A DNA stretch of 64,000 bases from positions 33,472-97,471 of the forward strand of contig CAZYKP010000021.1 of the NCBI GenBank assembly GCA_964648025.1. The letters run 5' to 3'. Of this stretch, positions 1 to 64,000 are shown one piece after another; within the stretch, counting starts at the first letter, position 1; each line of letters opens with the position of its first letter. A program made the position numbers and the translations under genes. The DNA is from an uncultured Pirellulales bacterium (GTDB lineage: Bacteria > Planctomycetota > Planctomycetia > Pirellulales > Pb10988). The notes beneath the pieces were generated by a model. It worked only from the letters and a program-made list of their open reading frames with translations, ran no database searches and was not told where the DNA came from.

Positions 1-271
1 GGGATCGATCGAAGGCGGTGACAGGATGGAACCAGCAGCCAACAAACGCTGATTTTCCTTCGACGCAGATCCACGACTGCCGATCCGGGTTGTGTGTCTC
101 AGTTGAGGTCACTCTTTGGGAACATGGGTCACCGTGCTCTTGAGCAGCCGCTGCCGAGGGTGGTGACGTTTTTGGTGTGTTTTTGCGGTTGTCGAACGAT
201 TGCACGATGTGTTCGTGAAGTTCGGCGGGTGTTCGCGCATCGTTGGATCTTATTTCTGAAGGTGAGTTCCC

Positions 272-2563
272 GTGTCCCCAGCAACGGACAAATTGCTGCA
301 GATTCTCGAATCCGGTGGCAAATCGGCAGACTTTGCAGTTTCCGGCAGTTTCTCGGTCGTCCTTCCTGGGTTGGATGTGAAGGGAGTGGGACCGGTCGGC
401 TTGCCGGTCAACCCCTCAGTTGCGCGTGAGCTGATCGAACACGCTGACCAAGCCCCTTATGGGCAAGGCGAGCAAACGATCGTCGATACCAAAGTGCGGC
501 GAGTTTGGCAGATCGATCCTCAGGAAATCAAGATCGGCAATCCCGATTGGGATCTGCAAATGGCGGCCCTGGTTGCCACCGTTGCTCATGAGTTGGGGAT
601 TATGAGGGAAGTCACCTATGATTTCTATAAGTTGCTCGTCTACGAGAAAGGCTGTTTCTTCAAGCCGCATCGTGACACTGAGAAACAACAGGGCATGTTT
701 GCCACTTTGGTGGTCTGTCTACCCAGCAAGCACCGGGGTGGCAAGCTAATTGTTCGTCATGATGGGAAATCGCAGCAATTCGATCTGAGTGAGCCCGAGG
801 AACAGTATCGCATCCAGTACGTTGCCTTCTACGCTGATTGCGAACACGAGATTCAGCGTGTCACCAGCGGGTACCGAGTATGCTTGATCTACAACTTATC
901 GTTAATCGACTCGCCTGCTCAGCCAACAGCGCCGCATTACGCGGATGGGGTCAGCCAACTCGTAGATATTCTCCCTGAGGTTCTCCATGACCCCCTATCT
1001 CCGCGTGACAAATTGGTGATTCCGCTTGAGCACCAGTATTCCGAGGCCGGGCTCTGCTTTGCTGGCCTCAAGGGGGCCGACCGAGTGCATGCGGAGATGT
1101 TGACCCAAGCTGCCGGTCAGTTGGACTACGAAGTCTGTTTGGCCCTGGTTGATGGAAGACAGTCGGGAGGCCTGGACGATGCCACTCCAGGCTACGACGG
1201 TTGGGATTACCAGGGCAACGACGAAGATGCGATTATGGATGAGGTGTACGACGAAGAATGGAGCCTGAGTCACTGGTCGGACCAGATCGGAGTTCGGCCG
1301 GACTTGGGCCGGTTGAGCCTCTTTCCCGAGGATCTTCCCTACCCGGAGGGATTTGACGCGTTGCCCATGCAGCAGACGGTTTTTGCATACACTGGCAACG
1401 AAGGTGTTTCCATGAACCGATGGTACCAGCAAGGTGCATTGGTCGTTTGGCAACCGCAGGCACGCTTCTCGATACTCGCCCGGGAAGGCCAGAAAACGGC
1501 CCTGCCGGCCTTGATGGAACTGATCAAGCAGGAGAAACGTCCTGCCAGGTACAGCGTCTGCAAGGAGTTCGCTGCCAAGATCATCGATTTCTGGAGAGGT
1601 GTGAATCAGCGAAGTCGCTGGGCAGAGCGAGGAGGCTCTCGTCAGATGTTGCAATGCCTGACACAACTTGCCGACCTGCCCTTAGGCTCCCGCTTTGTCC
1701 GAGAGGTGTTGGTCCAGGACTGTAGCGGTGGCGAGGGTCCAGCGCTGCGGAAGCTTTGTGTGCGTCTGGGCTGGGAGGCCATGGCTGAGGTGCTTTCCTT
1801 CTTCGTCAACACGCAGGGGCCAGAGAATAAGCAGGCAGAGCCCGTCCACTTGGTTTCGATTTACCAAGGCCTTTGCTCAGCGGCTGGCGAGATGACTGCC
1901 GAGCGTCGACGGGTGTGCACGTCTTTGGCCTCGGATGTGTTGAAGATCCTGCGGCAATGGGACCAACCTTCAGAGAAACTCCCCTATGCGCAGGCGAACA
2001 AACCGCGGGAGGGAGTCGTCGAAGGTTTGTTTCACGCGTTCGCGGGCATCGATCAGCCCACCCTGTTGGAGCAGTTTCTCCGCGATGCGGTCAACGATCC
2101 CAAACGCTACAGTCTCCACGAGGTGTTGATTCCCGCTTCGCTGCGGATCGATCCCAAAAGCGCCCACAACCAGAAACTCAAAGCCTGCGGAAAAACGCTC
2201 ATCAATCACTGCATCGCGCAGCTCGAGGAACGAACCGCTCAACCAGTGAAGTTCCCCTCGGATTGGAGCCGAGAAGCCAACTTGCGGTGCAACTGCGCCG
2301 ATTGCCAAGAACTCGCAGAGTTTCTTCGCGACCCCAGAGAGTGCGTTTACCGGTTCTCCGCCGCGGCCTATCGACGAGGGCATCTCAGCCACCAGATCTT
2401 GATGGGACACCTCGACGTTGATGAGCAGACCGAACGTCGGGGTTCCCCTCACACCCTGGTGCTGACCAAAAACCGGGCTTCTTACCAGCTGGAGAAGACT
2501 CAGTTTGAAAAAAAAGTGCGGTTGTTGAGGGAACTTCGCCGGAAGCTGAAAACACTGCGGTGA
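272..2563 (+). CDS. 2OG-Fe(II) oxygenase domain protein (prolyl-4-hydroxylase-like N-terminal ~220 aa) fused to a ~540-aa uncharacterised region
   Basis: 763-aa ORF with GTG start. HxD...H...R signature: FFKPHRDTE (nt ~659-685) then YADCEHEIQRVTSGYRVCLIYNL. The remainder has no motif I recognise apart from a CNCADC cysteine cluster near the C-terminus. Confidence 0.75.
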   Translation: MSPATDKLLQILESGGKSADFAVSGSFSVVLPGLDVKGVGPVGLPVNPSVARELIEHADQAPYGQGEQTIVDTKVRRVWQIDPQEIKIGNPDWDLQMAALVATVAHELGIMREVTYDFYKLLVYEKGCFFKPHRDTEKQQGMFATLVVCLPSKHRGGKLIVRHDGKSQQFDLSEPEEQYRIQYVAFYADCEHEIQRVTSGYRVCLIYNLSLIDSPAQPTAPHYADGVSQLVDILPEVLHDPLSPRDKLVIPLEHQYSEAGLCFAGLKGADRVHAEMLTQAAGQLDYEVCLALVDGRQSGGLDDATPGYDGWDYQGNDEDAIMDEVYDEEWSLSHWSDQIGVRPDLGRLSLFPEDLPYPEGFDALPMQQTVFAYTGNEGVSMNRWYQQGALVVWQPQARFSILAREGQKTALPALMELIKQEKRPARYSVCKEFAAKIIDFWRGVNQRSRWAERGGSRQMLQCLTQLADLPLGSRFVREVLVQDCSGGEGPALRKLCVRLGWEAMAEVLSFFVNTQGPENKQAEPVHLVSIYQGLCSAAGEMTAERRRVCTSLASDVLKILRQWDQPSEKLPYAQANKPREGVVEGLFHAFAGIDQPTLLEQFLRDAVNDPKRYSLHEVLIPASLRIDPKSAHNQKLKACGKTLINHCIAQLEERTAQPVKFPSDWSREANLRCNCADCQELAEFLRDPRECVYRFSAAAYRRGHLSHQILMGHLDVDEQTERRGSPHTLVLTKNRASYQLEKTQFEKKVRLLRELRRKLKTLR

Positions 2564-2586
2564 TCTCCGAAAAGAAGTCGATTGAT

Positions 2587-2734
2587 GACTGCTGCCTTCG
2601 GAAAAGTCTTGCTCGGCCAAAACACGCCAGCCGCCGGAACGGCCAGTGATCTGGCAGCTGTTGATCTGCCAGCTGTTGATCTGCCAGCCTCTCCGCTGTG
2701 CCGGACGAGACAGGATTTCCCTCAAACTCAGTAG
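2587..2734 (-). repeat. Family A palindromic interspersed element, copy A1
   Basis: Reverse complement aligns by eye with 3531-3705, 4827-4943 and 55934-56051. Begins ~24 nt after the stop of CDS 272-2563. Carries an internal 3 x 15-bp tandem (gatctgccagctgtt, 2648-2692). Confidence 0.85.
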
Positions 2735-2752
2735 CGGATCATCGAGGTGAGT

Positions 2753-2902
2753 CTACTGGCCTTCGGAGAAGTTTTCGACCCAGGGCTTTCCGTCTGCCCT
2801 TGTTTGTGATGACCTCAACGGGGCAGCCTGAGGCACCACAGCAAGCCCGGATTGCCGGACCAAAGGTGCCCGCTTCGTCGAAGACCTTTCAGGGAACCAG
2901 TG
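2753..2902 (+). repeat. Family B palindromic interspersed element, copy B1
   Basis: Aligns by eye over ~150 bp with 11749-11897 and 20466-20615. Termini are ctactg...cagt(a/g). Central hairpin is ctgcccttg...caagggggcag. Confidence 0.85.
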
Positions 2903-3530
2903 ATTATCAATCCCACCCAAAAAGGCAGAAGAACAAGCCAACTGACCCACTCGGCAGATCCTCATCGGCCAAACATAGGGCAGCGAACTGTCTTTCAGGG
3001 CTGGGATCATCCACCGCAGTGAAGCTTCTTGGTGTCTTGGCCAAGAGGCCTCCGAAATCTCCCATCAGGTCATCAAGGACCGCACTGCCGAGTTGCAAGA
3101 AGTGCTTTCTTTTCGGTCAGTCTCTGAGAGTACGGTGAGCTTACAACCCTGGAGAACGATCTGACGCGGACTTCGATGGTGATGGATGTGGCCCTCTGGA
3201 CCAAAGCAACCTGCCCTTCCCTTCTGGCCGACCTCTCCCTTCGGCACATCAAGTCGCTTCGGAGCATTTCGCCTTGTTTGCCGATTTCGTCTTCTCGGCA
3301 ATCTGAGATGCATCAACTCTCGCCTTTGCGAAGGCAGCTGTTTCAGTAAGAACGCTACCGCCATATAAGTAAATCTCGTGCTCAGTGGCTTGTTGATGGA
3401 GGCTCGGCAGACGGTGCGTTGAGAACCGAAATCCACCGGAAGGCTTCACTACGCGGAGACTGAGCGACGGAAACTTCATCTATTCTTCACCACGGACGGC
3501 TTTTGTCGCCGCTCATCGCTAGACATTCTT

Positions 3531-3705
3531 CTACTGAGGTTGAGGAAAATCTTGGCTCCTGCGGTCCAGCGGAACGGCTGGCAGATCAACAGCTGCCAGA
3601 TCAACAGCTGGCAGATCAACAGCTAGATCAACAGCTGGAAGATCACTGGTCGTTACGGCGGCTCGCGTGTTTTGGACGAGCAAGAAACTTACGAACGCAG
3701 CGGTC
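3531..3705 (+). repeat. Family A element, copy A2 (longest)
   Basis: ctactgaggttgaggaaaatcttggctc ... ttttggacgagcaagaaactt. The internal 15-bp unit (ctggcagatcaacag) is present ~4.5 times (3578-3645). Confidence 0.85.
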
Positions 3706-3826
3706 GGGTCTGTCGCTGCGGCAGAAAGGTGCCCCTTGAGGGAAACGTCTCAATAGGATTTACTGGTAGCTTGTTCAGCGGACCAATGCTTTGGTGCACC
3801 ACACGGGGACACTACGGAGCGGAAAC

Positions 3827-4801
3827 ATGCAACGTCGAGGCTTTACGCTGGTCGAACTATTGGTTGTCATTACCATCATCGGCATTCTGATGTCACTGCT
3901 GCTTCCTGCAGTGCAGTCCATCCGCGCGGCGGCGAGGCGAATTCAATGTGCCAACAATCTGGCGAACCTCGGGCTGGCCGTCCACAACTTCCTGGCGACG
4001 AATAAAGAGGTCCTGCCTGCAGGATTGACTCAGGAGAACATCAACGGCACCTACCAGGGGACGACGTTCTTTGTGCATCTCTTGCCGTATATTGAGCAAC
4101 AGAATCTCTACGACCTGTGGGATTTTGAGGACCTCCGCCAGAATGCCGCCACCCCGCAGTCCCCTGCGGCCATACCGTTGCCGCTGCTGCTTTGCCCCTC
4201 CGATCAGTACGACGAGCCGGTCAACCAATTCACCTCCAGTCCCGGCAACTCGGGCTTGAATTTCCCCGGCTACTATGCCATTACCAGCTACGCCGGCAAT
4301 CATGGGACTCGGAACTACTACCCCAACCACGGTCAGGCTGACGGGCTGTTCTTCACCACCGGTTCCGCCTCAGCCCCGGATCGAAACCAAAAGCGGGTCC
4401 GCCTGGCTGCCATTCGCGACGGGACCAGCAACACGATCTTGCTTGGCGAGAAATACAACTACGACCCAATCTTCAACACCATCAGCTCCAATCGACGCAG
4501 TGGGCTGCTGATTCACGAATGGGGTCTGTGGGGTTGGTGCGGGGGCTTCAAGGGCACCGGGCATGTCACCCGCAGCAGTTTCCAGCCCATCAACTCACAG
4601 GTCCCCCAGTCGTGTGAGGGCGAAAGCGGCTCATACGCCTGTCAGGACAACCGCCTGATGGCCTGGGGTAGCGGACACCCAGGCGGTGCTGTGTTCGTCT
4701 TCGCCGACCGCTCCACCCGGTTCATCAACGAAAGCGTGTCTTCCATCACCCTGCAAGCCTGGAGCACACGGGCAGGTAAGGAGGTCGTCAGTGAACAGTA
4801 A
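3827..4801 (+). CDS. DUF1559-type protein with prepilin-type N-terminal cleavage/methylation motif
   Basis: ATG at 3827, in frame within ORF 3791-4801, gives MQRRGFTLVELLVVITIIGILMSLLLPAVQ. C-terminal SGHPGGAVFVFADRSTRFI resembles the H-X9-DG motif typical of this planctomycete family. Confidence 0.9.
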   Translation: MQRRGFTLVELLVVITIIGILMSLLLPAVQSIRAAARRIQCANNLANLGLAVHNFLATNKEVLPAGLTQENINGTYQGTTFFVHLLPYIEQQNLYDLWDFEDLRQNAATPQSPAAIPLPLLLCPSDQYDEPVNQFTSSPGNSGLNFPGYYAITSYAGNHGTRNYYPNHGQADGLFFTTGSASAPDRNQKRVRLAAIRDGTSNTILLGEKYNYDPIFNTISSNRRSGLLIHEWGLWGWCGGFKGTGHVTRSSFQPINSQVPQSCEGESGSYACQDNRLMAWGSGHPGGAVFVFADRSTRFINESVSSITLQAWSTRAGKEVVSEQ

Positions 4802-4814
4802 AACGCTCCCATCG

Positions 4815-5345
4815 ATGGGGACTTGCCTACTGAGGTTGAAGAAATTCTGGACTCGCCCGGCACAGCGGAGAGGCGGCCAAATCACTGGTCGTTCCGGCGT
4901 CTCGCGTGCTCTGGCCGAGCAAGATTTTTCCTCAACAGCAGTCGTTGTCTCACTGCTGGCCCTGCTGGCCGGCTGTGGCGAGACTCCCCCGCAGTTCGGG
5001 GAGGTCGAAGGTGTGCTGTACGTGCGGGGTCAGCCGCAGCCGAACATGACGATCCGTTTTATGCCGGATCCGGCCAAGGGAAATGATGTGGCAGCAAACG
5101 CTAGTGGAACGACAGACGCACAAGGCCGTTATCAGCTCCAAAGCACCTTCAAAGGAAAGGATTTTCAAGGGGCCGCCGTGGGCTGGCATAAGGTGTTAGT
5201 CGAGGATCCCCGATTGTCTGCGTTGCCACAAGGACAGGCTCGGCCACCAGAAATCGTCCCCAGAACTTACGGGAACCCAGCCACCACCAAGCTCAGCAAA
5301 GAGGTCAAGCCGGGCCAGCAGACGATCGACCTGAAAATCGATTGA
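4815..5345 (+). CDS. Small lipoprotein partner of the DUF1559 gene (carboxypeptidase-regulatory-like fold likely); start uncertain
   Basis: Lipobox VVVSLLALLAGCGE, then a beta-rich body (EVEGVLYVRGQP...DAQGRYQL). Every in-frame start upstream of the lipobox (ATG 4815, TTG 4836) lies before or inside repeat A3. Confidence 0.6.
   Translation: MGTCLLRLKKFWTRPAQRRGGQITGRSGVSRALAEQDFSSTAVVVSLLALLAGCGETPPQFGEVEGVLYVRGQPQPNMTIRFMPDPAKGNDVAANASGTTDAQGRYQLQSTFKGKDFQGAAVGWHKVLVEDPRLSALPQGQARPPEIVPRTYGNPATTKLSKEVKPGQQTIDLKID
4827..4943 (+). repeat. Family A element, copy A3 (single internal unit)
   Basis: ctactgaggttgaagaaattctggactcgcccggcacagcgg...ggccgagcaagatttttcctcaacagcagtc. Lies between the DUF1559 stop and the lipobox of the next gene. 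Confidence 0.85.
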
Positions 5346-5519
5346 ACCCCACCCTCCTCAAGAATTCCTTCTCGGTTGATCATCACAGGATTTGCCGACC
5401 AGCCTTTGCCGACAACCCATCGATTCCACGCCGGGCGCCGAGAGATCGGCCGCTCGGCGTCCCCTGCAAGGATTGCCCTTCTCTCGGGGGGCCACTCGAG
5501 GGTCTCTTGATCTTGTTGC

Positions 5520-6785
5520 ATGACTCTCTTGAAACACTTCATCCGTGGGGGAATCATCTGGACCTGGCGACTGATGGTCGTCATCGTCATTTTCTGCAAC
5601 ATCAGGTTGTATTGGCCTTCCCCCTTGGCTCCGAGCAACGACCAGCTACCACCAGGCCTCCTGGCACAGCTCGCAGCCCATCGTTCTGCGCTGGAGAGAG
5701 GGTCAGCCTCACGCATGCAAAAGCTGTTCCCCGAGGGCTATTACTTTAGCTATCTCTTTCATGGTTTGACCTGGGTGGAAGCGGGAATTCGAGACCGAAA
5801 CCAGACGCAGCAGGCCATCGAAGAAGCCCTGTGGTGTTTGTCGAAACTGGATTCGAGGGAAGGACGAGAGCCGTTTCCGCCGGATCTCCCACCCGATCAC
5901 GGGATGTTTTACTCGGCGTGGAAATGTTCACTCCGTGCAGGAGTTGTTCTGCTCCAACAAGGCAACGACCCGGTTCAAGTTCGCCGGTTGCGAGAGGAGT
6001 GTGACGCCATCGCCTTGGCGATTTTGGAGTCGAGAACTCCGTTTCTGGCCTCCTACAGGGGTCAAGCTTGGCCCTGTGACACAGTGCCTGCGATTCATGC
6101 CCTTTCGGTCTACGATCGTATCTCTCAGGAAGACCGCTTCCGGGCTGTGATCGCAGCCTGGCTGGAAGATGCCCGCAGGCGGCTTGATCCGGAAACAGGA
6201 CTTCTGCCGCACACAGCTGATCTTCCCGAGGGACAAGGCATCAGTGTCGCCCGAGCCACCTCGCAGATGATCATGCTACGGTTTCTGCCGGACATTGATG
6301 CGACCTTTGCCAAGGAGCAGTACAGCCAATTTCGCCAGCGTTTTTTAACGGAATTCATGGGCGCGCCGTGTCTTTTGGAATACCCGTCGGGAGTTTCTGG
6401 CCCTGGAGATGTCGACAGCGGTCCCTTGATCTGGGGTCGCAGCCTGTCGTCGACGGTCTTGATGATGGGGATTGCGCAGATTTATGGCGACTCTTCGCTG
6501 GCGGACGCAATCGCGCAGTCAGGAGAGACTGTTGGCTTGCCGTGGACCTTCCGGGGGAAGAAACGGTATCTGGGTGGAATCTTGCCGGTTGGTGATATCA
6601 TCGTCGCCTATGCCCATGTTGCGCGACCATGGTTTTGCGAACATGAGCATCAGCCGGAGAGAGAATATCGGGTTGCCACGTCTTGGCGGTGGAACATCCA
6701 TGCTCTGTCGATGATCGTCCTTCTCCCGGCTCTTGGAACTTTCCTGAGGCCGTTCTTAGGTCGTCCCAGAGCCGATAGGAAATAG
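5520..6785 (+). CDS. Hypothetical membrane-anchored protein
   Basis: 421-aa ORF with ATG start. N-terminal TM (IIWTWRLMVVIVIFCNI) and C-terminal TM (ALSMIVLLPALGTFL). Helix-rich middle with no motif I can name. Confidence 0.7.
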   Translation: MTLLKHFIRGGIIWTWRLMVVIVIFCNIRLYWPSPLAPSNDQLPPGLLAQLAAHRSALERGSASRMQKLFPEGYYFSYLFHGLTWVEAGIRDRNQTQQAIEEALWCLSKLDSREGREPFPPDLPPDHGMFYSAWKCSLRAGVVLLQQGNDPVQVRRLREECDAIALAILESRTPFLASYRGQAWPCDTVPAIHALSVYDRISQEDRFRAVIAAWLEDARRRLDPETGLLPHTADLPEGQGISVARATSQMIMLRFLPDIDATFAKEQYSQFRQRFLTEFMGAPCLLEYPSGVSGPGDVDSGPLIWGRSLSSTVLMMGIAQIYGDSSLADAIAQSGETVGLPWTFRGKKRYLGGILPVGDIIVAYAHVARPWFCEHEHQPEREYRVATSWRWNIHALSMIVLLPALGTFLRPFLGRPRADRK

Positions 6786-6873
6786 GGTAGGCTTCGTCGG
6801 AGGGTACCTGTTCGGACAATCGACTGCCGCCCGGCAGGGAAGTGAGCCAGCCCGGGAAAGAGGCTCGGGTCCG

Positions 6874-7737
6874 TCAACCTTCTTGAGCGATGCCATACCT
6901 CTTGGCGAGGAATTCCACCACCTGAGCGAGCTGAGCGTCGGTCAGCGACCCGTTGTAGATTCCCAGCTCAGCCAGATCCCCCGCAAAGAATAACTCTTTC
7001 CAGGCGTGCCGGCCGATGAGCTTCCGCGAGGTGATTGCTACCGGAGCGAAGGCTCGGCTCTGCGTGCTCAACTTCCCGTTGATCCACAATTGGGCAGTTT
7101 GTTGGCTGTAGCTGTATCGGTAGGCGATCACTGCGAGGTGTTCTGCGCCCAGTGGCTGGGTTGCATCAACACGGCCGGTCTCGACGGGCGTCTCTCCCAC
7201 GAACCCAGGAAATGCCAGGGCGATGACAAGGGTCGCCTGGAACTCTCCCTCACGGAGCGGCTCACCGATTTGAATGACGCCGGGCTGGAGGGTGCCGGCA
7301 AGCTGCCTACTGGGCGGGCCATCGTAGCTGACGATTTGCCCTCCCCATCTCCGTTGGGGATTCAGGCTGGCCTTGGAATAGGACAACACGCGGATGACCG
7401 TCTGATCATCGGTGGTCTCAAGCTGGGTGGTGACCAAGAAGTCGGAGTCGCCGTCGAACCGCACCGCCGGTTGTCCTCCGATGGCGTTTTGCACCAGCAC
7501 AGGCCGAGCGGTCTGCTCGGGCTGCAGGGCGTCTTCTGCCGATTGGTTTTTCTCGGTGAGCCGACCAAACGACAGCGTGCGCGGTTGCGGTAGTAACCCA
7601 GAATACAGAATCGGGCGATCCCCAAAGCCCAACCGGAGAAGATTTTGAGCTGTCGTACTCGCCGAACTTCTCGGCAACAACGCGAGCGACTTCCTGCACA
7701 ATATCTTCAGCGGTGTGGAAGTCGCTTGTGTTTGCAC
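6874..7737 (-). CDS. LamG/concanavalin-like domain protein, probably the C-terminal remnant of an anti-sigma (FecR-type) protein
   Basis: 287-aa ORF with GTG start. Contains QPAVRFDGDSDFLV and ends FAGDLAELGIYNGSLTDAQLAQVVEFLAKRYG, which is typical of LamG jelly-rolls. No signal peptide, TM or FecR part. Confidence 0.6.
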   Translation of the reverse strand: MQTQATSTPLKILCRKSLALLPRSSASTTAQNLLRLGFGDRPILYSGLLPQPRTLSFGRLTEKNQSAEDALQPEQTARPVLVQNAIGGQPAVRFDGDSDFLVTTQLETTDDQTVIRVLSYSKASLNPQRRWGGQIVSYDGPPSRQLAGTLQPGVIQIGEPLREGEFQATLVIALAFPGFVGETPVETGRVDATQPLGAEHLAVIAYRYSYSQQTAQLWINGKLSTQSRAFAPVAITSRKLIGRHAWKELFFAGDLAELGIYNGSLTDAQLAQVVEFLAKRYGIAQEG

Positions 7738-7858
7738 CGACGTAGGCGGCGATGGCCGGTTGCGCCCGTATCCACAGACCGGCTAATGCGGCAAAACGAT
7801 CGCTGGTCAGCGGCTTCCCGGCAGGTTCTCCTTCTTCCCAGGGTGGGTCATGCGACAT
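7649..7858 (-). pseudogene. ECF sigma-70 region-2 fragment (about 70 aa only)
   Basis: ATG at 7858 gives MSHDPPWEEGEPAGKPLTSDRFAALAGLWIRAQPAIAAYVGANTSDFHTAEDIVQEVARVVAEKFGEYDS, after which the reading becomes Arg/Ala-rich nonsense. Regions 3-4 are absent. It overlaps the 5' end of the LamG ORF in another frame. Confidence 0.5.
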
Positions 7859-8241
7859 GGCCATCAGGCTCCAGACTACAAGGTGCAAAGCGGAAGCCTC
7901 GATCATTGTCTGATCTATTGTGGGTTCCGGATGACAAGACCAGAGCACGCTAGGGCGAACCAAGGCGTGGGGGAGACAGGACCGTGTCGAATTGCCACAA
8001 GGGCTTTGCAGTGACCTCTGCGAGTTCAACATTGACAACCTGTGGCCGGGAACACGGTCATCACCCAAGGGGCAGCCGTGATCGCACCTCAGCATGCCGT
8101 CGGCAAGGCACCAGCCCTTGAACTTGGCAGAACGGTCCATCAACCGATCTCCGGCGTATTGATATCAATGTGTCTAAGAGATGAAAGACCGGCGGGCTGA
8201 TCCCTCAAGCCGCCTCGAGGGAGCGTTCCGAGCGTCTGTCC

Positions 8242-8358
8242 GACTGTTGTGGAGGAAAAATCTTGCCGGTCCGAACTGCGGGAACCGCCGGAAGCATCAG
8301 TGATCTGCCAACCTTTGCGTTGTGCGGGACGAACCAGGAGTTTCCTCAACTTCAGTAA
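8242..8358 (-). repeat. Family A element, copy A4 (more diverged)
   Basis: Reverse complement reads cttttactgaagttgaggaaactcctggttcgtcccgcacaacgc...ggcaagatttttcctccacaacagtc. Confidence 0.75.
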
Positions 8359-8491
8359 AAGGTGGGCCAATCGCTGTTTGGAAACACCCAGCGGCAACGG
8401 GCTGGGTGATCAATCCACCGGCATCCCTGATCAAGGAGTTGCACTCTCCCCTGGGCCTTAGTTAAATTGCCAGAACTTTGTTCCATGTCTC

Positions 8492-8731
8492 TTGGTCACT
8501 CTGAAAAGGACACCACCTGTGAACATCAACAAAGCTCTCAAAAAAGAAGATGAAGGTAAGAGCCTCAAAGAGATTCTGAAACTCCCCGTTCTCTCTCTGC
8601 AGGGTATGTCCGAAGACAAAGCTCAGAAGCTCGAAGAAGCACTGGGCCTGAAAACCATCCAAGACTTGGCCGACTGCAAGTTTTTCCACTGGGCCCAGGC
8701 CATCGCCCAATTAGCTGGTACGGAAGAGTAG
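8492..8731 (+). CDS. Small hypothetical protein (helix-hairpin-helix-like); start uncertain
   Basis: 79-aa ORF (TTG 8492 or GTG 8519). Sequence looks protein-like: SLKEILKLPVLSLQGMSEDKAQKLEEALGLKTIQDLADCKFFHWAQAIAQLA. Confidence 0.5.
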   Translation: MVTLKRTPPVNINKALKKEDEGKSLKEILKLPVLSLQGMSEDKAQKLEEALGLKTIQDLADCKFFHWAQAIAQLAGTEE

Positions 8732-9704
8732 GTCTCTGGCCCTCCGCCCGAGCAATATCAGCATCGCCCAAGACAGATTCAGTCCCCTGGGCCTTGACCC
8801 TGAGCCACCCTGATGGATTGCTGGGTGGCCTTTGGTCGTTATTTCCACACAACCGCCTCTTCCCAACTCACACCAAACGCATCCATTCCAAGATCGATGC
8901 CGGTGGTGTCGCCATGAGAGTTGTGCGCAGACAAACGCATAACCTCGCTCGCAGGACGTGATGCCCTCATGGTCGATTCTAGAAGGGCTTGCCCCCTCCT
9001 TCTCGGCCGGACACCCCAGCCCATCCGCCTCCCTCGCCCACCGACGCCGCCTCGCCCACCGACGCCGCCTCGCCCGTCGCGTTCGCGGACACCGCAGGGA
9101 CTCACCCAGCACTGGACAGCGACACGATGCTCAAGCTCGCCCAGTTGAGCTTGCATGAGGCGTGCGACCGGGCCATTCTTGATACGCTTGCCAACCGGTC
9201 AGGTACCGGCAGATTGCAATCGCTCGCGTGACCGACGATGACGCCAGCCGATTTCGCAGGTCTGCGTGTTTTGGCTTCCGGCGACTGGATCGAAGGGTCC
9301 AGCTCCAGGGTGACCGCAGGCAGCAGCCCGTTGAGGGACCAGCCGGTTGATACACCAAGCGGATGAAACGCTTGCCGTCGGAGTTCGGCAGCTTGCCGAG
9401 GACCGTTGCCCAACCCGACCGTTTCTCCTACTCACTTTCCCAGTGCCGAGACCGTTCAGGATGTGGAGGACCGCAACGGTTGAAAGACCGCTTGGGAAGA
9501 GCCCAAACGGAAAGCTCCCGGAGAGTGACAGTCCACTTTCCGGGAGCCAAGTTCAGATTGAGCTGCGGAGCGGCGATGCCGCCGAATGGATCAGGAGGAA
9601 TTGACGCGATTGATTTCCCGAAAGGCGACCGGCCAGGTCAGTTGCCAAACAACCAGCCAACCAGGCCTCTTCCTCCCGCCCTCGGTCAGAACCTCCTCTG
9701 AGTC

Positions 9705-11267
9705 TTAGTCTTCATCGCCGTCATCTTCATCGCTGTCATCTTCATCGCTGTCATCTTCATCGCTGTCATCTTCGTCCTGATCGTCTTCTTGGTCTTGCTT
9801 CCCGGCGGCGGCAAGGATGGCGTCGATCTGGGCCTCGAAGTCCTCATCGGGGATAGCCATGGGGCCCCCGCGTTTGGGCCGCAGATTCGTGTTGAAGACC
9901 ACATCAGCGATGAGGTTTCCGGCGCGAACCCCTTCGGTTCCGTCGAACCTCCAGTGGACGCCGTTGAACACGCGGCTAGCGGCGTTCTCGGCGGCCGCGT
10001 AGCTAAGGCTTTTGAAGTACCGGGGTACGAGCGGACGGCGGCGATTGAATTGGTCGACAGTCACACCGTTCCACTCCTGGGAGACGAACACGAAGGAAAT
10101 GTCGTCCCGCTGGTAGAAGTTCGCCAGAGTTTTGAAGGCAGCTGCACCAAAGGTGGCGTGGCCCGACGTGTAGGCTGGGAAAGGCGGCGAAAAGTTGTTC
10201 TCGCCGGGCAAGGGATTGCTCCGTGAACCGCCCAAAGCGCACCAGTCCGGATCAGCCTCGGTCAGCGGATTGCCGTCCTCATCGGCCCGTTGGATGCCCA
10301 AAATCGGCCGCCAGTAACGATAAGTGTATTTGCTGTCCCACGCGCTGATGCCGCCATCGGCCATAGCGATATTCAATAACGCGAAAAGACGGGCGTTCTC
10401 GTGGGTCTTGTTCCGTTGCTTCTTGGCGACGACGCGGGCCATCTGGTTGTAGAGGCGGGGTGGGGTGCCAATAAGCGGACTGCCGTTGTAGCTCCAGTAG
10501 TTGGCGATCACATACGTCTCATCGTCGGTGGGCACCACCTGACCCGAGTCACCTCCTCGGAATTCCCCCAACCGTTTCACTTCCTCGAAGGCAACGGCAT
10601 ACTCGAGGCTGTCCAAGGCGGGCGGCTGGGGGGCACGAAATTGGGTGATGTCCTCAACACCGAAGGGCGGCAGCGAGGCGATATCTGGGCTGATGAACGA
10701 TTGATCGATGTTCTTGGGGTCGACATCGTGGTCTCCGGGTTCCCCGGTTGACGTGTAGGTCCCCCCGAGAAACTGCTTATCCTGAGAGCGGAGCTCGAGG
10801 ATCCTTCGTGCGACAATCGTGCCAACCAGCAGGCCTTTGAGCTTTGCTTTTCGGCTGCGGACTCGTTTCAGCGTCTTTAACAACGCCTTGTCGTAAATCT
10901 CCGCTCCTGCTGGAATCAGCTCCTGCAACACATCATAAGCGGCCTTGGCAACCGCAGCGTCGGCAGAAGCCTTTTCCGCCTTGGGCACCAGAGTCAGGTA
11001 CGGCGTGTACCGACAATCGACGGAGTTGTAAGCGTCGAACATCGCCACGTGCACAATGGCCAACACCCGAGCCGACGCCGGCGGCCCCTGCGTGTCGGAA
11101 AGCTCATTACCCGGCAGATCCGGACCGGTGTGATCCAACGCGTTGGCCTTCAGTGCAACCGCATTCCACTCAAGAATGCTATCGACAGGCCGACCGCCCC
11201 AGGCCGAAGCACCCAAAGCGAGGGAGAACAACACACACTGGGCGAAGCAAATCAGTTTCTTCTTCAT
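9705..11267 (-). CDS. PAP2-superfamily / vanadium-haloperoxidase-like secreted protein with poly-acidic C-terminal tail
   Basis: ATG at 11267 gives the signal peptide MKKKLICFAQCVLFSLALGASAWG. All three acid-phosphatase/haloperoxidase motifs are present: KYTYRYWRP, YTSGHA, SRVFNGVHWRFD. Confidence 0.85.
   Translation of the reverse strand: MKKKLICFAQCVLFSLALGASAWGGRPVDSILEWNAVALKANALDHTGPDLPGNELSDTQGPPASARVLAIVHVAMFDAYNSVDCRYTPYLTLVPKAEKASADAAVAKAAYDVLQELIPAGAEIYDKALLKTLKRVRSRKAKLKGLLVGTIVARRILELRSQDKQFLGGTYTSTGEPGDHDVDPKNIDQSFISPDIASLPPFGVEDITQFRAPQPPALDSLEYAVAFEEVKRLGEFRGGDSGQVVPTDDETYVIANYWSYNGSPLIGTPPRLYNQMARVVAKKQRNKTHENARLFALLNIAMADGGISAWDSKYTYRYWRPILGIQRADEDGNPLTEADPDWCALGGSRSNPLPGENNFSPPFPAYTSGHATFGAAAFKTLANFYQRDDISFVFVSQEWNGVTVDQFNRRRPLVPRYFKSLSYAAAENAASRVFNGVHWRFDGTEGVRAGNLIADVVFNTNLRPKRGGPMAIPDEDFEAQIDAILAAAGKQDQEDDQDEDDSDEDDSDEDDSDEDDGDED
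9710..9784. repeat. In-frame 15-bp tandem array (~5 units) encoding the DEDDS-repeat tail
   Basis: cttcatcgc(c/t)gtcat repeated on the plus strand. Translates on the minus strand to DEDDSDEDDSDEDDSDEDDGDED. Confidence 0.9.
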
Positions 11268-11748
11268 CGTGGTCCTCGAGAATGACAGGTTTAACCTTTG
11301 CACTTAGTCAGCTGAGCCCCTTGTTCAGGGAATCCGCTGACTGGAAAAGCCCGTTTGTCGGTAGGAACGATTGCTGGTGATTCCTTCTGCAGCAATTGTT
11401 GGGTCAGTCACTTCGGGTAAGGGATGGGGGTGGGCAACTCAAGATGGAGATGAGCTTTCTTTCCTTAGCGTTTGAGCTGATGCGATCCATACGTCTGTGA
11501 TTGTGAAAGCTCTTGCTCGTCTTGCGTGTTCTGCTTGTTGAGCGACGAAGTCATTCGGTGGGCTGCTGGCTACTTTGTGGACTGAGAGTCGCTTCAGTAT
11601 TTTGTTTCCAGGAGCAAGAAGCTTCCGATCGGTGAGTTAACAAAGGTTGAAGACAATCATCCGTTAACAGTGATGGATGTGTGTCATCGAAGGAGCCTCC
11701 CAGCCAAATGGCGGTAAGGCTTGCAAGGTGTTTGGGCGAAGTTCAGCC

Positions 11749-11897
11749 CTACTGATCTTCGGAGAAGTTTCCGATCCAGGGCTTTCCGTCTGCCCTTGTT
11801 TGTGATGACCTCAAGGGGGCAGCCTGAGGCACCACCGGAAGCCCGGATTGCCGAACGAAACGCCCTGCTTCGTCGAAGACTTTTCAGGGAATCAGTA
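11749..11897 (+). repeat. Family B element, copy B2
   Basis: ctactgatcttcggagaagtttccgatccagggctttccgtctgcccttgtttgtgatgacctcaagggggcagcctgaggcacc...cgaagacttttcagggaatcagta. Confidence 0.85.
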
Positions 11898-12309
11898 AAA
11901 TGCGATGTTTTTTGAAAGGTACTGAGTCCGACCTCAGCGGTCAATCCTCTACGCACTTGGTCGAGTATCACAAACGAAATTTCGATCGCCCCCTGCAGAT
12001 CGATCAGCGGATGAGGGCCTGCCGTTTGACGATCCCGCCTCGTTCTCAACTCTTTTCTGCCAACTTCTTTCTGGCAACTCGTTTCTGGCCCGACCGACTC
12101 ACGTTGTCATTCGTTCTGAAATTCCTTTGGCAAGATGGTGCCACGCGGGCTGGAGGCCGCGAAGAGACTTGGCCCTCTTGGGTGCAACGAACGAGCCGCC
12201 GAGAGCGCGAAGGGCTGTCTCGACGGCTGGGAGTCACCAGAGGGGGTAGGCGTGGGACTGTGCAACGGCCAGGGGAGGCTGGGGCGGCTTTTTGATTCCG
12301 CGACGCGTT

Positions 12310-12375
12310 TTGCCAGTTGGAGACCTTCGGATTGCCAGTTGGAGACCTTCGGATTGCCAGTTGGAGACCTTCGGA
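12310..12375. repeat. 3 x 22-bp perfect tandem array
   Basis: ttgccagttggagaccttcgga x3, ending 5 nt from the stop of the PEP-CTERM gene. The unit resembles the ccaactgccaaatcagaagg arm of family C. Confidence 0.9.
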
Positions 12376-12380
12376 CAGTC

Positions 12381-13775
12381 TCAAGCCTGCCGGCGGGACC
12401 GCCAAGTCGCCAGGCCGAGAAATCCCAGGGACCACAGCCCTCCGGTCGCCGGCTCGGGGATCACTTGCCCGGCGACGCTTCCGCTCAATCTCAATTGGAT
12501 GAACGTCTGATCGGTCGCTGCGTTGTCGCCTGGGCCGTTATCGAGGACAAACCAGAGTTGGTCTCCTGGATTGAGTTCGCCCAGCGGCAGGGTCAGCAGG
12601 CCGGTGGAGGAACCGTCGAGGGTTCCTGTGGCTAGCTCGCTTCCGCTGCCATCGAGAATGGCGAATCCAATGCCATCGCCGCCGGAACCAGGGTTCTCAA
12701 CGAAGTAGCTCAGCACCAAGTCCTCGAGAGAATCGGTCGCTGTGTATTCGATGGCCAGAAACTCAGGGGGCGTGCTGGAGCTGGAGCCGGGGTGCCCGGC
12801 CAGCACGCCAGGCGGCAGCGTCGCAACACCATCAAAGAGGCCATCATCGCTGATCGCCGGAAACGGCCCACAGCAATCGTTAAAGACTGTTCCGGTGCCG
12901 GCATAGCCGTCGCCCCCTTCCAGACCAGTGGAGCCAAATGTCAGCAAGGCCAGTCCACCGTTGGTTGGGTCGCTGTCGGTGTCGCTGTAGTAGTTCCACA
13001 GGCCGGAGTTGGTACCCGAGATACCAAGATCGCTGCTTGTCTGCCCATCTGCCGGGGCTTCGCGATAGTCAGCGGCAAGGTCGGCGATGATCGTCGAAGA
13101 CTCGCCAATGGTGCCGTCGTTGGGGCCGAGCAGCTCAGTCGGATCAAAGGCCCCTGCGAAGGTCGAGACACGAACACGATCGATCGAACCATCAAACACA
13201 CCGTTGGGAACATCAAAGTTGTGGCCGCCGATGGTGATGACGCCCGAGTCGGTCAGGGTGATGTTGCCGTCTCCGCCGCCGCTGTCAAACTCCAAACCGT
13301 TGACGTACAGAGAACTGTCGCCAGCCTCACGGACATAGGCCAGCGCGACGCTTGCAGTAGGAGGGTTGCCATGAGGAAATAGACCTGGAAAACCCACACC
13401 GCTGGTGATGGCTCGCCAGCTTCCACCTTGGGCGACGACCCCGTAGCCGGAATTGGAGCCATCAGCGTTGGTAATCGATGCGGTGAAGTTAAAGACCCCG
13501 AAAGTCTCGGCTGAGACAATCGTCTCCAAAACAACGTTGTCCGTCGCGACCGTCGGTGCCACCGCCTGAATGTAGTCACCGGCCCCATCGAGCACCAGTT
13601 GCCCGTCGACATAGGTCGGGTCGCCAAATTCAGCAAATCCGACCGGCGCCTGATCATCGGCGAAGTCGTAATCCGCCACAGTGATCAGCTGGGCACCCGC
13701 GGTGGTTGTCATTCCAACCAAAGCCCCCAGAAACAAACAGATCTGTGCCATCCGCATCGTGTTTCTCGCAAACAA
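12381..13775 (-). CDS. PEP-CTERM-anchored secreted protein
   Basis: Signal peptide MRMAQICLFLGALVGMTTTAGAQ. C-terminus VIPEPATGGLWSLGFLGLATWRSRRQA fits the PEP motif plus TM plus basic tail. The body is Gly/Asp/Thr-rich and beta-type. Confidence 0.85.
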   Translation of the reverse strand: MFARNTMRMAQICLFLGALVGMTTTAGAQLITVADYDFADDQAPVGFAEFGDPTYVDGQLVLDGAGDYIQAVAPTVATDNVVLETIVSAETFGVFNFTASITNADGSNSGYGVVAQGGSWRAITSGVGFPGLFPHGNPPTASVALAYVREAGDSSLYVNGLEFDSGGGDGNITLTDSGVITIGGHNFDVPNGVFDGSIDRVRVSTFAGAFDPTELLGPNDGTIGESSTIIADLAADYREAPADGQTSSDLGISGTNSGLWNYYSDTDSDPTNGGLALLTFGSTGLEGGDGYAGTGTVFNDCCGPFPAISDDGLFDGVATLPPGVLAGHPGSSSSTPPEFLAIEYTATDSLEDLVLSYFVENPGSGGDGIGFAILDGSGSELATGTLDGSSTGLLTLPLGELNPGDQLWFVLDNGPGDNAATDQTFIQLRLSGSVAGQVIPEPATGGLWSLGFLGLATWRSRRQA

Positions 13776-14497
13776 AGGGTAGGAACCGAGATTGTTCTGA
13801 GCTCCGAACTAAGGTTCGGAATTTCGACAGGAAATCCGTTCTTGGGATGATGTCTCGCCGGACCGATGGAGCATGCTTGGCAACGGGAGGGAGCTGTTGT
13901 GGGTCGGCTTCAAGAACCTGACAGAGCGCCAACACCCAAACCGGCAAGTCAGAGTGTTCCACACTGGCAGTCAGAGCCAACAATCGAAAGCAAAGCAGAT
14001 CCGCCCGATGGTTTCTCGGGGGTCGGTGTTTGGATGTGGTTTTAGGGGGCAAAAGAACCGGACACCAAGGGAAAGTTACCCTAACGGAACGTCCTCTCAA
14101 TAGCAAGGAAATTCGTTGTTTCTTGGGGAAAGGCCGTTGACAGGCTTCAGAGTGCTGGCGATTGGCTTCCATCTTCCAGTCATTGGCGATGAACATCCCT
14201 GGCCTGAGCCAGACAACTGCCGACAGTTTTTTGGACCAGTGGGATGCCTACGCTGAGTCAGACAAGTTTCCGACCCAGGGCAACCAACGGAAGCCCGAAT
14301 CGCCGAGCGTTGATCCGTGGTACCCAGATCACGTTCTGATCGCGACACCTTGCTGGGTCGCGTGCTTCAGCCTGACCGTCGCAGTCATGACGGGCTTGAT
14401 TTGACACCTGCGACACGAGAAGCATAGGTTTTGTGAGGGATTGCGACCGCTTTGGGCGATCTGCAGGCCATTCCCCCAAAAGTCGGGTAACTGACCG

Positions 14498-14598
14498 GCT
14501 GTCCGAAAAGTGTCCCGGCACAACGAGGATTCGTTGCATCAAGACTCGCTAGCCACCAACCGTTGTGCCTCCGCCACTATGTCGGACAGACTTTGAGA
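14498..14598 (-). repeat. Family D element, copy D1
   Basis: Reverse complement matches 57496-57596 with about 6 mismatches in 101 nt (manual alignment). Confidence 0.9.
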
Positions 14599-14690
14599 CA
14601 CAAGACCTGCCGAGGTCCGAGGGCTTACCTTGAGCCCCGCTTGGTTGTCACCTTCTTCATCGCCGTTGGAACCAAAGACGACACAGCACA

Positions 14691-16904
14691 ATGAGCACCC
14701 GTCGAGATCAACTCACCCCATCTGAGGCTCGTTCATGTCGGGTTGGACTGACGCGGGCTGGTTTGTCCTCAGGGCAGCTTGCTTGGATCGTTTTGGTTTT
14801 AGCGGGGGCAGTACTGCTTCCCCCGGGACGGGTTTGCTGGGGTAAGTCTCCCCAAAACGGCCAAACGGAGGACCAAACAGCTGGCCAGGGCGCTGAGGAG
14901 GTCTCAGCCAAGCCGAGCGTCTTTGACATTCCGGGGTATCAGGCCTCCCAGAGGATGACTCAGCAAGTGGTCGCTCGGTTTTTTACAGAGGGCCAGTACA
15001 AACAGGCAGCTCGGTTGCTGCGGGAGTTAACCGAAAAGTATCCCCTCGACCCGAACACACACTACAATCTGGCCCGTGCTCGGGCCCGGATGGGGAAGAC
15101 CAACCCAGCGTTGGATGCGTTGGCCACCGCAATCGAACTGGGCTTTGACAAAGCCGAGCAGCTTCAAGAGGACGAAGACCTTGCACCGCTGCGGAAAATG
15201 GAGCGGTTTGGCCAGCTTGTGCAACGGGCGCAGGAGGGTGTGCCGCAGCCGCGTTGGAACTATCGGACCATGCCGACGGAGGTAGCCGACGGTGTGGCAA
15301 CCGTCAGCGAGGACAACGTCGCCTGGAACCCCAAGCTCGGCATGTTCCTGGTGTTCTTTCGGTTCGCCGAGAAGAAGTCCGACCAACCCATCGCCAAGGG
15401 CTATGGGACTGCCGGCGACTACCTGCGGAAGTGGGGCCTCCAGGGCACGGCCGCAGGAAATCATGGCGACCTGTATGATAACCACGACGGCAGCCATTCG
15501 AGTCTTCGGCTCAAGTACTTTCCCCAACTCACCGAGGTGAAATACAGCCCAGAAGCCAAAAAGCGAAGGCTCCACCATGGCCTGCAACTCCGCCTACTGT
15601 TTAACCAAGTGACCCTGGGGAACTCCTCAACAGCCCTTGTCTCGGGCCCTTACTGGCGAAGCCAGGGCCGTCATGCCCTGACCTCACCCCGCGGCCCGGC
15701 ACTTCTCTATCTGCAATATGTGACTCATCATCTGTATGTTTATCCGGAGCACCGCGACTACGATCCTGCCCAGCCCAGCCAGGAGCAAGAGCAGAAACGA
15801 GTCCAGGGAAAAAAGAAGAGGAAGAAGAAGGGCCAAAGCAAACCCGGTCGTGGTGATCTTTTCCCGGTCAACACGCCTTACATGATTCTCTCGCAGGGCT
15901 CCTCGGGCAGTGACCGTGTTTTCTTGGATGCCGTTGCTGCAACGCTGGCAGCCTTTCGGCCTGAGGTCAAGGCACGCTTGATCAAATCGCAGGCACTGAT
16001 GCCGACTGTGCAAATGATTTTTCGCATGAGCAATAAGGTAGTGAAGCGGCCAAGCGATTATCTGACTGGCAGAGCCCATCCCACGGTCTTTCAAAAAGAG
16101 GATGTTGACCCGGCCAGGATGGTCACCCTGGCTCACAGCCTCGAACCGGAGGCTCTCCCACCGCTTGTTCGACTGAAGGTCCTTCAGGAGGACGAAGGGG
16201 TCGTTGGCCGTGACTACTTTGACATCGGTCCACGTGAGAAGTTGTGCGATACACCTTGTGCGATCGGTCGGCTTGTCAAGTCCTCGGCTTACCGTCGGCG
16301 GATGGTTGTCTCAGCCCAAGACAGCGAAGATCTCAACGGAAAGCAGCTGACCTACCATTGGGTCATTCTTCGCGGAGACCGGCAACGCATCACGATCAAA
16401 CCACTCAATGACGACCGCTCCCAGGTCGAACTCTCTGTGGCTTACCACCCACGGCGGCCGATCACCGAGGGCCACTCCATGGAGTCCAATCGAGTCGACA
16501 TCGGCTGCTTTGTCCATAACGGTTCTTATTACTCCGCACCGGCTTTTGTGTGCTTTTGGTATTTGGATAACGAACGACGCGAATACTCAGCCGACGGACG
16601 CATCCTGGCGATTGATTACACCGACCCACAGTTTCAAGGCAACTACGTCGATCCCCGCTTGGACTTTTCCAAGGACTGGCGAGATGAATATCATTACAGC
16701 CCAGAGGGCCAGTTGATCGGCTGGACACGCATCCGTGACCAACAACGCCAGCGATTCACCGCAGACGGCCAGTTGATCCTCAAGCAGAATCCAGATGGCT
16801 CTCCTGCCCAGACCGCTGCTGTCCGCTACCAAGCTCAGTCGAACAACCAAAGCCCGCCACGACTGATCCAGATCACCGTCCCACCACCGATGCCAAGCAA
16901 GTAA
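14691..16904 (+). CDS. Hypothetical secreted/membrane-anchored protein with N-terminal TPR-like segment
   Basis: 737-aa ORF with ATG start. TM/signal is LAWIVLVLAGAVLL. TPR-like stretch GQYKQAARLLRELTEKYPLDPNTHYNLARARARMG. Lys-rich insert KKKRKKKGQSKPGRGD. The rest is unrecognised. Confidence 0.8.
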   Translation: MSTRRDQLTPSEARSCRVGLTRAGLSSGQLAWIVLVLAGAVLLPPGRVCWGKSPQNGQTEDQTAGQGAEEVSAKPSVFDIPGYQASQRMTQQVVARFFTEGQYKQAARLLRELTEKYPLDPNTHYNLARARARMGKTNPALDALATAIELGFDKAEQLQEDEDLAPLRKMERFGQLVQRAQEGVPQPRWNYRTMPTEVADGVATVSEDNVAWNPKLGMFLVFFRFAEKKSDQPIAKGYGTAGDYLRKWGLQGTAAGNHGDLYDNHDGSHSSLRLKYFPQLTEVKYSPEAKKRRLHHGLQLRLLFNQVTLGNSSTALVSGPYWRSQGRHALTSPRGPALLYLQYVTHHLYVYPEHRDYDPAQPSQEQEQKRVQGKKKRKKKGQSKPGRGDLFPVNTPYMILSQGSSGSDRVFLDAVAATLAAFRPEVKARLIKSQALMPTVQMIFRMSNKVVKRPSDYLTGRAHPTVFQKEDVDPARMVTLAHSLEPEALPPLVRLKVLQEDEGVVGRDYFDIGPREKLCDTPCAIGRLVKSSAYRRRMVVSAQDSEDLNGKQLTYHWVILRGDRQRITIKPLNDDRSQVELSVAYHPRRPITEGHSMESNRVDIGCFVHNGSYYSAPAFVCFWYLDNERREYSADGRILAIDYTDPQFQGNYVDPRLDFSKDWRDEYHYSPEGQLIGWTRIRDQQRQRFTADGQLILKQNPDGSPAQTAAVRYQAQSNNQSPPRLIQITVPPPMPSK

Positions 16905-16920
16905 TCCCAACTTGCATGAT

Positions 16921-16980
16921 CACATTGGCTTGTAATCACACTGGCTTGTAATTACATTGGCTTGTAATCACACCATTGGT
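16921..16980. repeat. ~3.5 x 16-bp tandem array
   Basis: cacattggcttgtaat / cacactggcttgtaat / tacattggcttgtaat, starting 17 nt after the stop of CDS 14691-16904. Confidence 0.85.
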
Positions 16981-18097
16981 TTCGCACCCCCCGTTGAACA
17001 CAAGTACCCCGCAGTGTCTGGTTGTTCCAAGCAAATCGATCCGCAAATCGGCCTCGACATTGCCACGCGACATCCCCTTCCCGCCGGTGAAAACGTCGGT
17101 TTTGCCGCCGTCATCCAGGCAGAACACTCGACCCCTGCTTGCACAAGGTGATGCCCGAAATGCACCACCGCTCGGCGGTCGTTTGTTGATAGACGCTTAT
17201 CCCATCTTCCGCGTTGATGCAGTGGACCAGACCACTGCATCGGTCGAGAAGGGAGGGATGGCCTTGGCCCTAGGATCGGGGAGGCCATTTGGAGGTCACA
17301 GCGTGGGATCTTCCAGAGAACCGATTCGTTCGAGTGAGCGTCTTGGTTAGGCGTGATATTCCGGAGCCACCCGGTTGGACGGCAAAGAGGAAGCCGCCAT
17401 CATCAGATCCGCCGCGGTTGTGAGACTCGGTGCTGGCGAACAAACGATCCCCAACAGTGAGCGGTGTTGCCGAACTGCGGGCTTGATTCATGTCCAGTTG
17501 CCACAGAAGGTGGCCAATCTGCGGATCGTAGCATCGACAGATCTGACCGACGGCGACCAGCTCATCTCGTTGACTGTTGTGCCAGGTGATCGGCGTGCTG
17601 GACTGCCACGGCTCATCTCGCTTGACCCGCCAGATCTCCTCCCCAGTCTCGGCGACCAGGGCCACTACGGATTCCCTGAAAAGTCTTCGACGAAGCGGGG
17701 CGTTTCGTCCGGCACTTCGGGCTTCCGCCCGTCGCCCTCGGTCGAAGACTGATCTGAGGCTCAGTAACAACGATTGCTCTTGATTGTCGATCTGCAGAAA
17801 AAGCTTCCCTTCAAAGTGTACCGATGAATTCGAGGTGCCCCAGCCGGCCCGCATCAGATAAGTCCCGAAGTCCTTCTGCCACAGTTTCTGGTACCGACTC
17901 TCTTCCGAGGAAAGTGGCTTCTGGCCTGAGGCGACCACCGCCGGTAATCGATTGCTTTCTCGCTGGGTCAATCGCAGCGGTGGGCGTTTGATGAGCTTGA
18001 TGGTGTCCCGCGAAAAGGTACCTGGCCCCTCCAAGCTCGAGGTTTTCCTGAGGTCTCCGACCGAGTGCGGCAGCTCAAACAGCCAAGTCTGTCTCAA
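16936..18097 (-). pseudogene. Decayed PQQ-like beta-propeller gene (frameshifted, repeat-interrupted)
   Basis: Propeller-blade-like strings occur in three different frames: VALVAETGEEIWRV, CYDPQIGHLLWQLD, LVHCINAEDGISVYQQ, VFCLDDGGKTDVF. No signal peptide. A family B copy is embedded at 17665-17767. Confidence 0.6.
17665..17767 (-). repeat. Family B element, copy B4 (internally deleted), inside the PQQ pseudogene
   Basis: ctacggattccctgaaaagtcttcgacgaagcggggcgtttcg...gccctcggtcgaagactgatctgaggctcagtaa. Both arms are present and the central ~50-bp hairpin is missing. It is translated in the ORF as RSAGRNAPLRRRLFRES. Confidence 0.75.
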
Positions 18098-18371
18098 AAT
18101 ACCAATCCGGCTTCGGGCGGCTGGATCGAGCCGCTGGCTGCGTCGGCCTGCATTGACGAATCACCTGTCAGATACGTCTGAGGATGGGATTCGCCTGCTT
18201 CGGCCTCCTTGCCAGCGGCTCGCTCATCTCACCCTCTGGCCGACGAGCCCGTTCTGAGACAGAGCCTAGAATCTTCATAGAAGCTTAGCAGAAAAGCTTG
18301 CTTCCGCCAGAATCTCACAGATGGTAGATTATGGCCGACTCATCGAAGTAAGTCTTTTGGGTTCCTCCTTG

Positions 18372-19310
18372 ATGATGGCAGAACAAGAGTTCCAATTTTA
18401 CAGCACATCCGAGCTTCTCAACGTAAAACCGCCTCAGACGCCAGCGGGATTTGAGGAGTTTTGGCAGTGGCGGTACTCCCGGGCGCTGCAGGTCCATCCG
18501 AGACCCGGCATTCGGCATACAGGGCGTCAACGGAATGGCTTTGAACTGTATGACCTGAGCTATCAATCAACGGATGGGGTTGAGATCCATGGTTGGCTGA
18601 CGCTGCCCAATGCTCATTGCGTCAAACGTGTGATGGTGGTCGGTCATGGCTACGGTGGCTGCCCTGAGCCGGGTGACGCGGTGCCGCTTGTCGACGCAGC
18701 TTATCTGTGGCCATGCCTGCGGGGGTTGGGGCGCAGCAAGATCGAGGGTATCCCTGAGGACCCTTACTACCACGTGCTGTATGATATCGACAAACCGGAC
18801 CGCTATATCCTCGGCGGATGCGTGGAAGACGTTTGGCTGGCGGTTTCGGCGGCTGAAAAACTCTTCCCGGCAGCCAAAAACCGCCTCGCTTTGATGGGCA
18901 TCAGCTTTGGGGGGGGCATCGGCGCACTGGCAGCCGCCTGGGACGACCGAATTCGAGCTGCCCACTTTGAAGTCCCCACCTTTGGTCACCAGAAACTGCG
19001 GCTGAGCCTGCCGAGTTGGGGCAGCGCCAGAGCCGTCCAGGACTTCTCACGCAAACACCCCGAGGTTGCCGAGACGTTGGCCTTGTACGATGCCGCGTCG
19101 GCGGCGGCGTTCATCCAGGTGCCTGTCCACATCGCTGCGGCACTTTACGATCCGCTGGTCACTCCGCCGGGGCAATTTGCCATCTACAACGCATTAACAA
19201 GCCAGAGGGACCTCTTCGTATTGGAGCAAGGACACTCCGAATATGCCAATGCAGAGAAGGACCAAAAAGACCTTCTTGAACAACTCAAAAGCTTCTTCGC
19301 AAACTTATGA
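18372..19310 (+). CDS. Acetyl-xylan-esterase / cephalosporin-C-deacetylase-like alpha/beta hydrolase
   Basis: In-frame ATG at 18372. Family-like FEEFWQWRYSRAL, GWLTLP, VVGHGYGG, and nucleophile elbow GISFGGG. Confidence 0.8.
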   Translation: MMAEQEFQFYSTSELLNVKPPQTPAGFEEFWQWRYSRALQVHPRPGIRHTGRQRNGFELYDLSYQSTDGVEIHGWLTLPNAHCVKRVMVVGHGYGGCPEPGDAVPLVDAAYLWPCLRGLGRSKIEGIPEDPYYHVLYDIDKPDRYILGGCVEDVWLAVSAAEKLFPAAKNRLALMGISFGGGIGALAAAWDDRIRAAHFEVPTFGHQKLRLSLPSWGSARAVQDFSRKHPEVAETLALYDAASAAAFIQVPVHIAAALYDPLVTPPGQFAIYNALTSQRDLFVLEQGHSEYANAEKDQKDLLEQLKSFFANL

Positions 19311-20035
19311 ACCGCGAATACCATTGTTGGCACAGCGAGCGTCTGGGCCGGTCGATGGAACTGCTTGTCTTTGGCCATGATGGCGCCAAGGTCCTGATTT
19401 TTCCCACTCGGGACGGACGCTTTTATGAGTACGAGAATCTGGGGCTTGTCCGAGTCCTTCGCGACAAGCTCGATGCTGGAAACCTGCAGCTGTATTGTGT
19501 CGACAGCATCGACCATGAAAGTTTGTATTGCTGGTGGCGTCATCCGGCTGATCGGATCCGACGCCACATTCAGTTTGAAGAATATATTCTCAACGAAGTC
19601 TTGCCTTTGATGAATGGCAAGAACAAACATCCTTGTACGATTGCACACGGCTGCAGCTTGGGTGCTTTCCACGCAGCCAATATCGCTTTTCGGCATCCCC
19701 ACCTCTTTCAGAAGCTCTGTGCATTTTCCGGCCGTTATGACTTATGTCTGCAGGTCGAAAGCTTCTCTAATCTTTTTGAAGGGTATTATGATGAGAATAT
19801 CTATTTTCATTCCCCATCCCATTACTTGCCTGGCCTACAATGTGAAGCACGCCTGGGTGCCCTGCGAAACATGGACGTCGTCCTGACCATCGGAAACGAA
19901 GACCCCTTCCTCGAGAACAATCTTCGCCTCTCTGAGACACTCTGGAGCAAACACATCTGGCACGCACTGCATCGTTGGGATGGAAGGGCCCATCGAGGTC
20001 GCTACTGGCGCAAAATGGCCGAGCTCTATCTTTAG
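19307..20035 (+). CDS. Esterase-family alpha/beta hydrolase (putative esterase/esterase D-like)
   Basis: 242-aa ORF. Nucleophile elbow HGCSLGAFHAANIAFRHPHLF. The start ATG overlaps the upstream stop (ATGA at 19307-19310). Confidence 0.8.
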   Translation: MNREYHCWHSERLGRSMELLVFGHDGAKVLIFPTRDGRFYEYENLGLVRVLRDKLDAGNLQLYCVDSIDHESLYCWWRHPADRIRRHIQFEEYILNEVLPLMNGKNKHPCTIAHGCSLGAFHAANIAFRHPHLFQKLCAFSGRYDLCLQVESFSNLFEGYYDENIYFHSPSHYLPGLQCEARLGALRNMDVVLTIGNEDPFLENNLRLSETLWSKHIWHALHRWDGRAHRGRYWRKMAELYL

Positions 20036-20465
20036 CATTCAGCTGTTGCTCTGGTCCCCTTAGTTGTTGCCCTGGTTCTCCAGCGGCTCGCCTGGGGCTG
20101 ATTGACCCTGACGATCTCGGGCAAATCAAGATTGCTCTAGAAACTTATCCAGAGATTTTTTTCATCAATTTGGGGTCAATTGAATTACTCTAGATTACCA
20201 ACCTTGTCGACGAGGGTATCCCCGTGTCCTTGTTCTCAGAAACGACACCAATGGACGGACCCTCCAAGGTGCTTCCGAAAGCGAAGCAGCACAACACACA
20301 ACGGCCGAAGCGAACACAAGCAGTCCTGAAATGTTCTTTGCTTTTGCTGGTGATCGCCTATGGCCATCCAGGCCTCGCTCTTGCGGATCTTCCTGGTCGG
20401 CTCCACCTGGTTGATGAGGCGGCTCTCCCGCAACCTCCCGCACCGGAAGTCCTCTTTCTGTCGGA

Positions 20466-20615
20466 CTTACTGACCTTAGGAGAAGTGTTCGACCCAGGGC
20501 TTTCCGTCTGCCCTTGTTTGAGATGACCTCAAGGGGGCAGCCTGAGGCACCACCGCAAGCCCGGATTGCCGAACGAAACGCCCCGCTTCGTCGAAGACTT
20601 TTCAGGGAATCAGTA
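20466..20615 (+). repeat. Family B element, copy B3
   Basis: cttactgaccttaggagaagtgttcgacccagggctttccgtctgcccttgtttgagatgacctcaagggggcagcc...cgaagacttttcagggaatcagta. Confidence 0.85.
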
Positions 20616-20845
20616 GTACCAATGCAAGCTCCATCATCAGCAGAAGCGGGTCGGGACGTATCGCCTGATGTGTCAGCCCTTGCATCTGATGCCATAGTGA
20701 TGTGCCGCAGGAGGCCATCGAAGAGCCTTCCCGTCCCGAGGGAGCCACCAACCGCAGTGAAGGGTTGTCGAGCTGGTTGGCCTGCCTAAGATGCCGGAGT
20801 TTACCCAGCTCTTTGGGGGGCCTTAAGAGTTTGATGGGCAGTTGG

Positions 20846-20961
20846 TAGTGCCTTGTTTCCTATGATTTTGGCAGTCGGTTGATTTTGGCAGTCGGTTGGA
20901 CGTGAATCCCCCGATTCCAGGAGAACCAACTGCCAAATCAGAAGGAAACCGACCACTAGGT
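20846..20961 (+). repeat. Family C palindromic element, copy C1 (2 internal 17-bp units)
   Basis: tagtgccttgtttcctatgattttggcagtcggtt(gattttggcagtcggtt)ggacgtgaatcccccgattcc...ccaactgccaaatcagaaggaaaccgaccactaggt. Ends 11 nt before the ATG at 20972. Confidence 0.85.
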
Positions 20962-20971
20962 GGGTTCCTTC

Positions 20972-22387
20972 ATGACTGCTACGCAGCGACAGAAGGTGTT
21001 AATCGCCGGTGCTTCCGGCTTTGTGGGGCGTGCCGCCCGGCAGGCGTTACGCGAGGACTTTGACCTGATTGGCTTGAGCCGTGGTGATCAGCAGGGCACT
21101 CCCGGGGTCGAGTGGCGAACTTGCGATTTGTTGTCGTTGTTGCAACTTGAGCAAGCGGTCCAGGGAGCGGATCTGGCGTTGTATCTCGTTCACTCGATGC
21201 TCCCTGCGGCTCTGACTCAGGCCAACTTCGGCGACATGGACCTGATCCTCGCGGATAACTTCGCCCGTTCTGCCAAGAAGGCGGGAATTCGGCAGATCGT
21301 GTATCTGGGCGGTCTGATTCCCGAAGACGAGTCACGCCTTTCTAATCATCTGGCAAGCCGCTTGGAGGTCGAAGGCGTCTTGGCTTCAAGCGGGGTTCCG
21401 GTGACGACACTGCGAGCGGGGTTGATCATTGGAGCAGGGGGGTCGTCTTTTCAGATCATGCACCGGCTGGCCGAGCGGCTGCCGGTGATGGTTTGTCCTC
21501 CTTGGACACTCTCCAAGACACAACCAGTTAGCGTGCGTGACGTCGTCGCGGCGATGAAGTGGGCCTTGGGAAGACCTGAGTCCTACGGGAAAACTTTCGA
21601 CATCGGCGGGCCTGATGTGATGACCTATCAGGGCATGATGGAAAGGACGGCGTTGGCCTGTTGTGGCAAGAAGCCGCTGATTGCCAATGTCCCGGTCTTT
21701 CCGCTGAGCCTTTCGGTGGCGTCGATCCGAATGATCACCGGTGCCCATGCAGAGTTAGTCCGCCCGCTTGTACAAAGCCTGCGGCACGACATGTGCGTGC
21801 GACCCGACTTCAAAATTCCAGCGTTGGCTGGCACGGAACTCTCTTTTGATGAGGCCCTTGAGCAGGCGATCCAAGGAGAACCTCAGACGAAAAAGTCTCC
21901 TCGACATTTGAAGCGGTCCGAGGCGTCTGCCCTGGTGGAAGGCTATGTCGTCTCCATCCAGCGTCTGCCTCTGCCCGAGGGAAAAGATGCAGAATGGGTC
22001 GCACGCGAGTACGCTCGTTGGCTGCCGAGGTTGTTGAGATTTCTGCTGACTGTCGACGTTGATGAGCAATTGAATCTGCAAGTCAGGCTCTTTGGGCTTC
22101 GGACACCGCTGTTGCGACTGAGCTATTCAGAAAGCCGGTCGACTCCCGATCGCACACTCTATTACATCACAGGCGGACTGTTGAGTTCTCCGCCACCGGA
22201 GGAAGACTATCGTGCCCCTGCGCGGCTGGAGTTCCGCGAAACTCCAGACCGCAAGAGTGTGATGGCAGCAATCTTCAATTACCGTCCGAGAATCCCTTGG
22301 TTTCTCTATCGTATGACGCAAGCTCGCGTGCATTTGATCGTGATGAAGCTTTTTGGTTGGCATCTGCGTCGTGTCGACCGGTCATAG
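20972..22387 (+). CDS. NAD(P)H-binding (NmrA/atypical SDR-like) protein with additional C-terminal domain
   Basis: ATG at 20972. Rossmann motif KVLIAGASGFVGRAA. The ~170-aa C-terminal extension resembles the domain commonly fused to this SDR class (DUF2867-like, from memory). Confidence 0.8.
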   Translation: MTATQRQKVLIAGASGFVGRAARQALREDFDLIGLSRGDQQGTPGVEWRTCDLLSLLQLEQAVQGADLALYLVHSMLPAALTQANFGDMDLILADNFARSAKKAGIRQIVYLGGLIPEDESRLSNHLASRLEVEGVLASSGVPVTTLRAGLIIGAGGSSFQIMHRLAERLPVMVCPPWTLSKTQPVSVRDVVAAMKWALGRPESYGKTFDIGGPDVMTYQGMMERTALACCGKKPLIANVPVFPLSLSVASIRMITGAHAELVRPLVQSLRHDMCVRPDFKIPALAGTELSFDEALEQAIQGEPQTKKSPRHLKRSEASALVEGYVVSIQRLPLPEGKDAEWVAREYARWLPRLLRFLLTVDVDEQLNLQVRLFGLRTPLLRLSYSESRSTPDRTLYYITGGLLSSPPPEEDYRAPARLEFRETPDRKSVMAAIFNYRPRIPWFLYRMTQARVHLIVMKLFGWHLRRVDRS

Positions 22388-22576
22388 CTGTCTCGGACAC
22401 GTCCGGGTCAACGGAGAGACCCTGATTGTGACCCAATCCCGTTGGCCCACCGCCAAAGATGAGGTGTGAGCACACTCCCTAGAGGTGACGACGCTCCCTC
22501 GCGTCGACAGGGGACTTGCTCAAGCTGAACCGAAACGCAAGTGGGTTCTTTTTGCGCTGGTCCCACGAACCTGACC

Positions 22577-22630
22577 CGGAACTTGATTCTTACTCGGAAC
22601 TCGATTCTTACTCGGAACTCGATTCTTACT
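22577..22630. repeat. 3 x 18-bp tandem array
   Basis: cggaact(t/c)gattcttact x3, in the convergent intergenic region between 22387 and 22816. Confidence 0.9.
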
Positions 22631-22815
22631 CCGGACCCGGAAGGCCCCGGACTGTTTCCCACCGATTGACCGAGCTGGGCAGCATCGCGTTCTGAGCTTG
22701 AACAATGCCCGGGAAAAAAATCCGCCAGCGAGAATGCCCACCATCGGTCCGTTGCGGTGCTGCGTATTCGCTGGCGGTTCATTGTCATCGTTGCAAAAGG
22801 ATTCCAACGATCCGA

Positions 22816-24369
22816 TCACTGAGATCTCTGGGATCGACGACGCTTGCGTTCCGGCTGAGCATCCTCAGGAACATTGTACTGCTCGCGGAGTCGCTGGAGC
22901 TCTCCCTTCAGTTCGCTGATGACGCTGGCGTAGTTGGGATTGTCATACTGGCTGGTCAATTCATTGGGATCTTTGCTTAGATCAAAAAATTCCCATTCGT
23001 CCAGCCGATAAAAGTAGATCAGCTTGTACTTGTCGGTGCGAACACCGTAATGCTGGCGGACACTGTGGGGGCCGGGAAACTCGTAATAGTGGTAGTAGAA
23101 ACTCTTCCGCCAGTCTTTGGGGGTATTTCCTTTGAGCAAGGGCACCAGACTGCGGCCTTGCATATCATCCGGCAGAGGCGCTCCGGCGATCTCCAAGAAC
23201 GTCTGGGCAAAATCGAGGTTGGAGGTGATATCGTTGTTTTCGCTGCCGGGTTTGGTCACGCCAGGCCACCTGACCAACAGGGGAGTTCGCAGGGACTCCT
23301 CGTACATCCAGCGTTTGTCGTACCACCCGTGCTCACCCAGATACCAACCTTGATCTGAGGAATACACCACAACGGTGTTCTCTGCCAAACCGGATTCATC
23401 CAGATAATTGAGAAGGCGTCCCAGCCCTTCGTCGACGGAATCAACACAGCGGAGGTAATCCTTGGCATAACGCTGATACTTCCACTTGACGAGTTCCTCT
23501 CCCTGGAGGTTGGCCTTCTGAAAGGCCTTGTTCTTGGGGCCGTAGGCAGCCTCCCAACGCGCTTTTTGCTCAGGCTTCAGGTTTCTCGGCGCGACCAGCT
23601 TGAGATCGTATGGCGTGAGGTGCTTCTCGATGGTCATCGTCTGTGTGGAGGCCGGGCTCTTGCGTCCGGAGTAATCGTCCCACAGAGTCGCCGGTTCTGG
23701 CAGAGTGACGTCATCGTATTTGGTCAGGTACTTCGGGCCCGGCTGCCAGTTGCGGTGGGGGGCCTTGTGCTGGCACATCAGCATAAAGGGCTTACTGGAA
23801 TCCCTCTGCTCTTGGAGCCAGTTCAGCGTCTTGTCGATAATCAGATCGGTGGTGTAACCGGTGTGCTTGACGACGACCACCTCGCCTTTCTCGTTTCTGG
23901 TCCTCATGGGCGGGTTGTAATAAGGGCCTTGGCCCAACAGCACATCGAAGTGGTCGTACCCTTGAGGGACGGTCCCGAGGTGCCACTTGCCGATGATGGC
24001 AGTTTGGTAACCGGCCTTTTGGAGCAACTTGGGAAAGGTCTGCTGGTTTCCGTTGAAGCGTTGGCCGTTGCGGGTGAATCCATTGAGGTGAGAGTGTTTG
24101 CCGGTCTGGATCACCGCTCGGCTGGGACCGCAAATGGAATTGGTCACAAAGCAGTTGTGAAACATCATGCCCTCTCGGGCCAGCCGGTCCATGTTCGGAG
24201 TCTTGTTGCGGTTGGAACCGTAGCAGCTCATCGCCTGAATACAGTGATCGTCGGTAAAGACGAACAGAACATTCGGCCGTTTACCCTCAGCCGACTGCTG
24301 AGCCGAGAACGCAGTCAAGGCCGAGGCAAGAACCACGGCCACCGCCAACAGCGAAGGTTTCATCAGCAT
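22816..24369 (-). CDS. Formylglycine-dependent sulfatase (S1 family)
   Basis: Signal peptide [23 protein letters not shown] (ATG 24369 or 24363). [11 protein letters not shown] and the CxPSR site [14 protein letters not shown]. Confidence 0.9.
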
Positions 24370-24838
24370 CTTCTTCAATAGCAAAAAAGGAATTACACGG
24401 GAAACTAGTGTCACAGGCTTTCTCAAGCCTGAAGAGTCGATCAAGCATGACCACCCAGAGGGTTAACTTAGTCCCGCTGTCCGACCTCGACCACCCGGAG
24501 GGCCAATCCAGAAAGCTCAACCACGCCGCGGCCACGCCAACCAAGAGGTCAGCCGGGCGGTTGTGCTTCCCCTGAAAAAAACATCCTCCCCAAAGCTCAG
24601 CCGGCCAACTCAGCCGGCCAACTCAGCCGACAAAATCAGGCGGAGGACCGATCAGGAAAGATCGACCAGCTGCAAACGATTGACATTGCCTCAAACCGGC
24701 TCGCTGGCTAACTTTCCCGCTCAACCAGTCTTCGTTCCTGGAAATCCTTGGCCTGCATTTGGGTTATTGAGAGGACTGCTTCGTTGCAGCGACCGATGCG
24801 GCTCCCCTCGGACATGGATGTTGAGGGAGAAACACCAA

Positions 24839-27800
24839 ATGAGTGAATGTCCGTGTTCTCTGTGCTGGCGACCTTCCCGATCGCTCTTGAGCCGATGCTG
24901 GGGGCTGTGGGTCACCAGTCTGGTTGTGTTTTCAGGGATCTTGCCGGTCACCGGTGGCCCCGCCTTCGCAGCGGAGGCGCAGTGGGTGTGGTACCCTGAG
25001 CGGGACCCCAGCAGCGTGGCGGCGGTCAGCCGCTACTTCCGCAAAACATTTTCCATGAGTGATCCGGTCAGCGGACTGGTCGAGATCACCTGTGACGACG
25101 CGTACCAGTTGTGGGTCAACGGCCAGCGAGTGGGCGGAGACAAGGATGTCACCACTCTCGAGGAATTTGAGATCGGCCCCTATTTGCGTCGCGGGAAGAA
25201 CGTAGTGTCCGTGCGAGCCCAAAACCTCACAGCGGGCTCGCCGGCCGGGTTGGCTGTGCGGCTGATTGTCAAGGACGCTGGTCACACCGAGGTGACGCAT
25301 TCGTCCGATAAGACCTGGAAGACCAACAGTTATGGCCCACGCGGTTGGAGTACTCCGAAATTCAACGATGTGCGGTGGACGGCCGCTCGGGAACTCGGGC
25401 CGCTGGGAGGGACACTGCCCTGGCGAGGCAAGGTCAAAGGTGTCGGTGGTGGATCGCTCAGCCGATTCACAACCCCACCGGGCTTCCATGTCGAGCAAGT
25501 GGTCCCCCCGGAGAAAACCGGCAGTGTCGTTGCCATTGCCTTCAACGAGCGGGGCGACCTGATCATCAGCCGCGAGCGTGGACCGCTGTTGATGGCCCGT
25601 CATGATGATGAGCACGGCCTGGAAGACCAGGTGAGCCTGTATGCCGACCAGATCACCGATTGCCAAGGGATCCTGCCGCTTAATGGAATGGTCTTTGCAG
25701 TGGGCCGTGGCCCCGATGGGCCAGGCCTCTGCCGGCTACGCGATGCCGACCAGGATGGCACAGCCGATGAGTGTTCCACCTTGATGAAATTTGAGGGTGG
25801 CATGACCGAGCATGGCCCGCATTGCGTCGTGCTCGGACCAGAAGGCCTGATCTATGTGGCCTTAGGTAACCACGCTCGCTGCATGATGCCGCCTCAGCCA
25901 AGCAGCCCCTATCACCATTTTTATGAAGGCGATTTGCTCCGCCCGCGTTACGAAGACCCCGGCGGTCACGCCAATGGGATCCGTGCTCCTGGGGGGACGG
26001 TCATCCGCACCGATGCCAGCGGAACCTTCTGCGAAGTCTTCTGCGGCGGACTTCGCAACCACTACGACATGGCGTTCCACCGGAGCGGGGAGCTCTTAAC
26101 CGTCGATAGCGACATGGAGTGGGATGCTGGACTGCCCTGGTACCGTCCTGCCCGAGTTCATCATCTGATCCCGGGGGGCGAATATGGCTGGCGTAGTGGT
26201 TGGGCCAAATGGCCCCAGTATTTTGCTGACAATCTCCCGCCAGTCCATGAGATGGGCCGAGGAAGCCCAGCCGGGGTGACCTTCTACCATCACCACCGTC
26301 TCCCTCAGCAGTATCGGGGCGCCTTGCTGGTCTGCGATTGGTCTCAAGGACAGATCCTGGCGGTGTATCCACTGGAGCACCAAGGCAGCTTTCAGGCCAC
26401 CAGCGACGTGCTTGTGGAGGGGCGACCCCTCAACGCCACCGATATCGCCGTAGGTCCCGACGGATGGGTGTACTTTGCCACCGGAGGACGGGGGACCGAG
26501 GGGGGCATCTACCGACTCACCTACGATAGGTCGGTGCCGGCCCCGCCACCGGCAACGGGGATCGCCGCTGCGGTCCGTCAGCCGCAGCTGCAGAGCGCAT
26601 GGGGACGCGACCAGGTCGCCCGCATCCGGCTGAAGATGGGGAAACGCTGGACCAAGAACTTAGTAGAGTTCATCAGCGATACCTCCAATAACCCCAGTGA
26701 CCGCGCTCGGGGACTGGACTTCATGCAACTGGTGGGACCGTTTCCGTCGCATACGTTTCTGGCGAAACTTGCCAGCGACCCGAGTCCGATTGTCCGTGCC
26801 AAGGCCGCGTACTTGATGGGGATTCATGCCAATGAGCAGACAGCGGCCGCCTTAACGCTGCTGATCGAAGATGCCGATCCCATGGTGGTGCGTGTGGCTT
26901 GTGAAAGCCTAGTCCGCGCCCGTCAGCAGGCGCCGCTTGACAAGCTCTTTCGCTTGCTGGAGGCAGCCCCGCAGCCTGTTCGGTTTGCCGCGATCCGCCT
27001 TCTGCAGGCAACACCGCAGGATCGCTGGGAACCCACGATTCTCACCAGCGAGAATCCTTCGACATTTATTTGGGGATCGATGGCTTTGTTGCCGTTGGTT
27101 GACGACGATGAAGTGCTGGAGGGCATCATCGCTCGAAGCCGTCATTTTTTACGTGGCTATCTGACCGATCAGGAGTTTTTAGGGCTCTTGCGTGTGCTTC
27201 AACTGACGCTGCTCAAGGGGCCGCGTGACCAAGAAGCTCTGTTGGAGCTCTCGGCCGATTTGGCCGAAGAGTATCCCGCCGGCGATCCGCGGATGAATCG
27301 AGAATTGGTGCGACTGTTGGTGCATCTGCAGGAAACCAGTGTGGTGGATCGCCTCATCGCTGAGCTGGTCAACGACGCTGTCCCCCTCCAAGAGCGTTTG
27401 CATTTGGCCAGCTGCCTTCGCTTTTTGCAAACCGGCTGGACCACCGAACAGAAGACCACGCTGTTGGCGTTTTATGAGGCCGCGAGGCTCTTGGATGGTG
27501 GTGAGAGCCTAGCTCGCTATTTAGACAATATTGCTCGAGACTTTTTGGCCAATCTTTCGCCACGTGAGCGAGGGATGCTGCTTGCTCGTGGGGCCAAGAT
27601 GCCGGGAATGGCCCTGCAGGTCTTACGCAGCTGTCCCAAGGAGCTCTCTGAGGCACAGGTCGATACACTGCTGGACTTGGATATTTCCTTGGCTGGCCGA
27701 ACTGATCGTGCTGCGCAGGAATTGGCCACCGGGCTGATGGCGGTGTTGGGGCAAAGCAGCGATGAGCATGCGTTAGATTACATCCGCAGTTTATTCGATG

Positions 27801-28669
27801 AGTATCCTGAACGTCGTAGCGACGTTGCCATGGTTCTCTCGACCCGGCCGACGGACGAATTGGAAGAAGCGAAACTCAATTGGCCGTTGTTGATTCGCGC
27901 ATTGCCGCCAGCGGATTCGGTCACCGCGGAGATGATTCTGGAGGCGCTGGCGAAAATCCGCCTCAAGCCGGTCAAGAGTGAACCGACACGGCAGGTGATT
28001 TTGGCAGGACTGCGGCTTGGTGATGAGGGCGGCCATTTTGCCCTGGAGGTACTCCGGCTCTGGCATCGTCGCAAACTTGCCACTCCGGGAGATCGTCCCC
28101 TGGAGGCACTCGCCAAATGGCAGGACTGGTTTGCCCAGAACTTCCCTGAGAGCCCACCAGCAACCCTGCCTGTGGATGATCCCAACAGCCGCTGGCACTT
28201 TGAGGAACTGGCTGATTTCCTGACCAGCGAGGAGGGATTGCAGGGTGACTGGGAGTACGGTCGCGACCTGTTCATCAACAAGGGCCGCTGTGCTGCCTGT
28301 CACCGACATGGCTCAGTCGGAGAACGCACCGGACCCGACCTCTCTCGAGTCGGCAGCCGCTTCCAACGAGTGGAGATCCTCGAGTCGATTCTTTTCCCCT
28401 CCCAAGTCATTAGCGACCAATACCAGAGCCGGACCGTTGTGACCACCGATGGGAAGGTTGTCACGGGCATTTTGGGATCCGGCGGGACCAACTCTGTGGT
28501 CGTTCTGACTCCCAGTGGGAAAAAAGTGGAGATTCCCAAAAGCGAAATCGAGGATATCGGAATCAGCCGCAACAGCGCCATGCCCGATGGCCTGCTGGAT
28601 CACTTCACCGAAGAGGAGATTGCCGACCTGTTCTTCTTTTTGACCTCACCGCCGGAAGACTCTCCCTAA
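24839..28669 (+). CDS. Giant heme-binding (CxxCH) / HEAT-repeat / beta-propeller dehydrogenase-like protein
   Basis: ATG at 24839 (or 24818) precedes a signal/TM. N-terminal sugar-binding-like module (AQWVWYPE...ITCDDAYQLWVNGQRVG), a propeller-like middle and HEAT-like repeats. C-terminal GRCAACHRHGSVGERTGPDLSRVG...ILFPSQVISDQY is typical of the planctomycete/verrucomicrobial heme-binding domain. Confidence 0.85.
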   Translation: MSECPCSLCWRPSRSLLSRCWGLWVTSLVVFSGILPVTGGPAFAAEAQWVWYPERDPSSVAAVSRYFRKTFSMSDPVSGLVEITCDDAYQLWVNGQRVGGDKDVTTLEEFEIGPYLRRGKNVVSVRAQNLTAGSPAGLAVRLIVKDAGHTEVTHSSDKTWKTNSYGPRGWSTPKFNDVRWTAARELGPLGGTLPWRGKVKGVGGGSLSRFTTPPGFHVEQVVPPEKTGSVVAIAFNERGDLIISRERGPLLMARHDDEHGLEDQVSLYADQITDCQGILPLNGMVFAVGRGPDGPGLCRLRDADQDGTADECSTLMKFEGGMTEHGPHCVVLGPEGLIYVALGNHARCMMPPQPSSPYHHFYEGDLLRPRYEDPGGHANGIRAPGGTVIRTDASGTFCEVFCGGLRNHYDMAFHRSGELLTVDSDMEWDAGLPWYRPARVHHLIPGGEYGWRSGWAKWPQYFADNLPPVHEMGRGSPAGVTFYHHHRLPQQYRGALLVCDWSQGQILAVYPLEHQGSFQATSDVLVEGRPLNATDIAVGPDGWVYFATGGRGTEGGIYRLTYDRSVPAPPPATGIAAAVRQPQLQSAWGRDQVARIRLKMGKRWTKNLVEFISDTSNNPSDRARGLDFMQLVGPFPSHTFLAKLASDPSPIVRAKAAYLMGIHANEQTAAALTLLIEDADPMVVRVACESLVRARQQAPLDKLFRLLEAAPQPVRFAAIRLLQATPQDRWEPTILTSENPSTFIWGSMALLPLVDDDEVLEGIIARSRHFLRGYLTDQEFLGLLRVLQLTLLKGPRDQEALLELSADLAEEYPAGDPRMNRELVRLLVHLQETSVVDRLIAELVNDAVPLQERLHLASCLRFLQTGWTTEQKTTLLAFYEAARLLDGGESLARYLDNIARDFLANLSPRERGMLLARGAKMPGMALQVLRSCPKELSEAQVDTLLDLDISLAGRTDRAAQELATGLMAVLGQSSDEHALDYIRSLFDEYPERRSDVAMVLSTRPTDELEEAKLNWPLLIRALPPADSVTAEMILEALAKIRLKPVKSEPTRQVILAGLRLGDEGGHFALEVLRLWHRRKLATPGDRPLEALAKWQDWFAQNFPESPPATLPVDDPNSRWHFEELADFLTSEEGLQGDWEYGRDLFINKGRCAACHRHGSVGERTGPDLSRVGSRFQRVEILESILFPSQVISDQYQSRTVVTTDGKVVTGILGSGGTNSVVVLTPSGKKVEIPKSEIEDIGISRNSAMPDGLLDHFTEEEIADLFFFLTSPPEDSP

Positions 28670-28877
28670 AATCACCAACCTGCGAGCGTTCGGACAGCCC
28701 TATCCGTTCAGCTCAGGGAGTCTCCCCGCCGAGGCCACCAGTTCCGAAATCGACCCTACTGACCCCTGCTGATGACCCGGTCCGATGATCAAATTGGGCT
28801 GAGACCGATGCCCACTGATCGTCTGATGACCCTTTGAGGCAAATCGCACAAGATCCGGCTCTGTCCGCTCCCAAGCT

Positions 28878-28976
28878 TTGTGCCTTGTTTCCTGGGATTC
28901 TGGCAGTCGGTTCGACGCGGATCCTCCGATTCAACGAGAACCCAATTGGCCAATCAGAAGGCAACGGACCACTCGA
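28878..28976 (+). repeat. Family C element, copy C2 (diverged, one internal unit)
   Basis: ttgtgccttgtttcctgggattctggcagtcggttcgacgcggatcctccgattc...ttggccaatcagaaggcaacggaccactcgac. Confidence 0.75.
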
Positions 28977-28992
28977 CGGGGCACTCGGGTCA

Positions 28993-29802
28993 CTAACACG
29001 AGGAAGCGGACGATTGATCTCCCTCGCTCGGGGAATCGTCTGGCAAGGTCCCGGCCGGGCTGATCCGGTCGGGGTCACTTCGCCAGAGAAAATAGGAGTA
29101 GATGACCAGAGCGATGGTTCCCAGGATGAGACCCCCAACTCCGCCGACGATGGCCACCCAAGGGAATCCGCCGAGGCCCGCCAAGAACATCAGGGCTCCA
29201 CAGATGAGAAAAACCCAACCTCCGAGACGGTGAGTCTTCGTCCAGGACACTTTGCTGGAAAGCGTCCAGGGCGTGCGGATGCCAGCAAACCAGTTCGGCC
29301 GCAACTTGCCCATCACCAAACCGCAGACAACCATCAGCAAGCCGACTGCCGCGGGGACTGCTCGTTCCACAGGCACAAGGAAACCAGCTGCGTTGGCAAG
29401 TGCCACGAGGTGCACAAACGCCATCAAAAGAAGGATCGAGAATCGGAGGACGTTGTAAGCGGTGGCGAAATTTCGATAGTTGGCCCGGCCCGGATCAATC
29501 ATCGGCAACAACGCCAGCAGCAAGTAGATCCCCACCGCCAATGATGGGAACAGGGCCACACCTTCCCACTTGCTACCGAACCGATCCGGTTGCCCTTCGA
29601 TGTTCCAGTGCACCGGGATCTGCTCAGGAAGCTGGGGCCAACTGACCACAGCAACGATAGTCATGATTGCTAGCAAAAACCAGTGCGGCCATTCCGTCCG
29701 CCACGAAAGGTTCAACGGCGACCACCCCATGGATCGGTCCTCTCTGTGTTGTGTTGGTGGCGTGGTGATGCTTGTTTGTGGATGAGTCTCGGAAAAGCTC
29801 AT
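28993..29802 (-). CDS. SdpI/DUF1648-family integral membrane protein
   Basis: WPQLPEQIPVHWNIEGQPDRFGSKWE is the DUF1648 signature, followed by several TM helices. The start ATG overlaps the stop of the upstream ArsR gene (ATGA). Confidence 0.8.
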   Translation of the reverse strand: MSFSETHPQTSITTPPTQHREDRSMGWSPLNLSWRTEWPHWFLLAIMTIVAVVSWPQLPEQIPVHWNIEGQPDRFGSKWEGVALFPSLAVGIYLLLALLPMIDPGRANYRNFATAYNVLRFSILLLMAFVHLVALANAAGFLVPVERAVPAAVGLLMVVCGLVMGKLRPNWFAGIRTPWTLSSKVSWTKTHRLGGWVFLICGALMFLAGLGGFPWVAIVGGVGGLILGTIALVIYSYFLWRSDPDRISPAGTLPDDSPSEGDQSSASSC

Positions 29803-30236
29803 GAGCTTCGGCTTCTGTCGCCTGTCTCGGCAGGCAGTCCGGTCGGCTCTCTGGCAGAAGCATCCGGAGGACGAGAGTTCCTCAGCGGTGTCTCTGGTGA
29901 TTCGGCTGGTGATCGTTGAGGTTCGGATGTTTGGGTCTGTTGCCTTTGCTGAGCTTCCTGCAGCGGCTGCACATCAAAGAACTCCAAGACCGCCGCGAGG
30001 GCTTCTTCAAAGGCCGAGAGATTCAGGCTGTAGACTTGCCGGTTGGCCTGTCGCTCACTGACAATCAACCCCGCTGCCTTGAGGACATTGAAATGCCCTG
30101 AGAGTGTGCTTCGGGCCACCTGGACTTCTGCGGCAATCTGCCCCGCGGTCAGATCCCGTTGGCGAAGCAACTGCAGGATCTGCCGACGTGTGCGATCACT
30201 CAGTGCCTGAAAGAGCTGATCTAACATTCTCAACAA
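29799..30236 (-). CDS. ArsR/SdpR-family winged-helix transcriptional repressor
   Basis: LSDRTRRQILQLLRQRDLTAGQIAAEVQVARSTLSGHFNVLKAAGLI. TTG start at 30236, or ATG at 30227. Followed by a ~55-aa Gln/Pro-rich tail. Confidence 0.85.
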   Translation of the reverse strand: MLRMLDQLFQALSDRTRRQILQLLRQRDLTAGQIAAEVQVARSTLSGHFNVLKAAGLIVSERQANRQVYSLNLSAFEEALAAVLEFFDVQPLQEAQQRQQTQTSEPQRSPAESPETPLRNSRPPDASAREPTGLPAETGDRSRSS

Positions 30237-30398
30237 TCACGAGTCCACAAAATCACCGGTCAGCTCCTCGCTTTGGTTTCCGGCGGTGCTTGGTCTTCGG
30301 GTGGTTCTGTATTTCGCGAATAAGCGAAATAGTACGTGTGCAAAAAGCCGCAAGTTGCGGCTGACTGTCAGTAGCAACGCAGCTGGAGGCCGTGGGGA

Positions 30399-31010
30399 TC
30401 ACGCGCCGACCAAATCTGGCGAGCGTTTCATCGCGAGGAAGTTTCTCAACAAGGTTGTGCCGTCTTCGGTAAGGAAGCTCTCCGGGTGAAACTGGACGCC
30501 GACGATGGGGTAACGGCGGTGGCGTATCCCCATGATCTCTTGCTGGCCTTGGGGAGTGGTGCTCCAGGCGCTCAGCTCGAACTCTGTGGGGCTGAGAGTT
30601 CCCGCTTGGATGATCAAGCTATGATACCGCGTTGCCTGAAAGGGGTTGGGCAAACCTGAGAAGATCCCCTTTCGGTCGTGATGAATCAGGTCGGTCTTCC
30701 CGTGCATCAGACGATCAGCCCGGCTGATGGTCGCCCCAAAGGCCTGGCCAATCGACTGATGTCCAAGGCACACGCCCAAGGTCGGGATTTCTGGGCCGAA
30801 TCGGGCGATGGCCTCTACCGAGATGCCTGCCTCGTTGGGGGTACACGGCCCGGGGCTGATCATCAGATGAGATGGCGACCATTGAGCGATTTGCTCAAGG
30901 CTGATTTGGTCGTTGCGGACAACACGCAGATCCAGCTTGGGGTCGATCTCCCCCAAACGCTGGACCAGGTTGTACGTAAAAGAATCGTAATTGTCGATCA
31001 GCAAAATCAT
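30399..31010 (-). CDS. trpG: Glutamine amidotransferase component II of anthranilate / aminodeoxychorismate synthase
   Basis: ATG at 31010 gives MILLIDNYDSFTYNLVQRLGEI. Catalytic GVCLGHQ and GVQFHPES are present. trpG and pabA cannot be told apart by eye. Confidence 0.9.
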   Translation of the reverse strand: MILLIDNYDSFTYNLVQRLGEIDPKLDLRVVRNDQISLEQIAQWSPSHLMISPGPCTPNEAGISVEAIARFGPEIPTLGVCLGHQSIGQAFGATISRADRLMHGKTDLIHHDRKGIFSGLPNPFQATRYHSLIIQAGTLSPTEFELSAWSTTPQGQQEIMGIRHRRYPIVGVQFHPESFLTEDGTTLLRNFLAMKRSPDLVGA

Positions 31011-31051
31011 GAACAAACACTCATTCCTTGGACAGTCCCCAGCGAGCTTTG

Positions 31052-31153
31052 CCCCCGAGAACTTGTGTCCCCCGAGAACTTGTGTCCCCCGAGAACTTGT
31101 GTCCCCCGAGAACTTGTGTCCCTCGAGCAATTGTGTCCCTCGAGAACTTGTGT
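31052..31153. repeat. 6 x 17-bp tandem array in the trpG leader
   Basis: cccccgagaacttgtgt x4, then ccctcgagcaattgtgt and ccctcgagaacttgtgt. Begins 42 nt upstream of the trpG ATG. Confidence 0.9.
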
Positions 31154-31862
31154 CCAGCCCGGTGTTGTTGCCTTGGGTCTTTCGGGTCCCCACTGAGTGA
31201 GTCTCGCCGGCAATCTGGGACAGTCTCGGGAGGACTAATCCGCCACAAGCCGCCTGCCTTCCTCCGCCGACGAACCAGACCACATTGTGCCACCACCAAC
31301 CCGTTGACACTAGCGGAGCGGTCCCAAACCGCCGTGAAGACAGTCAGCTTCAAGAACCTCACCGATGATCAACAGGTTCAACCAAGTCAAGGGGAATTGA
31401 TCTGCATAAGCTCGCGGGGCGTTGGTATCTGCAGTGAATTTCCAGAAAGCAAGTTGACTGGGAAGGCCGTAGTAAGGCATTCACAAATCCTTAAAATGAT
31501 GCTCCTCTCTCTGAGCACCAATGCCCCAATTCCTTGACGTGCCCGTTGCCAAACTCAATCACACGAACCCCTGACTCCTGAGGGTGAACCAACAATTTCG
31601 CCTCATCGGAGCAAATGTTCTGCCAAAGCGGTTCTATTTCCAGCAATTCCAAGACAACTGTATATTCCACCGAGTTGGTCTGAGCGAGGGGCGAGTCTAC
31701 AATCCCTTAGAGAAATTTTTCACAAACCCTCATGTCATCTTCACACAGCGACGATCGGATCTGGCGGCTGATGGAAGGGTCAAAACCGGTTAGGTGAGGA
31801 TTTTCAACCATCTGAGCCGATCGAGGCGGAAGTCGAAGGACAAGCGTGAGGAGGACTTACTG

Positions 31863-33083
31863 ATGCAAACGCGAGCAGGAACAGCAACGACGTCCGACCA
31901 CCAGAAAGGGCTGGTGGTTGGTGGTGGCCATGGTCTGCAGCCGCGACGACCCGAACAAAGGCTCAACGGCGAACCGACATTCGAGTTGAGCACTTACAAA
32001 TCGCTTGACAATCAAACGTTGACCGAGCGAATTGGCGGCGTCAAAGACCGTTTGGGCTCGCGGTTGCTGATTTTGGGACACCACTACCAGCAAGATGAAG
32101 TCATTGCGTTGAGTGACCTGCGAGGCGACAGCTACCAACTCAGCCAAATGGCTGCCCAGAGCGATGAGTGTCGCTACATCGCTTTCTGCGGTGTGCACTT
32201 CATGGCCGAGACAGCCGACGTGGTGGCCAACACCCCAGACAAGCTCGCGGCTCGCGGCGAACGTGCTACGGTGATTCTGCCTGACCTGGCAGCTGGATGT
32301 TCTATGGCCGACATGGCTGCAATCCAGCAAGTCGAAAATGCCTGGGAAGAGCTTGGCGAGCTCATTGACACCCAGGGCGTTATCCCGGTGACTTACATCA
32401 ACTCCGCAGCGAGTTTGAAGGCGTTTTGCGGTCGTCATGGAGGCATGGTCTGTACCTCCAGCAACGCCGAGGCGGCGCTGAAGTGGGCTTTTGACAGGGG
32501 CGAAAAGGTGTTGTTCTTTCCTGATCAACACTTAGGACGCAATACGGCCAAAAAGATGGGCGTTCCCCTAGACCAAATGCATGTCTGGAACCCCTTCGAG
32601 GAGTTCGGCGGCCTGGAAGACGAAGAAATCGTTCAAAGCCGGGTGCTGCTGTGGCAAGGCCACTGCAGCGTTCATCAAATGTTCACTGCCGCTCATGTGA
32701 AGGCATTTCGGGAGCAACACCCCGGGATCAAAGTGTTGGTGCACCCGGAATGCACCATGGAAGTGGTCGATGCGGCTGACCTGAGTGGCTCGACCGGCTA
32801 CATCATTCGTCAAGTTGAGGCAGCTCCCGCGGGGACGAAATGGGCCATCGGCACGGAGTTGCACTTGGTCAACCGCCTCAAACAGGAACATCCTGAACAG
32901 GAGATCCACTTCCTCTCGCCGATTGTTTGCATGTGCGCAACAATGTACCGCATCGACCTTGCGCACCTCTGCTGGTCCCTGGAGAACTTGGAGGCAGGCA
33001 CCCCGGTCAACAAGGTCGAGGTCGATCCTGAAACTGCCAAGTGGGCTCTTGTTTCCTTGGAACGGATGCTGCAGATCAAGTAG
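31863..33083 (+). CDS. nadA: Quinolinate synthase
   Basis: ATG at 31863. LILGHHYQQDEV, CGVHFMAETADV, AGCSMADMA, VCTSSNAEAALKW, HPECTMEVV. Confidence 0.9.
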   Translation: MQTRAGTATTSDHQKGLVVGGGHGLQPRRPEQRLNGEPTFELSTYKSLDNQTLTERIGGVKDRLGSRLLILGHHYQQDEVIALSDLRGDSYQLSQMAAQSDECRYIAFCGVHFMAETADVVANTPDKLAARGERATVILPDLAAGCSMADMAAIQQVENAWEELGELIDTQGVIPVTYINSAASLKAFCGRHGGMVCTSSNAEAALKWAFDRGEKVLFFPDQHLGRNTAKKMGVPLDQMHVWNPFEEFGGLEDEEIVQSRVLLWQGHCSVHQMFTAAHVKAFREQHPGIKVLVHPECTMEVVDAADLSGSTGYIIRQVEAAPAGTKWAIGTELHLVNRLKQEHPEQEIHFLSPIVCMCATMYRIDLAHLCWSLENLEAGTPVNKVEVDPETAKWALVSLERMLQIK

Positions 33084-33279
33084 CCTTGTTCAGGGTGCAG
33101 ATGGCCAGGATCCGCCAAAACCACCACTTCGAGCCCTACTTGAGAGTCAACAACAACAAATAACCCAACAGCACGAACGGTTGACTCACTGCGAGGTGGC
33201 CTTGAGGTTCTTTTCAGACAATTACCAACTCGCTGATGCTCCCCGTTGCCTTCTGGTGCCTCAGAGCCCAGGGGCCAAC

Positions 33280-33430
33280 GAGGCGTCCTGATCTGCTGAG
33301 GCGTCCTGATCTGCTGAGGCGTCCTGATCTGCTGAGGCGTTCTGATCTGCTGAGTCCTACCGATCCGCTGAGTTCGGGCGTGTTGCTCAGTTCGGGTGTT
33401 CTGCTGAGTTCGGGTGTTCTGCTGAGTTCG
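33280..33430. repeat. Composite 18-bp-period tandem array (~8 units, two unit types)
   Basis: gaggcgtcctgatctgct x4, one degenerate unit, then (g/c)agttcgggtgttctgct x3. Spans the 3' end of the NHL gene (its C-terminus SAEHPNSAEHPN) and the intergenic region. Confidence 0.9.
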
Positions 33431-34517
33431 ATTGATCAACGGCCTCGTACTGAAGCCACCTGAGCACCCGATTGTTCGAGCTATCGGCAACATACAGATC
33501 ACCACCGTGCAGTCGCACACCATGCGGTTGATCGAGCTGGACCTCCGCAGGACGACCGGGAACACCACCACCTCCACGTTTTCCACTACCGATCAGATTC
33601 ACCAGTTCACCAGTGGCAACAACGTATTTGCGAATCCGATGATTCTCGGTGTCGGCGATGATCACATCTCCCTGAGAGTCGATACACAAATGCTTGGGGC
33701 CCTTAAGTGGGTCCGGCCTCCGGTGGTCAAGCAACGTCCGAATCTTTCCTGCGGGATTGACCACCCTCAGCGGACCGCCTCGACCCCGGTCCAGGATGTA
33801 GACGTTGCCTTTCTGGTCGGCCGCCACAGCCCGCGGAGGGCCAATCGGCGTCTGAGTGGCCAGGGCATTCTCTAGAAAATCTCCGCGGCCGCCTGTTCCA
33901 GCAAAGGTCGCGATTTGCCCAGTCGGTGAGTCAATCACTCGGACACGGCGATTCGACAAATCCGCGACATACAAGCGGTTGTTGTCGGGGCCAAAGGCCA
34001 AGCACATCACATCAGCAAACTGTGCTTTTTCGGCAGGACCATTGTCGCCAGCGAAACCTTTCTTGCCGCTCCCGGCAAGCCGCGTGATCACTCCGGTTTG
34101 CGGATCGATCTGGCGAATGCAGTGGTTCCAGGTGTCGGCCACCAAGATGGTGCCCTGAGGATCGACCACGACTGTGTGCATCCCGTTGAAGGTGGCCTCA
34201 GCTGCTGGTCCTCCGTCTCCGGTTAGGCCACGACTGCGTTTGCCAGCCAGCCTATGAATCAGCCCATCGCGATCAACCCGCATCACCCGTCCGCCCTCAA
34301 GCTCAACGATGACAGCTTGTCCTTTCGGATCAAAATCCATCCCAAAGGGCCGCAGCAACGCAGCGTCAGTTGCCGGAACACCATGCGGGTCCTTCTGGCC
34401 TCCGCCGGCAAAGAAGACCACCTGCTCATCGGCGGTTAGTTCGATGCCGCCTCCAACCACCAAGAGGAAAAATGTGAGACCAAACAGGAACTCGGTTGCT
34501 CGTCTCATTGCGTTCAT
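33387..34517 (-). CDS. NHL-repeat / six-bladed beta-propeller secreted protein
   Basis: Signal/TM is FLFGLTFFLLVVGG. Repeated blade motifs include LYVADLSNRRVRVID, IIADTENHRIRKY and LYVADSSNNRVLRW. Confidence 0.8.
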   Translation of the reverse strand: MNAMRRATEFLFGLTFFLLVVGGGIELTADEQVVFFAGGGQKDPHGVPATDAALLRPFGMDFDPKGQAVIVELEGGRVMRVDRDGLIHRLAGKRSRGLTGDGGPAAEATFNGMHTVVVDPQGTILVADTWNHCIRQIDPQTGVITRLAGSGKKGFAGDNGPAEKAQFADVMCLAFGPDNNRLYVADLSNRRVRVIDSPTGQIATFAGTGGRGDFLENALATQTPIGPPRAVAADQKGNVYILDRGRGGPLRVVNPAGKIRTLLDHRRPDPLKGPKHLCIDSQGDVIIADTENHRIRKYVVATGELVNLIGSGKRGGGGVPGRPAEVQLDQPHGVRLHGGDLYVADSSNNRVLRWLQYEAVDQSNSAEHPNSAEHPN

Positions 34518-34764
34518 CTTGGGGTGAGCAAGTCCGGTGATGCAAATCCTGAAGGTAGTGCACCAAGTTCTGGTCAGGGATGCAACAATTCACTTCCCAG
34601 AGACGCCACGCGGTGGGAACTGTTTTCGCGCACCCCAAACAAAAACCACTTGGGCGGGGCTGCAGCGGCAGAGACCGCAGGCCAAGGTGCCGCCGAATCC
34701 CTGAGAAAGCTTGAAGAGAAACCAAGCAAGCCAGCAGAATTCGGCGACAGACCTCGATGGCTGT

Positions 34765-35769
34765 TTAAGAACTTGCGGAGGAGGTGGGCTTCTCGCACTC
34801 CGGGTTCACCCAATGGGGTAAAGGCTCTTGCCGAAGCCCGGCCAACACGTTCTCAGCGGCAATTGTGGCCATTTGGTCTCGGGTCGAAAAAGTGGCACTT
34901 CCCACGTGAGGGGCAATCACCACATTGGGCAAGTTCAGCAGGGGGTCGTCTGGCGAAGGGGGCTCTGGGTCGGTGACATCCAAGCCAGCAGCGAAGATCT
35001 CTCCCGCCTGCAGGGCGGCCACCAAGTCCGTCTGCACAACGTGCTGACCCCGCGCGGTGTTAATCAACACGGCGGACTTTTTCATCTTGCGAAAGGCCGC
35101 AGCGTCGAAGATGCCGCGGTTGCTCTCGTTGAGGCTGGCGTGGATGCTGACAAAATCGCTTTGAGCCAACAGGGTGTCAAAATCCACCAACTCCGCTCCG
35201 AGTTGCTCCTCAGCATCAGGATTGGGAGTGCGGTTGTGGTACAACACCCGCATGCCCCAACCGCCATGCAGACGCTTGGCCACCGCCATCCCAATTCGCC
35301 CGAGGCCGACAATTCCCAGTGTTTTGCCAACCAGGTCGACCCCTAAATGACCACGAGGCTCCCAGGTCCGCCACTGTCCATCCAGGACGTAAAGCTGACC
35401 CTGCACGATGCATCGAGCTGCTGCCAGCAGCAGCCCCACCGCAATGTCGGCGGTCGCGTCGGTCAACACGCCTGGCGTATTGCCGACACGGATGCCCCGA
35501 GCATTGGCGGCGGCAAGGTCGATATTGTTGAAGCCAACTGCGTAGTTGCTGATGACCTTGAGCTTCCCACCGGCAGCATCCATCACCTCAGCATCCACCG
35601 CGTCACTGAGCAGGCACAGCAGCCCATCACACCCTTGGAGGCGTTCGATCAGTGTTTCCCGTGGCGGGGGAAGCGGATGTTCCCACACTTCGAGCTGGCA
35701 GTGCGTCCGGAGCCTCTCCAACCCGACCTCAGGAATCAGACGGGTGACGAAAACCTTCAACTGTGACAT
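34765..35769 (-). CDS. D-isomer-specific 2-hydroxyacid dehydrogenase (glyoxylate/hydroxypyruvate reductase-like)
   Basis: ATG at 35769 preceded by aggaaaaac. NAD fold GKTLGIVGLGRIGMAVAKRL, plus INTARG...LDVTDPEP and HVGSAT. Confidence 0.9.
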   Translation of the reverse strand: MSQLKVFVTRLIPEVGLERLRTHCQLEVWEHPLPPPRETLIERLQGCDGLLCLLSDAVDAEVMDAAGGKLKVISNYAVGFNNIDLAAANARGIRVGNTPGVLTDATADIAVGLLLAAARCIVQGQLYVLDGQWRTWEPRGHLGVDLVGKTLGIVGLGRIGMAVAKRLHGGWGMRVLYHNRTPNPDAEEQLGAELVDFDTLLAQSDFVSIHASLNESNRGIFDAAAFRKMKKSAVLINTARGQHVVQTDLVAALQAGEIFAAGLDVTDPEPPSPDDPLLNLPNVVIAPHVGSATFSTRDQMATIAAENVLAGLRQEPLPHWVNPECEKPTSSASS

Positions 35770-36158
35770 GTTTTTCCTGTTAGGCATCATGAAACATCGT
35801 CCGACTTGTCCGCCAAGGGGGACGATGGCCGGATGATCCGGCAGAATCCAGGATTCTACGACCGACTTCTGGATCCGCAATCCTCCCGAGCGGGGCGGTG
35901 AGGTTGTACAGTGTGGTCAGGCGGGGTCCACGCGGCTGGCTGTTGACTTTTCTGTCCGACTCTTTTGGCTTGGTGTTCTGGATTGGAGGTGGGAGACTCG
36001 AAGGCCTCAACCGCGAGGCTGTTGCTTTGGGGCTCCCTCCGATAGTCTCCTGCCAACGCTGAAGAGTTCCCTGGCGAGTTGACGGGCCTTGCAGCGGGCT
36101 CGTCTGCATGGTGTGTTGCCGGTGAGCTTCGCCACCCCTTTGGCAATGATCTGAAGTC

Positions 36159-38582
36159 ATGACGCGACGATCTTCAGGCCCAGCGACTGCCACGGACAAT
36201 CCTCCTTGGTCGGGAGAACCAGCTCGCCGCTGGTTATTGGCTGGCGTGGCAGCCTTGTGGGTGGCACGGCCTTTGCTCCCTCGAGAACTTCCTCTCACAG
36301 GAGAAGGGCTGATTTTTGTGATGTTGTGGCTGACCTTGTTGGTTGGCTGGGCGCTGCGAGGGCTGCTCAAGGGGGGGTTGGAGGTCCGCTGGGGTCCAAC
36401 CGAAATCGCCGTGGGATTCCTCGTTGGGGGTTATACCCTCAGCGCGGTGATTGCGGGCAGCCAGGGAGCCCCTCGGGCAGCCTCCAACATGCTGTGGGAA
36501 TTCATCGGACTGGCAGTCGGCTTCTTCCTCACCCGTCAGCTGGTGACCTCAAACCGAGAAGCACGAGCCTTGGTTGCCGGGCTTTCCGGTTTAGCTGTTG
36601 CTCTGGCGGTATATGGCATCTACCAGTATTCGGTCGAGATGCCCGCCACTCGTCAGATGTTTGAGCAGGCAGAAGACCAGGGGGAATTTGTCCGTGCCAA
36701 TGGTTTGACGATCACGCCCGAGAGTGCCGCCTGGGACAGTTTTGTGCAGCGGTTATACAGCCATGAGCCCTACGCCACATTCTCTTTAGCGAATTCCCTG
36801 GCCGGTTTCCTTGTCCCCTGGCTGCTGGTCCTGGCGGGGATCCTGCTGAGCTTGTGGACCAGGAAACCAACGGACCAAGCCAGCCAGGCTAACCAGGCCA
36901 ACCAGGCCAACCAGGCCAGCCGTCTGAGCCAGTCTCCTTTCGGCCGCTCTCCAGCTCACCCTGAAAGTTCCCGAAAGAGAACTGGCCAAGAAAAGGGCGA
37001 TCCCAGATGGAGGCTGGTTTGCTTAGGTGTTTCTCTGGGTTTGCTTCTTCTCTTGGCCTGTCTGGTGTTGACCAAAAGCCGTTCTGCATGGGCGGCGATG
37101 GCTCTTGGGCTGGTCCTGCTTGGGTGGTTGAGCCGGAGAGAGTGGGCCATTCGAGCCGGGAGCCCACCTTGGGCCGCCTCCTGGAGTAGCCGTTGGGTTT
37201 GGGGAAGTTGGATCATTGCTGGGGTCGGTCTTGGAGGGGTCTTACTCGCCATCGGGCTCACCGGTGTGGTCGACTGGGAAGTGTTCTCCGAGGCTTGGAA
37301 GTCCTTTTCTTATCGATTGCAGTACTGGCAAGGAGCCGGCCAGATCATTGCCGAGCGGCCCTTGTGGGGATGTGGGCCTGGGCAGTTTCAGGATCATTAC
37401 ATGCGGTTCAAGGCAGCCACCGCCAGTGAGGAGGTGCTCGACCCCCATAATTGGCTCGTGGAAATGGCCGCAACCGCAGGCCTGCCCAATTTGCTGCTTT
37501 TATTCGCTGGCTTGGCAGCTTTCGCATGGCAGCTGTTCCGATCGCCCTGCCAAGCCGAGGGTGAACGACAACCTGACCGGGATGCCTCGCGGTCGATTGC
37601 CTTAGGGGTCCTGCTGGGGGCGCCGTTGGCGTTTTTAGGGGGGCTGACTTATGGCTATGTGCTTTCTCCGCGACTTGTTGTGGGTGTGATCACCGGGCTT
37701 GGGCTCTGCCTGGGCTTTCTGTGGCCCTGGGTGGAGGATGGGAGGCTGCCCCGAAGAGTCGTTTGTGTGGCCCTGGTCGGCTTAGGGGTCAATTTGTTGG
37801 CCGCAGGGGGACTGAGCTTTCCGGGGGTGATTGGGACGGGCTGGATGCTGTTGGCCTTGGGGCTAACTCTTAGCCAGTTGCCGCCAGCGGGGTCGGAGCA
37901 ACGTCCGCCGCGAAAATGGGTGGCGGTGGTTTGGTCGGTTGTGTCGTTGGGACTGCTGGCCGCTTGTTATTTGACGGCCTATCTTCCAGTCTCTTCGTCG
38001 CGGATGTCGTGGCAGCAGGCCCAGGTGGTCTCCCAAAGCGGTTTCCCATCTGGGTCGGCCTCGCAGCGGGAACTCGCAGAAACTCAGGCGGCACGAGTTG
38101 ACCAGTTCCTGACCCAAGCGGCCCAGGCCGATCCGCTGAACCCTTGGCCTGCCGAGCAATTGGCAGAGCTGGCCTTAAGAAAGTGGGAGTCCCAACCGCA
38201 GGAGCGGCTGTGGCGAGAGTTTGTGTTTTGGTCGGAGCAGTATCTGCGAGCACGTGGACCCTCGGCGGAGTCGCACCTGCAGATCGGTTTATGGTACCGG
38301 CGAGCGGCTGAGGCGACCTCCTATCAACCTCTCCATGAGGTCTTCAGGGCTGAGGAGGTCCAGTGGTTGAGCCTGGCTGTGCAGTGGTACCCGAACAGCC
38401 CACAGCATCGTGGGGAGCTTGCACGCTCGCAGGCCGCAGCAGGGGATCGCCAGGCCGCCGCGGTCACCGCACAACAGGCACTGGATTTGAGCGACCGAAC
38501 GCCACACCAGGACAAAAAGCTCAGCGGCGAACTGTACCAACTTCTGCAACGTATCACCACTGCGCCGGACCAGGCCGGTTAG
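36159..38582 (+). CDS. O-antigen-ligase/polymerase-like polytopic membrane protein with C-terminal TPR-like region
   Basis: 807 aa with more than 10 TM segments. A Wzy_C-like stretch (LVLTKSRSAWAAMALGLVLLGW) and a helical-repeat C-terminus. In-frame 9-bp repeat QANQANQAN at 36882-36917. Confidence 0.75.
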   Translation: MTRRSSGPATATDNPPWSGEPARRWLLAGVAALWVARPLLPRELPLTGEGLIFVMLWLTLLVGWALRGLLKGGLEVRWGPTEIAVGFLVGGYTLSAVIAGSQGAPRAASNMLWEFIGLAVGFFLTRQLVTSNREARALVAGLSGLAVALAVYGIYQYSVEMPATRQMFEQAEDQGEFVRANGLTITPESAAWDSFVQRLYSHEPYATFSLANSLAGFLVPWLLVLAGILLSLWTRKPTDQASQANQANQANQASRLSQSPFGRSPAHPESSRKRTGQEKGDPRWRLVCLGVSLGLLLLLACLVLTKSRSAWAAMALGLVLLGWLSRREWAIRAGSPPWAASWSSRWVWGSWIIAGVGLGGVLLAIGLTGVVDWEVFSEAWKSFSYRLQYWQGAGQIIAERPLWGCGPGQFQDHYMRFKAATASEEVLDPHNWLVEMAATAGLPNLLLLFAGLAAFAWQLFRSPCQAEGERQPDRDASRSIALGVLLGAPLAFLGGLTYGYVLSPRLVVGVITGLGLCLGFLWPWVEDGRLPRRVVCVALVGLGVNLLAAGGLSFPGVIGTGWMLLALGLTLSQLPPAGSEQRPPRKWVAVVWSVVSLGLLAACYLTAYLPVSSSRMSWQQAQVVSQSGFPSGSASQRELAETQAARVDQFLTQAAQADPLNPWPAEQLAELALRKWESQPQERLWREFVFWSEQYLRARGPSAESHLQIGLWYRRAAEATSYQPLHEVFRAEEVQWLSLAVQWYPNSPQHRGELARSQAAAGDRQAAAVTAQQALDLSDRTPHQDKKLSGELYQLLQRITTAPDQAG

Positions 38583-38740
38583 CGTGGCATCGTTTGTTTT
38601 TCGGCTTTGCTTGACTCGACTTCACCTGACTCGACTTCGCTTGATTCAAGTGTCCTCAATTCCAGTAATCTCAGTTGTCCCTTTCTGGAATCGAACAAAG
38701 CGCGGAATAGAACCTCCTTTGTTTGTGAGCCTGAACGACT

Positions 38741-40186
38741 ATGCCTACCAAGACAGTGCTCTCGCTCGTGGGAATTTTCGTTGTGCTGGGTGCCGTCGGG
38801 GTGGTCGCCCTGGTTCTGCCAGGGAGCCGTCCCGGTTCGCTGAGGATCGGCGGGGATGCACCTCAAGCTATCGTTGTCGGTGGCCCACAGTATGATTTTG
38901 GCTTACTCGAGGTCGGTCAGACAGGAAGCCATGAGTTTGTCATCCGCAATGAAGGTCCAGGGATTCTCAAGCTGGAGGCTGGCAAACCAAGCTGCAAGTG
39001 CACCAGCTTTACGATTGCCGAGACGGAACTCCAGCCAGGTGAGCAGACCATGGCTGAGGTCGAATGGTCGGGCGATTCATCAATGGTTGCCTTCCGCCAG
39101 ACAGCCCCAGTCAAGACGAACGACCCCAAGAACCCTTCCATTGAGCTGGTGATCACCGGAGAGATCCTGCAACTGGTCGGCGTTGAACCGTCACCTCTGA
39201 CTTTGTCGAGAATCTCTTCCAGCAAAGAGCATCAATCCGAATTTCTGGTTTACAGTCCCGCCGTGGAGCAATTCGAGATCACCTCTATTGAGCCCCAGAA
39301 TCCAGAAACCGCCAAGCAGTTCGAGATCTCCTGGACGCCGGCTGCACAAGACGATTATCAGCCCCTGGGCGGAAAGAGCGGATATCTCTGTACCTTGACT
39401 GTCAAACCTGGTCTGCCATTAGGGCAGTTCAACCAAAAATTCACGATTAAGACCACTGTCCCGCTGAAGCGGAACTCCTTAACACCTGAGCTCAAGGAGA
39501 CTGAGCTCAAGGAGACTGAGCTCAAGGAGACTGAGCTCAAGGAGACTGAGCCCAAGGAGACTGAGCCCAAGGAGACTGAGCTCAAGGACACCCAACAGGA
39601 GGCCTCCCAAGAGGGAGGATCCGCAGAGAAGTCGGGAGACGCTGATGATCCGGGGAACTCAGCAAAGGACGCCGCTGAGCAGCCCAGGCCAGAAACACCC
39701 AGATCAACCGAACCTGGGCCGGAAGAAGCTGGCCCCAAAAAGGTGGATCAGGGTGTGCATCGGGAGAAGGGCGATCAGGTGGCCTCAGTCGAGTGGGTTG
39801 TCCGAGGGGTTGTTGAGGGCGATCTGAGTGTTCTCGGCAACGGGTACGATTCGACGCGTGGACGGCTGACAATCGGACAGGTTCCACGTTTCCAAGGGGC
39901 CAAGAGGCAGCTGCGTCTGTTAGCTCGTGGTCCCCATCGAGATATCACGATCAAGGGCGTCACCACAAACAAACCTGGCATTTTGCTTGCCAAAGTGGGC
40001 CCCAAGAGAACTCTCACCTCCAAGCTTGTCACATTCCCGATTGATATTGAGATCGCCGCGGATGCCCCGGAGATGAACCAAATGGGCACCAAAGCCGGAG
40101 AAATCGGGGTTGTGACCCTCCAGACCGATCACCCGGTCACTCCTCAAGTCCGCATCTTGGTACGTTACGCTGTCTTAGAACAGTGA
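38741..40186 (+). CDS. DUF1573-domain protein with repeat linker
   Basis: TM anchor, then YDFGLLEVGQTGSHEFVIRNEGPGILKLEAGKPSCKCTSF, which is the DUF1573 pattern. An acidic ELKET repeat linker is followed by a second beta-rich domain. Confidence 0.8.
   Translation: MPTKTVLSLVGIFVVLGAVGVVALVLPGSRPGSLRIGGDAPQAIVVGGPQYDFGLLEVGQTGSHEFVIRNEGPGILKLEAGKPSCKCTSFTIAETELQPGEQTMAEVEWSGDSSMVAFRQTAPVKTNDPKNPSIELVITGEILQLVGVEPSPLTLSRISSSKEHQSEFLVYSPAVEQFEITSIEPQNPETAKQFEISWTPAAQDDYQPLGGKSGYLCTLTVKPGLPLGQFNQKFTIKTTVPLKRNSLTPELKETELKETELKETELKETEPKETEPKETELKDTQQEASQEGGSAEKSGDADDPGNSAKDAAEQPRPETPRSTEPGPEEAGPKKVDQGVHREKGDQVASVEWVVRGVVEGDLSVLGNGYDSTRGRLTIGQVPRFQGAKRQLRLLARGPHRDITIKGVTTNKPGILLAKVGPKRTLTSKLVTFPIDIEIAADAPEMNQMGTKAGEIGVVTLQTDHPVTPQVRILVRYAVLEQ
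39488..39592. repeat. In-frame 7 x 15-bp tandem array (ELKET/EPKET)
   Basis: gag(c/t)(t/c)caaggagact x7 inside CDS 38741-40186. Confidence 0.9.
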
Positions 40187-40324
40187 GAGGACTCTGGCCG
40201 GGTCTGACTCTCAACCGGCCACTGCGCCTCCAGCCGCGACAGGGCGAAAAATTGCTCTTCTCCCGGATCCCGACCTGCGGCTATGGTGACCTAATCTGTG
40301 TCCCCCCTGTCTGAGAGGAACGGT

Positions 40325-41923
40325 ATGACGGATCACCGAACCACAATGTCTCGCAAAACCCGCTTAGGTGTTAGCCTGGCAATTCTGGGGCTCTGTGTTG
40401 TTGGCATCTGCTGCACGTGGATGCCGGCGGATCAAGAACCAAGCGATCAAGACGAGTCCTTGCAGGGAGTCGCTCAAAGAGCGGGCGGTGCCATCCAGAA
40501 AAGCTTTGTCAGCGGTCCTGGCGAAGGCACTGGCTCTCAAGGAGTGGAGGCAACATCGAGCCAAGGTCACCCCGGTGAAGATCCTCTGGCGGATTGGCCC
40601 AAGCCTCAGGCGGTGTTGGTCATCTCGGGGGAGATGGACGGTTACGTTGAGCCCTGTGGCTGCGCGGGCAAGGAAAACCAGAAGGGTGGCCTTGCCCGGC
40701 GACACGGTTTTCTCCAGATGCTGAAGAAGCGAGGCTGGAATCCCATTGCGTTGGAACTTGGAGGGCAAGTCAAACGGTTCGGGCCTCAAGCCGGGATCAA
40801 GTTCACCCATGTCGCCGGTGCCCTCAGAACCATGGGCTACCAAGCGGTTGCCCTTGGGGTCAAAGAGCTCAATCTTCCCATCATCCTCAACGAAGTCCTT
40901 CAGCCCAGCAACAATTTCGTCTCCGCCAACGTTGGCCTGGAAGGGGCGGAAGACTTGATCCCCAAACACCGCCTCATCCAAGTCGGGGGAACACGCATCG
41001 GCGTGACAGCGGTCTTGGGAGACCGATACCAACGGAGAGTGACCAACCGGGAATTTACCTACAAGCCGGCTGCTGAGGCACTTCGGCCGGTGGTCGCCAG
41101 CCTCAAGGACCAAGCCGATGTGCAGGTTTTGTTGGTCCACGGCTCCAGAACCGACTCTCAGGAGTTGGCCAAAGAGTTTCCCGAGGTAGACTTTGTGGTC
41201 ACCGCCGGCGGTGCCGAAATGCCACCTGGCGAGCTGGCGGAGATCAGCGGCTCGCGTGGCCGGCTGGTTGAGGTGGGCCACAAGGGCATGTACCTGGCTG
41301 TGATCGGCTTGTTCGACGATCCCCAAAAACCCTGGCGATACAAAAGAGTGGCCCTGGACGCTCGTCATGCCGAGACCAAGGCCATGTACGAAATGATGGT
41401 CAACTACCAGGCGGAACTGGAGGGAGTGGGATTGGGTGGAGCTGTCGCTGTTCCCAGAGCCCACCCCAGTGGCCGCTCCTTCGTCGGCTCAGCCGCCTGT
41501 GCCGATTGCCACACAACCGCCCATGAGATTTGGTCGAAGACCCCTCACGCCAAGGCCTTGGAGACTCTCAAAAACCTCGATCCTCCCCGACATCACGATC
41601 CCGAGTGCCTCAGCTGTCACGTCGTTGGCTGGGATCCCCAGTTGTATTTCCCCTACAAGAGCGGCTATCTCAGCGAAGAAAAAACTCCCTTGCTGACTCA
41701 TCAGGGCTGCGAAAACTGCCATGGCCCGGGCAGCGACCACGTTGCCGCAGAACTTGGGGAACTGGAGGTCACCGAGGCCGAGGCAGATCTTCGCAGGAAG
41801 CAGATGCGGATCACCCTGCAAGCAGCTGAGGCCAACTGTCGCGGCTGCCACGATCTGGACAACAGTCCCGAGTTCGACTTTGACACTTACTGGCCAAAAG
41901 TTCAGCATGAAGGCCGGTATTAA
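40325..41923 (+). CDS. Tetraheme c-type cytochrome (c554-like C-terminus) fused to a degenerate 5'-nucleotidase/metallophosphoesterase-like domain
   Basis: ATG at 40325, then a TM. Four CxxCH motifs: CADCH, CLSCH, CENCH, CRGCH. The N-terminal domain has phosphoesterase-like topology, but VISGEMDGYVEPCGC sits where the metal-binding DxH would be. Confidence 0.8.
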   Translation: MTDHRTTMSRKTRLGVSLAILGLCVVGICCTWMPADQEPSDQDESLQGVAQRAGGAIQKSFVSGPGEGTGSQGVEATSSQGHPGEDPLADWPKPQAVLVISGEMDGYVEPCGCAGKENQKGGLARRHGFLQMLKKRGWNPIALELGGQVKRFGPQAGIKFTHVAGALRTMGYQAVALGVKELNLPIILNEVLQPSNNFVSANVGLEGAEDLIPKHRLIQVGGTRIGVTAVLGDRYQRRVTNREFTYKPAAEALRPVVASLKDQADVQVLLVHGSRTDSQELAKEFPEVDFVVTAGGAEMPPGELAEISGSRGRLVEVGHKGMYLAVIGLFDDPQKPWRYKRVALDARHAETKAMYEMMVNYQAELEGVGLGGAVAVPRAHPSGRSFVGSAACADCHTTAHEIWSKTPHAKALETLKNLDPPRHHDPECLSCHVVGWDPQLYFPYKSGYLSEEKTPLLTHQGCENCHGPGSDHVAAELGELEVTEAEADLRRKQMRITLQAAEANCRGCHDLDNSPEFDFDTYWPKVQHEGRY

Positions 41924-42245
41924 ATCTCTCGATTTCTTGCCAAGGCAGTTTTGAGGTCCAGGGGGACCGAATTGGCTTCCCGGAGGAGGCAGTCTCCGAA
42001 GTCGCAGCCGACAGCTGCCAGCGAGAAATGCCTCCGCGGGCAGGCTTTTGGGCCTTGCCACCTCCGCAGAGAGACCAACTCTTCGGCGCCCAGCGGCTTT
42101 GCTTCTGCCCGAATTGTTGTTGAGTTCAGATCCGTCCTGGCGAATTCGGGCGTACTCCCCCTAACTCTCAGCTGGATCTATAATCCATGCGTCGGGCCTG
42201 TCCGTTCGGCCTGTCATCTGTGGGTCCCTGGGTGGGAGTGAATCC

Positions 42246-42650
42246 ATGCCGGTGCAGATGGAATTGGCCCGCATCATCATTAGCGATATCAACCAAACGC
42301 AGGTGATCTACCTGAAGGAAGTTGATGGGGTTAGGGCGTTTCCGATTCTGATCGGGTTGTTCGAAGCCACCAGCATCGACCGACGGGTGAAGGGGGCCAA
42401 TACGCCTCGTCCTCTGACACACGACTTGCTGGTCAACACCGTCGAGCAGCTCGGCGCAGAGATGCAGGACGTGGTCATCACCGAACTACGCCACCACACC
42501 TACTACGCTGTTCTGCGTATCCGACAAGACGGGGAATTACGGGAAGTTGACGCGCGTCCATCAGACGCAATTGCTGTGGCGGTCAGCTGCGATCCGATCT
42601 TGCCGATTTACGTCTCTGAGGAAGTGCTCAACGATGTTTTGGGCGAGTGA
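42246..42650 (+). CDS. Bifunctional nuclease (DUF151/BFN) family protein
   Basis: 134 aa: VIYLKEVDGVRAFPILIGLFEATSIDRRVKG...RPLTHDLL...YYAVLRIRQDG...VDARPSDAIAVAV. Confidence 0.85.
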   Translation: MPVQMELARIIISDINQTQVIYLKEVDGVRAFPILIGLFEATSIDRRVKGANTPRPLTHDLLVNTVEQLGAEMQDVVITELRHHTYYAVLRIRQDGELREVDARPSDAIAVAVSCDPILPIYVSEEVLNDVLGE

Positions 42651-43039
42651 TCTCTTGGCTGGACGGGCTGATGTTCGTCGGAGCAGTTGGCCAGACCAGC
42701 TTGGCACACAACCGTTTGGGTCCAAGTTCTCAGAGATTTGCTGGGACGTCTCGACCGATTGCGATGATGGTTCAACCGGTTGAGTAACCTGCACGGGCAC
42801 ATCGCAGCACACGCGGTTGGGCCTCAGTGGAAATCACCATTTCCCGAAGATTTCTTTCCGAGCAGTCGGTTTCGGCTGATCAGTGCCGAGGTTTGGCACA
42901 CAGGCTGGCTAACGGTCGGCAAGGGCTCTTTACGGCGGGGGGCAGGTTTGATTCGACCGTCAAGGCAAGCTCTGGACCGGAGCGACGAACTGAGGGTGGA
43001 GGGAGGATTCCGGAGTCCAACAGCAGATCTTCGCCGCCC

Positions 43040-43172
43040 TAGTGCCTTGTTTGCTAGGATTTTGGCAGTCGGTTGATTTGGGCAGTCGGTTGATTTTGGC
43101 AGTCGGTGGGACGTGAATCCCCCGATTCCACGAGAACCAGCTGCCAAATCAGAAGGAAACCGACCACTAGGT
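43040..43172 (+). repeat. Family C element, copy C3 (3 internal 17-bp units)
   Basis: Same arms as C1, with gatttt/gatttgggcagtcggt(t) x3. Confidence 0.85.
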
Positions 43173-43480
43173 TCTTGAGCCAGAGCTGCTTGAGCGATTT
43201 GGTTTCGCCCCAGCACCGATGTTTGTGCAACCGGCATCCTGGATCCCCGACCGAGCTGGCGTGCAGACCTCAATGGATCTGCTGTTGGCTCATAGAGGGT
43301 ATGCGGCCGACCTCGCGGGAGAAGAAGAGGAGTAGCAAGCCGAATTGCGAGAGCTCAGCAGCAGCCTGGCCTTGGGAAGCGACAGCCCAGACTTGGGTCG
43401 AAGTTACTGGTGTCCAGGCAAAGGTCGTTGCTCTGCTTGTTGAGGCAGTCGGGCAGCATCGGAAAGTCAGCGGGCCAAGC

Positions 43481-45295
43481 TCAATCCATGGCATCAGCGA
43501 ATTCGCGTTGCAGTGCCTCCAACGCCTTCTGACCTTTGACTCCACCAACCAGCACGCTGACCCGCACTTCACTGGTAAAGATCAACTGCAAGTTGATGCC
43601 GGCCAGGCCGAGAGCCTGGAACATGCGGATGGCCACTTCTGTGTGGCTCCGTAACCCAATGCCAAAGACGGATAACTTGGCCACATCGGGGCTACTGGAC
43701 ACCGCGCCGCAGTTGAGCTGATGGGCGAGCTGTTTGGCCAGGGCCACGGTCTTTTCCAGTTCTGCTCGCGGAACGGTGAAGCTGAGCGTTGCCTGGCGTC
43801 CGCTGCCGATGTCCTGCACGATCATGTCCACCATGATGCCAGCTGCACCAATGCCCTCAAACAACGCAGCTGCCAGACCTGGAGTGTCTGGAATCCCCTC
43901 CACAGTCACGCGTGCCTGAGTCTCATCGAGCTCAACAGCGTCCACAGTCAGGTCCTCCATACCTTGCAGGCGGCTGACTGCCGCGACCGCCCGATCCTCC
44001 GGCGCCGGCACCGGAGTTGTGGCCGTCTGAGGACTTGGCACCACGGTGACACGCCGAGGCAGCCGCAATCTCTGGGCAGGGGGTTTCTCCAGTTCAAAAG
44101 CAGCGTGAACCGCCTGCAGAGCCGTCAAGGCATGCAAACGAGCGACTAAAACGGAAATCTTAATTTCGCTCGTGCTGATCATCAGGATGTTCACGCCTGC
44201 CTCGGCCAACGCGCGAAACATCTTGGCGGCCACGCCGCTTTGCTGGGCCATGCCCAAGCCCACCACTGAGACCTTGGCAACACCTTCATCAAAGCCAACG
44301 TCGGTGGCTCCGAGCTTTTCGACAACCGCTTGAGCAGCTTGGAGAGTGGCAGGCAGATCGTCGCGGATGACGGTGAAGGAGATGTTGGCTCGTCCATCTT
44401 CGCCGATGTTCTGCACGATCATATCGACAGAGACGCTGCGATCGGCAAGCTCCCGAAAGACCATCAGCGAGGTCCCTGGTTCATCGGGAACACCGATGAC
44501 CGTCACTCGGGCTTCATTCTTCACCAAGGCTGCCCCACACACCGCCGAATCGGCACTTTCGGGGCGAGCCAAAACAGCTGTGCCAGGAACTTCGCTAATA
44601 AAGCTACTACGAACTTGCAAAGGAATGCAGAACTTTTTGGCGAACTCGACCGAGCGGTTGTGCAGCACCCCGGCCCCGAGGCTGGCCAGTTCTAACATTT
44701 CGTCGTAGCTAATTGTGGAGACTTTGCGTGCCTCCGGCAGGATGCGGGGATCGGTGCTGTAGACGCCATCAACGTCGGTGTAGATTTCGCAGTTGTCGGC
44801 CCCCAAGACAGCCGCCAAGGCCACTGCGGTGGTGTCGCTGCCACCTCGTCCCAGAGTGGTGATATTGTAGTCCTCGTCGATGCCCTGGAACCCAGCAGCG
44901 ATGACGATCTGGCCGGCATCCAGGGCGGCTTGTAAACGATGCGTATCGATGCAGCGGATGCGAGCCCGGGTGTGCGTACTGTCGGTCTGAATGCCGATCT
45001 GCGCTCCGGTGAGGCTGATGGCTCGACCGCCTAAGGTATGGACGGCCATGGCCATCAAAGCAACACTGACTTGTTCACCGGTGGCCAAGAGCATGTCCAT
45101 CTCCCGAGCAGGCGGATGATCGCAGACTTGCTCGGCCAGCTCGATCAGCCGATCGGTGTTCTTGCCCATGGCGCTGACGACAACAATCACCCGATGGCCA
45201 GCCCGATGCGCCCTGACTGCCTTCCGGGCGGCTTCCAAGATTTTCCCGCTGTCGGCGACACTGGTCCCACCGAACTTCTGCACAATCAGCGACAT
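43481..45295 (-). CDS. lysC: Aspartate kinase, long form with four ACT domains
   Basis: ATG at 45295 gives MSLIVQKFGGTSVADSGKI. Kinase core, then two tandem ACT pairs (ARVTVIGVPDEPG...KVSVVGLGM...; ARVTVEGIPDTPG...KLSVFGIGL...). Confidence 0.92.
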   Translation of the reverse strand: MSLIVQKFGGTSVADSGKILEAARKAVRAHRAGHRVIVVVSAMGKNTDRLIELAEQVCDHPPAREMDMLLATGEQVSVALMAMAVHTLGGRAISLTGAQIGIQTDSTHTRARIRCIDTHRLQAALDAGQIVIAAGFQGIDEDYNITTLGRGGSDTTAVALAAVLGADNCEIYTDVDGVYSTDPRILPEARKVSTISYDEMLELASLGAGVLHNRSVEFAKKFCIPLQVRSSFISEVPGTAVLARPESADSAVCGAALVKNEARVTVIGVPDEPGTSLMVFRELADRSVSVDMIVQNIGEDGRANISFTVIRDDLPATLQAAQAVVEKLGATDVGFDEGVAKVSVVGLGMAQQSGVAAKMFRALAEAGVNILMISTSEIKISVLVARLHALTALQAVHAAFELEKPPAQRLRLPRRVTVVPSPQTATTPVPAPEDRAVAAVSRLQGMEDLTVDAVELDETQARVTVEGIPDTPGLAAALFEGIGAAGIMVDMIVQDIGSGRQATLSFTVPRAELEKTVALAKQLAHQLNCGAVSSSPDVAKLSVFGIGLRSHTEVAIRMFQALGLAGINLQLIFTSEVRVSVLVGGVKGQKALEALQREFADAMD

Positions 45296-45333
45296 TCTCG
45301 GCCTCAAGGTGGGTCCCGACTGGTCCAACTCAA

Positions 45334-45408
45334 GCTCGCGTGACTCAGGCTCGCGTGACTCAGGCTCGCGTGACTCAGGCTTGCGTGACTCAGGCTTGCG
45401 TGACTCAG
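45334..45408. repeat. 5 x 15-bp tandem array in the lysC leader
   Basis: gc(t/c)(c/t)gcgtgactcag x5. Each unit carries the palindromic heptamer tgagtca on the coding strand. Begins 39 nt upstream of the lysC ATG and is open in frame with lysC from TTG 45418. Confidence 0.9.
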
Positions 45409-45891
45409 GTTCGTGCAAGTCAAGCCGTGTCGTTCAAGCTGTGTTATTTAAGCTTGAGCAACAGGCAGGCTTGAGGTTCTTGAGAGCTTCCGACTGAGGA
45501 TCGAAGCCTTTGGGGGGCAGTGGAGTCTCTTCGGCGATCGCTTCTCGCCTTTGACCCCTGACCTGTTCTGAGCATCAAGTAACGCAGTGGCACTGGTAAG
45601 CTTTCTGGATCACCAATTCAAGGGTCAACGCCGACAACCGCTCAGGAGCTTCAGCTGGAACAAGCAACGTCCGCAACAACTGCGACTTCTCGCCGCGGTG
45701 TCTTTCAGGAAGGGGCCTGTCTGACTGTCTGACGGCCCGCTCTGTCGGCCCATTGTCAAGTCGGCCCATTGTCAAAGTGCTCGCTGGGGACTTTTTTTGA
45801 GCTTGCAGCACAACGCACTCAACCTCAGGTTTTCTGAACGGACTCTGCTTGAGGTTCTGGGGGCTTTCAGCAGCGTCGGGAGATCTTTTTG

Positions 45892-46956
45892 ATGCACGTT
45901 GTCGTCTATGAATACATCACCGCCGGAGGGTGGACCACGGACTTTCCTCAGCAGCCTCCGACTGGATCACTAGCTGCCGAGGGGTTGGCCATGGTCCGAG
46001 CGTTGGCCAGCGACCTGACCGGGGCCTCGGGGATCAGCACCACGATCCTGTCGGAGGCGGCCAATCCCTCTCTGGCCCAAGTGTTGCCGCCGGAGGTCAC
46101 TCAGGTGCGGGTCGAGGCAGGGCAAGAAAAACGCCTGCTGGCCGAGCTAGCGGCAATAGCGGACTGGGTGGTGGTCATCGCACCAGAATCCGCTGGAATC
46201 CTCTTCGATCGATGCCAATTGGTTCAGCAAGCCGGCGGCCGGCTGCTGGGGCCACCCTTGGAGATGATCGAACTGACTTCCGACAAGCACCGCACCTGCC
46301 AGAGGCTGGCCGCCGCAGCGATTCCGGTTCCCGTCGGGCGTTGCTTGCATCCAGGCGATCCCTGGCCGAGCGAGATCAGCTACCCAGCGGTGCTCAAACC
46401 GAACGACGGCGTGGGAGCTACAGACACCTTCCTGTTGGAGAATCGGTCAACAGCCCAGACTCTGTGGGAACACTTGCAACCAACCGCTCCGTTTCGCGTG
46501 GAGCAGTTTCTGCCGGGCCAAACAGCCAGCATCCTGGTCGCCTCAGGCCCTGCCGAACACCTCTGCTTCCCACCAGCACGACAGGTGATCAGCCGTCAAG
46601 AAAACCGTCTGATTTACCAGGGCGGCCAAATCCCCGCCGGCCCCCCCGATTTCACCAAACGGGCGCAGCAGCTCGCTAGACAAGTTGCAGAAGCACTAGA
46701 TAGAATGCACGCGTTGTGGGGGATAGATTTCATCTTCGGCACCCAATCAGATGGTTCTGAAGATGCAGTTGTCGAGATCAACCCGCGGCTCACGACGAGC
46801 TACGTTGGGTTGCAGACACTGGCCTGCGCCGCAGGCATCAACCTTTCGGAAATCGTTCTGGCAATCGTCGACGGAACAAGACCCCTCCATACCATGCAGG
46901 GTCTGTCCAGCCGGGCAGTACGCTTCCAACCAAGCGGACTCACAACCTTGCTATAA
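45892..46956 (+). CDS. ATP-grasp enzyme of the COG2232 / MfnD-OrfY-like type
   Basis: MHVVVYEYITAGGW N-terminus, YPAVLKPNDGVGATDTF, and VVEINPRLTTSY. Confidence 0.75.
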   Translation: MHVVVYEYITAGGWTTDFPQQPPTGSLAAEGLAMVRALASDLTGASGISTTILSEAANPSLAQVLPPEVTQVRVEAGQEKRLLAELAAIADWVVVIAPESAGILFDRCQLVQQAGGRLLGPPLEMIELTSDKHRTCQRLAAAAIPVPVGRCLHPGDPWPSEISYPAVLKPNDGVGATDTFLLENRSTAQTLWEHLQPTAPFRVEQFLPGQTASILVASGPAEHLCFPPARQVISRQENRLIYQGGQIPAGPPDFTKRAQQLARQVAEALDRMHALWGIDFIFGTQSDGSEDAVVEINPRLTTSYVGLQTLACAAGINLSEIVLAIVDGTRPLHTMQGLSSRAVRFQPSGLTTLL

Positions 46957-47126
46957 ACAGTCTCGACTTTTTTATTGCTTCGACAGCGACCCGGCAACCA
47001 AAACCAGTTTGTTCTTTGGTGTCCTCGCGTGAGTCTTTGGCGATTGGCCGAAGAGTTGAGGGTGACACTCCTCTGAGACGTTTGGAGCCGGCGGCGGCAG
47101 TTTTCTGCCTGGGGCCGCCGAATGCT

Positions 47127-48542
47127 ATGGCGGTATTGGGGCTCGATATTGGTGGGGCACACGTCAAGGTAGCCGATGGGCAGGGGTACGTTGCCGCGCG
47201 GCCCCATGCTTTGTGGAAGAACCCCACTGGCTTGGCTCGATGTTTGAGAATCCTGCTGGAGGATGCCTACGCCCAAACGAGCGAGAGCCCAACGCAGTCA
47301 TCGGAGAACGCCCGGAGACAACCTGACCGCGACCAAGACCCATCCCATCAGAACGTGCCCCAACGCAGCGTGCCCAACCGCAGCGTGTCCAACCGCAGCG
47401 TGCCCGCCCAAGATGACCCGCCCGACGATGACATGGTGCACGCACACGCTGGCGGTGATGTCACCAAAATCGTTCAGGGTGAAGGAGAAACCGATCTCCC
47501 GGTTGCGGGGCCAGCTGGCGGGTCGACCGGTTCTCCCTCAGCGACGCCGAAGAGTCCCTACCTTCCGGCCCAGCTCCCAGGAGATCTGACCAGTTCGGGG
47601 AGCTCACCAGCCAGGCGTTTGCGAACCTTGACCAGTGACGATCCGATCTGCGTTACCATGACCGGTGAACTGGCCGACTGTTTTCGAACCAAAGCCGAAG
47701 GCGTCGAGGCCATCTTAGCGGCGGTTCGCGAGGCCTCCGAATCCCTGACTCAAGGCGGCAATCGTCCCAAGGTGTGGGTGTACTTGGTTGATGGACGTTT
47801 GGTCGAACCAGCCGAGGCGATTCGCCAGCCCCAGTTAGCCGCTGCCAGCAACTGGCATGCGTTGGCTCGTTTTGCCTCCCGGTACTCCCCCAGAGGAAGG
47901 GGGCTTCTCATTGACATCGGTTCGACCACCACCGACATCATCCCACTGATCGACGGACAGAACGTGGCCGTTGGCCGCTCCGACCTCCACCGGCTGGCCT
48001 CTGGGGAACTTGTCTACACAGGAGTCGTCCGGAGTCCGGTGGCTGCTGTCTGTCGTGTGTTGCAATGGCGTGACCAAGTTTGCCCAATTGCTCAAGAGCT
48101 CTTCGCCACCACTCAGGATGCTTACTTGATGTTGGGATTGTTGCCAGAAGACCCCAACAACTGCGACACCGCCGACAACCGACCGGCGACCAAGGAATAC
48201 GCTGCCGAGAGGCTAGCCCGCATGGTTTGTGCCGATCGGACGATGTTCACAGCCCAGGATGCCATGGTGGCCGCTCGCGCTGTGATGACCTCACAGGTCC
48301 GCTTACTGCGTCGAGCGGTCGAACGGGTGATCGCTGAGCGTCTCCTTGGCCCGCCTGAGGCGATCGTGCTGACCGGCCAAGGCGATTTTCTCGCTCAGGC
48401 GGTGTTGGACGATACTGTCATGCCGGCCTCGCCACCGCCGATCTTCCTTCGCGACCGCATCGGCAGCGGAGTCAGCCGATGCGCCACCGCCCACGCCCTG
48501 GCCGTTCTGGCCCGAGAGGAACACCGGATCGGCAATAGCTAA
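47127..48542 (+). CDS. Hydantoinase-A/ASKHA-like protein of the type linked to H4MPT-dependent C1 transfer, with a ~125-aa low-complexity insert
   Basis: ATG at 47127 gives MAVLGLDIGGAHVKVADG, then ICVTMTGELADCFRTKAEGV, LLIDIGSTTTDIIPL and ELVYTGVVRSPV. The insert lies at ~47265-47640 and contains a 3 x 15-bp repeat at 47360-47404. Confidence 0.7.
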   Translation: MAVLGLDIGGAHVKVADGQGYVAARPHALWKNPTGLARCLRILLEDAYAQTSESPTQSSENARRQPDRDQDPSHQNVPQRSVPNRSVSNRSVPAQDDPPDDDMVHAHAGGDVTKIVQGEGETDLPVAGPAGGSTGSPSATPKSPYLPAQLPGDLTSSGSSPARRLRTLTSDDPICVTMTGELADCFRTKAEGVEAILAAVREASESLTQGGNRPKVWVYLVDGRLVEPAEAIRQPQLAAASNWHALARFASRYSPRGRGLLIDIGSTTTDIIPLIDGQNVAVGRSDLHRLASGELVYTGVVRSPVAAVCRVLQWRDQVCPIAQELFATTQDAYLMLGLLPEDPNNCDTADNRPATKEYAAERLARMVCADRTMFTAQDAMVAARAVMTSQVRLLRRAVERVIAERLLGPPEAIVLTGQGDFLAQAVLDDTVMPASPPPIFLRDRIGSGVSRCATAHALAVLAREEHRIGNS

Positions 48543-48580
48543 TCCCCAGCCTCCCAACCCTTCGATCCGTCCCTTGCTCT

Positions 48581-48622
48581 GGCGAGTTCAGTTGGGCGAG
48601 TTCAGTTGGGCGAGTTCAGTTG
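48581..48622. repeat. 3 x 14-bp tandem array
   Basis: ggcgagttcagttg x3, 39 nt after the stop at 48542. A second array of about 3 x 16 bp (cagcggtctcccaag-like) lies at 48841-48888. Confidence 0.85.
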
Positions 48623-48918
48623 TTCTGGGTCGGTTGTTCAGGCTTGCTTGCCCGATAGTTTGGGCCCGCCCTAGTTGCTCCACCGGATTCTTGCGGACAA
48701 ACTGTTGACCGAGTGGTCGTCTTCTCAGACTGGAAGCCGCAAGAAACAGGCTCTCAGAGCCTTTGAACTCATCAGCACCTTGGGCCAGCAAGACCGTCGC
48801 TTCGATTGTGAGGGGTTGGTGGGCACAAGGCGTCCAGGGCAAGCGGTCTCCCAAGCCAGCGGTCTCCCAAGTCAGCGGTGTCCCAACCAACTGTCATTTC
48901 TCATTTTGCAGTCTCAAT

Positions 48919-50496
48919 TTGCTCCGGTTTGAGCATATTTCGAAACGATTTCCAGGCGTCCAGGCCTTGGAGGATGTGACCTTCTCGGTGGAGTGGGGTC
49001 ATTGTCATGCGCTGTTGGGAGAGAATGGGGCTGGCAAGAGTACTTTGGGCAAGATCTTGGCTGGGATCACCAGCCCCGATGCCGGCTGGATTGCTTTCGA
49101 TGACCAAGTTCACCGTTTTGCCACCGTTGGTCAGGCAGCGCAGGCAGGAGTCGGGATCGTCCACCAAGAACTGCTGTTTTGTCCCAACCTCTTGGTGGCC
49201 GAAAACTTGTGCCTCCATAAGCTGCCGGCAGGCCGCTGGGGCCTGGCTCGTCGCCAAATGATCGCCCAGGCCCGCCGTTTGCTGGCCGAAATTGGCCTGG
49301 AGGATCTCGACGTTGAGCAACCGATGGCGAACCTGTCGATCGCACAGGAACAACTTGTTCAGATTGCTGCAGCGATTGGCTCGGAGGCACGGATTTTGGT
49401 CTTTGACGAGCCGACCAGTTCTCTTGGGGTTCAGGAAGTTCAGCGGTTATTCCGCTTGATAAGACGCTTGCAAGACGCAGGGGTGACCATCATTTACGTC
49501 TCGCACCGTCTGGAGGAGATCTTTTTGCTCTGCCAGGCAGTCACGGTGCTTCGAGATGGCCGACATATCGCCACCCAATCGATCGAATCAGTCGATCATG
49601 ATCAGCTTGTTCGTCTGATGGTTGGACGAGAGGTGAAGCTGGCAAGACCACAAACTCAGTCGACCCTTCACAACACGTCGGCCGAGACGACTCATCAGGC
49701 TGTCCGGCTGGAGGTCCGCGATTTCTCATCGCCCGGCAAATTTGAGGGTGTCTCCTTGCGGCTTTTTGCAGGAGAGATCCTTGGGTTGGCCGGACTGATC
49801 GGAGCGGGACGCACAGAGGTTGCCGAGGCGATTTTTGGTTTGGATCGACGGGTCACCGGGCAGATCTTCATCGATGGTCAGCAGGTGACCATCAGAAATC
49901 CGCGCGAGGCGTTAGCTCATGGGCTTGGTTTGGTGCCCGAAGATCGCAAGCGGCATGGCTTGGTTCTGGGCATGAGTGTTCGAGAAAACACCACACTGGC
50001 GATTTTGCACAAGGTCTGCCTTTTGTTGGGCTGGGTGGATCGGCCGGCTGAACGCCAAGTGACTGAGAACTTCTGCCAGATTCTGAACATCCGCACACCA
50101 GGCATCGAAATCCCCACTGCGCAGCTCTCCGGGGGCAACCAACAAAAAATCGTGCTGGCCAAATGGTTGGCCGCCGGTGGCCGAGTGCTGCTGGTTGATG
50201 AACCGACTCGCGGGGTGGATGTTGGTGCCAAACAAGAAATCCACGAATTACTCGCGCACCTCGCCGGTCAAGGGCTGGGGATTCTGATCATCTCTAGCGA
50301 TCTTCCGGAGCTACTGGCCCTGGCCGATCGGGTTGTGGTGCTTCGCTCCGGCCGAGTTGTCAAGCAACTGACCAGCGATCAAGCGGACCCAGAAACCGTT
50401 CTGCGATGGATGGCTGGCTTGGAGTCGACCCCGGCCGGGCCAACCCACCGCGCCGCAGCTGATGGGGCTGCGGCCAATCCGGAAACAGCCCACTGA
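48919..50496 (+). CDS. Duplicated-ATPase sugar-type ABC transporter ATP-binding protein (RbsA/MglA-like)
   Basis: Walker A GENGAGKST, Walker B LVFDEPTS and LLVDEPTRGVD, signature LSGGNQQK. No in-frame ATG lies near the conserved N-terminus, so TTG 48919 (MLRFEHISKRF) is proposed. The longest ORF starts at 48763. Confidence 0.85.
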   Translation: MLRFEHISKRFPGVQALEDVTFSVEWGHCHALLGENGAGKSTLGKILAGITSPDAGWIAFDDQVHRFATVGQAAQAGVGIVHQELLFCPNLLVAENLCLHKLPAGRWGLARRQMIAQARRLLAEIGLEDLDVEQPMANLSIAQEQLVQIAAAIGSEARILVFDEPTSSLGVQEVQRLFRLIRRLQDAGVTIIYVSHRLEEIFLLCQAVTVLRDGRHIATQSIESVDHDQLVRLMVGREVKLARPQTQSTLHNTSAETTHQAVRLEVRDFSSPGKFEGVSLRLFAGEILGLAGLIGAGRTEVAEAIFGLDRRVTGQIFIDGQQVTIRNPREALAHGLGLVPEDRKRHGLVLGMSVRENTTLAILHKVCLLLGWVDRPAERQVTENFCQILNIRTPGIEIPTAQLSGGNQQKIVLAKWLAAGGRVLLVDEPTRGVDVGAKQEIHELLAHLAGQGLGILIISSDLPELLALADRVVVLRSGRVVKQLTSDQADPETVLRWMAGLESTPAGPTHRAAADGAAANPETAH

Positions 50497-50552
50497 AAGA
50501 TCAGGCCCAGCATCTCTGATTGAGGCCTGGCAGATCCCTGGGGAGATAGCCT

Positions 50553-51368
50553 GTGGATGTCATACTAGAATACGGCGCTGCTTTTCTGACGCTCACTTTA
50601 CTCGAAATTGTTTTGGGCATCGATAATATCATCTTTTTATCGATCCTTGTTTCTAAGCTTCCTGAAAAGCAGCGGCCAGCAGCACGATTCATTGGGCTAG
50701 GATTGGCCATGGGGCTGCGAATCGTCCTGTTGTTGTTCATATTTGTCCTGGCAAGGCTGACAGAACCATTGGTGACCCTCCTCGGTCATGAGTTTTCCCT
50801 CAAAGATCTTATTATGATCGGCGGCGGGCTTTTCTTATTAGCCAAAGCAACGCAAGAAATCCATGAAAAACTTGAGGGAGAAGAAGGACCTGCTTCTGGT
50901 CAGCAGACGGCTTCTTTTTCGTCGGTGATTGTTCAGGTGGTCTTGCTGGATGTGGTCTTTTCGCTTGACAGCGTGCTGACAGCCATTGGGATGGCCGGCG
51001 ACAAGCTGGTGGTGATGATTGCCGCGGTGGTCGTTGCGGTGATTGTGATGATGCTTTTTGCCAAGGTTGTCAGCGAATTCGTTCAGCGGCATCCCACTGT
51101 CAAGATGCTAGCACTCTCCTTTCTGCTGTTGGTTGGCTTTGCCCTGGCGGCTGAAGGGCTGGAGATCGAAATCCCCCGTGGCTACCTGTACTTCGCTATT
51201 GGGTTCTCGGTGTTCGTCGAGGCCCTCAACTTGCAAGTCCGCAAACGCAGAGACCCGGTTCACCTCCGCCGTCGGTACACCGCAGCCAACCAGTCAAACC
51301 CCGGCCAGCCAAACCCCGGCCAGCCAAACCCCGGCCAGCCAACCGCTCAGAGCCAATCTGCTGGCTAG
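50553..51368 (+). CDS. TerC-family integral membrane protein
   Basis: GTG start. LTLTLLEIVLGIDNIIFLSILVSKLP and a later FSLDSVLTAIGM. The C-terminus carries an in-frame 3 x 15-bp repeat (NPGQP x3, 51295-51339). Confidence 0.85.
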   Translation: MDVILEYGAAFLTLTLLEIVLGIDNIIFLSILVSKLPEKQRPAARFIGLGLAMGLRIVLLLFIFVLARLTEPLVTLLGHEFSLKDLIMIGGGLFLLAKATQEIHEKLEGEEGPASGQQTASFSSVIVQVVLLDVVFSLDSVLTAIGMAGDKLVVMIAAVVVAVIVMMLFAKVVSEFVQRHPTVKMLALSFLLLVGFALAAEGLEIEIPRGYLYFAIGFSVFVEALNLQVRKRRDPVHLRRRYTAANQSNPGQPNPGQPNPGQPTAQSQSAG

Positions 51369-51430
51369 GGGGCCCCTCAGCAGAACTCTCGCGGAGATCC
51401 CTGAGTTGCAAGACGATGTGCTTGTGGTCG

Positions 51431-51577
51431 AGTGATTCCGGGAAAAGTTCTCAACGACAACATTGCGGAAGGACCGAGGGTCCGGGCTTGCGGTGGTACC
51501 GCTGGCTGCCCCCTTTGGTCATCAAAAACAAGGGCAGACTGACATCTCTGGGCCAAAAACTTGCCTGAAACTCAGTC
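51431..51577 (-). repeat. Family B element, copy B5 (diverged)
   Basis: agtgattccgggaaaagttctcaacgac...gggcttgcggtggtaccgctggctgccccctttggtcatcaaaaacaagggcagac...ctgaaactcagt. Confidence 0.7.
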
Positions 51578-51626
51578 AAGGTCAACGTGAAGGCGAGGTC
51601 CTGGGTTCTTGACTGGACCTTGCTGG

Positions 51627-51857
51627 TCAGACGCCTCGGCCACGACGCTGATACCTCCTCAGCAAGTCTGTCAGCTTTTTCACCCGCTCAGGATACTGCG
51701 GATCAAGGTCCGTTTGCTCACCAGGGTCGCCAGCCAAGTTGTGGGGTTTGCCCGCTGGCTTAACTTCCTTGAGCTTCATCCGTCGGGGGGCGATCAATGC
51801 ACCTGATCCGGGACCCCTCTTGGCCAGCGTGAGCTGCAGCGAAACGGTGGTTTTCAC
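51627..51857 (-). pseudogene. C-terminal fragment of a sulfatase
   Basis: ...KPHNLAGDPGEQTDLDPQYPERVKKLTDLLRRYQRRG matches the characteristic sulfatase C-terminal tail (LYNL..DPGE..NL...P..V..L...L). No catalytic N-terminal part lies upstream. Confidence 0.45.
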
Positions 51858-52220
51858 GATCGGCGGGCTCGGGACGCAGGGGCTTCGTCTTGATCAAAGC
51901 CGATGTCACAATCACGCGTGCTGTGCGTTGAGATGCTCTTTGGCTATTGTGAAACAAGGCTTGAAACCTCAGGAAAATTGCTGATGCCCCCCAGAGCGAA
52001 TTCGAGCTGTTGGCCGCCGACTGTGGCAGAAACGAGTTGCCCAACTGCCGTAACTCTTAGAACAGTCCCCAATGTGGCTCTTGTCCCCAAGACCTCGTAG
52101 TCACCCGGGACCTTGCAGCCACCCGAGACCTTGTAGCCACCCTGCTTTTTGGTGGGTTGCAACTTGCTGGTCCTGACGGAGTCCGCCTCAGCCCCTATCT
52201 AGAACCAATCTGGAACAGTC

Positions 52221-54503
52221 GTGTTAGTCCAAATCGTGAAATATCCTGTTAAGAACGGATTTCGCCTTGTTCTCATTCAGGGATGCCTGTTGGTGTTGCT
52301 GATGAGTGAATTGTTAAGTGCTGGAGACCCCCGCATCGTGTACCCGGAAACCTGTCGAGTCGAGCAAGTCGACGTTTATCACGGAGTTGAAGTCGCTGAT
52401 CCTTATCGCTGGTTGGAAAACGACGTGCGGGAGGATCCTCAAGTGGAACAGTGGGTCGAGGCCCAGAATCAGGTAACCTTTGGCTACCTCAAGGAGATCC
52501 AGGAGCGGGAGTCTCTCCGCCAGCGGTTGACAGATTTGTGGGACTATCAGAAGTACTCGGCTCCCTTCAAGGAGGGAGGACGGTACTACTTCTTCAAAAA
52601 CGATGGCCTCCAGAATCAGTCCGTTCTCTACTTACAAAAGTCCCTGGACGAAAAACCCCAAGTATTGATTGATCCCAATACTTGGAGCGAAGATGGCACC
52701 ATCGCCCTTGCAGGGACCTCCTTCAGCGACGATGGACGCTACGTCGCTTACGGCATCGCTGAGGCTGGCAGCGACTGGCGAACGTGGAAAATCATGGAGA
52801 TCGAGAGCCGGCGGGTCCTGGACGACGAACTTCGCTGGATCAAGTTTTCTCGGATCAGTTGGACTCGCGATAGTCGTGGTTTTTTCTATAGTCGCTATAG
52901 CGAACCTCAGGAGGGAGAGGAATTTCAGAGTCTCAACCTCAACCACAAACTCTACTACCACCGCCTTGGCACAGCCCAAGCTGACGATGTGCTCGTCTAC
53001 AAACGACCCGATCAGCCGAAGTGGAGTTTTTTTGGTGAGGTGACCGAAGATGGCCGGTACCTGATCATCACCGTTGGCAAAGGAACCGATCGAAAATACC
53101 GTGTCTTGGTCAAAGATCTTGACGAACCTTACGGGATGCCCGTCGAACTCATCGACCACTTCCGCGACGAGTATTCCTTGATCGGCAACGACGGCCACGT
53201 GCTCTACTTTCAAACGGATCTGGACGCTCCTCGGGGACGAGTCATCGCTATCGATCTGCACAAGCAACCGGCAGGTCGGCAAACCTCATCGAAACAGCCC
53301 TTGCAAGCAGAACGCGGCCAAACCGAAAGTGATCAAGAGCAACCCGCAGAAGCAGAACCTGCCAAGACAGACAAGCTGGACTACCAAGAGGTCATTCCCC
53401 AGGCCGAGCAGACGCTCTCGTCGGTCAGTTTGCTGGGGAATTGCTTTGTTGCCTCGTATTTGCAGGACGCTCACTCTGTCGTCAAGCTCTTCAGCGTCGA
53501 CGGTCAGTTTGTGCGGGACATTGAGTTGCCAGGCTTGGGCAGTGCGTCAGGTTTTTCTGGTCGACGAAGTGATACCGAGACGTTTTATTTGTTCTCCAGT
53601 TTCGCCACCCCACCAAGCACCTATCGCTACAATTTGATCACCGGGCAGAGCACCTTACTACGTCGAGCCGAAGTCGAGTTTGACCCGGATGACTATGAGG
53701 TCAAGCAAGTCTTTTACAACAGCAAAGACGGCACCAAGGTCCCTATGTTCCTGACCTGCCGCAAAGGTCTGACTCTGGATGGGAACAACCACACACTGCT
53801 TTACGGTTACGGCGGATTCAACATCCCGCTGACACCGCGGTTCTCCGTCGCCCGTCTCGCGTGGCTGGAGCTGGGTGGGGTCTTGGCGGTGGCCAATCTG
53901 CGTGGAGGAGGCGAGTACGGAGAGCAATGGCACCAAGCGGGGACTCGTCTGAACAAACAAAATGTCTTTGACGACTTTATTGCCGCCGCGGAATGGCTGA
54001 TCGAGCAGAAGTACACTCAACCGGCGAAGCTTGCAATCGAAGGGGGGAGCAACGGGGGGCTGCTGGTCGGTGCCGTGATGACTCAGCGTCCCGAGTTATT
54101 TGGAGCGGCCCTGCCGGCGGTCGGGGTGATGGACATGCTGAGGTTTCATCAATTCACCGCTGGTCGGTTCTGGGTCGACGATTACGGCTCGGCCGAAGAT
54201 CCCCAGCAATTTCGGGCCCTCTATGCGTACAGCCCTTATCACAACTTGAAGCCCGGCGTGGTCTACCCGCCGACTTTGGTGACCACTGCCGATACCGACG
54301 ACCGGGTGGTCCCCGGCCACAGTTTCAAGTTCGCCGCTCGTCTCCAGAAGTGCCACGCGGGGGAGGGGCCGGTTCTCATCCGGATCGAGACTCGGGCGGG
54401 CCATGGGGCCGGCAAGCCAACAGCCAAGGTGATTCAGGAACAAGCCGATAAATACGCTTTTCTCCTCAAGACATTGAAGATCGACCTGGGGCAACAGCCG
54501 TAG
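52221..54503 (+). CDS. Prolyl oligopeptidase (S9A)
   Basis: VADPYRWLEND at the N-terminus. Catalytic GGSNGGLLVGA, DDRVVPGHSFKF and AGHGAGKP. GTG start. A low-complexity insert sits at ~53255-53400. Confidence 0.9.
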   Translation: MLVQIVKYPVKNGFRLVLIQGCLLVLLMSELLSAGDPRIVYPETCRVEQVDVYHGVEVADPYRWLENDVREDPQVEQWVEAQNQVTFGYLKEIQERESLRQRLTDLWDYQKYSAPFKEGGRYYFFKNDGLQNQSVLYLQKSLDEKPQVLIDPNTWSEDGTIALAGTSFSDDGRYVAYGIAEAGSDWRTWKIMEIESRRVLDDELRWIKFSRISWTRDSRGFFYSRYSEPQEGEEFQSLNLNHKLYYHRLGTAQADDVLVYKRPDQPKWSFFGEVTEDGRYLIITVGKGTDRKYRVLVKDLDEPYGMPVELIDHFRDEYSLIGNDGHVLYFQTDLDAPRGRVIAIDLHKQPAGRQTSSKQPLQAERGQTESDQEQPAEAEPAKTDKLDYQEVIPQAEQTLSSVSLLGNCFVASYLQDAHSVVKLFSVDGQFVRDIELPGLGSASGFSGRRSDTETFYLFSSFATPPSTYRYNLITGQSTLLRRAEVEFDPDDYEVKQVFYNSKDGTKVPMFLTCRKGLTLDGNNHTLLYGYGGFNIPLTPRFSVARLAWLELGGVLAVANLRGGGEYGEQWHQAGTRLNKQNVFDDFIAAAEWLIEQKYTQPAKLAIEGGSNGGLLVGAVMTQRPELFGAALPAVGVMDMLRFHQFTAGRFWVDDYGSAEDPQQFRALYAYSPYHNLKPGVVYPPTLVTTADTDDRVVPGHSFKFAARLQKCHAGEGPVLIRIETRAGHGAGKPTAKVIQEQADKYAFLLKTLKIDLGQQP

Positions 54504-54607
54504 CCCCTTGCCCCCCTGATCCGGTACAATTGACAGCTAGTTGAGGTACAGCGTAGCTGCGAAGATCTCCAAGTCGCTGGGAGTCGAGTCCTTCAAGAGT
54601 TCGGGAT

Positions 54608-55156
54608 ATGAATTCGTTACAAGGTCACCTGTTGCTCGCCTCGCCCGAGCTCCGCGATCCGAACTTCTACCAAACGGTGGTGCTGATCGTTCGCCACGAC
54701 GAAGAGGGGGCTTTTGGGTTGGTCCTCAATCGCCCTACCTCCATGGGCATTGCCGAGGTGTGGCGGCAGGTGAGCGATACCCCGTTTGAGACCCCCGATC
54801 CTGTCTACCTGGGCGGGCCCGTCCACGGTCCCCTGATGGCCCTGCATACTCAGCCAGAGTACGCTGAGATTGAGGTGCTGCCCAATCTGTGCTACAGCGT
54901 GCAAAGCGATCAACTCGAGCAGTTGGTCGCCCAATATCAAGGAGACATCAAGTTCTTTTTGGGCTTTGCCGGTTGGGGGCGGGGGCAGTTGGAGATGGAG
55001 TTGGGCGAAGGGGCCTGGCTGAGCCCTAAGGCCACCTCGGAGCAGATCTTTGAGACCGATCACACGCTCTGGAAACGACTGATCCAACAACACCATTCGC
55101 CGCTGCTCTCGGCATTGGGCATCAAGCACATCCCCCCTGATCCGTCCATGAATTGA
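54608..55156 (+). CDS. yqgE: YqgE/AlgH-family (UPF0301) protein
   Basis: LQGHLLLASPELRDPNFYQTVVLIVRHDEEGAFGLVLNRP. Confidence 0.9.
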   Translation: MNSLQGHLLLASPELRDPNFYQTVVLIVRHDEEGAFGLVLNRPTSMGIAEVWRQVSDTPFETPDPVYLGGPVHGPLMALHTQPEYAEIEVLPNLCYSVQSDQLEQLVAQYQGDIKFFLGFAGWGRGQLEMELGEGAWLSPKATSEQIFETDHTLWKRLIQQHHSPLLSALGIKHIPPDPSMN

Positions 55157-55247
55157 CCGTCAACGAGTTTCCTGGCTGAGGGTCGTGGCCACAGCCCAAA
55201 GCCGCTGTGGACCATGGCAGAATCCTGCTAAGCGCCTGTTCCTGGTA

Positions 55248-55326
55248 AGCGCGTGATCTTGAACAGCGCGTGATCTTGGAAAGCGTGATCTTGGAAAGCG
55301 TGATCTTGGAAAGCGTGATCTTGGAA
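55248..55326. repeat. 5-unit tandem array (17/15-bp units)
   Basis: agcgcgtgatcttg(a/g)a(c/a) x2, then agcgtgatcttggaa x3. Lies between the yqgE stop and the next ATG at 55409. Confidence 0.9.
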
Positions 55327-55408
55327 AGCATGGATCCGATGGAAACTCTTGGACACTGCCGTTGAGACTGTTTCAGGGCTTGAGACTGCCGAACTGAAGG
55401 AGCGACTG

Positions 55409-55879
55409 ATGAGACCATGGCCGTTGCAGGTGCGGATTGCCGGATGGGTGATCCTGGGGCTGCTCGGGGCTCTGATGACCTTCTCGGGTCTGATGAAGCT
55501 GTTTAACCCCGCAGCGATGAAAGAGCAGCTGGATCCTCTCAACCCCACCTTGATTGGCACCGGCGAGCTGATCGCCGTCGCGTTGATGCTCATCCCCAGG
55601 ACCGCGTCCTTAGGGGTCCTTGCAGTCAGTGGCTTCTGGGGCGGAGCCATCGTTCATCACATGGCCGAGAACACCAACTACGGTTTTCAAGCAGGCCTGT
55701 TGGCGTTGACCTGGATCGGGGCCTTCCTCCGGGATTGGCGGGTGTTGGCCAGTTTCTTTCCTGACGAGCTTGATCAAATATCCCGACCAACCCAGCAAGC
55801 AAGCGAATCTCAGACAAGCTCAACCCAGCAAGATCCTTCCCCCCAAGATATGCCGCAGGCAGCCGCCGAGCCTTCGTGA
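55409..55879 (+). CDS. DoxX-like small integral membrane protein
   Basis: ATG at 55409. Four predicted TM segments (WVILGLLGALMTFSGLMKL, GTGELIAVALMLIP, LGVLAVSGFWGGAIVHH, AGLLALTWIGAFL) and a Ser/Gln-rich tail. Confidence 0.65.
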   Translation: MRPWPLQVRIAGWVILGLLGALMTFSGLMKLFNPAAMKEQLDPLNPTLIGTGELIAVALMLIPRTASLGVLAVSGFWGGAIVHHMAENTNYGFQAGLLALTWIGAFLRDWRVLASFFPDELDQISRPTQQASESQTSSTQQDPSPQDMPQAAAEPS

Positions 55880-55933
55880 AACACTCGGCCGCTGGCGCCA
55901 CAAAGGCACCTTGCACCTTGAACCTTGCTTCGC

Positions 55934-56051
55934 CTGCGGAGGTTGCGGAAAATCTTGGCTTGTCCGGCCCAGCGGAAAGGCTGCCAATTCACCGGTCATT
56001 CCAACTGCTGGCGTGTTTTGGCCGAGCAAGAATCTTCCGATCGCAGCAGTC
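55934..56051 (+). repeat. Family A element, copy A5
   Basis: cctgcggaggttgcggaaaatcttggcttgtccggcccagcggaaaggctgcc...ttttggccgagcaagaatcttccgatcgcagcagtc. Confidence 0.8.
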
Positions 56052-56102
56052 ACACGTCTCGCCTCACTTGCCTCGCCCCACTCGACTTTGGGAAGAAAAC
56101 GG

Positions 56103-56411
56103 ATGTGGCTAAGCTTTGCGGAGCTCGAAGACCTAAAAAGCCAGTACACCGGCAAACGTGTTGAAGTCAACGCTCAACGTCCCGAGCTCGCTCGTTTCCA
56201 AGGACAGAGCGGCACAATCAAAACCATCAACATGAACGGCAGGGCCTTAGTAGAATTCGCTGACTACCTCAATAACCCCGGATGGTATGACATCCGCCTC
56301 AGCGATCTGACGATCCTGGAGACTCAAGGGGAATCCTCGTTCAGCAACAGCCCCTCTGGTGAGGTGCCCTCAAATCAGATCTCAGAGATCCAGCGAGAGG
56401 ATTCCAATTAA
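56103..56411 (+). CDS. Small hypothetical protein
   Basis: In-frame ATG at 56103 just downstream of repeat A5. The 102-aa sequence looks protein-like (MWLSFAELEDLKSQYTGKRVEVNAQRPELARFQGQSGTIKTINMNGRALVEFADY...). Confidence 0.5.
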   Translation: MWLSFAELEDLKSQYTGKRVEVNAQRPELARFQGQSGTIKTINMNGRALVEFADYLNNPGWYDIRLSDLTILETQGESSFSNSPSGEVPSNQISEIQREDSN

Positions 56412-57313
56412 GAGGCCAACATACTGACGTGGATAGGCGCTTCTTGCCAGGCAAGGGCGGAGGCCTGAGTTGCGGAAGCTTCGGCTCGAAACTCGCTTCC
56501 CTCACCAACTGCAGGAGCAGGTTTCCAGGCCAGGGTATTCAGCCGGGAGACAAACGACTCCGCGTCAGCGACCTGCGGCCGGCTGACCTTCTTCTTTTGG
56601 GAGAGGGACTCTAACACCACGCCGCTGAGCAACCGTCGCCAGACTTTTTGGCAAGTGGGTGGTTTGTCAAACAAATCAACAGCCACGATCCGATCGCCCA
56701 AGGCGATGGCCATGCCTGTTGCTCCTTCAACGTAGGGGAGATCGGCGAGGGCTGCCTGCAATGCGGTGTTATGAGCAAGGTAGGAATCGTCCATCGATCC
56801 GGTTTGGGAGACGACGTTCAACTGGCCGGAATGCGAGCTCACCTTGCTCCAGACTTCTCCCTGATCGGATCCGTGACCGCTGCCGGATCGCAGCGACCGG
56901 CTCACGGAGCTCTTCAGCGAACATCGTAGCTTTGATGGTGAGTAGTGGTCACTGGGAGAAAACGCGGAGGAGGTGTATCGCCAGCGTCCTTGTTCAACGC
57001 AGGAGACCGGAATCTTCAGCTCGCTCTTGGCGGGGACCAAAACGGTGGTGTTGAGGATCCTGTTTTGCTTGGCACCGATGAGTTGTTCGCCTTCCAGCAG
57101 CAACACGCGGCTGTTGCTCTGATTGCAGACCCGTAACTCGGGCACCGAGCCCGATTCGTCGATCTCTTCAACACGCAGACCCTTGCTCCCAAAAGCTTCC
57201 TCGGCAAGTTGATACTCCAGAGTCTGCGGCAACTGACCCTCCCAAAAAAGCGGGAAGACCGCCAGGTTGTCTAACTCTCGCGGTAGTCCGACCCGCACGG
57301 CTGGAACAAACAT
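56408..57313 (-). CDS. Conserved-looking hypothetical protein (uncharacterised family)
   Basis: 301-aa ORF with ATG start. LAVFPLF..., VPELRVCNQSNSRVLLLEGEQLIGAKQNRILNTTVLVPAKSELKIPVSCVEQGRWRY. I recall this pattern from a DUF-type bacterial family but cannot name it. Confidence 0.7.
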   Translation of the reverse strand: MFVPAVRVGLPRELDNLAVFPLFWEGQLPQTLEYQLAEEAFGSKGLRVEEIDESGSVPELRVCNQSNSRVLLLEGEQLIGAKQNRILNTTVLVPAKSELKIPVSCVEQGRWRYTSSAFSPSDHYSPSKLRCSLKSSVSRSLRSGSGHGSDQGEVWSKVSSHSGQLNVVSQTGSMDDSYLAHNTALQAALADLPYVEGATGMAIALGDRIVAVDLFDKPPTCQKVWRRLLSGVVLESLSQKKKVSRPQVADAESFVSRLNTLAWKPAPAVGEGSEFRAEASATQASALAWQEAPIHVSMLAS

Positions 57314-57495
57314 GCTGTTTCTCCTGCATGAGATGGTTGATGATGAGATTTCTGTGAACTACCCCTCTCTTTCAACGCTTGGGTGCAGGGTGTTTTTCTG
57401 GATTGCTCGTACCTCGACTGTTCCAGATCGTGGCAGAGGTCCAACCTGGAGTGCCCTCAACAAATCCAGGCAAGAACATCTGGGTGAGCACAAGG

Positions 57496-57596
57496 TCTCA
57501 GAGTCTGTCCGAAATAGTGGCGGAGGCACAACGGCTGGTGGCTCACGAGTCTTGATGCAACGAATCCTCGTTGTGCCGGGACACTTTTCGGACAGT
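57496..57596 (+). repeat. Family D element, copy D2
   Basis: tctcagagtctgtccgaaatagtggcggaggcacaacggctggtggctcacgagtcttgatgcaacgaatcctcgttgtgccgggacacttttcggacagt. It is the inverted counterpart of 14498-14598. Confidence 0.9.
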
Positions 57597-57602
57597 CACT
57601 CA

Positions 57603-57670
57603 GAGGTTGAGGGTTCTCAGAGGTTGAGGGTTCTCAGTGCTTGAGGGTTCTCAGTGCTTGAGGGTTCTCA
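57603..57670. repeat. 4 x 17-bp tandem array abutting D2
   Basis: gaggttgagggttctca x2, then gtgcttgagggttctca x2. Confidence 0.9.
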
Positions 57671-58053
57671 GGGGGCAGGAGGTTTTGGGACAAGGGCTAC
57701 ATCTGGGCCTTTCCAACGATCTGAGTTTGTCGGCAGTGTTCGTCCCAGGTTGGATTCCTCGTGAAGCCCGAAGAGCGTACTGCCTCTGGACTCAATCCAG
57801 CGGACTCGTTGGTTTTGAGGGGCTCAGATTTGTCAAACTGCAAGACCGGAGTTGCAAGACCAGAACTGCTGAAACGTATCCTTGGGGCCTGACCCTGGTG
57901 AGGTGGCCATCAAGAGGCTAGACTCCCCTCGGCATAGGCTGCTACTTCTGCAAGGTCGTTCCGACTCCACTGCTCTATTCTGGGAACGGTGGGAGGCCCA
58001 TCTCTCAGGGAGCGTTCCTACCTTCCCAACTGGCTCTCGACACTGGTTGCTTT

Positions 58054-61000
58054 ATGGAACGTCGACGTTCTTACTCATCCCCTGTTGCCTGGATTTTGCT
58101 GGTGGTCTGCACCACTGGCCCTAGCTGGGCCGGTGACTGGCCGATGTGGCGATATGGGGCCCTACGTGGCGGGGCTGCACCAGATGCTCTGCCGACCAAT
58201 CTGAAGCTCGCCTGGACCCGTCAACTGCCCCCGGCCAACCCAGCTTGGCCGGTCACGCAACCACGGCTCCGCTTTGACGTGGCCCCGCATCCGGTCGCGG
58301 CAGGAGAACGGATCTTCGTCCCCTCGACAGTCACCGACTCGGTGACCGCCTACGACACACACAGCGGCCGGCAACTCTGGCGTCGTGTGGCAGACGGTCC
58401 GGTGCGGTTTGCTCCTGTTGTCAACCAAGGGCGTGTTTACTTTGTCAGCGATGACGGGCATTTGTACTGTGTTGACGCCAACACGGGAGACTTGAAGTGG
58501 AAAGTCTCCGGGGGGCCAACCGATCGGCGGATTCTGGGAAACAGCCGTCTGATCTCCACTTGGCCTGCGCGAGGAGGACCGGTGCTCCATCAGGGACGCA
58601 TCTATTTTACCGCCAGCATCTGGCCGTTTATGGGGATCTTCGTTCATGCGGTCGACCCAGAATCCGGCCAAATCATCTGGACCAACAGCGGTGACGGCAC
58701 CAACTGGACCATCCAACCGCATGGGGCGCCATCCTTCGCAACGGTCTCACCACAAGGTCACCTCGCGGCCTCCGGAGATTATTTGATCGTTCCCGGGGGG
58801 CGAAGCGTGCCAGCGGTTTTTGATACCAACGATGGTCAGCTTCTCCATTTTCGCTACAGTGGCAAGCACGGCGGTCATGAGGTCTGGGCCACCGATACCA
58901 GCTACTTTGTTGGAGGAAACGGTTACGCCCTCTCCAGCGGTGGCAATGTCGCTCTGCCCCAGCCCACCTTCATCGCCGGAGATCGCCAGGTGCTGGCCAG
59001 CTCGGACAGCGTCCGCCTGCTTCAGTCGGTCTCCGCGGAACAAGCCCCCCGGCAGAAGCTTCTCCGCGACCGCCGAGGTCAACTGTTGGAGGCTGACCGA
59101 AAGCATCTTCTTGAGCAGTCAGTTGTGCGGCTGGCTCGTCCAGTCTCAGCCGGTTGGCTGCTGCAGGCAGGTCCCATCCTGGTGGGAATGGAATCCCCGC
59201 AACAGTTGGTCGCCTATCAGTTGCCGGAGAACTCCGATCCCCAGACTCCCCTGCAACCAGTCTGGAGCCACCCCATTGAGGGCCAGGTCTGGTCTGCCTT
59301 GGCCGCCGATGACCGCCTGTTTGTGGTGACCCTCGATGGCAAGTTGTCCTGCTTTGCGCCTGAGAGAGAATCCGAGAAACCGACTCACCATCCTCTCTCC
59401 GAAAAATCCTTGGCCTCTTCCGAAGACGCCGCTGCCCTCCTGGCCACCAAGCTGTTGGCCGAGCCATCCTCCCGGCAAGGTTATGGGGTGGTCCTCGGTC
59501 TTCAAGACGGGCGGTTGGTCGAGGAACTGCTGCAACGGTCCGACTTGATGTTGATTGCGGTTGATCCGCAAGCCGAGCGAGTCACCGCCCTTCGCAAGCG
59601 GCTGATCGCCGCTGGACTCTATGGCCGTCGAGTTTCGGTGCATCAAGGCGACCTCAGCACATTCTCCCTGCCCCCCTATCTCGCCAATGTGCTCACCAGC
59701 GAGCGACCGGAAACAGCCGCCGGTTGGATCGCTCACGCCTCCGGTAGTCTGCGGCCCTACGGTGGCCGCATCGTATTGGCCACCACCAAGCAGCAGCACG
59801 CTGGACTAAGCAAACAAATTGAGAACCCGACAACTTTCGAGAAACAGGGCGGCCAACATCCCTCCAGCCAGCAACCTGACGCCTCGGCATTGGTGCTTCG
59901 CCGAACTCCCACTGGGCTGACAGTCATCGTCAGAGAGGGTCCTCTGCCCGGCAGCGACAGTTGGACTCACCAATATGGTAATCCAGCTCAAACAGGGATT
60001 TCCCAAGAAACTCTTGTGAAGGTCCCGTTGGGGATCCTGTGGTTTGGCGGCCCCTCGCATGAGGGAATCTTGCCCCGCCATGGGCATGGTCCTACCCCTC
60101 AAGTCGCCGGAGGCCGTGTGGTCATTGAGGGACCGGACAAGCTCCGAGCGCTGGACGCCTACACAGGTCGGCTTCTGTGGGAAACGCAGTTTCCGGGCCT
60201 TGGAACGTTTTATGATTCGACGGCGCATCAAGCTGGGGCGGGAGAAATCGGCAGCAATTATGTGACTCTCTCGGATGCCATCTATGTGGTCTACGGTGAT
60301 CGGATCGTGGAATTGGACCCCGAAACAGGTGAGCCCCGGCGGGAGCTGCAGGCCCCATCTCAAGGCGACACCTCGCTGCTCTTTGGTTTCGCCGCAGTCG
60401 ATGGCGACACCCTATTCGCCGCCGCAGCACCACTGGCGGTCAATCCCTCCCGGCAAGGCAGCTCGATTCGGAAACCGGTGCTGCCCCAAGGCGCCTGGAA
60501 GGTCATCAAGGAACATGCTAACTGGCGTTATCTGGCTGGCTCAGACGCCCCTAAAAACTGGGAGTCGATCGGCTTTGATGATTCTCAGTGGCCCTCAGGA
60601 CCGACCTCCATCGGTTACGGTGATGGCGACGACAAAACTCTGCTGAACATGCGGGGGAAGTTTGTGCGGGTCTATATTCGACACCGATTCGAAGGGAAAA
60701 ATCTCCAAGGGATTAAAAAACTTGCCCTGGTGTTGAACTACGACGACGCCTTTATCGCCTACCTCAACGGCCAGGAGGTCGCCCGAGGCGGTGTCGGTTC
60801 AGGTCGTGGACCTGATGCCCAGGGGATCGCCAGCCACGAGGCCCGTGGGGCTGAGTATTTTGAGATCAAGGATTTCGCCAAGCTTCTACGGGCCGGGAAA
60901 AACGTGCTCTGCATTGAAGGACACAACAGAAGCATCAACAGTAGTGACTTCACCTTAGATCCCTTCTTGGTCGCCCTCGGTGGTCAGGCCGCGCAAAAGG

Positions 61001-62511
61001 CCCCATCCTCCGTTCTCGTCCAGGGCCAGCCCAAACAGCCAGATTCCAAACAACCAGGTTCCAAACAGCCAGGTTCCAAACAGCCGGGTTCCAAACAGCC
61101 GGGTTCCAAACAGCCAGGATCCAAACAGCCAGGATCCGAGAAGTCGCAGGTTCCGGCAGCCTTTCGCGAGATCCTTTCGCAACGGGAAGCTTATGCCTCA
61201 GGAAGCCGCTTCTTGATCGCCTTCGATCGCCGCACGGGCAGAAAACTCTGGCAGCGTGAGGCCCAGTTTAACTTTAGGCACAATAATATCGCCCTGGGGG
61301 CCAGCAAAGTCTTTTGTATCGATGCTCTTTCTGAGGCGAAAAAGGCGACGCTCCGCCGTCGAGGAATCGAGTTGCCCGGCCAACCAACCCTGTATGCCTT
61401 GGATGCTCGGTCTGGCGAGGTCGTCTGGCAAACTCATCAGCCGGTCTTTGGGACCTTCCTCAACTATTCCGCCGCTCATGATCTGCTCATTCAAGGGGGC
61501 AGTGCTTATCGGGACCGCGCCCGGGATGAGGTCGGACAGGGCCTGGCCGCCTTCCAGGGATCCGATGGGCAACTCGTCTGGCACAAGCCCACCTTTTCCT
61601 ATGGTGGACCTTGCCTCCTTTGGCGCGACTCCATCGTCACCAACGGCGCTGGGGGACAAGCCCTGGATATCCGCACTGGTGAGCCCACCGGCTGGAGCTA
61701 TCGCCGCAACTACGGCTGCAATACAGCTGTGGGCTGCCAGAACCTGCTGACCTTCCGTTCCGGGGCCGCTGGCTTCTTTGATTTGGCCAGTGACTCGGGC
61801 ACCGGAAACTTGGGCGGGTTCCGATCCAGTTGCACCAACAACCTGATCCCAGCCGATGGTTTGCTCAACGCCCCAGACTACACCCGTACTTGCAACTGTG
61901 CGTATCAGAATCAGACCTCCTTGGCTCTGATTCATTTGCCCCAGGCTGAGTTCTGGGCTTTCGGGGCTGTCTCAGCCGGAAAGCGGTTGGGGATCAACTT
62001 CGCAGCGCCTGGGGACCGCCGAGATGCCCAAGGAACTCTCTGGGTGGATGTCCCGAGCGTGGGTGGACCCTCTCCCCAAGCCGAAGTGAAGCTCTTTCCC
62101 CAAGAAGGTTGGCAGGTCTTTCGTCAGCACAGCTCGCGTGTGCAGGAGGGTTCGTTGCCTTGGGTGGCCGCCTCAGGATTGGAGGGGATTCAACAGATTC
62201 AGTTGCCAGCGCGAGAAGGCCAGCGGTATCAGTTGCGACTGATTTTCCTGGAACCCCGCGAGCAGATGCAGGGCCGCAGGGTCTTCGATGTGTTCGTCCA
62301 AGGCCACATGCGGCTGAGGGGTTTGGATGTGCATCAGCAGGCCGGTGGTCCCTGGCGGGCGTTGACCAAGCGGCTGCAGGTGTCCGGCTCGAAAGACGGA
62401 ATCACAATTGAGTTCAAACCGCAAGGGAGTGAGCAAGCTGTGATCTCGGGAATTGAGTTGGTTCCGGCAAAGGCGACCAACCCTGATGAGTCCGAGACCT
62501 CGGCTCAGTAG
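58054..62511 (+). CDS. 1485-aa secreted multidomain protein: PQQ-like propeller, SAM-methyltransferase-like module, second propeller, jelly-roll module, third propeller, malectin-like C-terminus
   Basis: Signal peptide VAWILLVVCTTGPSWAG. Repeated propeller strings (VYFVSDDGHLYCVDANTGDLKWK, LRALDAYTGRLLWE, LYALDARSGEVVWQ). Methyltransferase-like GYGVVLGLQDGRLVEELL...LIAVDPQ...VSVHQGD. WRYLAGSDAPKNWESIGFDDSQWPSG. C-terminal RVFDVFVQG. Confidence 0.85.
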   Translation: MERRRSYSSPVAWILLVVCTTGPSWAGDWPMWRYGALRGGAAPDALPTNLKLAWTRQLPPANPAWPVTQPRLRFDVAPHPVAAGERIFVPSTVTDSVTAYDTHSGRQLWRRVADGPVRFAPVVNQGRVYFVSDDGHLYCVDANTGDLKWKVSGGPTDRRILGNSRLISTWPARGGPVLHQGRIYFTASIWPFMGIFVHAVDPESGQIIWTNSGDGTNWTIQPHGAPSFATVSPQGHLAASGDYLIVPGGRSVPAVFDTNDGQLLHFRYSGKHGGHEVWATDTSYFVGGNGYALSSGGNVALPQPTFIAGDRQVLASSDSVRLLQSVSAEQAPRQKLLRDRRGQLLEADRKHLLEQSVVRLARPVSAGWLLQAGPILVGMESPQQLVAYQLPENSDPQTPLQPVWSHPIEGQVWSALAADDRLFVVTLDGKLSCFAPERESEKPTHHPLSEKSLASSEDAAALLATKLLAEPSSRQGYGVVLGLQDGRLVEELLQRSDLMLIAVDPQAERVTALRKRLIAAGLYGRRVSVHQGDLSTFSLPPYLANVLTSERPETAAGWIAHASGSLRPYGGRIVLATTKQQHAGLSKQIENPTTFEKQGGQHPSSQQPDASALVLRRTPTGLTVIVREGPLPGSDSWTHQYGNPAQTGISQETLVKVPLGILWFGGPSHEGILPRHGHGPTPQVAGGRVVIEGPDKLRALDAYTGRLLWETQFPGLGTFYDSTAHQAGAGEIGSNYVTLSDAIYVVYGDRIVELDPETGEPRRELQAPSQGDTSLLFGFAAVDGDTLFAAAAPLAVNPSRQGSSIRKPVLPQGAWKVIKEHANWRYLAGSDAPKNWESIGFDDSQWPSGPTSIGYGDGDDKTLLNMRGKFVRVYIRHRFEGKNLQGIKKLALVLNYDDAFIAYLNGQEVARGGVGSGRGPDAQGIASHEARGAEYFEIKDFAKLLRAGKNVLCIEGHNRSINSSDFTLDPFLVALGGQAAQKAPSSVLVQGQPKQPDSKQPGSKQPGSKQPGSKQPGSKQPGSKQPGSEKSQVPAAFREILSQREAYASGSRFLIAFDRRTGRKLWQREAQFNFRHNNIALGASKVFCIDALSEAKKATLRRRGIELPGQPTLYALDARSGEVVWQTHQPVFGTFLNYSAAHDLLIQGGSAYRDRARDEVGQGLAAFQGSDGQLVWHKPTFSYGGPCLLWRDSIVTNGAGGQALDIRTGEPTGWSYRRNYGCNTAVGCQNLLTFRSGAAGFFDLASDSGTGNLGGFRSSCTNNLIPADGLLNAPDYTRTCNCAYQNQTSLALIHLPQAEFWAFGAVSAGKRLGINFAAPGDRRDAQGTLWVDVPSVGGPSPQAEVKLFPQEGWQVFRQHSSRVQEGSLPWVAASGLEGIQQIQLPAREGQRYQLRLIFLEPREQMQGRRVFDVFVQGHMRLRGLDVHQQAGGPWRALTKRLQVSGSKDGITIEFKPQGSEQAVISGIELVPAKATNPDESETSAQ
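61033..61137. repeat. In-frame 7 x 15-bp tandem array (KQPGS)
   Basis: aaaca(g/a)cc(a/g)g(a/g)ttcc x7 inside CDS 58054-62511. Confidence 0.9.
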
Positions 62512-62591
62512 CCCAAAGGGCGGAGGCGATCAACCCAGTTGATCCTCGGCCACCGCGAGCCCACAGACCGCAAGGCTGCAGGCTTGTGATC

Positions 62592-62671
62592 CTTAAAGAC
62601 TGTGACGCTTAAAGACTGTGACGCTTAAAGACTGTGACGCTTGAAGACCGTGACGCTTGAAGACTGTGATC
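62592..62671. repeat. 5 x 16-bp tandem array
   Basis: cttaaagactgtgacg x3, then cttgaagaccgtgacg and cttgaagactgtgatc. Lies in the convergent intergenic region between 62511 and 62731. Confidence 0.9.
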
Positions 62672-62730
62672 TTCTTGGGGATTGCGGTCCGCAGAGGAGG
62701 CCTGTTAGGTGTTCTGATCACCGATGACCG

Positions 62731-63600
62731 TTAGAGGTACTCGTCCTCGAGCTGATCAAGGGTCTCTGGGTCGAACTGATCATCAGGTTGAGGTCGCTTT
62801 GGCGGTGCGGCGAAGAGCATGTTGTACAACTCATGATGCCGCTCTGGCCGGATGCAATAGAAGTTGTGTTTGCCCTCTCGCCGAGAATCCACCAACTGCA
62901 GACCTTTGAGCAATTTGAGATGGTGGCTGACCGCAGGTTGGCTCTGGTGGCATAAGTCACAGAGGGCGCGAACATGCAACTCGCCGTTCTGGAACAAGTA
63001 GAACAAAATCCGCAAGCGTGTTCGATCTGACAGCACCTGAAAGATGTTCCTCAGATGCTCAACGGTCTCATCAAGGTCCGCCTGCGATAGCAACGGGAAA
63101 CCTTCACCGAGCGTCGCCGACCCGACTGGCCCCTCACCGGCCACCCCGGGGCCGGCTCCTGATTGACTGGAAACGTCATCAGCTGACTTTTGGCCTGTTG
63201 GCCTTTCCAATGCAACGGCAAGCTCGGCAGCAGCAAGTCGGTCCTGAGGGGCGATCGTCGGCAAAGGAGTGCTCTGGTTTGCTGGTCGGTCAGCTGACTT
63301 GTCGGCCGCTCGGTGGGAAGCCGGTTGTTCCTCAGCCGGTTGTTCCTCAGCCGGTTCTTGACGAGCGGGCGAGATGAGGTTGGCAGGAGCAACTCCATCG
63401 CCAGGGGGGCAGTTTGGGTTTGGTTCACTCGAAGGAGAGCGAACGCCTTGCGGAATTGTTGGGTCGGATCGAGGAGATGTTGATGTGTTTTCGATTCGGC
63501 GGCTCTGCGGATGAAGTGACCCGCGGTTCTTATCCATGATGACGTCGGTCTTCACCAAAACACCTCTTCGAGGCTCTTCCAAAAGTGTCCTGGACCCCAA
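62731..63600 (-). CDS. ArsR/SmtB-family transcriptional regulator with a long low-complexity N-terminal extension
   Basis: C-terminal ~100 aa: LSDRTRLRILFYLFQNGELHVRALCDLCHQSQPAVSHHLKLLKGLQLVDSRREGKHNFY. Start is ambiguous (TTG 63600 or ATG 63537). In-frame 15-bp repeat (AEEQP x2) at ~63321-63350. Confidence 0.75.
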   Translation of the reverse strand: MGSRTLLEEPRRGVLVKTDVIMDKNRGSLHPQSRRIENTSTSPRSDPTIPQGVRSPSSEPNPNCPPGDGVAPANLISPARQEPAEEQPAEEQPASHRAADKSADRPANQSTPLPTIAPQDRLAAAELAVALERPTGQKSADDVSSQSGAGPGVAGEGPVGSATLGEGFPLLSQADLDETVEHLRNIFQVLSDRTRLRILFYLFQNGELHVRALCDLCHQSQPAVSHHLKLLKGLQLVDSRREGKHNFYCIRPERHHELYNMLFAAPPKRPQPDDQFDPETLDQLEDEYL

Positions 63601-63962
63601 AACGAATCTGAGGGGATCGTTGCTACGACGTGTCGGCGTGAGCTACTTCTGGAAGAGACAGTCAGTGTGGAAGATTGGGTGCTGACCCGTTCACCGACCG
63701 ACCTTCGGCAACTCATTTCACCAAGCGTTGGGTTCTTGTTTTTCGGTAAGCTCCCAACGATCACGAGGTTGGTCGTGAATGGACCGACAAGGAACCTGCC
63801 TGCTGGCCAGGCCGAACCGAGGCTGCCGGACAAGAGTGCTCAGCAGAAGACATGCAGTTCGGGAAATGTCGTTGGCTGAGGTTGGCCCCACGTCAACCTT
63901 GCCATCCAAACTACTCCACCAACAAGTGGCTGGTCAACTGTCCGCCAATCCTTCGGCGACCT

Positions 63963-64000
63963 AACTACTTGTGGGGAAAATTCTTGCTCGTCCAAAACGC
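63963..64000 (-). repeat. Family A element, copy A6, truncated by the window edge
   Basis: aactacttgtggggaaaattcttgctcgtccaaaacgc parallels the start of A1 (gactgctgccttcggaaaagtcttgctcggccaaaacacgc). Confidence 0.6.

Follow-up and report, generated by a model that had tools for sequence, protein, structure and literature searches.

The DNA analysed here (the window, a 64-kb stretch of one metagenomic contig of 105 kb, with a GC content of 58%) comes from the chromosome of an uncultured Pirellulales bacterium (Planctomycetota) from stromatolite metagenomes. Its chromosomal character is apparent from planctomycete housekeeping genes (DUF1559, DUF1573, sulfatase, nadA and aspartate kinase) and from synteny with large Pirellulales contigs. 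A tRNA search of the window found none, and an Rfam search gave no match. Short tandem arrays occur all along it. Tandem Repeats Finder (TRF; score of at least 50, non-overlapping arrays), run over the whole window, detects 28 of them, evenly spread at 2–5 per 8 kb, or about one per 2.3 kb. Some are also covered by independent assemblies, namely Logan contigs (k=31) of four stromatolite metagenome runs (X1–X4).

About 75% of the arrays (21/28) are intergenic, with densities of 1.6/kb in convergent, 1.2/kb in divergent and 1.3/kb in tandem spacers. The following intergenic arrays, all detected by TRF, stand apart from dispersed repeats.

9032–9075, gene-poor segment: 2.4 x 18 nt, perfect; Logan contig X2 record 11 reads through it with identical sequence
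12047–12089, intergenic: 3.1 x 14 nt, of older date (82% matches)
12310–12375, intergenic, 6 nt past the stop codon of minus-strand gene 12381–13751: 3.0 x 22 nt, perfect
16919–16972, intergenic, 15 nt past the stop codon of TPR gene 14793–16904: 3.4 x 16 nt; spanned by Logan X1 record 7 and X2 record 15
22577–22631, convergent spacer: 3.1 x 18 nt
24596–24629, divergent spacer: 2.6 x 13 nt, perfect
31052–31155, intergenic, upstream of minus-strand glutamine amidotransferase gene 30399–31016: 6.1 x 17 nt
33280–33372, intergenic, downstream of nadA: 5.2 x 18 nt
45328–45413, intergenic, 33–118 nt upstream of the minus-strand aspartate kinase gene, whose start codon is at 45295: 5.7 x 15 nt
45744–45775, intergenic: exact duplication, 2.0 x 16 nt
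48581–48622, intergenic, 39 nt past a stop codon: 3.0 x 14 nt, perfect
48842–48886, intergenic, upstream of an ABC ATPase gene: 2.8 x 16 nt
52086–52142, intergenic, upstream of a prolyl oligopeptidase gene: 3.2 x 18 nt, 82% matches; spanned by Logan X1 record 2
55251–55329, intergenic: 5.1 x 15 nt
62592–62669, convergent spacer: 4.9 x 16 nt
63319–63356, either in the 5′ leader of an ArsR-type regulator gene or extending the N-terminus of its product as (EEQPA)n: 2.5 x 15 nt, perfect

The start of the aspartate kinase gene is confirmed by a database protein of 604 aa (P0038). A first-pass annotation of the window had counted more than 20 arrays in the 64 kb. All those it listed are present, with coordinates within a few bases, but it had omitted the arrays at 12047, 45744 and 52086. 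An array that it gave as 8 x 18 nt at 33280 is actually two abutting arrays of different 18-nt units (33280–33372 and 33367–33430). The array at 63319, placed by it within a gene, does lie in the long open frame of the ArsR-type regulator, but possibly upstream of the real start.

Arrays in dispersed repeats and in genes

Further intergenic arrays lie inside or against dispersed repeat elements; all were detected by TRF, and those of families A and B are also covered by paralogue alignments.

2647–2688, intergenic, inside a family B copy (minus orientation): 2.8 x 15 nt, unit TGATCTGCCAGCTGT
3573–3645, intergenic, inside a family B copy: 5.1 x 15 nt, reverse complement of the 2647 unit
20863–20898, left arm of a palindromic dispersed element of family A: 2.1 x 17 nt
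43058–43107, palindromic element of family A in a convergent spacer: 2.9 x 17 nt
57599–57671, intergenic, overlapping at its start the final 5 nt (CTCAG) of a family D dispersed element: 4.3 x 17 nt

Four of the 28 arrays are thus inside dispersed families and one abuts such an element; the other units are found only at their own locus. A reading of the arrays as dispersed REP- or MITE-like families was rejected, most units being confined to one place. The core of family A has a sole match among JGI metagenome contigs, an unrelated contig of 72% GC (L081), which is a chance match. Within the families, copies aligned at one site carry 1, 1, 1, 2.8 and 5.1 units in family B, and 1, 2 and 3 units in family A, so that a difference in unit number is observed between paralogous copies within one genome. 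Such paralogues, differing in unit number at the same site, indicate that the arrays originate from local sequence and grow out of it.

The remaining arrays are in or overlap open reading frames (ORFs) and encode low-complexity peptides.

9709–9773, minus strand: 4.3 x 15 nt, in-frame, C-terminal acidic tail (EDDSD)n of the VCPO_N/PAP2 protein 9705–11267 (minus)
33367–33430, minus strand: 3.6 x 18 nt, abutting the 33280 array with a different unit and covering spacer, stop codon and C-terminus (NSAEHP)n of NHL-repeat gene 33387–34517 (minus)
36874–36918, plus strand: 5 x 9 nt, in-frame, in a Wzy_C O-antigen-ligase-like membrane protein, where (ANQ)n falls in a hydrophilic loop
39486–39588, plus strand: 6.9 x 15 nt, in-frame, (ELKET)7 in DUF1573 protein P0001
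47354–47405, plus strand: 3.5 x 15 nt, in-frame, (NRSVP)n in a hydantoinase_A-like enzyme
51290–51342, plus strand: 3.5 x 15 nt, in-frame, in a TerC membrane protein whose C-terminal tail contains (NPGQP)n
61031–61137, plus strand: 7.1 x 15 nt, in-frame, (KQPGS)7 in a 1485-residue PQQ/malectin protein; Logan X1 record 7 (59380–62621) is exact

As first described, in-gene arrays keep the reading frame. All seven arrays in or overlapping ORFs have a period divisible by 3, versus 9 of the 21 intergenic ones. The encoded repeat peptides are probably disordered, judging from their composition. Two in-gene arrays were compared with homologues, and both fall inside insertions of 105–120 residues that the homologues lack: (ELKET)7 in one of ~105 residues (residues 241–353 of P0001), and (NRSVP)n in a low-complexity one of ~120 residues, where a second, weak 14–15-nt repeat (47403–47432) follows the array. 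These alignments place the arrays inside lineage-specific insertions.

Density, size class and unit structure

The arrays are real and non-random. The 28 found by TRF compare with a mean of ~0.27 in 30 dinucleotide-preserving shuffles of the window. Control loci, ~1.2 Mb in total, were taken from planctomycetes (23 loci, 359 kb) and from other bacteria (57 loci, 856 kb). TRF density is 0.44/kb in the window, 0.083/kb in the planctomycete loci and 0.074/kb in the others, an excess of 5–6 times; the closed planctomycete genome of Kuenenia, with 0.059/kb, is exceeded ~7 times. Arrays of at least four copies reach 172/Mb versus 8/Mb in controls, and a SATFIND-like count gives 125/Mb versus 4/Mb. 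Under the criterion used for Borg elements (a tandem-repeat region of at least 50 nt, at least three units and no mismatch), the window holds seven regions covering 431 nt, that is 0.67% of the sequence and 0.109/kb, while there are none in the 359 kb of planctomycete controls and four in the 856 kb of others. By each of these counts, the density is atypical of bacteria, as the first-pass annotation had proposed.

The units fall in a narrow size class. The window has 22 exact duplications of 13–18-nt period versus 0.35 expected per 64 kb, the control level being ~0.005/kb, which is a ~60-fold enrichment. Those with periods of 6–12 nt do not exceed the control level in the window, and among periods of 19–40 nt none is found there except one of 22. 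Mono- to pentanucleotide microsatellites (1–5 nt) in the window show no excess over planctomycete controls. Only one 22-nt and one 9-nt unit lie outside 13–18 nt. A detection threshold was considered as the cause of the 13–18-nt peak and is ruled out by the count of exact duplications, whose sensitivity does not depend on the period. The frame filter accounts for some of the peak at 15 nt.

Arrays contain 2–7 units, with copy identities from 100% down to 82%. As noted at first reading, the copies are mostly perfect or near perfect and the unit sequences unrelated, save for two pairs found inside dispersed families. The units at 31052 and 52086 share 14/17 matches, but their flanks give no support for a hidden kinship. 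Variant units are grouped as adjacent pairs in the arrays at 57599 and 61031, as expected from stepwise duplication. On the plus strand, unit composition is A 18.9%, C 30.6%, G 26.7% and T 23.8%, with 20.8% A in the window; there is no base bias, and the A-rich bias of Borg units is absent from this strand. No shared motif or binding site passes family-wise control (CTCAG/CTGAG, in 7/26 units, is borderline), and a boundary or seed motif sought in the units was not found. By eye, degenerate units show no consistent polarity with respect to either strand or gene: some four arrays point each way. CRISPR arrays do not come into question, the units being directly adjacent without spacers.

Comparison with known repeat systems

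A literature search found no report of such a tandem-repeat density for Planctomycetota or any bacterial chromosome. Proliferation at this level has been detailed for Borg elements and a few archaea (PMC9879509, PMC6749651). Borg repeats are carried by giant linear extrachromosomal elements of Methanoperedens (Schoelmerich et al. 2023, PMC9879509), where they make up a mean of 0.62% of sequence (range about 0.3–1%) at 0.056 regions/kb (Table 1 of that paper). The share in the window is similar and the number per kb twice as high. As in Borgs, nearly all units are unique to their locus and apparently drawn from local sequence, with only two pairs shared. In-ORF Borg units are all divisible by 3, as are 14–38% of intergenic ones (PMC9879509), which parallels the 7/7 and 9/21 of the window. 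Further likenesses are low-complexity peptide repeats at termini or between domains and absent from homologues, arrays running from a spacer into an ORF end (33367 in the window), and a near-total lack of the repeats in the closest related genomes, which for the window are distant, with 69% identity in a conserved enzyme.

The differences are equally clear. The window looks like part of a bacterial chromosome: it carries housekeeping genes, its synteny is conserved and its GC content is 58%. Its units are without the A enrichment that Borg units have on the coding strand, and are mostly of 13–22 nt versus 9–54 nt in Black Borg (PMC9879509, S14 Table). Its arrays are shorter (2–7 units) and more often intergenic (~75% versus ~56%). 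Unit number varies within Borg populations (PMC9879509), whereas in the window differences are seen between paralogues only.

Prokaryotic satellites (Subirana & Messeguer 2019, PMC6749651), such as those of Methanosarcina and Burkholderia mallei, also have units of 10–30 nt, intergenic and genic locations, a multiple-of-3 bias in genes, and a strong enrichment limited to few lineages. That survey's maxima are 22/Mb among bacteria and 89/Mb among archaea, with 4/Mb in Rhodopirellula baltica; the 125/Mb obtained here by a similar count would, if the window is representative, stand above every surveyed genome. In Burkholderia and Chloroflexus many satellites come from one hexamer or heptamer family (PMC6749651), whereas nearly every unit of the window is unique.

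The nearest sampled relatives are three syntenic loci (L082, L083 and L084), whose aspartate kinases have 69% identity in the protein database. No short arrays are found in these loci (13–22 kb), which belong to distant relatives, and the spacer between the aspartate kinase and ATP-grasp genes measures 596 bp in the window versus 154 bp in them. Among GTDB representative genomes there is no close relative, the best match having 64% identity. Compared with relatives as distant as 69% identity, the trait is, to judge from these loci, lineage-specific.

Origin and meaning of the arrays

The reading best in line with these data, held with a probability of about 0.65, is a lineage-specific and size-restricted process of tandem duplication, filtered by selection: a Borg-like process in a Pirellulales chromosome. 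On this view the arrays are tandem duplications of recent origin. Since periods of 13–18 nt are ~60-fold enriched while shorter ones and microsatellites are not, the generating or expanding process would be size-specific. A local stretch of ~13–18 nt (once 22, once 9) would be duplicated in place with 0–8 nt of microhomology. Units would then be gained and lost, giving 2–7 copies, and point mutations would slowly degrade them from 100% to 82% identity. Selection would leave only periods divisible by 3 in ORFs, where arrays would survive only at tolerant places (C-terminal tails, loops and inter-domain linkers), and the others would build up in spacers, whatever the promoter or terminator context. 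Near-perfect identity and the paralogue comparison suggest that units continue to be gained and lost. What sets the length is a matter of speculation: a molecular ruler could be a by-product of repair or replication, or an unknown dedicated enzyme. Candidates for such a ruler are the re-ligation of displaced flaps and excision-repair patches of ~12–17 nt.

A generic slippage-prone background, in which lost mismatch repair or single-strand exonucleases, or a low-processivity polymerase, raises the instability of all repeats, is an unlikely alternative. Some arrays (9032, 24596, 63319, 51290 and 57599) do have 5–8-nt microhomologies of the slipped-mispairing type, and intergenic enrichment fits neutral accumulation. 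Many others, however, have whole-number copy counts with 0–2 nt of microhomology, and instability of this general kind is not reflected at 6–12 nt or among mono- to pentanucleotide repeats. Hairpin-driven slippage was rejected, unit self-complementarity being no higher than in shuffled units (mean z +0.18). The first-pass annotation had left the choice between a slippage-prone background and a specific mechanism; the period spectrum speaks against the former, and a size-specific process is favoured.

Selected regulatory or contingency elements, with unit number tuning promoter spacing, leaders, 3′-UTRs or protein tails, are improbable. Classic contingency loci work through units of 1–9 nt whose number changes the frame or the spacing of a promoter, and VNTR loci, found in tens per genome, change length by slipped mispairing. 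The arrays of the window share with both a tandem structure that may change length and, in part, a location in surface proteins or upstream regions; with VNTRs or minisatellites they share the head-to-tail arrangement and units of ~10–100 nt. Their positions at gene ends and in leaders, as at 12310 (6 nt past a stop codon), 16919 (15 nt) and 45328 (33–118 nt before a start codon), and the prevalence of peptide repeats in membrane or secreted-type proteins would also suit such a role. Nevertheless, one array per 2.3 kb is far from tens per genome, and units mostly of 13–22 nt far exceed those of classic contingency repeats. Density is as high in promoter-free convergent spacers as elsewhere, and there is no common motif for a single regulator to recognise, no Rfam match and no conservation in syntenic relatives. 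Because in-gene units are all multiples of 3, their gain or loss cannot switch the frame, which makes on/off switching impossible. The phase-variable loci first proposed for the window thus find no support; protein tails and untranslated regions may still vary in length.

The chances are similarly poor for a dedicated repeat-making enzyme encoded elsewhere in the genome, integrase-like or polymerase-linked, as proposed for Borgs. It would account for the narrow 13–18-nt size class, the Borg-level density by the Borg criterion (PMC9879509), the absence of arrays from the nearest relatives and, in several arrays, whole-number copies with minimal microhomology. Against it, the window holds no candidate gene, neither a boundary nor a seed motif was identified, and the Borg A-rich bias is absent. 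This proposal overlaps the favoured size-restricted duplication, the sole difference being a special enzyme instead of a by-product of ordinary replication or repair.

An assembly artefact, with the assembler looping through short repeats and inventing arrays or copies, is very improbable, although the contig comes from a short-read metagenome (depth ~8x in the runs found) and the longest arrays end near 105 nt, a possible read-length or k-mer limit. The multiples-of-3 rule in genes cannot stem from an assembler, and internal variants are ordered in blocks. Moreover, the Logan contigs reproduce the arrays at 9032, 16919, 52086 and 61031 (seven units) base for base, with no indels at the arrays spanned in four samples. 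They break at long perfect arrays, as k=31 would lead one to expect, and extend 30 nt into them, across a unit junction. In the longest perfect arrays (~100 nt), the assembler may have determined how many units appear.

Taken further, size-restricted duplication raises the idea of a genome-wide 13–18-nt process that a planctomycete lineage gained independently. It would be convergent with the unexplained process of Borgs, and would continuously make new disordered protein segments and inflate spacers; this is conceivable, but doubtful. In practice, such genomes are prone to misassembly and wrong gene starts. If the process is genome-wide, its restriction to 13–18 nt without an excess of shorter repeats would be a mechanistic constraint lacking in the Borg work, and repeat-rich and repeat-poor sister genomes could reveal the responsible replication or repair gene. 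It would also provide a live example of disordered linkers and tails entering conserved enzymes and surface proteins. If true, a bacterial chromosome would offer a route to the Borg-type repeat mechanism through comparative genomics and, possibly, cultivation.

Density and size class of the arrays

Tandem Repeats Finder (TRF, score of at least 50) detects 28 non-overlapping arrays in the 64-kb window, against 0–2 (mean 0.27) in 30 dinucleotide-preserving shuffles. They are evenly spread (2–5 per 8 kb) and include all those listed in a first-pass annotation plus three that it lacked (12047, 45744 and 52086; arrays are named by their start coordinates). The array read there as eight 18-nt units at 33280 is present, but consists of two abutting arrays with different units. 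The same annotation considered the density atypical for bacteria, and rightly so: it is 0.44/kb here versus 0.083/kb in 23 planctomycete loci (359 kb) and 0.074/kb in 57 other bacteria (856 kb). TRF repeats in the closed genome of another planctomycete, Kuenenia stuttgartiensis, assembled from long reads, number 260 in 4,406,153 bp (0.059/kb; PMC5854607). Arrays with at least four copies number 172/Mb in the window and 8/Mb in the controls, and SATFIND-modelled counts are 125/Mb and 4/Mb; in a prokaryotic survey, medians are 0–3/Mb, Rhodopirellula baltica has 4/Mb, and the bacterial and archaeal maxima are 22/Mb and 89/Mb (PMC6749651). Under the criterion for tandem-repeat regions in Borgs, archaeal elements known for perfect tandem repeats (at least 50 nt, at least three units, no mismatch), the window contains seven regions (0.109/kb, 0.67% of the sequence), compared with none in the 359 kb of planctomycete DNA and four rows in the 856 kb of other DNA; the Borg average is 0.056/kb and 0.62% (PMC9879509).

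Periods of 13–18 nt account for 26 of the 28 arrays (the remaining two have 9 and 22), versus 32 of 93 control arrays. To rule out an effect of the detection threshold, exact duplications of at least two copies were counted at each period from 6 to 40. At 13–18 nt there are 22 in the window versus 0.35 expected per 64 kb, an expectation derived from seven scattered cases in 1.26 Mb of controls. Apart from the single 22-nt array, the window has no exact duplications at 19–40 nt. At 6–12 nt there is no excess over control or chance levels, and some periods fall below them (period 6, 19 versus 38; period 7, 3 versus 4.8); mono- to pentanucleotide repeats equal those of planctomycete controls. The array excess is a discrete size class. 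A dedicated repeat-making enzyme is possible, with no candidate gene in the 64-kb window. A generic slippage-prone background, e.g. through loss of mismatch repair, was the first mechanism suggested for the arrays and is disfavoured: general hyper-slippage should lift short-unit repeats first, which is not seen in either the 6–12-nt or the 1–5-nt range, and it thus fails to explain the 13–18-nt pattern.

Genomic setting

The window (GC content 57–58%) carries genes typical of Planctomycetota (a DUF1559 protein with an N-terminal methylation motif, DUF1573, DUF7133/HEAT, a sulfatase, a cytochrome c554-like protein and PQQ/malectin giants) and housekeeping genes including nadA, aspartate kinase, glutamine amidotransferase, 2-hydroxyacid dehydrogenase, TerC and prolyl oligopeptidase. 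The closest aspartate kinases belong to Pirellulales genome bins, with 64% identity among species representatives and 69% in a large protein collection. Near-identical sequence is present at ∼8× depth in four 2018 ‘stromatolite metagenome’ runs (X1–X4), and the order aspartate kinase/ATP-grasp/hydantoinase-like is common to the window and its relatives, on contigs up to 122 kb. Collectively, this places the window on the chromosome of a Pirellulales lineage that is uncultured and rather isolated. In the closest Pirellulales relatives, as in the window, ATP-grasp_3 and hydantoinase_A-like genes divergently adjoin aspartate kinase (window 45892–48542; L082 7757–9846; L084 1478–3555), with a 4-nt overlap between the pair in these relatives and a gap in the window. 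A gene-poor stretch of ∼2 kb (7633–9704) has a single weak 70-codon ORF, a family B copy (8241–8357) and array 9032.

The gene model, trained on ORFs with Pfam hits, renders 75% of the window coding, and two modelled starts are confirmed by database proteins of equal length (P0001, the window's DUF1573 protein, 481 aa; P0038, an aspartate kinase, 604 aa). Six arrays lie fully inside ORFs and a seventh, 33367, spans a stop codon into the C-terminus. The period is a multiple of 3 in all seven (15, 9, 15, 15, 15, 15 and 18), in agreement with the in-frame arrays noted at first pass, versus 9 of 21 intergenic arrays, near the one-third chance level. Intergenic density, ∼1.3/kb, is ten times that of coding DNA and does not depend on spacer type (tandem, 1.27/kb; convergent, 1.58/kb; divergent, 1.22/kb); 16 of the 33 spacers of at least 100 bp hold an array. 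This is the distribution of mutational input across the DNA, purged by selection where harmful, and not of promoter-linked switches.

The in-gene arrays encode (EDDSD)n, (ANQ)n, (ELKET)7, (NRSVP)n, (NPGQP)n, (KQPGS)7 and (NSAEHP)n, all hydrophilic and of low complexity, at C-terminal tails, loops or linkers. Homologues allow a comparison for two of these proteins. Two blocks of the hydantoinase_A-like protein (residues 38 to ∼88 and 209 to 504) align with its syntenic relative of 333 residues, and ∼120 additional residues, rich in S/P/D/Q/G, hold (NRSVP)n. The DUF1573 protein aligns with a 391-residue homologue at 35–240 and 354–480, and additional residues 241–353 hold (ELKET)7. The repeat-bearing segments being extra in both, these two peptide repeats lie within lineage-specific insertions of otherwise conserved proteins.

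The syntenic loci of the closest relatives (L082 and L083 from JGI metagenomes, L084 from a Logan assembly) have aspartate kinases of 69% identity and an unchanged gene order. No short arrays are found in their 13–22 kb, where the sole repeat is a 165-nt protein-domain repeat; the aspartate kinase/ATP-grasp spacer is 154 bp in the relatives versus 596 bp, with two arrays, in the window. The proposal that the arrays are selected contingency or regulatory elements is disfavoured by their multiple-of-3 periods in genes, their unit size, their even occurrence across spacer types and their absence from relatives.

An assembly artefact can in practice be ruled out as the source of the arrays, as independent contigs reproduce several arrays exactly, variant units are ordered in adjacent blocks and no assembler could yield multiple-of-3 periods in genes. 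Logan contigs of the four runs, built by an independent assembler with k=31, for that reason stop at long perfect arrays, but extend 30 nt inside, past a unit junction; they match 9032, 16919, 52086 and the entire seven-unit 61031 with zero differences. The block order of variant units (AABB in 57599, pairs in 61031) is a trace of stepwise duplication. Unit numbers of the longest perfect arrays (∼100 nt) may be capped by read length. At 18152 (A) and 18154 (T), the consensus of the window's assembly differs from that of the runs: Logan contigs have C, in X1–X3 at the former and in all four runs at the latter.

Repeat units and dispersed families

Dispersed small repeat families in the window
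Family A: 20846–20961, 43040–43172 and 28878–28975; palindromic dispersed element of ∼130 nt
Family B: 2586–2734, 3514–3705, 4810–4944, 8241–8357 and 55917–56052; depth ∼100
Family C: 11743–11897, 20461–20617, 2747–2901, 17664–17727 (minus strand) and 51481–51576 (minus strand); dispersed, intergenic; depth ∼1000 versus 8, ∼130 copies
Family D: 14491–14599 and 57495–57603; inverted; depth ∼280

Alignment of the family B copies (A1) gives three with one unit (AAAGGCTGGCAGATC-like), one with 2.8 units (2580–2745) and one with 5.1 (3505–3710); in family A (A2), the three copies have one, two and three 17-nt units. The single-copy ancestor contains the whole unit, with flanking microhomology of ∼1 nt. 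These paralogues demonstrate, from within the genome itself, that arrays form in situ and come to have different numbers of units. The final 5 nt of a family D copy, CTCAG, form the start of array 57599, and the array also terminates in CTCAG. Array identities run as a continuum from 100% down to 82% (TRF), which fits continuing birth and decay, not one burst.

The units are unrelated in sequence, as first described, except for two family pairs, and show neither excess hairpin tendency nor base bias. No common motif is found among them beyond a borderline excess of CTCAG/CTGAG, in 7 of 26 distinct units versus 1.4 expected (24596, 33280, 33367, 39486, 45328, 57599 and one more). This count sits at the edge of the family-wise threshold (7, the 95th percentile of the maximum under the null) and may reflect either chance or a weak seed preference.

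Family A has no match in Rfam; its copy at 43036–43176 folds into a long imperfect hairpin (z −3.8). In the four runs, k-mer depth is ∼1300 for this element versus ∼8 for its flanks, which are many and different, implying that the community contains ∼150 copies, probably within the window's genome. Small MITE/REP-like repeats seem to be very abundant in this genome. At 2586–3705, inverted family B copies, each with its own array, surround ∼800–900 bp holding a family C copy; either nested insertions or a composite mobile unit could account for the arrangement. No transposase was found.

Origin of the arrays and comparison with Borg repeats

Like Borg repeats, the arrays are dense, have units that differ from locus to locus, keep to multiples of 3 in genes, are absent in relatives and encode putatively disordered peptide repeats without counterpart in homologues. 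The window is not a Borg: it is GC-rich DNA of a bacterial chromosome, lacks the A bias, and has shorter arrays and a narrower unit range, Black Borg units being 9 to 54 nt (S14 Table, PMC9879509).

The best-supported explanation is lineage-specific, size-restricted tandem duplication and expansion, in which local sequence would be duplicated and expanded within a restricted length and selection would then sieve the products. Bacterial excision-repair patches are 12–13 nt long, or ∼16–17 nt when Cho nuclease is involved, and primer or flap strands displaced during Okazaki-fragment maturation have about the same length. As a speculation, re-ligation of such excision-repair or flap strands would act as a candidate molecular ruler, duplicating a fixed length.

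Two further planctomycete genome bins have a modest local excess of 15–18-nt arrays: L010 has three dispersed in 22 kb (1718, 6425 and 20192), and L015 a cluster within 3 kb (15275–17963), probably one repetitive gene. Weaker forms of this repeat-rich trait may occur elsewhere in Planctomycetota.

Follow-up and report, generated by a model that had tools for sequence, protein, structure and literature searches.

Small palindromic, non-autonomous repeats form a broad class that is already known, and family A, the repeat family described here, adds one lineage-specific family to it. The BOX element of Streptococcus pneumoniae was reportedly set out by Martin et al. in 1992 as boxA-boxB(n)-boxC, with an internal module in variable tandem number. 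BOX, RUP and SPRITE elements occur in clusters (PMC10969869). Rickettsia palindromic elements (RPEs) are about 100-150 bp long, contain a conserved open frame and can be found in frame within protein-coding genes (PMC10969869). The ERIC and Correia (CREE) elements measure 100-160 bp; they are imperfectly palindromic, bounded by terminal inverted repeats and without a transposase of their own, and are located mainly in transcribed intergenic regions near genes and sometimes within genes (PMC10969869, PMC2229807). REPs and repeats with terminal inverted repeats of planctomycetes are present as several families per genome, in dimers and clusters and in some cases at the N-termini of ORFs, and planctomycete RAYT-like genes are flanked by long inverted repeats which form families themselves (PMC3733652). 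Family A joins RPE-like in-frame insertion, ERIC/Correia-like size, palindromy and gene proximity, and BOX-like modular expansion, and is apparently a member of none of these families by sequence.

The window, that is, the whole 64-kb stretch of DNA that was analysed, is ordinary chromosome of a planctomycete, identified as such by its genes, among them a DUF1559 gene carrying a prepilin-type N-methyl motif and genes for a sulfatase, NadA, aspartate kinase and a prolyl oligopeptidase. It is contained in an NCBI contig of 105,367 bp and recurs in short assemblies of the runs SRR6462993 and SRR6462991. An earlier note had placed six copies of family A in it, designated A1 to A6, and all six were borne out, position for position, by sequence reading and computation. 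Pairs of copies match in self-blastn of the window at 74-89% identity with E-values of 1e-5 to 1e-25, and a search of the window for direct and inverted repeats returns the same pairs. The five complete copies were recovered with an nhmmer profile at 2584-2747(-), 3516-3718(+), 4812-4951(+), 8227-8372(-) and 55920-56066(+), and the cut copy A6 at 63957-64000(-) (E=1.7e-8), with no further match in the window at E<0.09; the source of this profile was the copies themselves, so blastn is the independent test of the family. Pairwise identity over aligned columns is 66-85%, and the computed consensus is nearly identical to the one that had been drawn up manually. The arm motif occurs four times in the window against 0.09 expected. 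The basic unit is about 117 bp and full copies measure 117-175 bp, beginning with CTACTG... on the left and ending with ...CAGCAGTC on the right, and in the DNA copies the flanks diverge immediately beyond both ends. A candidate degenerate copy at 11437-11527, beside the family B copy B2, was dropped when sequence reading did not confirm it.

A1 (2587-2734, minus strand; 148 bp, three core units) lies 23 nt past the stop codon of a 763-aa gene with a 2OG-Fe(II) oxygenase domain, and 18 nt separate it from B1 (2753-2911), a copy of a different palindromic family, an adjacency that resembles the clusters of BOX, RUP and SPRITE elements. A2 (3531-3705, plus strand; 175 bp, about five core units including one of 12 bp) has the ATG of the DUF1559/N-methyl gene 121 nt downstream. 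Its left terminal inverted repeat, CTACTGAGGTTGAGGAAAATCTTGGCTCC (3531-3559, plus strand), is partnered by TTGGACGAGCAAGAAACTTACGAACGCAGCGGTC on the right (3672-3705, plus strand), within which GGMCGAGCAAGA is the best-conserved block of the family. A3 occupies 4827-4943 on the plus strand and has one core unit. The most diverged copy, A4 (8242-8358, minus strand; 117 bp, one unit), is separated by 98 nt from the longest possible start of the downstream ORF at 7418-8143(-), and A5 (55934-56051, plus strand; 118 bp, one unit) lies 54 nt past a DoxX-like gene and 51 nt ahead of the ATG at 56103. A6 (63963-64000, minus strand) consists of the right arm alone, the window edge cutting off the rest. 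An extra copy with four units, L012, was seen as DNA on a different contig from this sample, where it runs antisense between two genes of an ABC-transporter operon. Five of the seven DNA copies share the orientation of the next downstream gene and are located 12-360 nt upstream of its start; this bias would also fit a leader or promoter module, and n=7 proves nothing.

The core of family A is built from a 15-bp unit of variable number, as the earlier note had described. Tandem Repeats Finder gives 2.8 copies in A1 (2647-2688, minus strand; plus-strand unit TGATCTGCCAGCTGT) and 5.1 copies in A2 (3573-3645, plus strand; unit AACAGCTGGCAGATC, 9% indels, one 12-bp unit), and A3, A4 and A5 have one unit each. 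Among 27 copies, one unit is present in 11, two in four, three in three, four in seven, and five and seven units in one copy each. Core units are alike within one array and different from array to array: the peptide units encoded in the window are WQINS/CQINS, those of other copies include FPINS, CQINN, CQITS and WQINT (three times each), and the unit of L012 is CGGCAGATCACYCGC. This homogeneity within arrays and difference between them argue for expansion in place and not for differently sized master copies, and we infer that the core is a minisatellite whose length changes by replication slippage. Its position and period are the same everywhere, so the ancestral element probably already had an array of two or more units. 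Every core unit of the window copies contains GATC and most contain the palindrome CAGCTG, and the unit variants CTGGCAG and CTGCCAG are mutual reverse complements, so that neighbouring units can pair, which would favour slippage; the units of L012 lack CAGCTG, however, and pairing from unit to unit is thus not the whole explanation. A CRISPR array was rejected, as the 15-bp units directly abut without spacers. A short-read assembly of the same sample starts at 3658, 13 nt past the A2 array. Like BOX, family A is dispersed, hairpin-forming, non-autonomous and modular with a variable internal unit, but boxB units are longer (about 45 bp, compared with 15 bp for the core unit), long perfect terminal inverted repeats are missing from BOX, and the two are unrelated in sequence. 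Its short intergenic tandem units, differing in copy number between loci, probably by slippage, also recall MIRU/VNTR loci; MIRUs, by contrast, are arrays of 40-100-bp units and are not placed at the apex of a dispersed palindrome.

The arms had been described as reverse complements of each other, which is true, if imperfectly so. Family A is imperfectly palindromic, and its terminal inverted repeats, of about 25-30 bp, are imperfect too (left end CTACTGAGGTTGAGGAAAATCTTGGCTCG against GACTGCTGTTGAGGAAAAATCTTGCTCGG, the reverse complement of the right end). RNAalifold returns a consensus hairpin of 39 pairs, in which 88% of cells are paired compared with 30-54% when partners are slid by one to three columns, and a plain arm-to-arm alignment matches 36 of about 59 arm positions. 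Folding z-scores of the five full copies taken singly are modest (-0.6 to -3.2, with three of the five at -0.6 to -1.3), so that the palindromes are decaying, and neither half of the element folds on its own. A small GC stem followed by GTGTTTTGG was picked up by a terminator scan in A1 and A2, and the same scan found a different stem in A3, at 4907-4921; a scan for sigma-70-like promoters found none in family A. Size, palindromy and position near genes are shared with ERIC and Correia elements, to which there is no sequence relation, and Correia elements differ in having a TA duplication, promoters and an IHF site, whereas family A has neither TA/TA flanks nor a sigma-70-like promoter.

All copies had been taken to be intergenic, which is wrong for A3. 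This copy sits in frame behind codon 4 of a lipoprotein gene (4815-5345, plus strand; lipobox LAGC, with Cys as residue 54), where it separates the start codon from the hydrophobic core of the signal peptide, and its 117 bp amount to 39 codons with no stop. The in-frame starts near A3 are GTG at 4791, which is the start in the public annotation (P0001), ATG at 4815 and TTG at 4836, and a further in-frame GTG at 4686 lies far upstream, within the DUF1559 gene. Each of these starts lies upstream of A3 or within the opening 12 nt of it, and translation from any of them has to pass through 36 or more of the 39 codons to arrive at the hydrophobic core; the frame of A3 is the sole reading frame able to supply a signal peptide for the gene ending at 5345. 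The peptides that recur in the open reading frames of family A had all been called spurious; the recurrence was found again, but the 39 residues of A3 are needed for this signal peptide. Ten homologues of the lipoprotein (30-57% identical) have the lipobox Cys about 15-45 residues from the start, as against 54 here, and none of the ten, all with much shorter N-termini, carries the 39 residues. One homologue of 54% identity likewise follows a DUF1559 gene, at a distance of 79 nt, and has a short signal peptide, VRFFCIAAISTIVAGCG; deletion of the 117 bp of A3 restores MGTCVVSLLALLAGCG. Since the homologues, the syntenic one included, lack these residues, the comparison indicates, as judged from proteins of at most 57% identity, that A3 is an insertion. 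Its junctions are present at 100% identity in two independent run assemblies (SRR6462993 and SRR6462991) and are therefore not a binning or assembly artefact. The A3 peptide is basic (8 K+R against 2 D+E) and sits in the N-terminal stretch of the signal peptide, a part that would be cut away by signal peptidase II; removal from the precursor is a plausible reason for the insertion being tolerated, and A3 would thus be a natural example of a palindromic insertion that is harmless in the cut-off part of a signal peptide. The likeness to RPEs is one of behaviour only, in a different phylum, and family A is set apart from them by description: one of its seven DNA copies is intragenic compared with nearly half of RPEs, it has a variable tandem core of a kind not described for RPEs, and A3 lies in a signal peptide, whereas RPE insertions are in the mature protein.

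The reach of family A beyond the window was examined at the protein level: 1.84 billion representative proteins were searched with a profile built from the peptide that the element encodes, with a cut-off of E<=1e-3. The 24 matches comprised P0001 of the window itself, two chance matches in long unrelated proteins, and 21 copies of family A. With P0042, obtained by a word-index search, the 21 make 22 further copies in public predicted proteins, which derive from at least 15 other contigs (10-275 kb) or from the same Logan sample and contain one to seven units. Their host 'proteins' are short junk ORFs that share nothing but the element peptide, and the peptide similarity ends just beyond LLRL... 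and ...EGSSR, in agreement with the boundaries of the DNA copies. Apart from L012, these extra copies are known as peptides. The family totals at least 28 copies, all apparently of one lineage; the contigs with extra copies would all belong to one genome, and no copy was found in any other lineage. An exact 28-nt pattern, GCGTNNNNYGGMCGAGCAAGANNNTTNC, which matches four of the six window copies and would miss diverged ones, gave five matches in 596 Gb of reference genomes, four in metagenome contigs and none in viral contigs. These nine fit the profile only over the pattern itself and are thus chance matches, from which it follows that the source genome is absent from those sets. No match was obtained by blastn of the consensus against the PLSDB plasmids. 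For annotation this means that at least 22 public 'proteins' are read-throughs of family A, and that the A2 array breaks short-read assemblies; the 15-bp core, with its one to seven units, offers ready VNTR markers for strains of this uncultured planctomycete.

The reading that we consider fairly probable is that family A is a lineage-restricted set of non-autonomous, MITE-like palindromes with a slippage-variable core, whose effects on neighbouring genes are by-products. As is usual for MITEs, it is shorter than about 500 bp, non-coding, bounded by terminal inverted repeats and dispersed in many copies, and the flanking target-site duplication is the feature that it lacks: none of at least 3 bp at a consistent offset was found in the six complete copies, and the flanking dinucleotides are unmatched. 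A TA target duplication of the IS630/Correia type was rejected, the left flank being TA and the right flank a conserved TC. The copies are old, so an original duplication may have decayed. Pfam scans of about 40 window ORFs detected no transposase domain, Y1/HUH domains included, in agreement with the claim that the window has no transposase, and the 66-85% identity of the copies, which marks them as old, gives no sign of current mobility. The earlier label of MITE/REP-like therefore holds in part: dispersal, inverted ends, the lack of a coding signal and the insertion of A3 speak for its MITE half, against which stand the absent target duplication and the lack of a parent IS in the window, and the definition of a REP does not fit. 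In the sequence of events proposed, a transposase or recombinase acting in trans would once have dispersed the copies, which would then have decayed to their present 66-85% identity; A3 would have landed in frame in the removable N-terminal part of the lipoprotein signal peptide, and the central 15-bp minisatellite would grow and shrink in place by replication slippage, between one and seven units. The mRNA hairpins, the weak terminator-like stem and the extended signal peptide would be by-products and not a selected function.

How such an element moved is a matter on which the missing target duplication bears directly, as it weakens a classical DDE-MITE and keeps an HUH (RAYT/TIRYT-like) route open, by which the same selfish element would be moved as single-stranded hairpin DNA by an IS200/IS605-like HUH tyrosine transposase instead of a DDE enzyme. 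HUH transposition predicts this absence, and the entire element folds into one long hairpin; the route is made attractive by the GTAG REPs and RAYT-like genes of planctomycetes (R. baltica and Planctomyces spp.; PMC3733652) together with the CTAC at the outer left end of A1-A3, which is the complement of the REP GTAG tag, and the CTAC...GTAG ends of family B. We nevertheless hold it to be rather unlikely, as the GTAG on the complementary strand lies 3' of the body and is not followed by a stem-loop, the tag is at one end only with CAGTC at the other, the halves lack the individual palindromy that REPs have, and the window contains no RAYT or Y1 transposase. REP membership was rejected as well: the phylum is the same and the CTAC/GTAG tetranucleotide stands at the outer end, but a REP is a palindrome of 20-40 bp whose stem-loop is preceded by the tag on its 5' side, whereas family A is a single 117-bp palindrome whose tag is reversed and confined to one end, with no unpaired GTAG/CGTC 5' of a stem-loop. 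A different possibility is that the copies are a structured cis-acting RNA, such as a 5' leader, a terminator or insulator, or an mRNA-stability hairpin, kept by selection beside genes. The orientation of five of seven copies with the next downstream gene, 12-360 nt ahead of its start, the predicted long hairpin, and the GC stem with its downstream stretch flagged in A1 and A2 would all suit this explanation, which is nonetheless unlikely. Rfam gave no match in any part of the window at gathering thresholds, and with the limit relaxed to E<=1 the segment 2500-5000, where three copies lie, was likewise without a match. The covariation term of RNAalifold is unfavourable (+1.96 kcal/mol), double changes are seen in two of 39 pairs, a number reached by 60 of 500 shuffles, and many substitutions break pairs. 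The z-scores of three of the five full copies, given above, also count against an RNA, and G-U and A-C mismatches between the arms are balanced at 5:3, so that neither strand is favoured. The genes beside the copies are functionally unrelated, L012 is antisense within its operon, and A3 is within a coding region. The structured RNA that had been offered as the alternative to a mobile element thus lost its support for want of an Rfam match, of excess covariation and of strand asymmetry in wobble pairs.

Less probable again is a protein-binding module adopted by the host, in which the 15-bp GATC units would serve either as binding sites in the manner of iterons or as a spacer of variable length that tunes the expression of the neighbouring gene or makes it phase-variable. 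GATC is in every unit and CAGCTG in most, the unit number ranges from one to seven among copies, and most copies are in putative promoter or leader regions; yet the unit sequence differs from array to array, consecutive sites, 15 bp apart, face opposite sides of the helix, and no regulator gene is associated with the copies. Unrelated arrays of 13-22 bp are also present in many other intergenic regions, and expansion is thus not specific to family A. That the conserved open frame, LLRLRKILARPAQRKGWQITGRSGGSRVLAEQDFSEGSS, is a real peptide or protein segment, i.e. a repeated coding module, is scarcely credible and already close to refuted. Four of the five complete copies in the window have frame 0 open (A2 has one stop, due to its 12-bp unit), the 15-bp unit preserves the frame, the element peptide is included in 22 public predicted proteins, and A3 shares its frame with a real gene. 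On the other hand, variable sites are spread over codon positions 1, 2 and 3 as 20, 21 and 19, without bias, the remaining frames are also mostly open, no start or stop codon is consistent, the frame relative to the downstream gene differs between A3 and A5, and the host 'proteins' are short, low-quality ORFs with nothing in common outside the element.

The setting of family A in the window is itself rich in repeats. At least three other dispersed palindromic families are present, designated B, C and D, of which B has the ends CTACTGA...TCAGTAG and D includes a 17-bp unit that is present one, two and three times. Tandem Repeats Finder located 28 short tandem arrays, whose periods range from 9 to 22 bp and are mostly 15-18 bp. 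Where the period is no multiple of three, the array is intergenic or falls in an over-extended 5' end of an ORF; arrays of period 15 or 18 are also found within genes, in frame. With a criterion modelled on SATFIND (an exact 10-mer in at least four repeats at regular spacing), 10 loci were counted in the window, or about 156 per Mb, an approximate count from one window. Among the bacterial values compared from the table of a 2019 survey (PMC6749651) the highest is about 23 per Mb, and that of R. baltica is 4 per Mb, so that by this approximate, one-window count the array density here is about 7 times that of the richest bacterium among them. As judged from this one window, the core of family A exemplifies a tendency of the whole genome to form arrays of 13-22 bp. 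It is conceivable, but improbable, that a lineage-specific process seeds or grows such arrays across the genome, with the core of family A as one output; if a dedicated or unusual replication or repair activity and differences in array length from cell to cell were true, the arrays could be contingency switches of phase or expression. Four palindromic families together with an exceptional density of tandem arrays are more surprising than family A alone. Two candidate words were discarded, namely the motif GTCTGTCC, found beside A4 and at the ends of family C, which occurs four times against 2.7 expected and is attributable to chance, and CTGAG/CTCAG as an array word, which is common everywhere and just 1.6-fold richer between genes. 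The pattern TACTGA-N7-GAAAA, shared by the termini of family A and family B, is a lead at most: it was counted 22 times where 10 were expected, an excess that comes mostly from non-independent copies.

A tandem repeat search (TRF) of the whole 64 kb returned 28 arrays with a period of 9 to 22 bp, mostly 15 to 18 bp, and 2 to 7 copies, and the units are unrelated in sequence from one array to another. Examples are found at 31052-31155, 33280-33430, 39486-39588, 45328-45413, 55251-55329, 57599-57671, 61031-61137 and 62592-62669. Many intergenic regions of the window consist mostly of a single array, and arrays with a period of 15 or 18 are located in frame within genes as well. Using a SATFIND-like criterion (an exact 10-mer repeated at least four times at regular spacing), 10 loci were counted, an approximate density of 156 per Mb for this one 64-kb window only. 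This is exceptional compared with the bacterial values quoted from a published SATFIND survey, which are at most about 23 per Mb, with 4 per Mb for R. baltica (PMC6749651).

Three further families of dispersed palindromic repeats accompany family A, the palindrome of about 117 bp with a variable number of central 15-bp units. Copies of family B are about 150 bp long, are 83-95 % identical to each other and have the ends CTACTGA...TCAGTAG; the terminal pattern TACTGA-N7-GAAAA is common to families A and B. Copy B1 (2753-2911, +) lies 18 nt from the family A copy A1, and others are located at 11749-11897 (+), 20468-20623 (+) and 51481-51576 (-), with partial copies at 17664-17727 (-) and 14258-14305 (+). 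Family C has two copies (14491-14599, +, and C2 at 57495-57603, -), which are inverted relative to each other, 93 % identical and separated by 43 kb, with the ends ...CTGTCCGAAAAGT / ...TCGGACAGACT. Copy C2 is immediately adjoined by the 17-bp array at 57599-57671, in which the unit CTCAGAGGTTGAGGGTT, similar to the family A terminus CTGAGGTTGAGGAAAA, occurs 4.3 times. Family D, with the ends CTAGTGCC...GACCACTAG, has the same build as family A, an expandable unit within a dispersed palindrome, and its 17-bp unit GATTTTGGCAGTCGGTT is present two, one and three times in the copies at 20846-20961, 28880-28973 and 43040-43172, respectively.

A DUF1559 gene (3827-4801), belonging to a gene family that is greatly expanded in planctomycetes, is flanked by the family A copies A2 and A3 in direct orientation (3531-4943), the starts of which are 1296 nt apart. 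The approximately 17 nt to the left of each copy show weak mutual similarity (CATCGCTAGAC... / CATCGATGGGGAC...).

Because the family A repeat has an open frame, it is a source of annotation noise: public databases list at least 22 "proteins", 53-240 aa in length (P0019-P0037, P0039, P0041 and P0042), that are read-throughs of its copies with nothing in common outside the element. The arrays or elements probably also fragment assemblies of the source organism; a contig of the short-read assembly of SRR6462993 (Logan) starts at 3658, 13 nt past the A2 tandem array.

Two long ORFs, 6874-7737(-) and 7418-8143(-), lie on the same strand in different frames and overlap by 320 nt. The former contains a Laminin_G_3 domain and the latter had no match in Pfam, and the pair may represent one frameshifted or mis-assembled gene, or over-extended starts. 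The ORF at 62731-63600(-) has a maximal length of 289 aa with an ArsR-type HTH domain at residues 190-240, and the true gene within it is probably much shorter. A shorter gene would leave about 500-900 nt of non-coding DNA before A6, the family A copy cut by the window edge (63963-64000, -), a stretch that includes a 15-bp array at 63319-63356.

Follow-up and report, generated by a model that had tools for sequence, protein, structure and literature searches.

Copies of family B in the window

The element at 11749-11898 raises the question of what kind of DNA it is and how it spreads through the genome that carries it. A first-pass annotation of the window (the whole 64,000-nt stretch of DNA analysed here) had described it as one of five copies of a ~150-bp family, named family B. 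We ran nhmmer on the window with a profile that combined the best three copies and recovered all five, each within 1-3 nt of its annotated coordinates, and identified a sixth, fragmentary copy that had been missed. The six consist of three full copies, one diverged full copy, one short form and one degenerate fragment. The full copies, all on the + strand, are located at 11749-11898 (the focal copy, whose span includes the flanking C-TA ... TA-A; E = 2e-58 at 11743-11903), at 2753-2903 (E = 2e-56 at 2747-2909; 18 nt from a copy of another repeat, family A, ending at 2734) and at 20467-20616 (E = 1e-58 at 20460-20620). Their pairwise identity is 90-93%, the copy at 2753-2903 being 90% identical to the other two. 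The diverged copy at 51429-51579 on the - strand (E = 2e-22 at 51430-51578), with the TerC stop codon ~60 nt before its start, is ~70-72% identical to the three full copies. The short form of ~105 bp at 17664-17770 on the - strand, matched by nhmmer in two segments (17664-17727 and 17734-17770, E = 1e-16) and by alignment, keeps both termini without the central hairpin module and shows 74-82% identity over 103 nt, with 47 aligned columns missing between CCCAGGGC and GGCACC. This 47-column gap is common to the short form and to the sixth copy at 14245-14322 (+), a right-truncated short-form fragment recognized by its repeat pairing with the short copy, a weak nhmmer match and alignment. Independent confirmation of the boundaries came from contigs of other loci, whose match to the focal copy breaks off at 11749 (left) and 11897-11900 (right).

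The window itself is a stretch of ordinary planctomycete chromosome, with genes for a DUF1559 protein with an N-terminal methylation motif, a sulfatase, a DUF1573 protein, NadA, aspartokinase, TerC and an S9 peptidase among others. All six copies are intergenic, in gaps of 0.85-1.4 kb between Pfam-supported genes, and they face either way relative to the neighbouring genes.

Terminal inverted repeats and hairpins

The left terminal inverted repeat at 11749-11775 is composed of the flank C-TA, CTGA, 7 variable nt and a GAGAAGTTTCCGAT box, and it pairs in the predicted folds with the right terminal inverted repeat at 11872-11898, which reads GTCGAAGACTTTTCAGGGAATCAG followed by TA and A and was placed by repeat alignment and the consensus fold. 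Aligned without gaps, the two form a 27-nt imperfect inverted repeat (CTACTGACCTTCGGAGAAGTTTTCGAC versus CTACTGATTCCCTGAAAAGTCTTCGAC) in which 20 of the 27 positions match. Its score of 26, against 11.7 +/- 2.6 in shuffles, was reached in 1 of 2000 shuffles, and the inverted termini that had been claimed are therefore statistically real. The claim that they read CTACTG...CAGTAG, however, does not extend to the outermost C...G, which varies among the window copies (C/A, C/A, T/G and T/G). Each terminus has two conserved parts, the tips CTGA...TCAG and an inner box, GARAAGTYTTCGAC, separated by ~7 variable nt. This arrangement of a conserved tip and inner box with a variable linker resembles the binding and cleavage sites of a transposase.

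The central hairpin at 11790-11822 (CTGCCCTTG-loop-CAAGGGGGCAG, with the stem CUGCCCUUG/CAAGGGGGCAG) was also part of the earlier description, and it appears in both the minimum-free-energy fold and the consensus fold, as does a second small hairpin, GGCACCACCGGAAGCCCGGATTGCC, at 11828-11852. The module missing from the short forms, delimited by contig skips and the 47-column gap, is ~48-53 nt long (11783-11835), and the conserved interior of the full element is 95 nt. With 150 bp in the full element and 105 bp in the short form, family B has the size of miniature inverted-repeat transposable elements (MITEs; non-coding, about 70-300 bp), and its 27-nt termini are within the 15-30 bp of MITE terminal inverted repeats.

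Copy number in stromatolite metagenomes

Stromatolite metagenome runs hold the DNA of the window, with 99% of the sampled words present in run X1, 97% in X2 and ~65% in X3 and X4. We mapped run contigs on 11000-12600 and summed the k-mer depth over the element and its flanks. The summed depth of element and flanks was ~6800 vs 7.3 in X1 and ~5400 vs 7.7 in X2; in X3 and X4 the element reached ~2060 and ~1900, with ratios to the flanks of roughly 300-500, and across the four runs the ratio ranged from 300 to over 1000. Because overlap between unitigs may double-count, we take these depths to mean copy-equivalents from several hundred up to roughly 1000. To our knowledge, hundreds to ~1000 copies of one family are near the top of what is reported for bacteria. 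The depth profile has sharp edges at 11749 and 11897-11900, and in 9-nt bins on the copy at 20467-20616 it rises to maxima of 11,000-13,000 at the hairpin and at the right terminus, the right-terminus stretch having the deepest k-mer coverage of the element.

In each run, 91-167 contigs pass from the element into unrelated sequence, so that the copies, like the six in the window, are dispersed with unrelated flanks as is typical of MITEs. In X1 the listed junction contigs reach depths of 5.8-10.2 and in X2 of 5.1-8.1, matching those of the unique contigs of the window, which indicates that the copies belong to a genome of equal abundance. There are thus hundreds of family B copies, probably in the same genome, and some could sit in co-occurring relatives. 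The density in the window (5-6 copies per 64 kb) would extrapolate to several hundred copies per planctomycete-sized genome. Depth and junction contigs together show many copies beyond those of the window and support the earlier view of a mobile-looking repeat. In a run of another study (X6, 2021), which contained none of the unique DNA of the window, there was a single full copy that carries 4 differences and has another flank, again C-TA. No family B copy was found in scans of JGI metagenome contigs and viral contigs, or in plasmids by blastn.

Short-read assemblies break at the element, with contigs ending at 11805, 20427 and 17691, and the short Logan contigs on which the window proteins were recovered stop at the repeats or close to them. 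Such contig ends might raise the suspicion that the element arose in the source contig through misassembly or chimera formation, but it occurs with many different flanks in five independent runs of one study and in one of another, and the flank-element junctions of the window are reproduced exactly by X1 and X2 contigs, which leaves this suspicion next to no credibility.

Sub-families and variation in the population

We compared the copy at 20467-20616, whose right half is nearest to the population consensus by depth and variant profile, with the population contigs. Variants at a share of at least 4% occur only at 20554, 20556, 20569, 20572, 20579 and 20584, clustered in 20554-20584 between the second hairpin and the right terminus, and none reaches this share in the central hairpin or the right terminus. 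The six variable sites mirror the differences among the window copies and thus look like sub-family markers; the private changes of individual copies are each rare in the population. Contigs from other loci skip from 11782 to 11831 and from 11782 to 11836, the short-form junction CAGGGC|GACCAACGGAAGCCC is read by 6-9 contigs, and the loop variant ACC-AAAGGGGGC of the diverged copy is common to 14-16 other contigs. The short and the diverged copies noted in the first-pass annotation are therefore not one-off products of decay, since both types recur in many other contigs: family B comprises long, short (without the ~50-nt hairpin module) and diverged long sub-families. The short form would probably have arisen by deletion between the similar stretches CAGGGC and GAGGC, and would then probably have been amplified independently.

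Open reading frames across the copies

The ORFs 2698-3138, 11721-11915 and 20514-20789 overlap family B copies, and it could be asked if the element instead belongs to protein-coding sequence, as a piece of a gene or as a repeated domain. Frames +2 and -2 of the consensus are indeed free of stops, and ORFs of 64-146 aa overlap the copies. By calculation, however, a random 49-codon frame at this GC content stays open in ~16% of cases, which gives an expectation of ~1 open frame in 6, and the consensus translation shares three 5-residue words with none of 5.8 billion proteins. With open frames at the level of chance and no protein relative, the ORFs across family B are artefacts, as the first-pass annotation had held. 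At 47 nt, the length difference of the short form is not divisible by three, and all copies lie between Pfam-supported genes, so that a coding origin is hardly conceivable. Family B thus creates spurious ORF calls, in addition to breaking the short-read assemblies of this organism.

A 275-aa ORF at 17270-18097(-) runs through the short-form element. Its sole domain match, to PQQ_2 at aa 143-224, is below the curated cut-off and begins directly after the element; the ORF probably represents either a piece of a gene or a short gene with an artificial upstream extension supplied by the element.

Flanks and target site

The four intact window copies, with the tips CTGA...TCAG, are flanked by C-TA/TG-A, C-TA/TA-A, T-TA/TA-G and T-TA/TA-G, that is, by TA on both sides in three of the four and by TG on the right in the fourth. 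Target duplications of 3-9 bp were rejected because no longer direct repeat fits the window copies. Among the left flanks in X1, 23 contigs read C-TA, 9 read TA with T as the consensus of the preceding base and 6 keep the A only; in the population contigs the preceding base is C in ~60% and mostly T otherwise. On the right, the match ends after CAG in 13 contigs, CAGT in 15, CAGTA in 17, CAGTAG in 13 and CAGTAGT in about 5, so that T is kept in ~79%, the following A in ~70% and the following G in ~51%, after which agreement falls to background. The outer C/G is far less constant than the interior and behaves as target context, Y-TA-[element]-TA-R. Exact TA occurs at only ~55% of the right junctions, a low share for a strict TA-targeting family, although the count also takes in old, diverged copies and contig ends with little coverage.

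The search for target-site duplications that had been proposed as a check consequently gave a mixed outcome: TA flanks within a YTAR context are present, on both sides in three of the four window copies, but TA is its own reverse complement and, at the flanks, might belong to the inverted repeat instead of being a duplication. As for empty sites and insertion polymorphism, no contig skips an element in the six runs. The best database homologue of the S9 prolyl oligopeptidase at 52221-54503 is 69% identical, its homologues being named Planctomycetaceae, Gemmataceae and Thalassoroseus; this implies an organism without a close sequenced relative and, 69% being the closest match of a neighbouring protein, leaves no usable orthologous empty site. 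Insertion at TA within YTAR, with duplication of the TA, fits these data but is not proven by them.

A proposed transposition mechanism and its alternatives

Taken together, family B is likely to be a new MITE family, MITEs being a well-known kind of selfish DNA; in the best reading, a DDE transposase that generates 2-bp duplications would mobilize it in trans. Such an enzyme, encoded elsewhere in the genome, would bind the inner box and cut at the tips. Insertion would occur at TA, preferably in 5'-YTAR-3', and duplication of the TA would yield the flanks Y-TA-[CTGA...TCAG]-TA-R; effects on neighbouring genes would be by-products. None of the 49 window ORFs scanned matches a transposase family, and the window yielded no autonomous element with corresponding ends.

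Few prokaryotic groups make 2-bp duplications, which makes an IS630/Tc1-mariner-type transposase the likeliest partner, with the IS427 group of the IS5 family as an alternative that could be envisaged; the IS630 type specifically is nevertheless a tentative assignment, one that we would sooner doubt than assert. Insertion of IS630-family elements takes place at TA and generates a 2-bp duplication, with CTAG as the preferred target of IS630 itself (PMC2170065, citing Tenzen 1990/1991). In IS630/Tc1-mariner MITEs, as in IS630 and ISY100, terminal repeats of ~24-27 bp suffice in cis and insertion is at TA. The flanks Y-TA...TA-R of family B are compatible with this type. Family B departs from it in its tips, which start with CTGA, and in its right junctions, of which only ~55% are exactly TA, and no IS630-type transposase with matching ends is encoded among the 49 window ORFs scanned. 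Elements of the IS427 group have 2-bp direct repeats, as family B may have, and 13-21-bp terminal repeats (PMC3281130, Table 2); no matching IS427-group insertion sequence was found in the window ORFs scanned. The TA/YTAR preference and the two-part terminal repeat raise the question of an IS630-like enzyme in planctomycetes, and family B lends itself to finding out which transposase is behind such bursts.

An entirely different mode of spread would be that of REPINs, in which two inverted GTAG-tagged REP units are propagated by a RAYT (an IS200/IS605-like tyrosine transposase) via single-stranded hairpin DNA. The planctomycete R. baltica has GTAG-tagged REP families and many tyrosine transposase genes, and REPs are 20-40-bp stem-loop units with stems of mostly 6-9 bp and the GTAG tag beside the stem (PMC3733652). 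Family B shares with such REPs and REPINs the high, REP-like copy number, the intergenic location, the GTAG/CTAC ends and large hairpins (PMC3733652); its ends read ...CAGTAG on both strands, and the element folds into one long hairpin. However, its terminal 27-35 nt pair with the opposite end and are not self-complementary, its tag polarity is reversed (5'-CTAC...GTAG-3' on each strand), its outer G/C varies with the final G in only about half of the copies, and it contains a 95-nt interior. In addition, the 64 kb showed no REP-like unit, and the scanned window ORFs include no RAYT and no match to a Y1-transposase family. Because the termini pair with each other and are not self-contained stem-loops, the polarity is reversed and the outer base varies, we rejected membership in the REP/REPIN class, and spread by a RAYT appears quite unlikely.

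Evidence for and against a structured RNA

Family B might also be primarily a functional structured RNA or a regulatory module under selection, for example an mRNA-stabilizing or processing hairpin or a small RNA, with mobility as a secondary property. In keeping with this, the hairpin and the right terminus lack variants at shares of at least 4% while six sites vary in 20554-20584, and the diverged copy keeps four consecutive pairs of the terminal stem as G-U on the + strand of the element. The Correia and ERIC MITEs, moreover, are co-transcribed and processed. On the other hand, the six variable sites look like sub-family markers and not like relaxed constraint, and the tally of base pairs over the four aligned copies, with 12 preserved through a change on one side and 10 disrupted, is close to the neutral expectation. 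The whole element folds end to end on both strands alike (z = -2.6 and -2.1), and this similar fold energy is expected from symmetry at the DNA level and not from a strand-specific RNA. No Rfam 15 family matched the window at the gathering score (the best match at a relaxed threshold had E = 3.5 and 10 bits), no promoter-like or terminator-like site was detected in 11300-12400, and the copies stand in both orientations relative to the neighbouring genes. Overall, a primary role as RNA is very unlikely. An integron attC or a terminator-like function was rejected because no T-run follows the hairpin on either strand.

Other repeat families of the window

The window contains further 100-190-bp intergenic repeats, families A, C and D, which like family B have inverted termini. 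Their interiors show no relation to that of family B, those of A and C holding variable 15- and 17-nt tandem units. Family A (135-190 bp) has copies at 2586-2734(-), 3514-3705(+), 4810-4944(+), 8241-8357(-) and 55917-56052(+), and its depth is ~55x that of the flanks by a rough conversion of bin depths. Its left end in the aligned copies is CTACTGAGGTTGAGGAAAATCTT; its right ends read inward GACTGCTG(TTGAGG/CCTTCGG)AAAAGTCTT, the right end being ...AAGATTTTTCC..CAGCAGTC, and terminate in CAGTC where family B has CAGTA. An internal tandem of the 15-nt unit AGATCAACAGCTGGC is absent from three copies and has ~3-5 units in the other two.

The first-pass annotation had suggested from the shared CTACTG that families A and B use the same machinery. 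The kinship goes beyond this hexamer: the two-part motif ACTG-N5-12-RAARTYTT is shared by their termini, with seven of its eight matches (0.4 expected) located there. The motif supports, short of proof, the idea that one enzyme, or two closely related ones, may mobilize both families.

Family C (roughly 100-130 bp; 20846-20961, 43040-43172 and 28878-28975) is flanked by (C)TA-GTGCC...GACCAC-TA-G, with ends (C)TAGTG...CACTAG and 1-3 internal copies of the 17-nt unit GATTTTGGCAGTCGGTT, and its k-mer depth in the metagenome runs is at least that of family B. Family D (~105 nt) has two copies that are 93% identical, at 14491-14599(+) and 57495-57603(-), with inverted ends CTGTCCGA.A.AGTG and a depth of ~60x the flanks by rough conversion; the copy at 57495 adjoins a 17-nt tandem array at 57599-57671. 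Families C and D are further MITE-like repeats. Several unrelated-looking MITE families thus occupy the unusually long intergenic regions of this poorly sampled planctomycete lineage.

Elsewhere in the genome, family B copies stand head-to-tail or tail-to-tail at distances of 2-10 nt, and they also border immediately on copies of families A and C, as read from the joints of contigs on 11749-11903, 17744-17770, 20612-20620, 2587 and 2751. Such joints imply that the repeats cluster in nests.

Two departures from the MITE reading deserve mention here. Families A-D could form a host-integrated network of >1000 structured intergenic modules, whose invariant central hairpin might act at the RNA or DNA level, in transcript processing or stability or in nucleoid organization; or the mobility of family B might depend on a kind of transposase that has so far not been associated with TA/YTAR targeting. 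We regard it as unlikely that either one or the other applies.

Comparison with Correia elements

Correia elements (CREE or NEMIS) of Neisseria are about 150 bp long, with imperfect inverted repeats of ~26 nt and TA at both ends. They exist in hundreds of mostly intergenic copies and in two size classes that differ by an internal deletion of ~50 bp, and an IHF site, promoters and RNase III processing have been described for them. Family B shares with them the length of ~150 bp, terminal repeats of 26-27 nt, TA flanks and a variant with a ~50-bp deletion, and in neither case is a cognate transposase identified nearby; in our comparison, the Correia elements appear to be the closest in architecture to the MITE family described here. 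The likeness is architectural only, with no resemblance recognized between the terminal sequences, and family B differs in belonging to another phylum (Planctomycetota) and in an apparently higher copy number. NEMIS is listed among bacterial MITEs (PMC3733652); in the literature searched, no MITE is reported for Planctomycetota, from which only REP-type repeats are described (PMC3733652). Family B would also be a ready marker for strain typing.

Additional multi-copy and tandem sequences

A further multi-copy stretch at ~18139-18231, directly upstream of the acetyl-xylan-esterase gene, has a depth of 40-60 in run X5 against 2-3 for unique sequence, and contigs break within it at 18164-18173. 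Tandem Repeats Finder reported 28 rows of short arrays, some of them overlapping, with periods of 13-22 nt apart from one of 9 and one of 30 (for example 31052-31155, 12310-12375, 62592-62669, 57599-57671, 16919-16972 and 48581-48622). Many are intergenic, with periods that are not multiples of three; period-15 arrays inside genes (39486-39588 and 61031-61137) would encode pentapeptide repeats.
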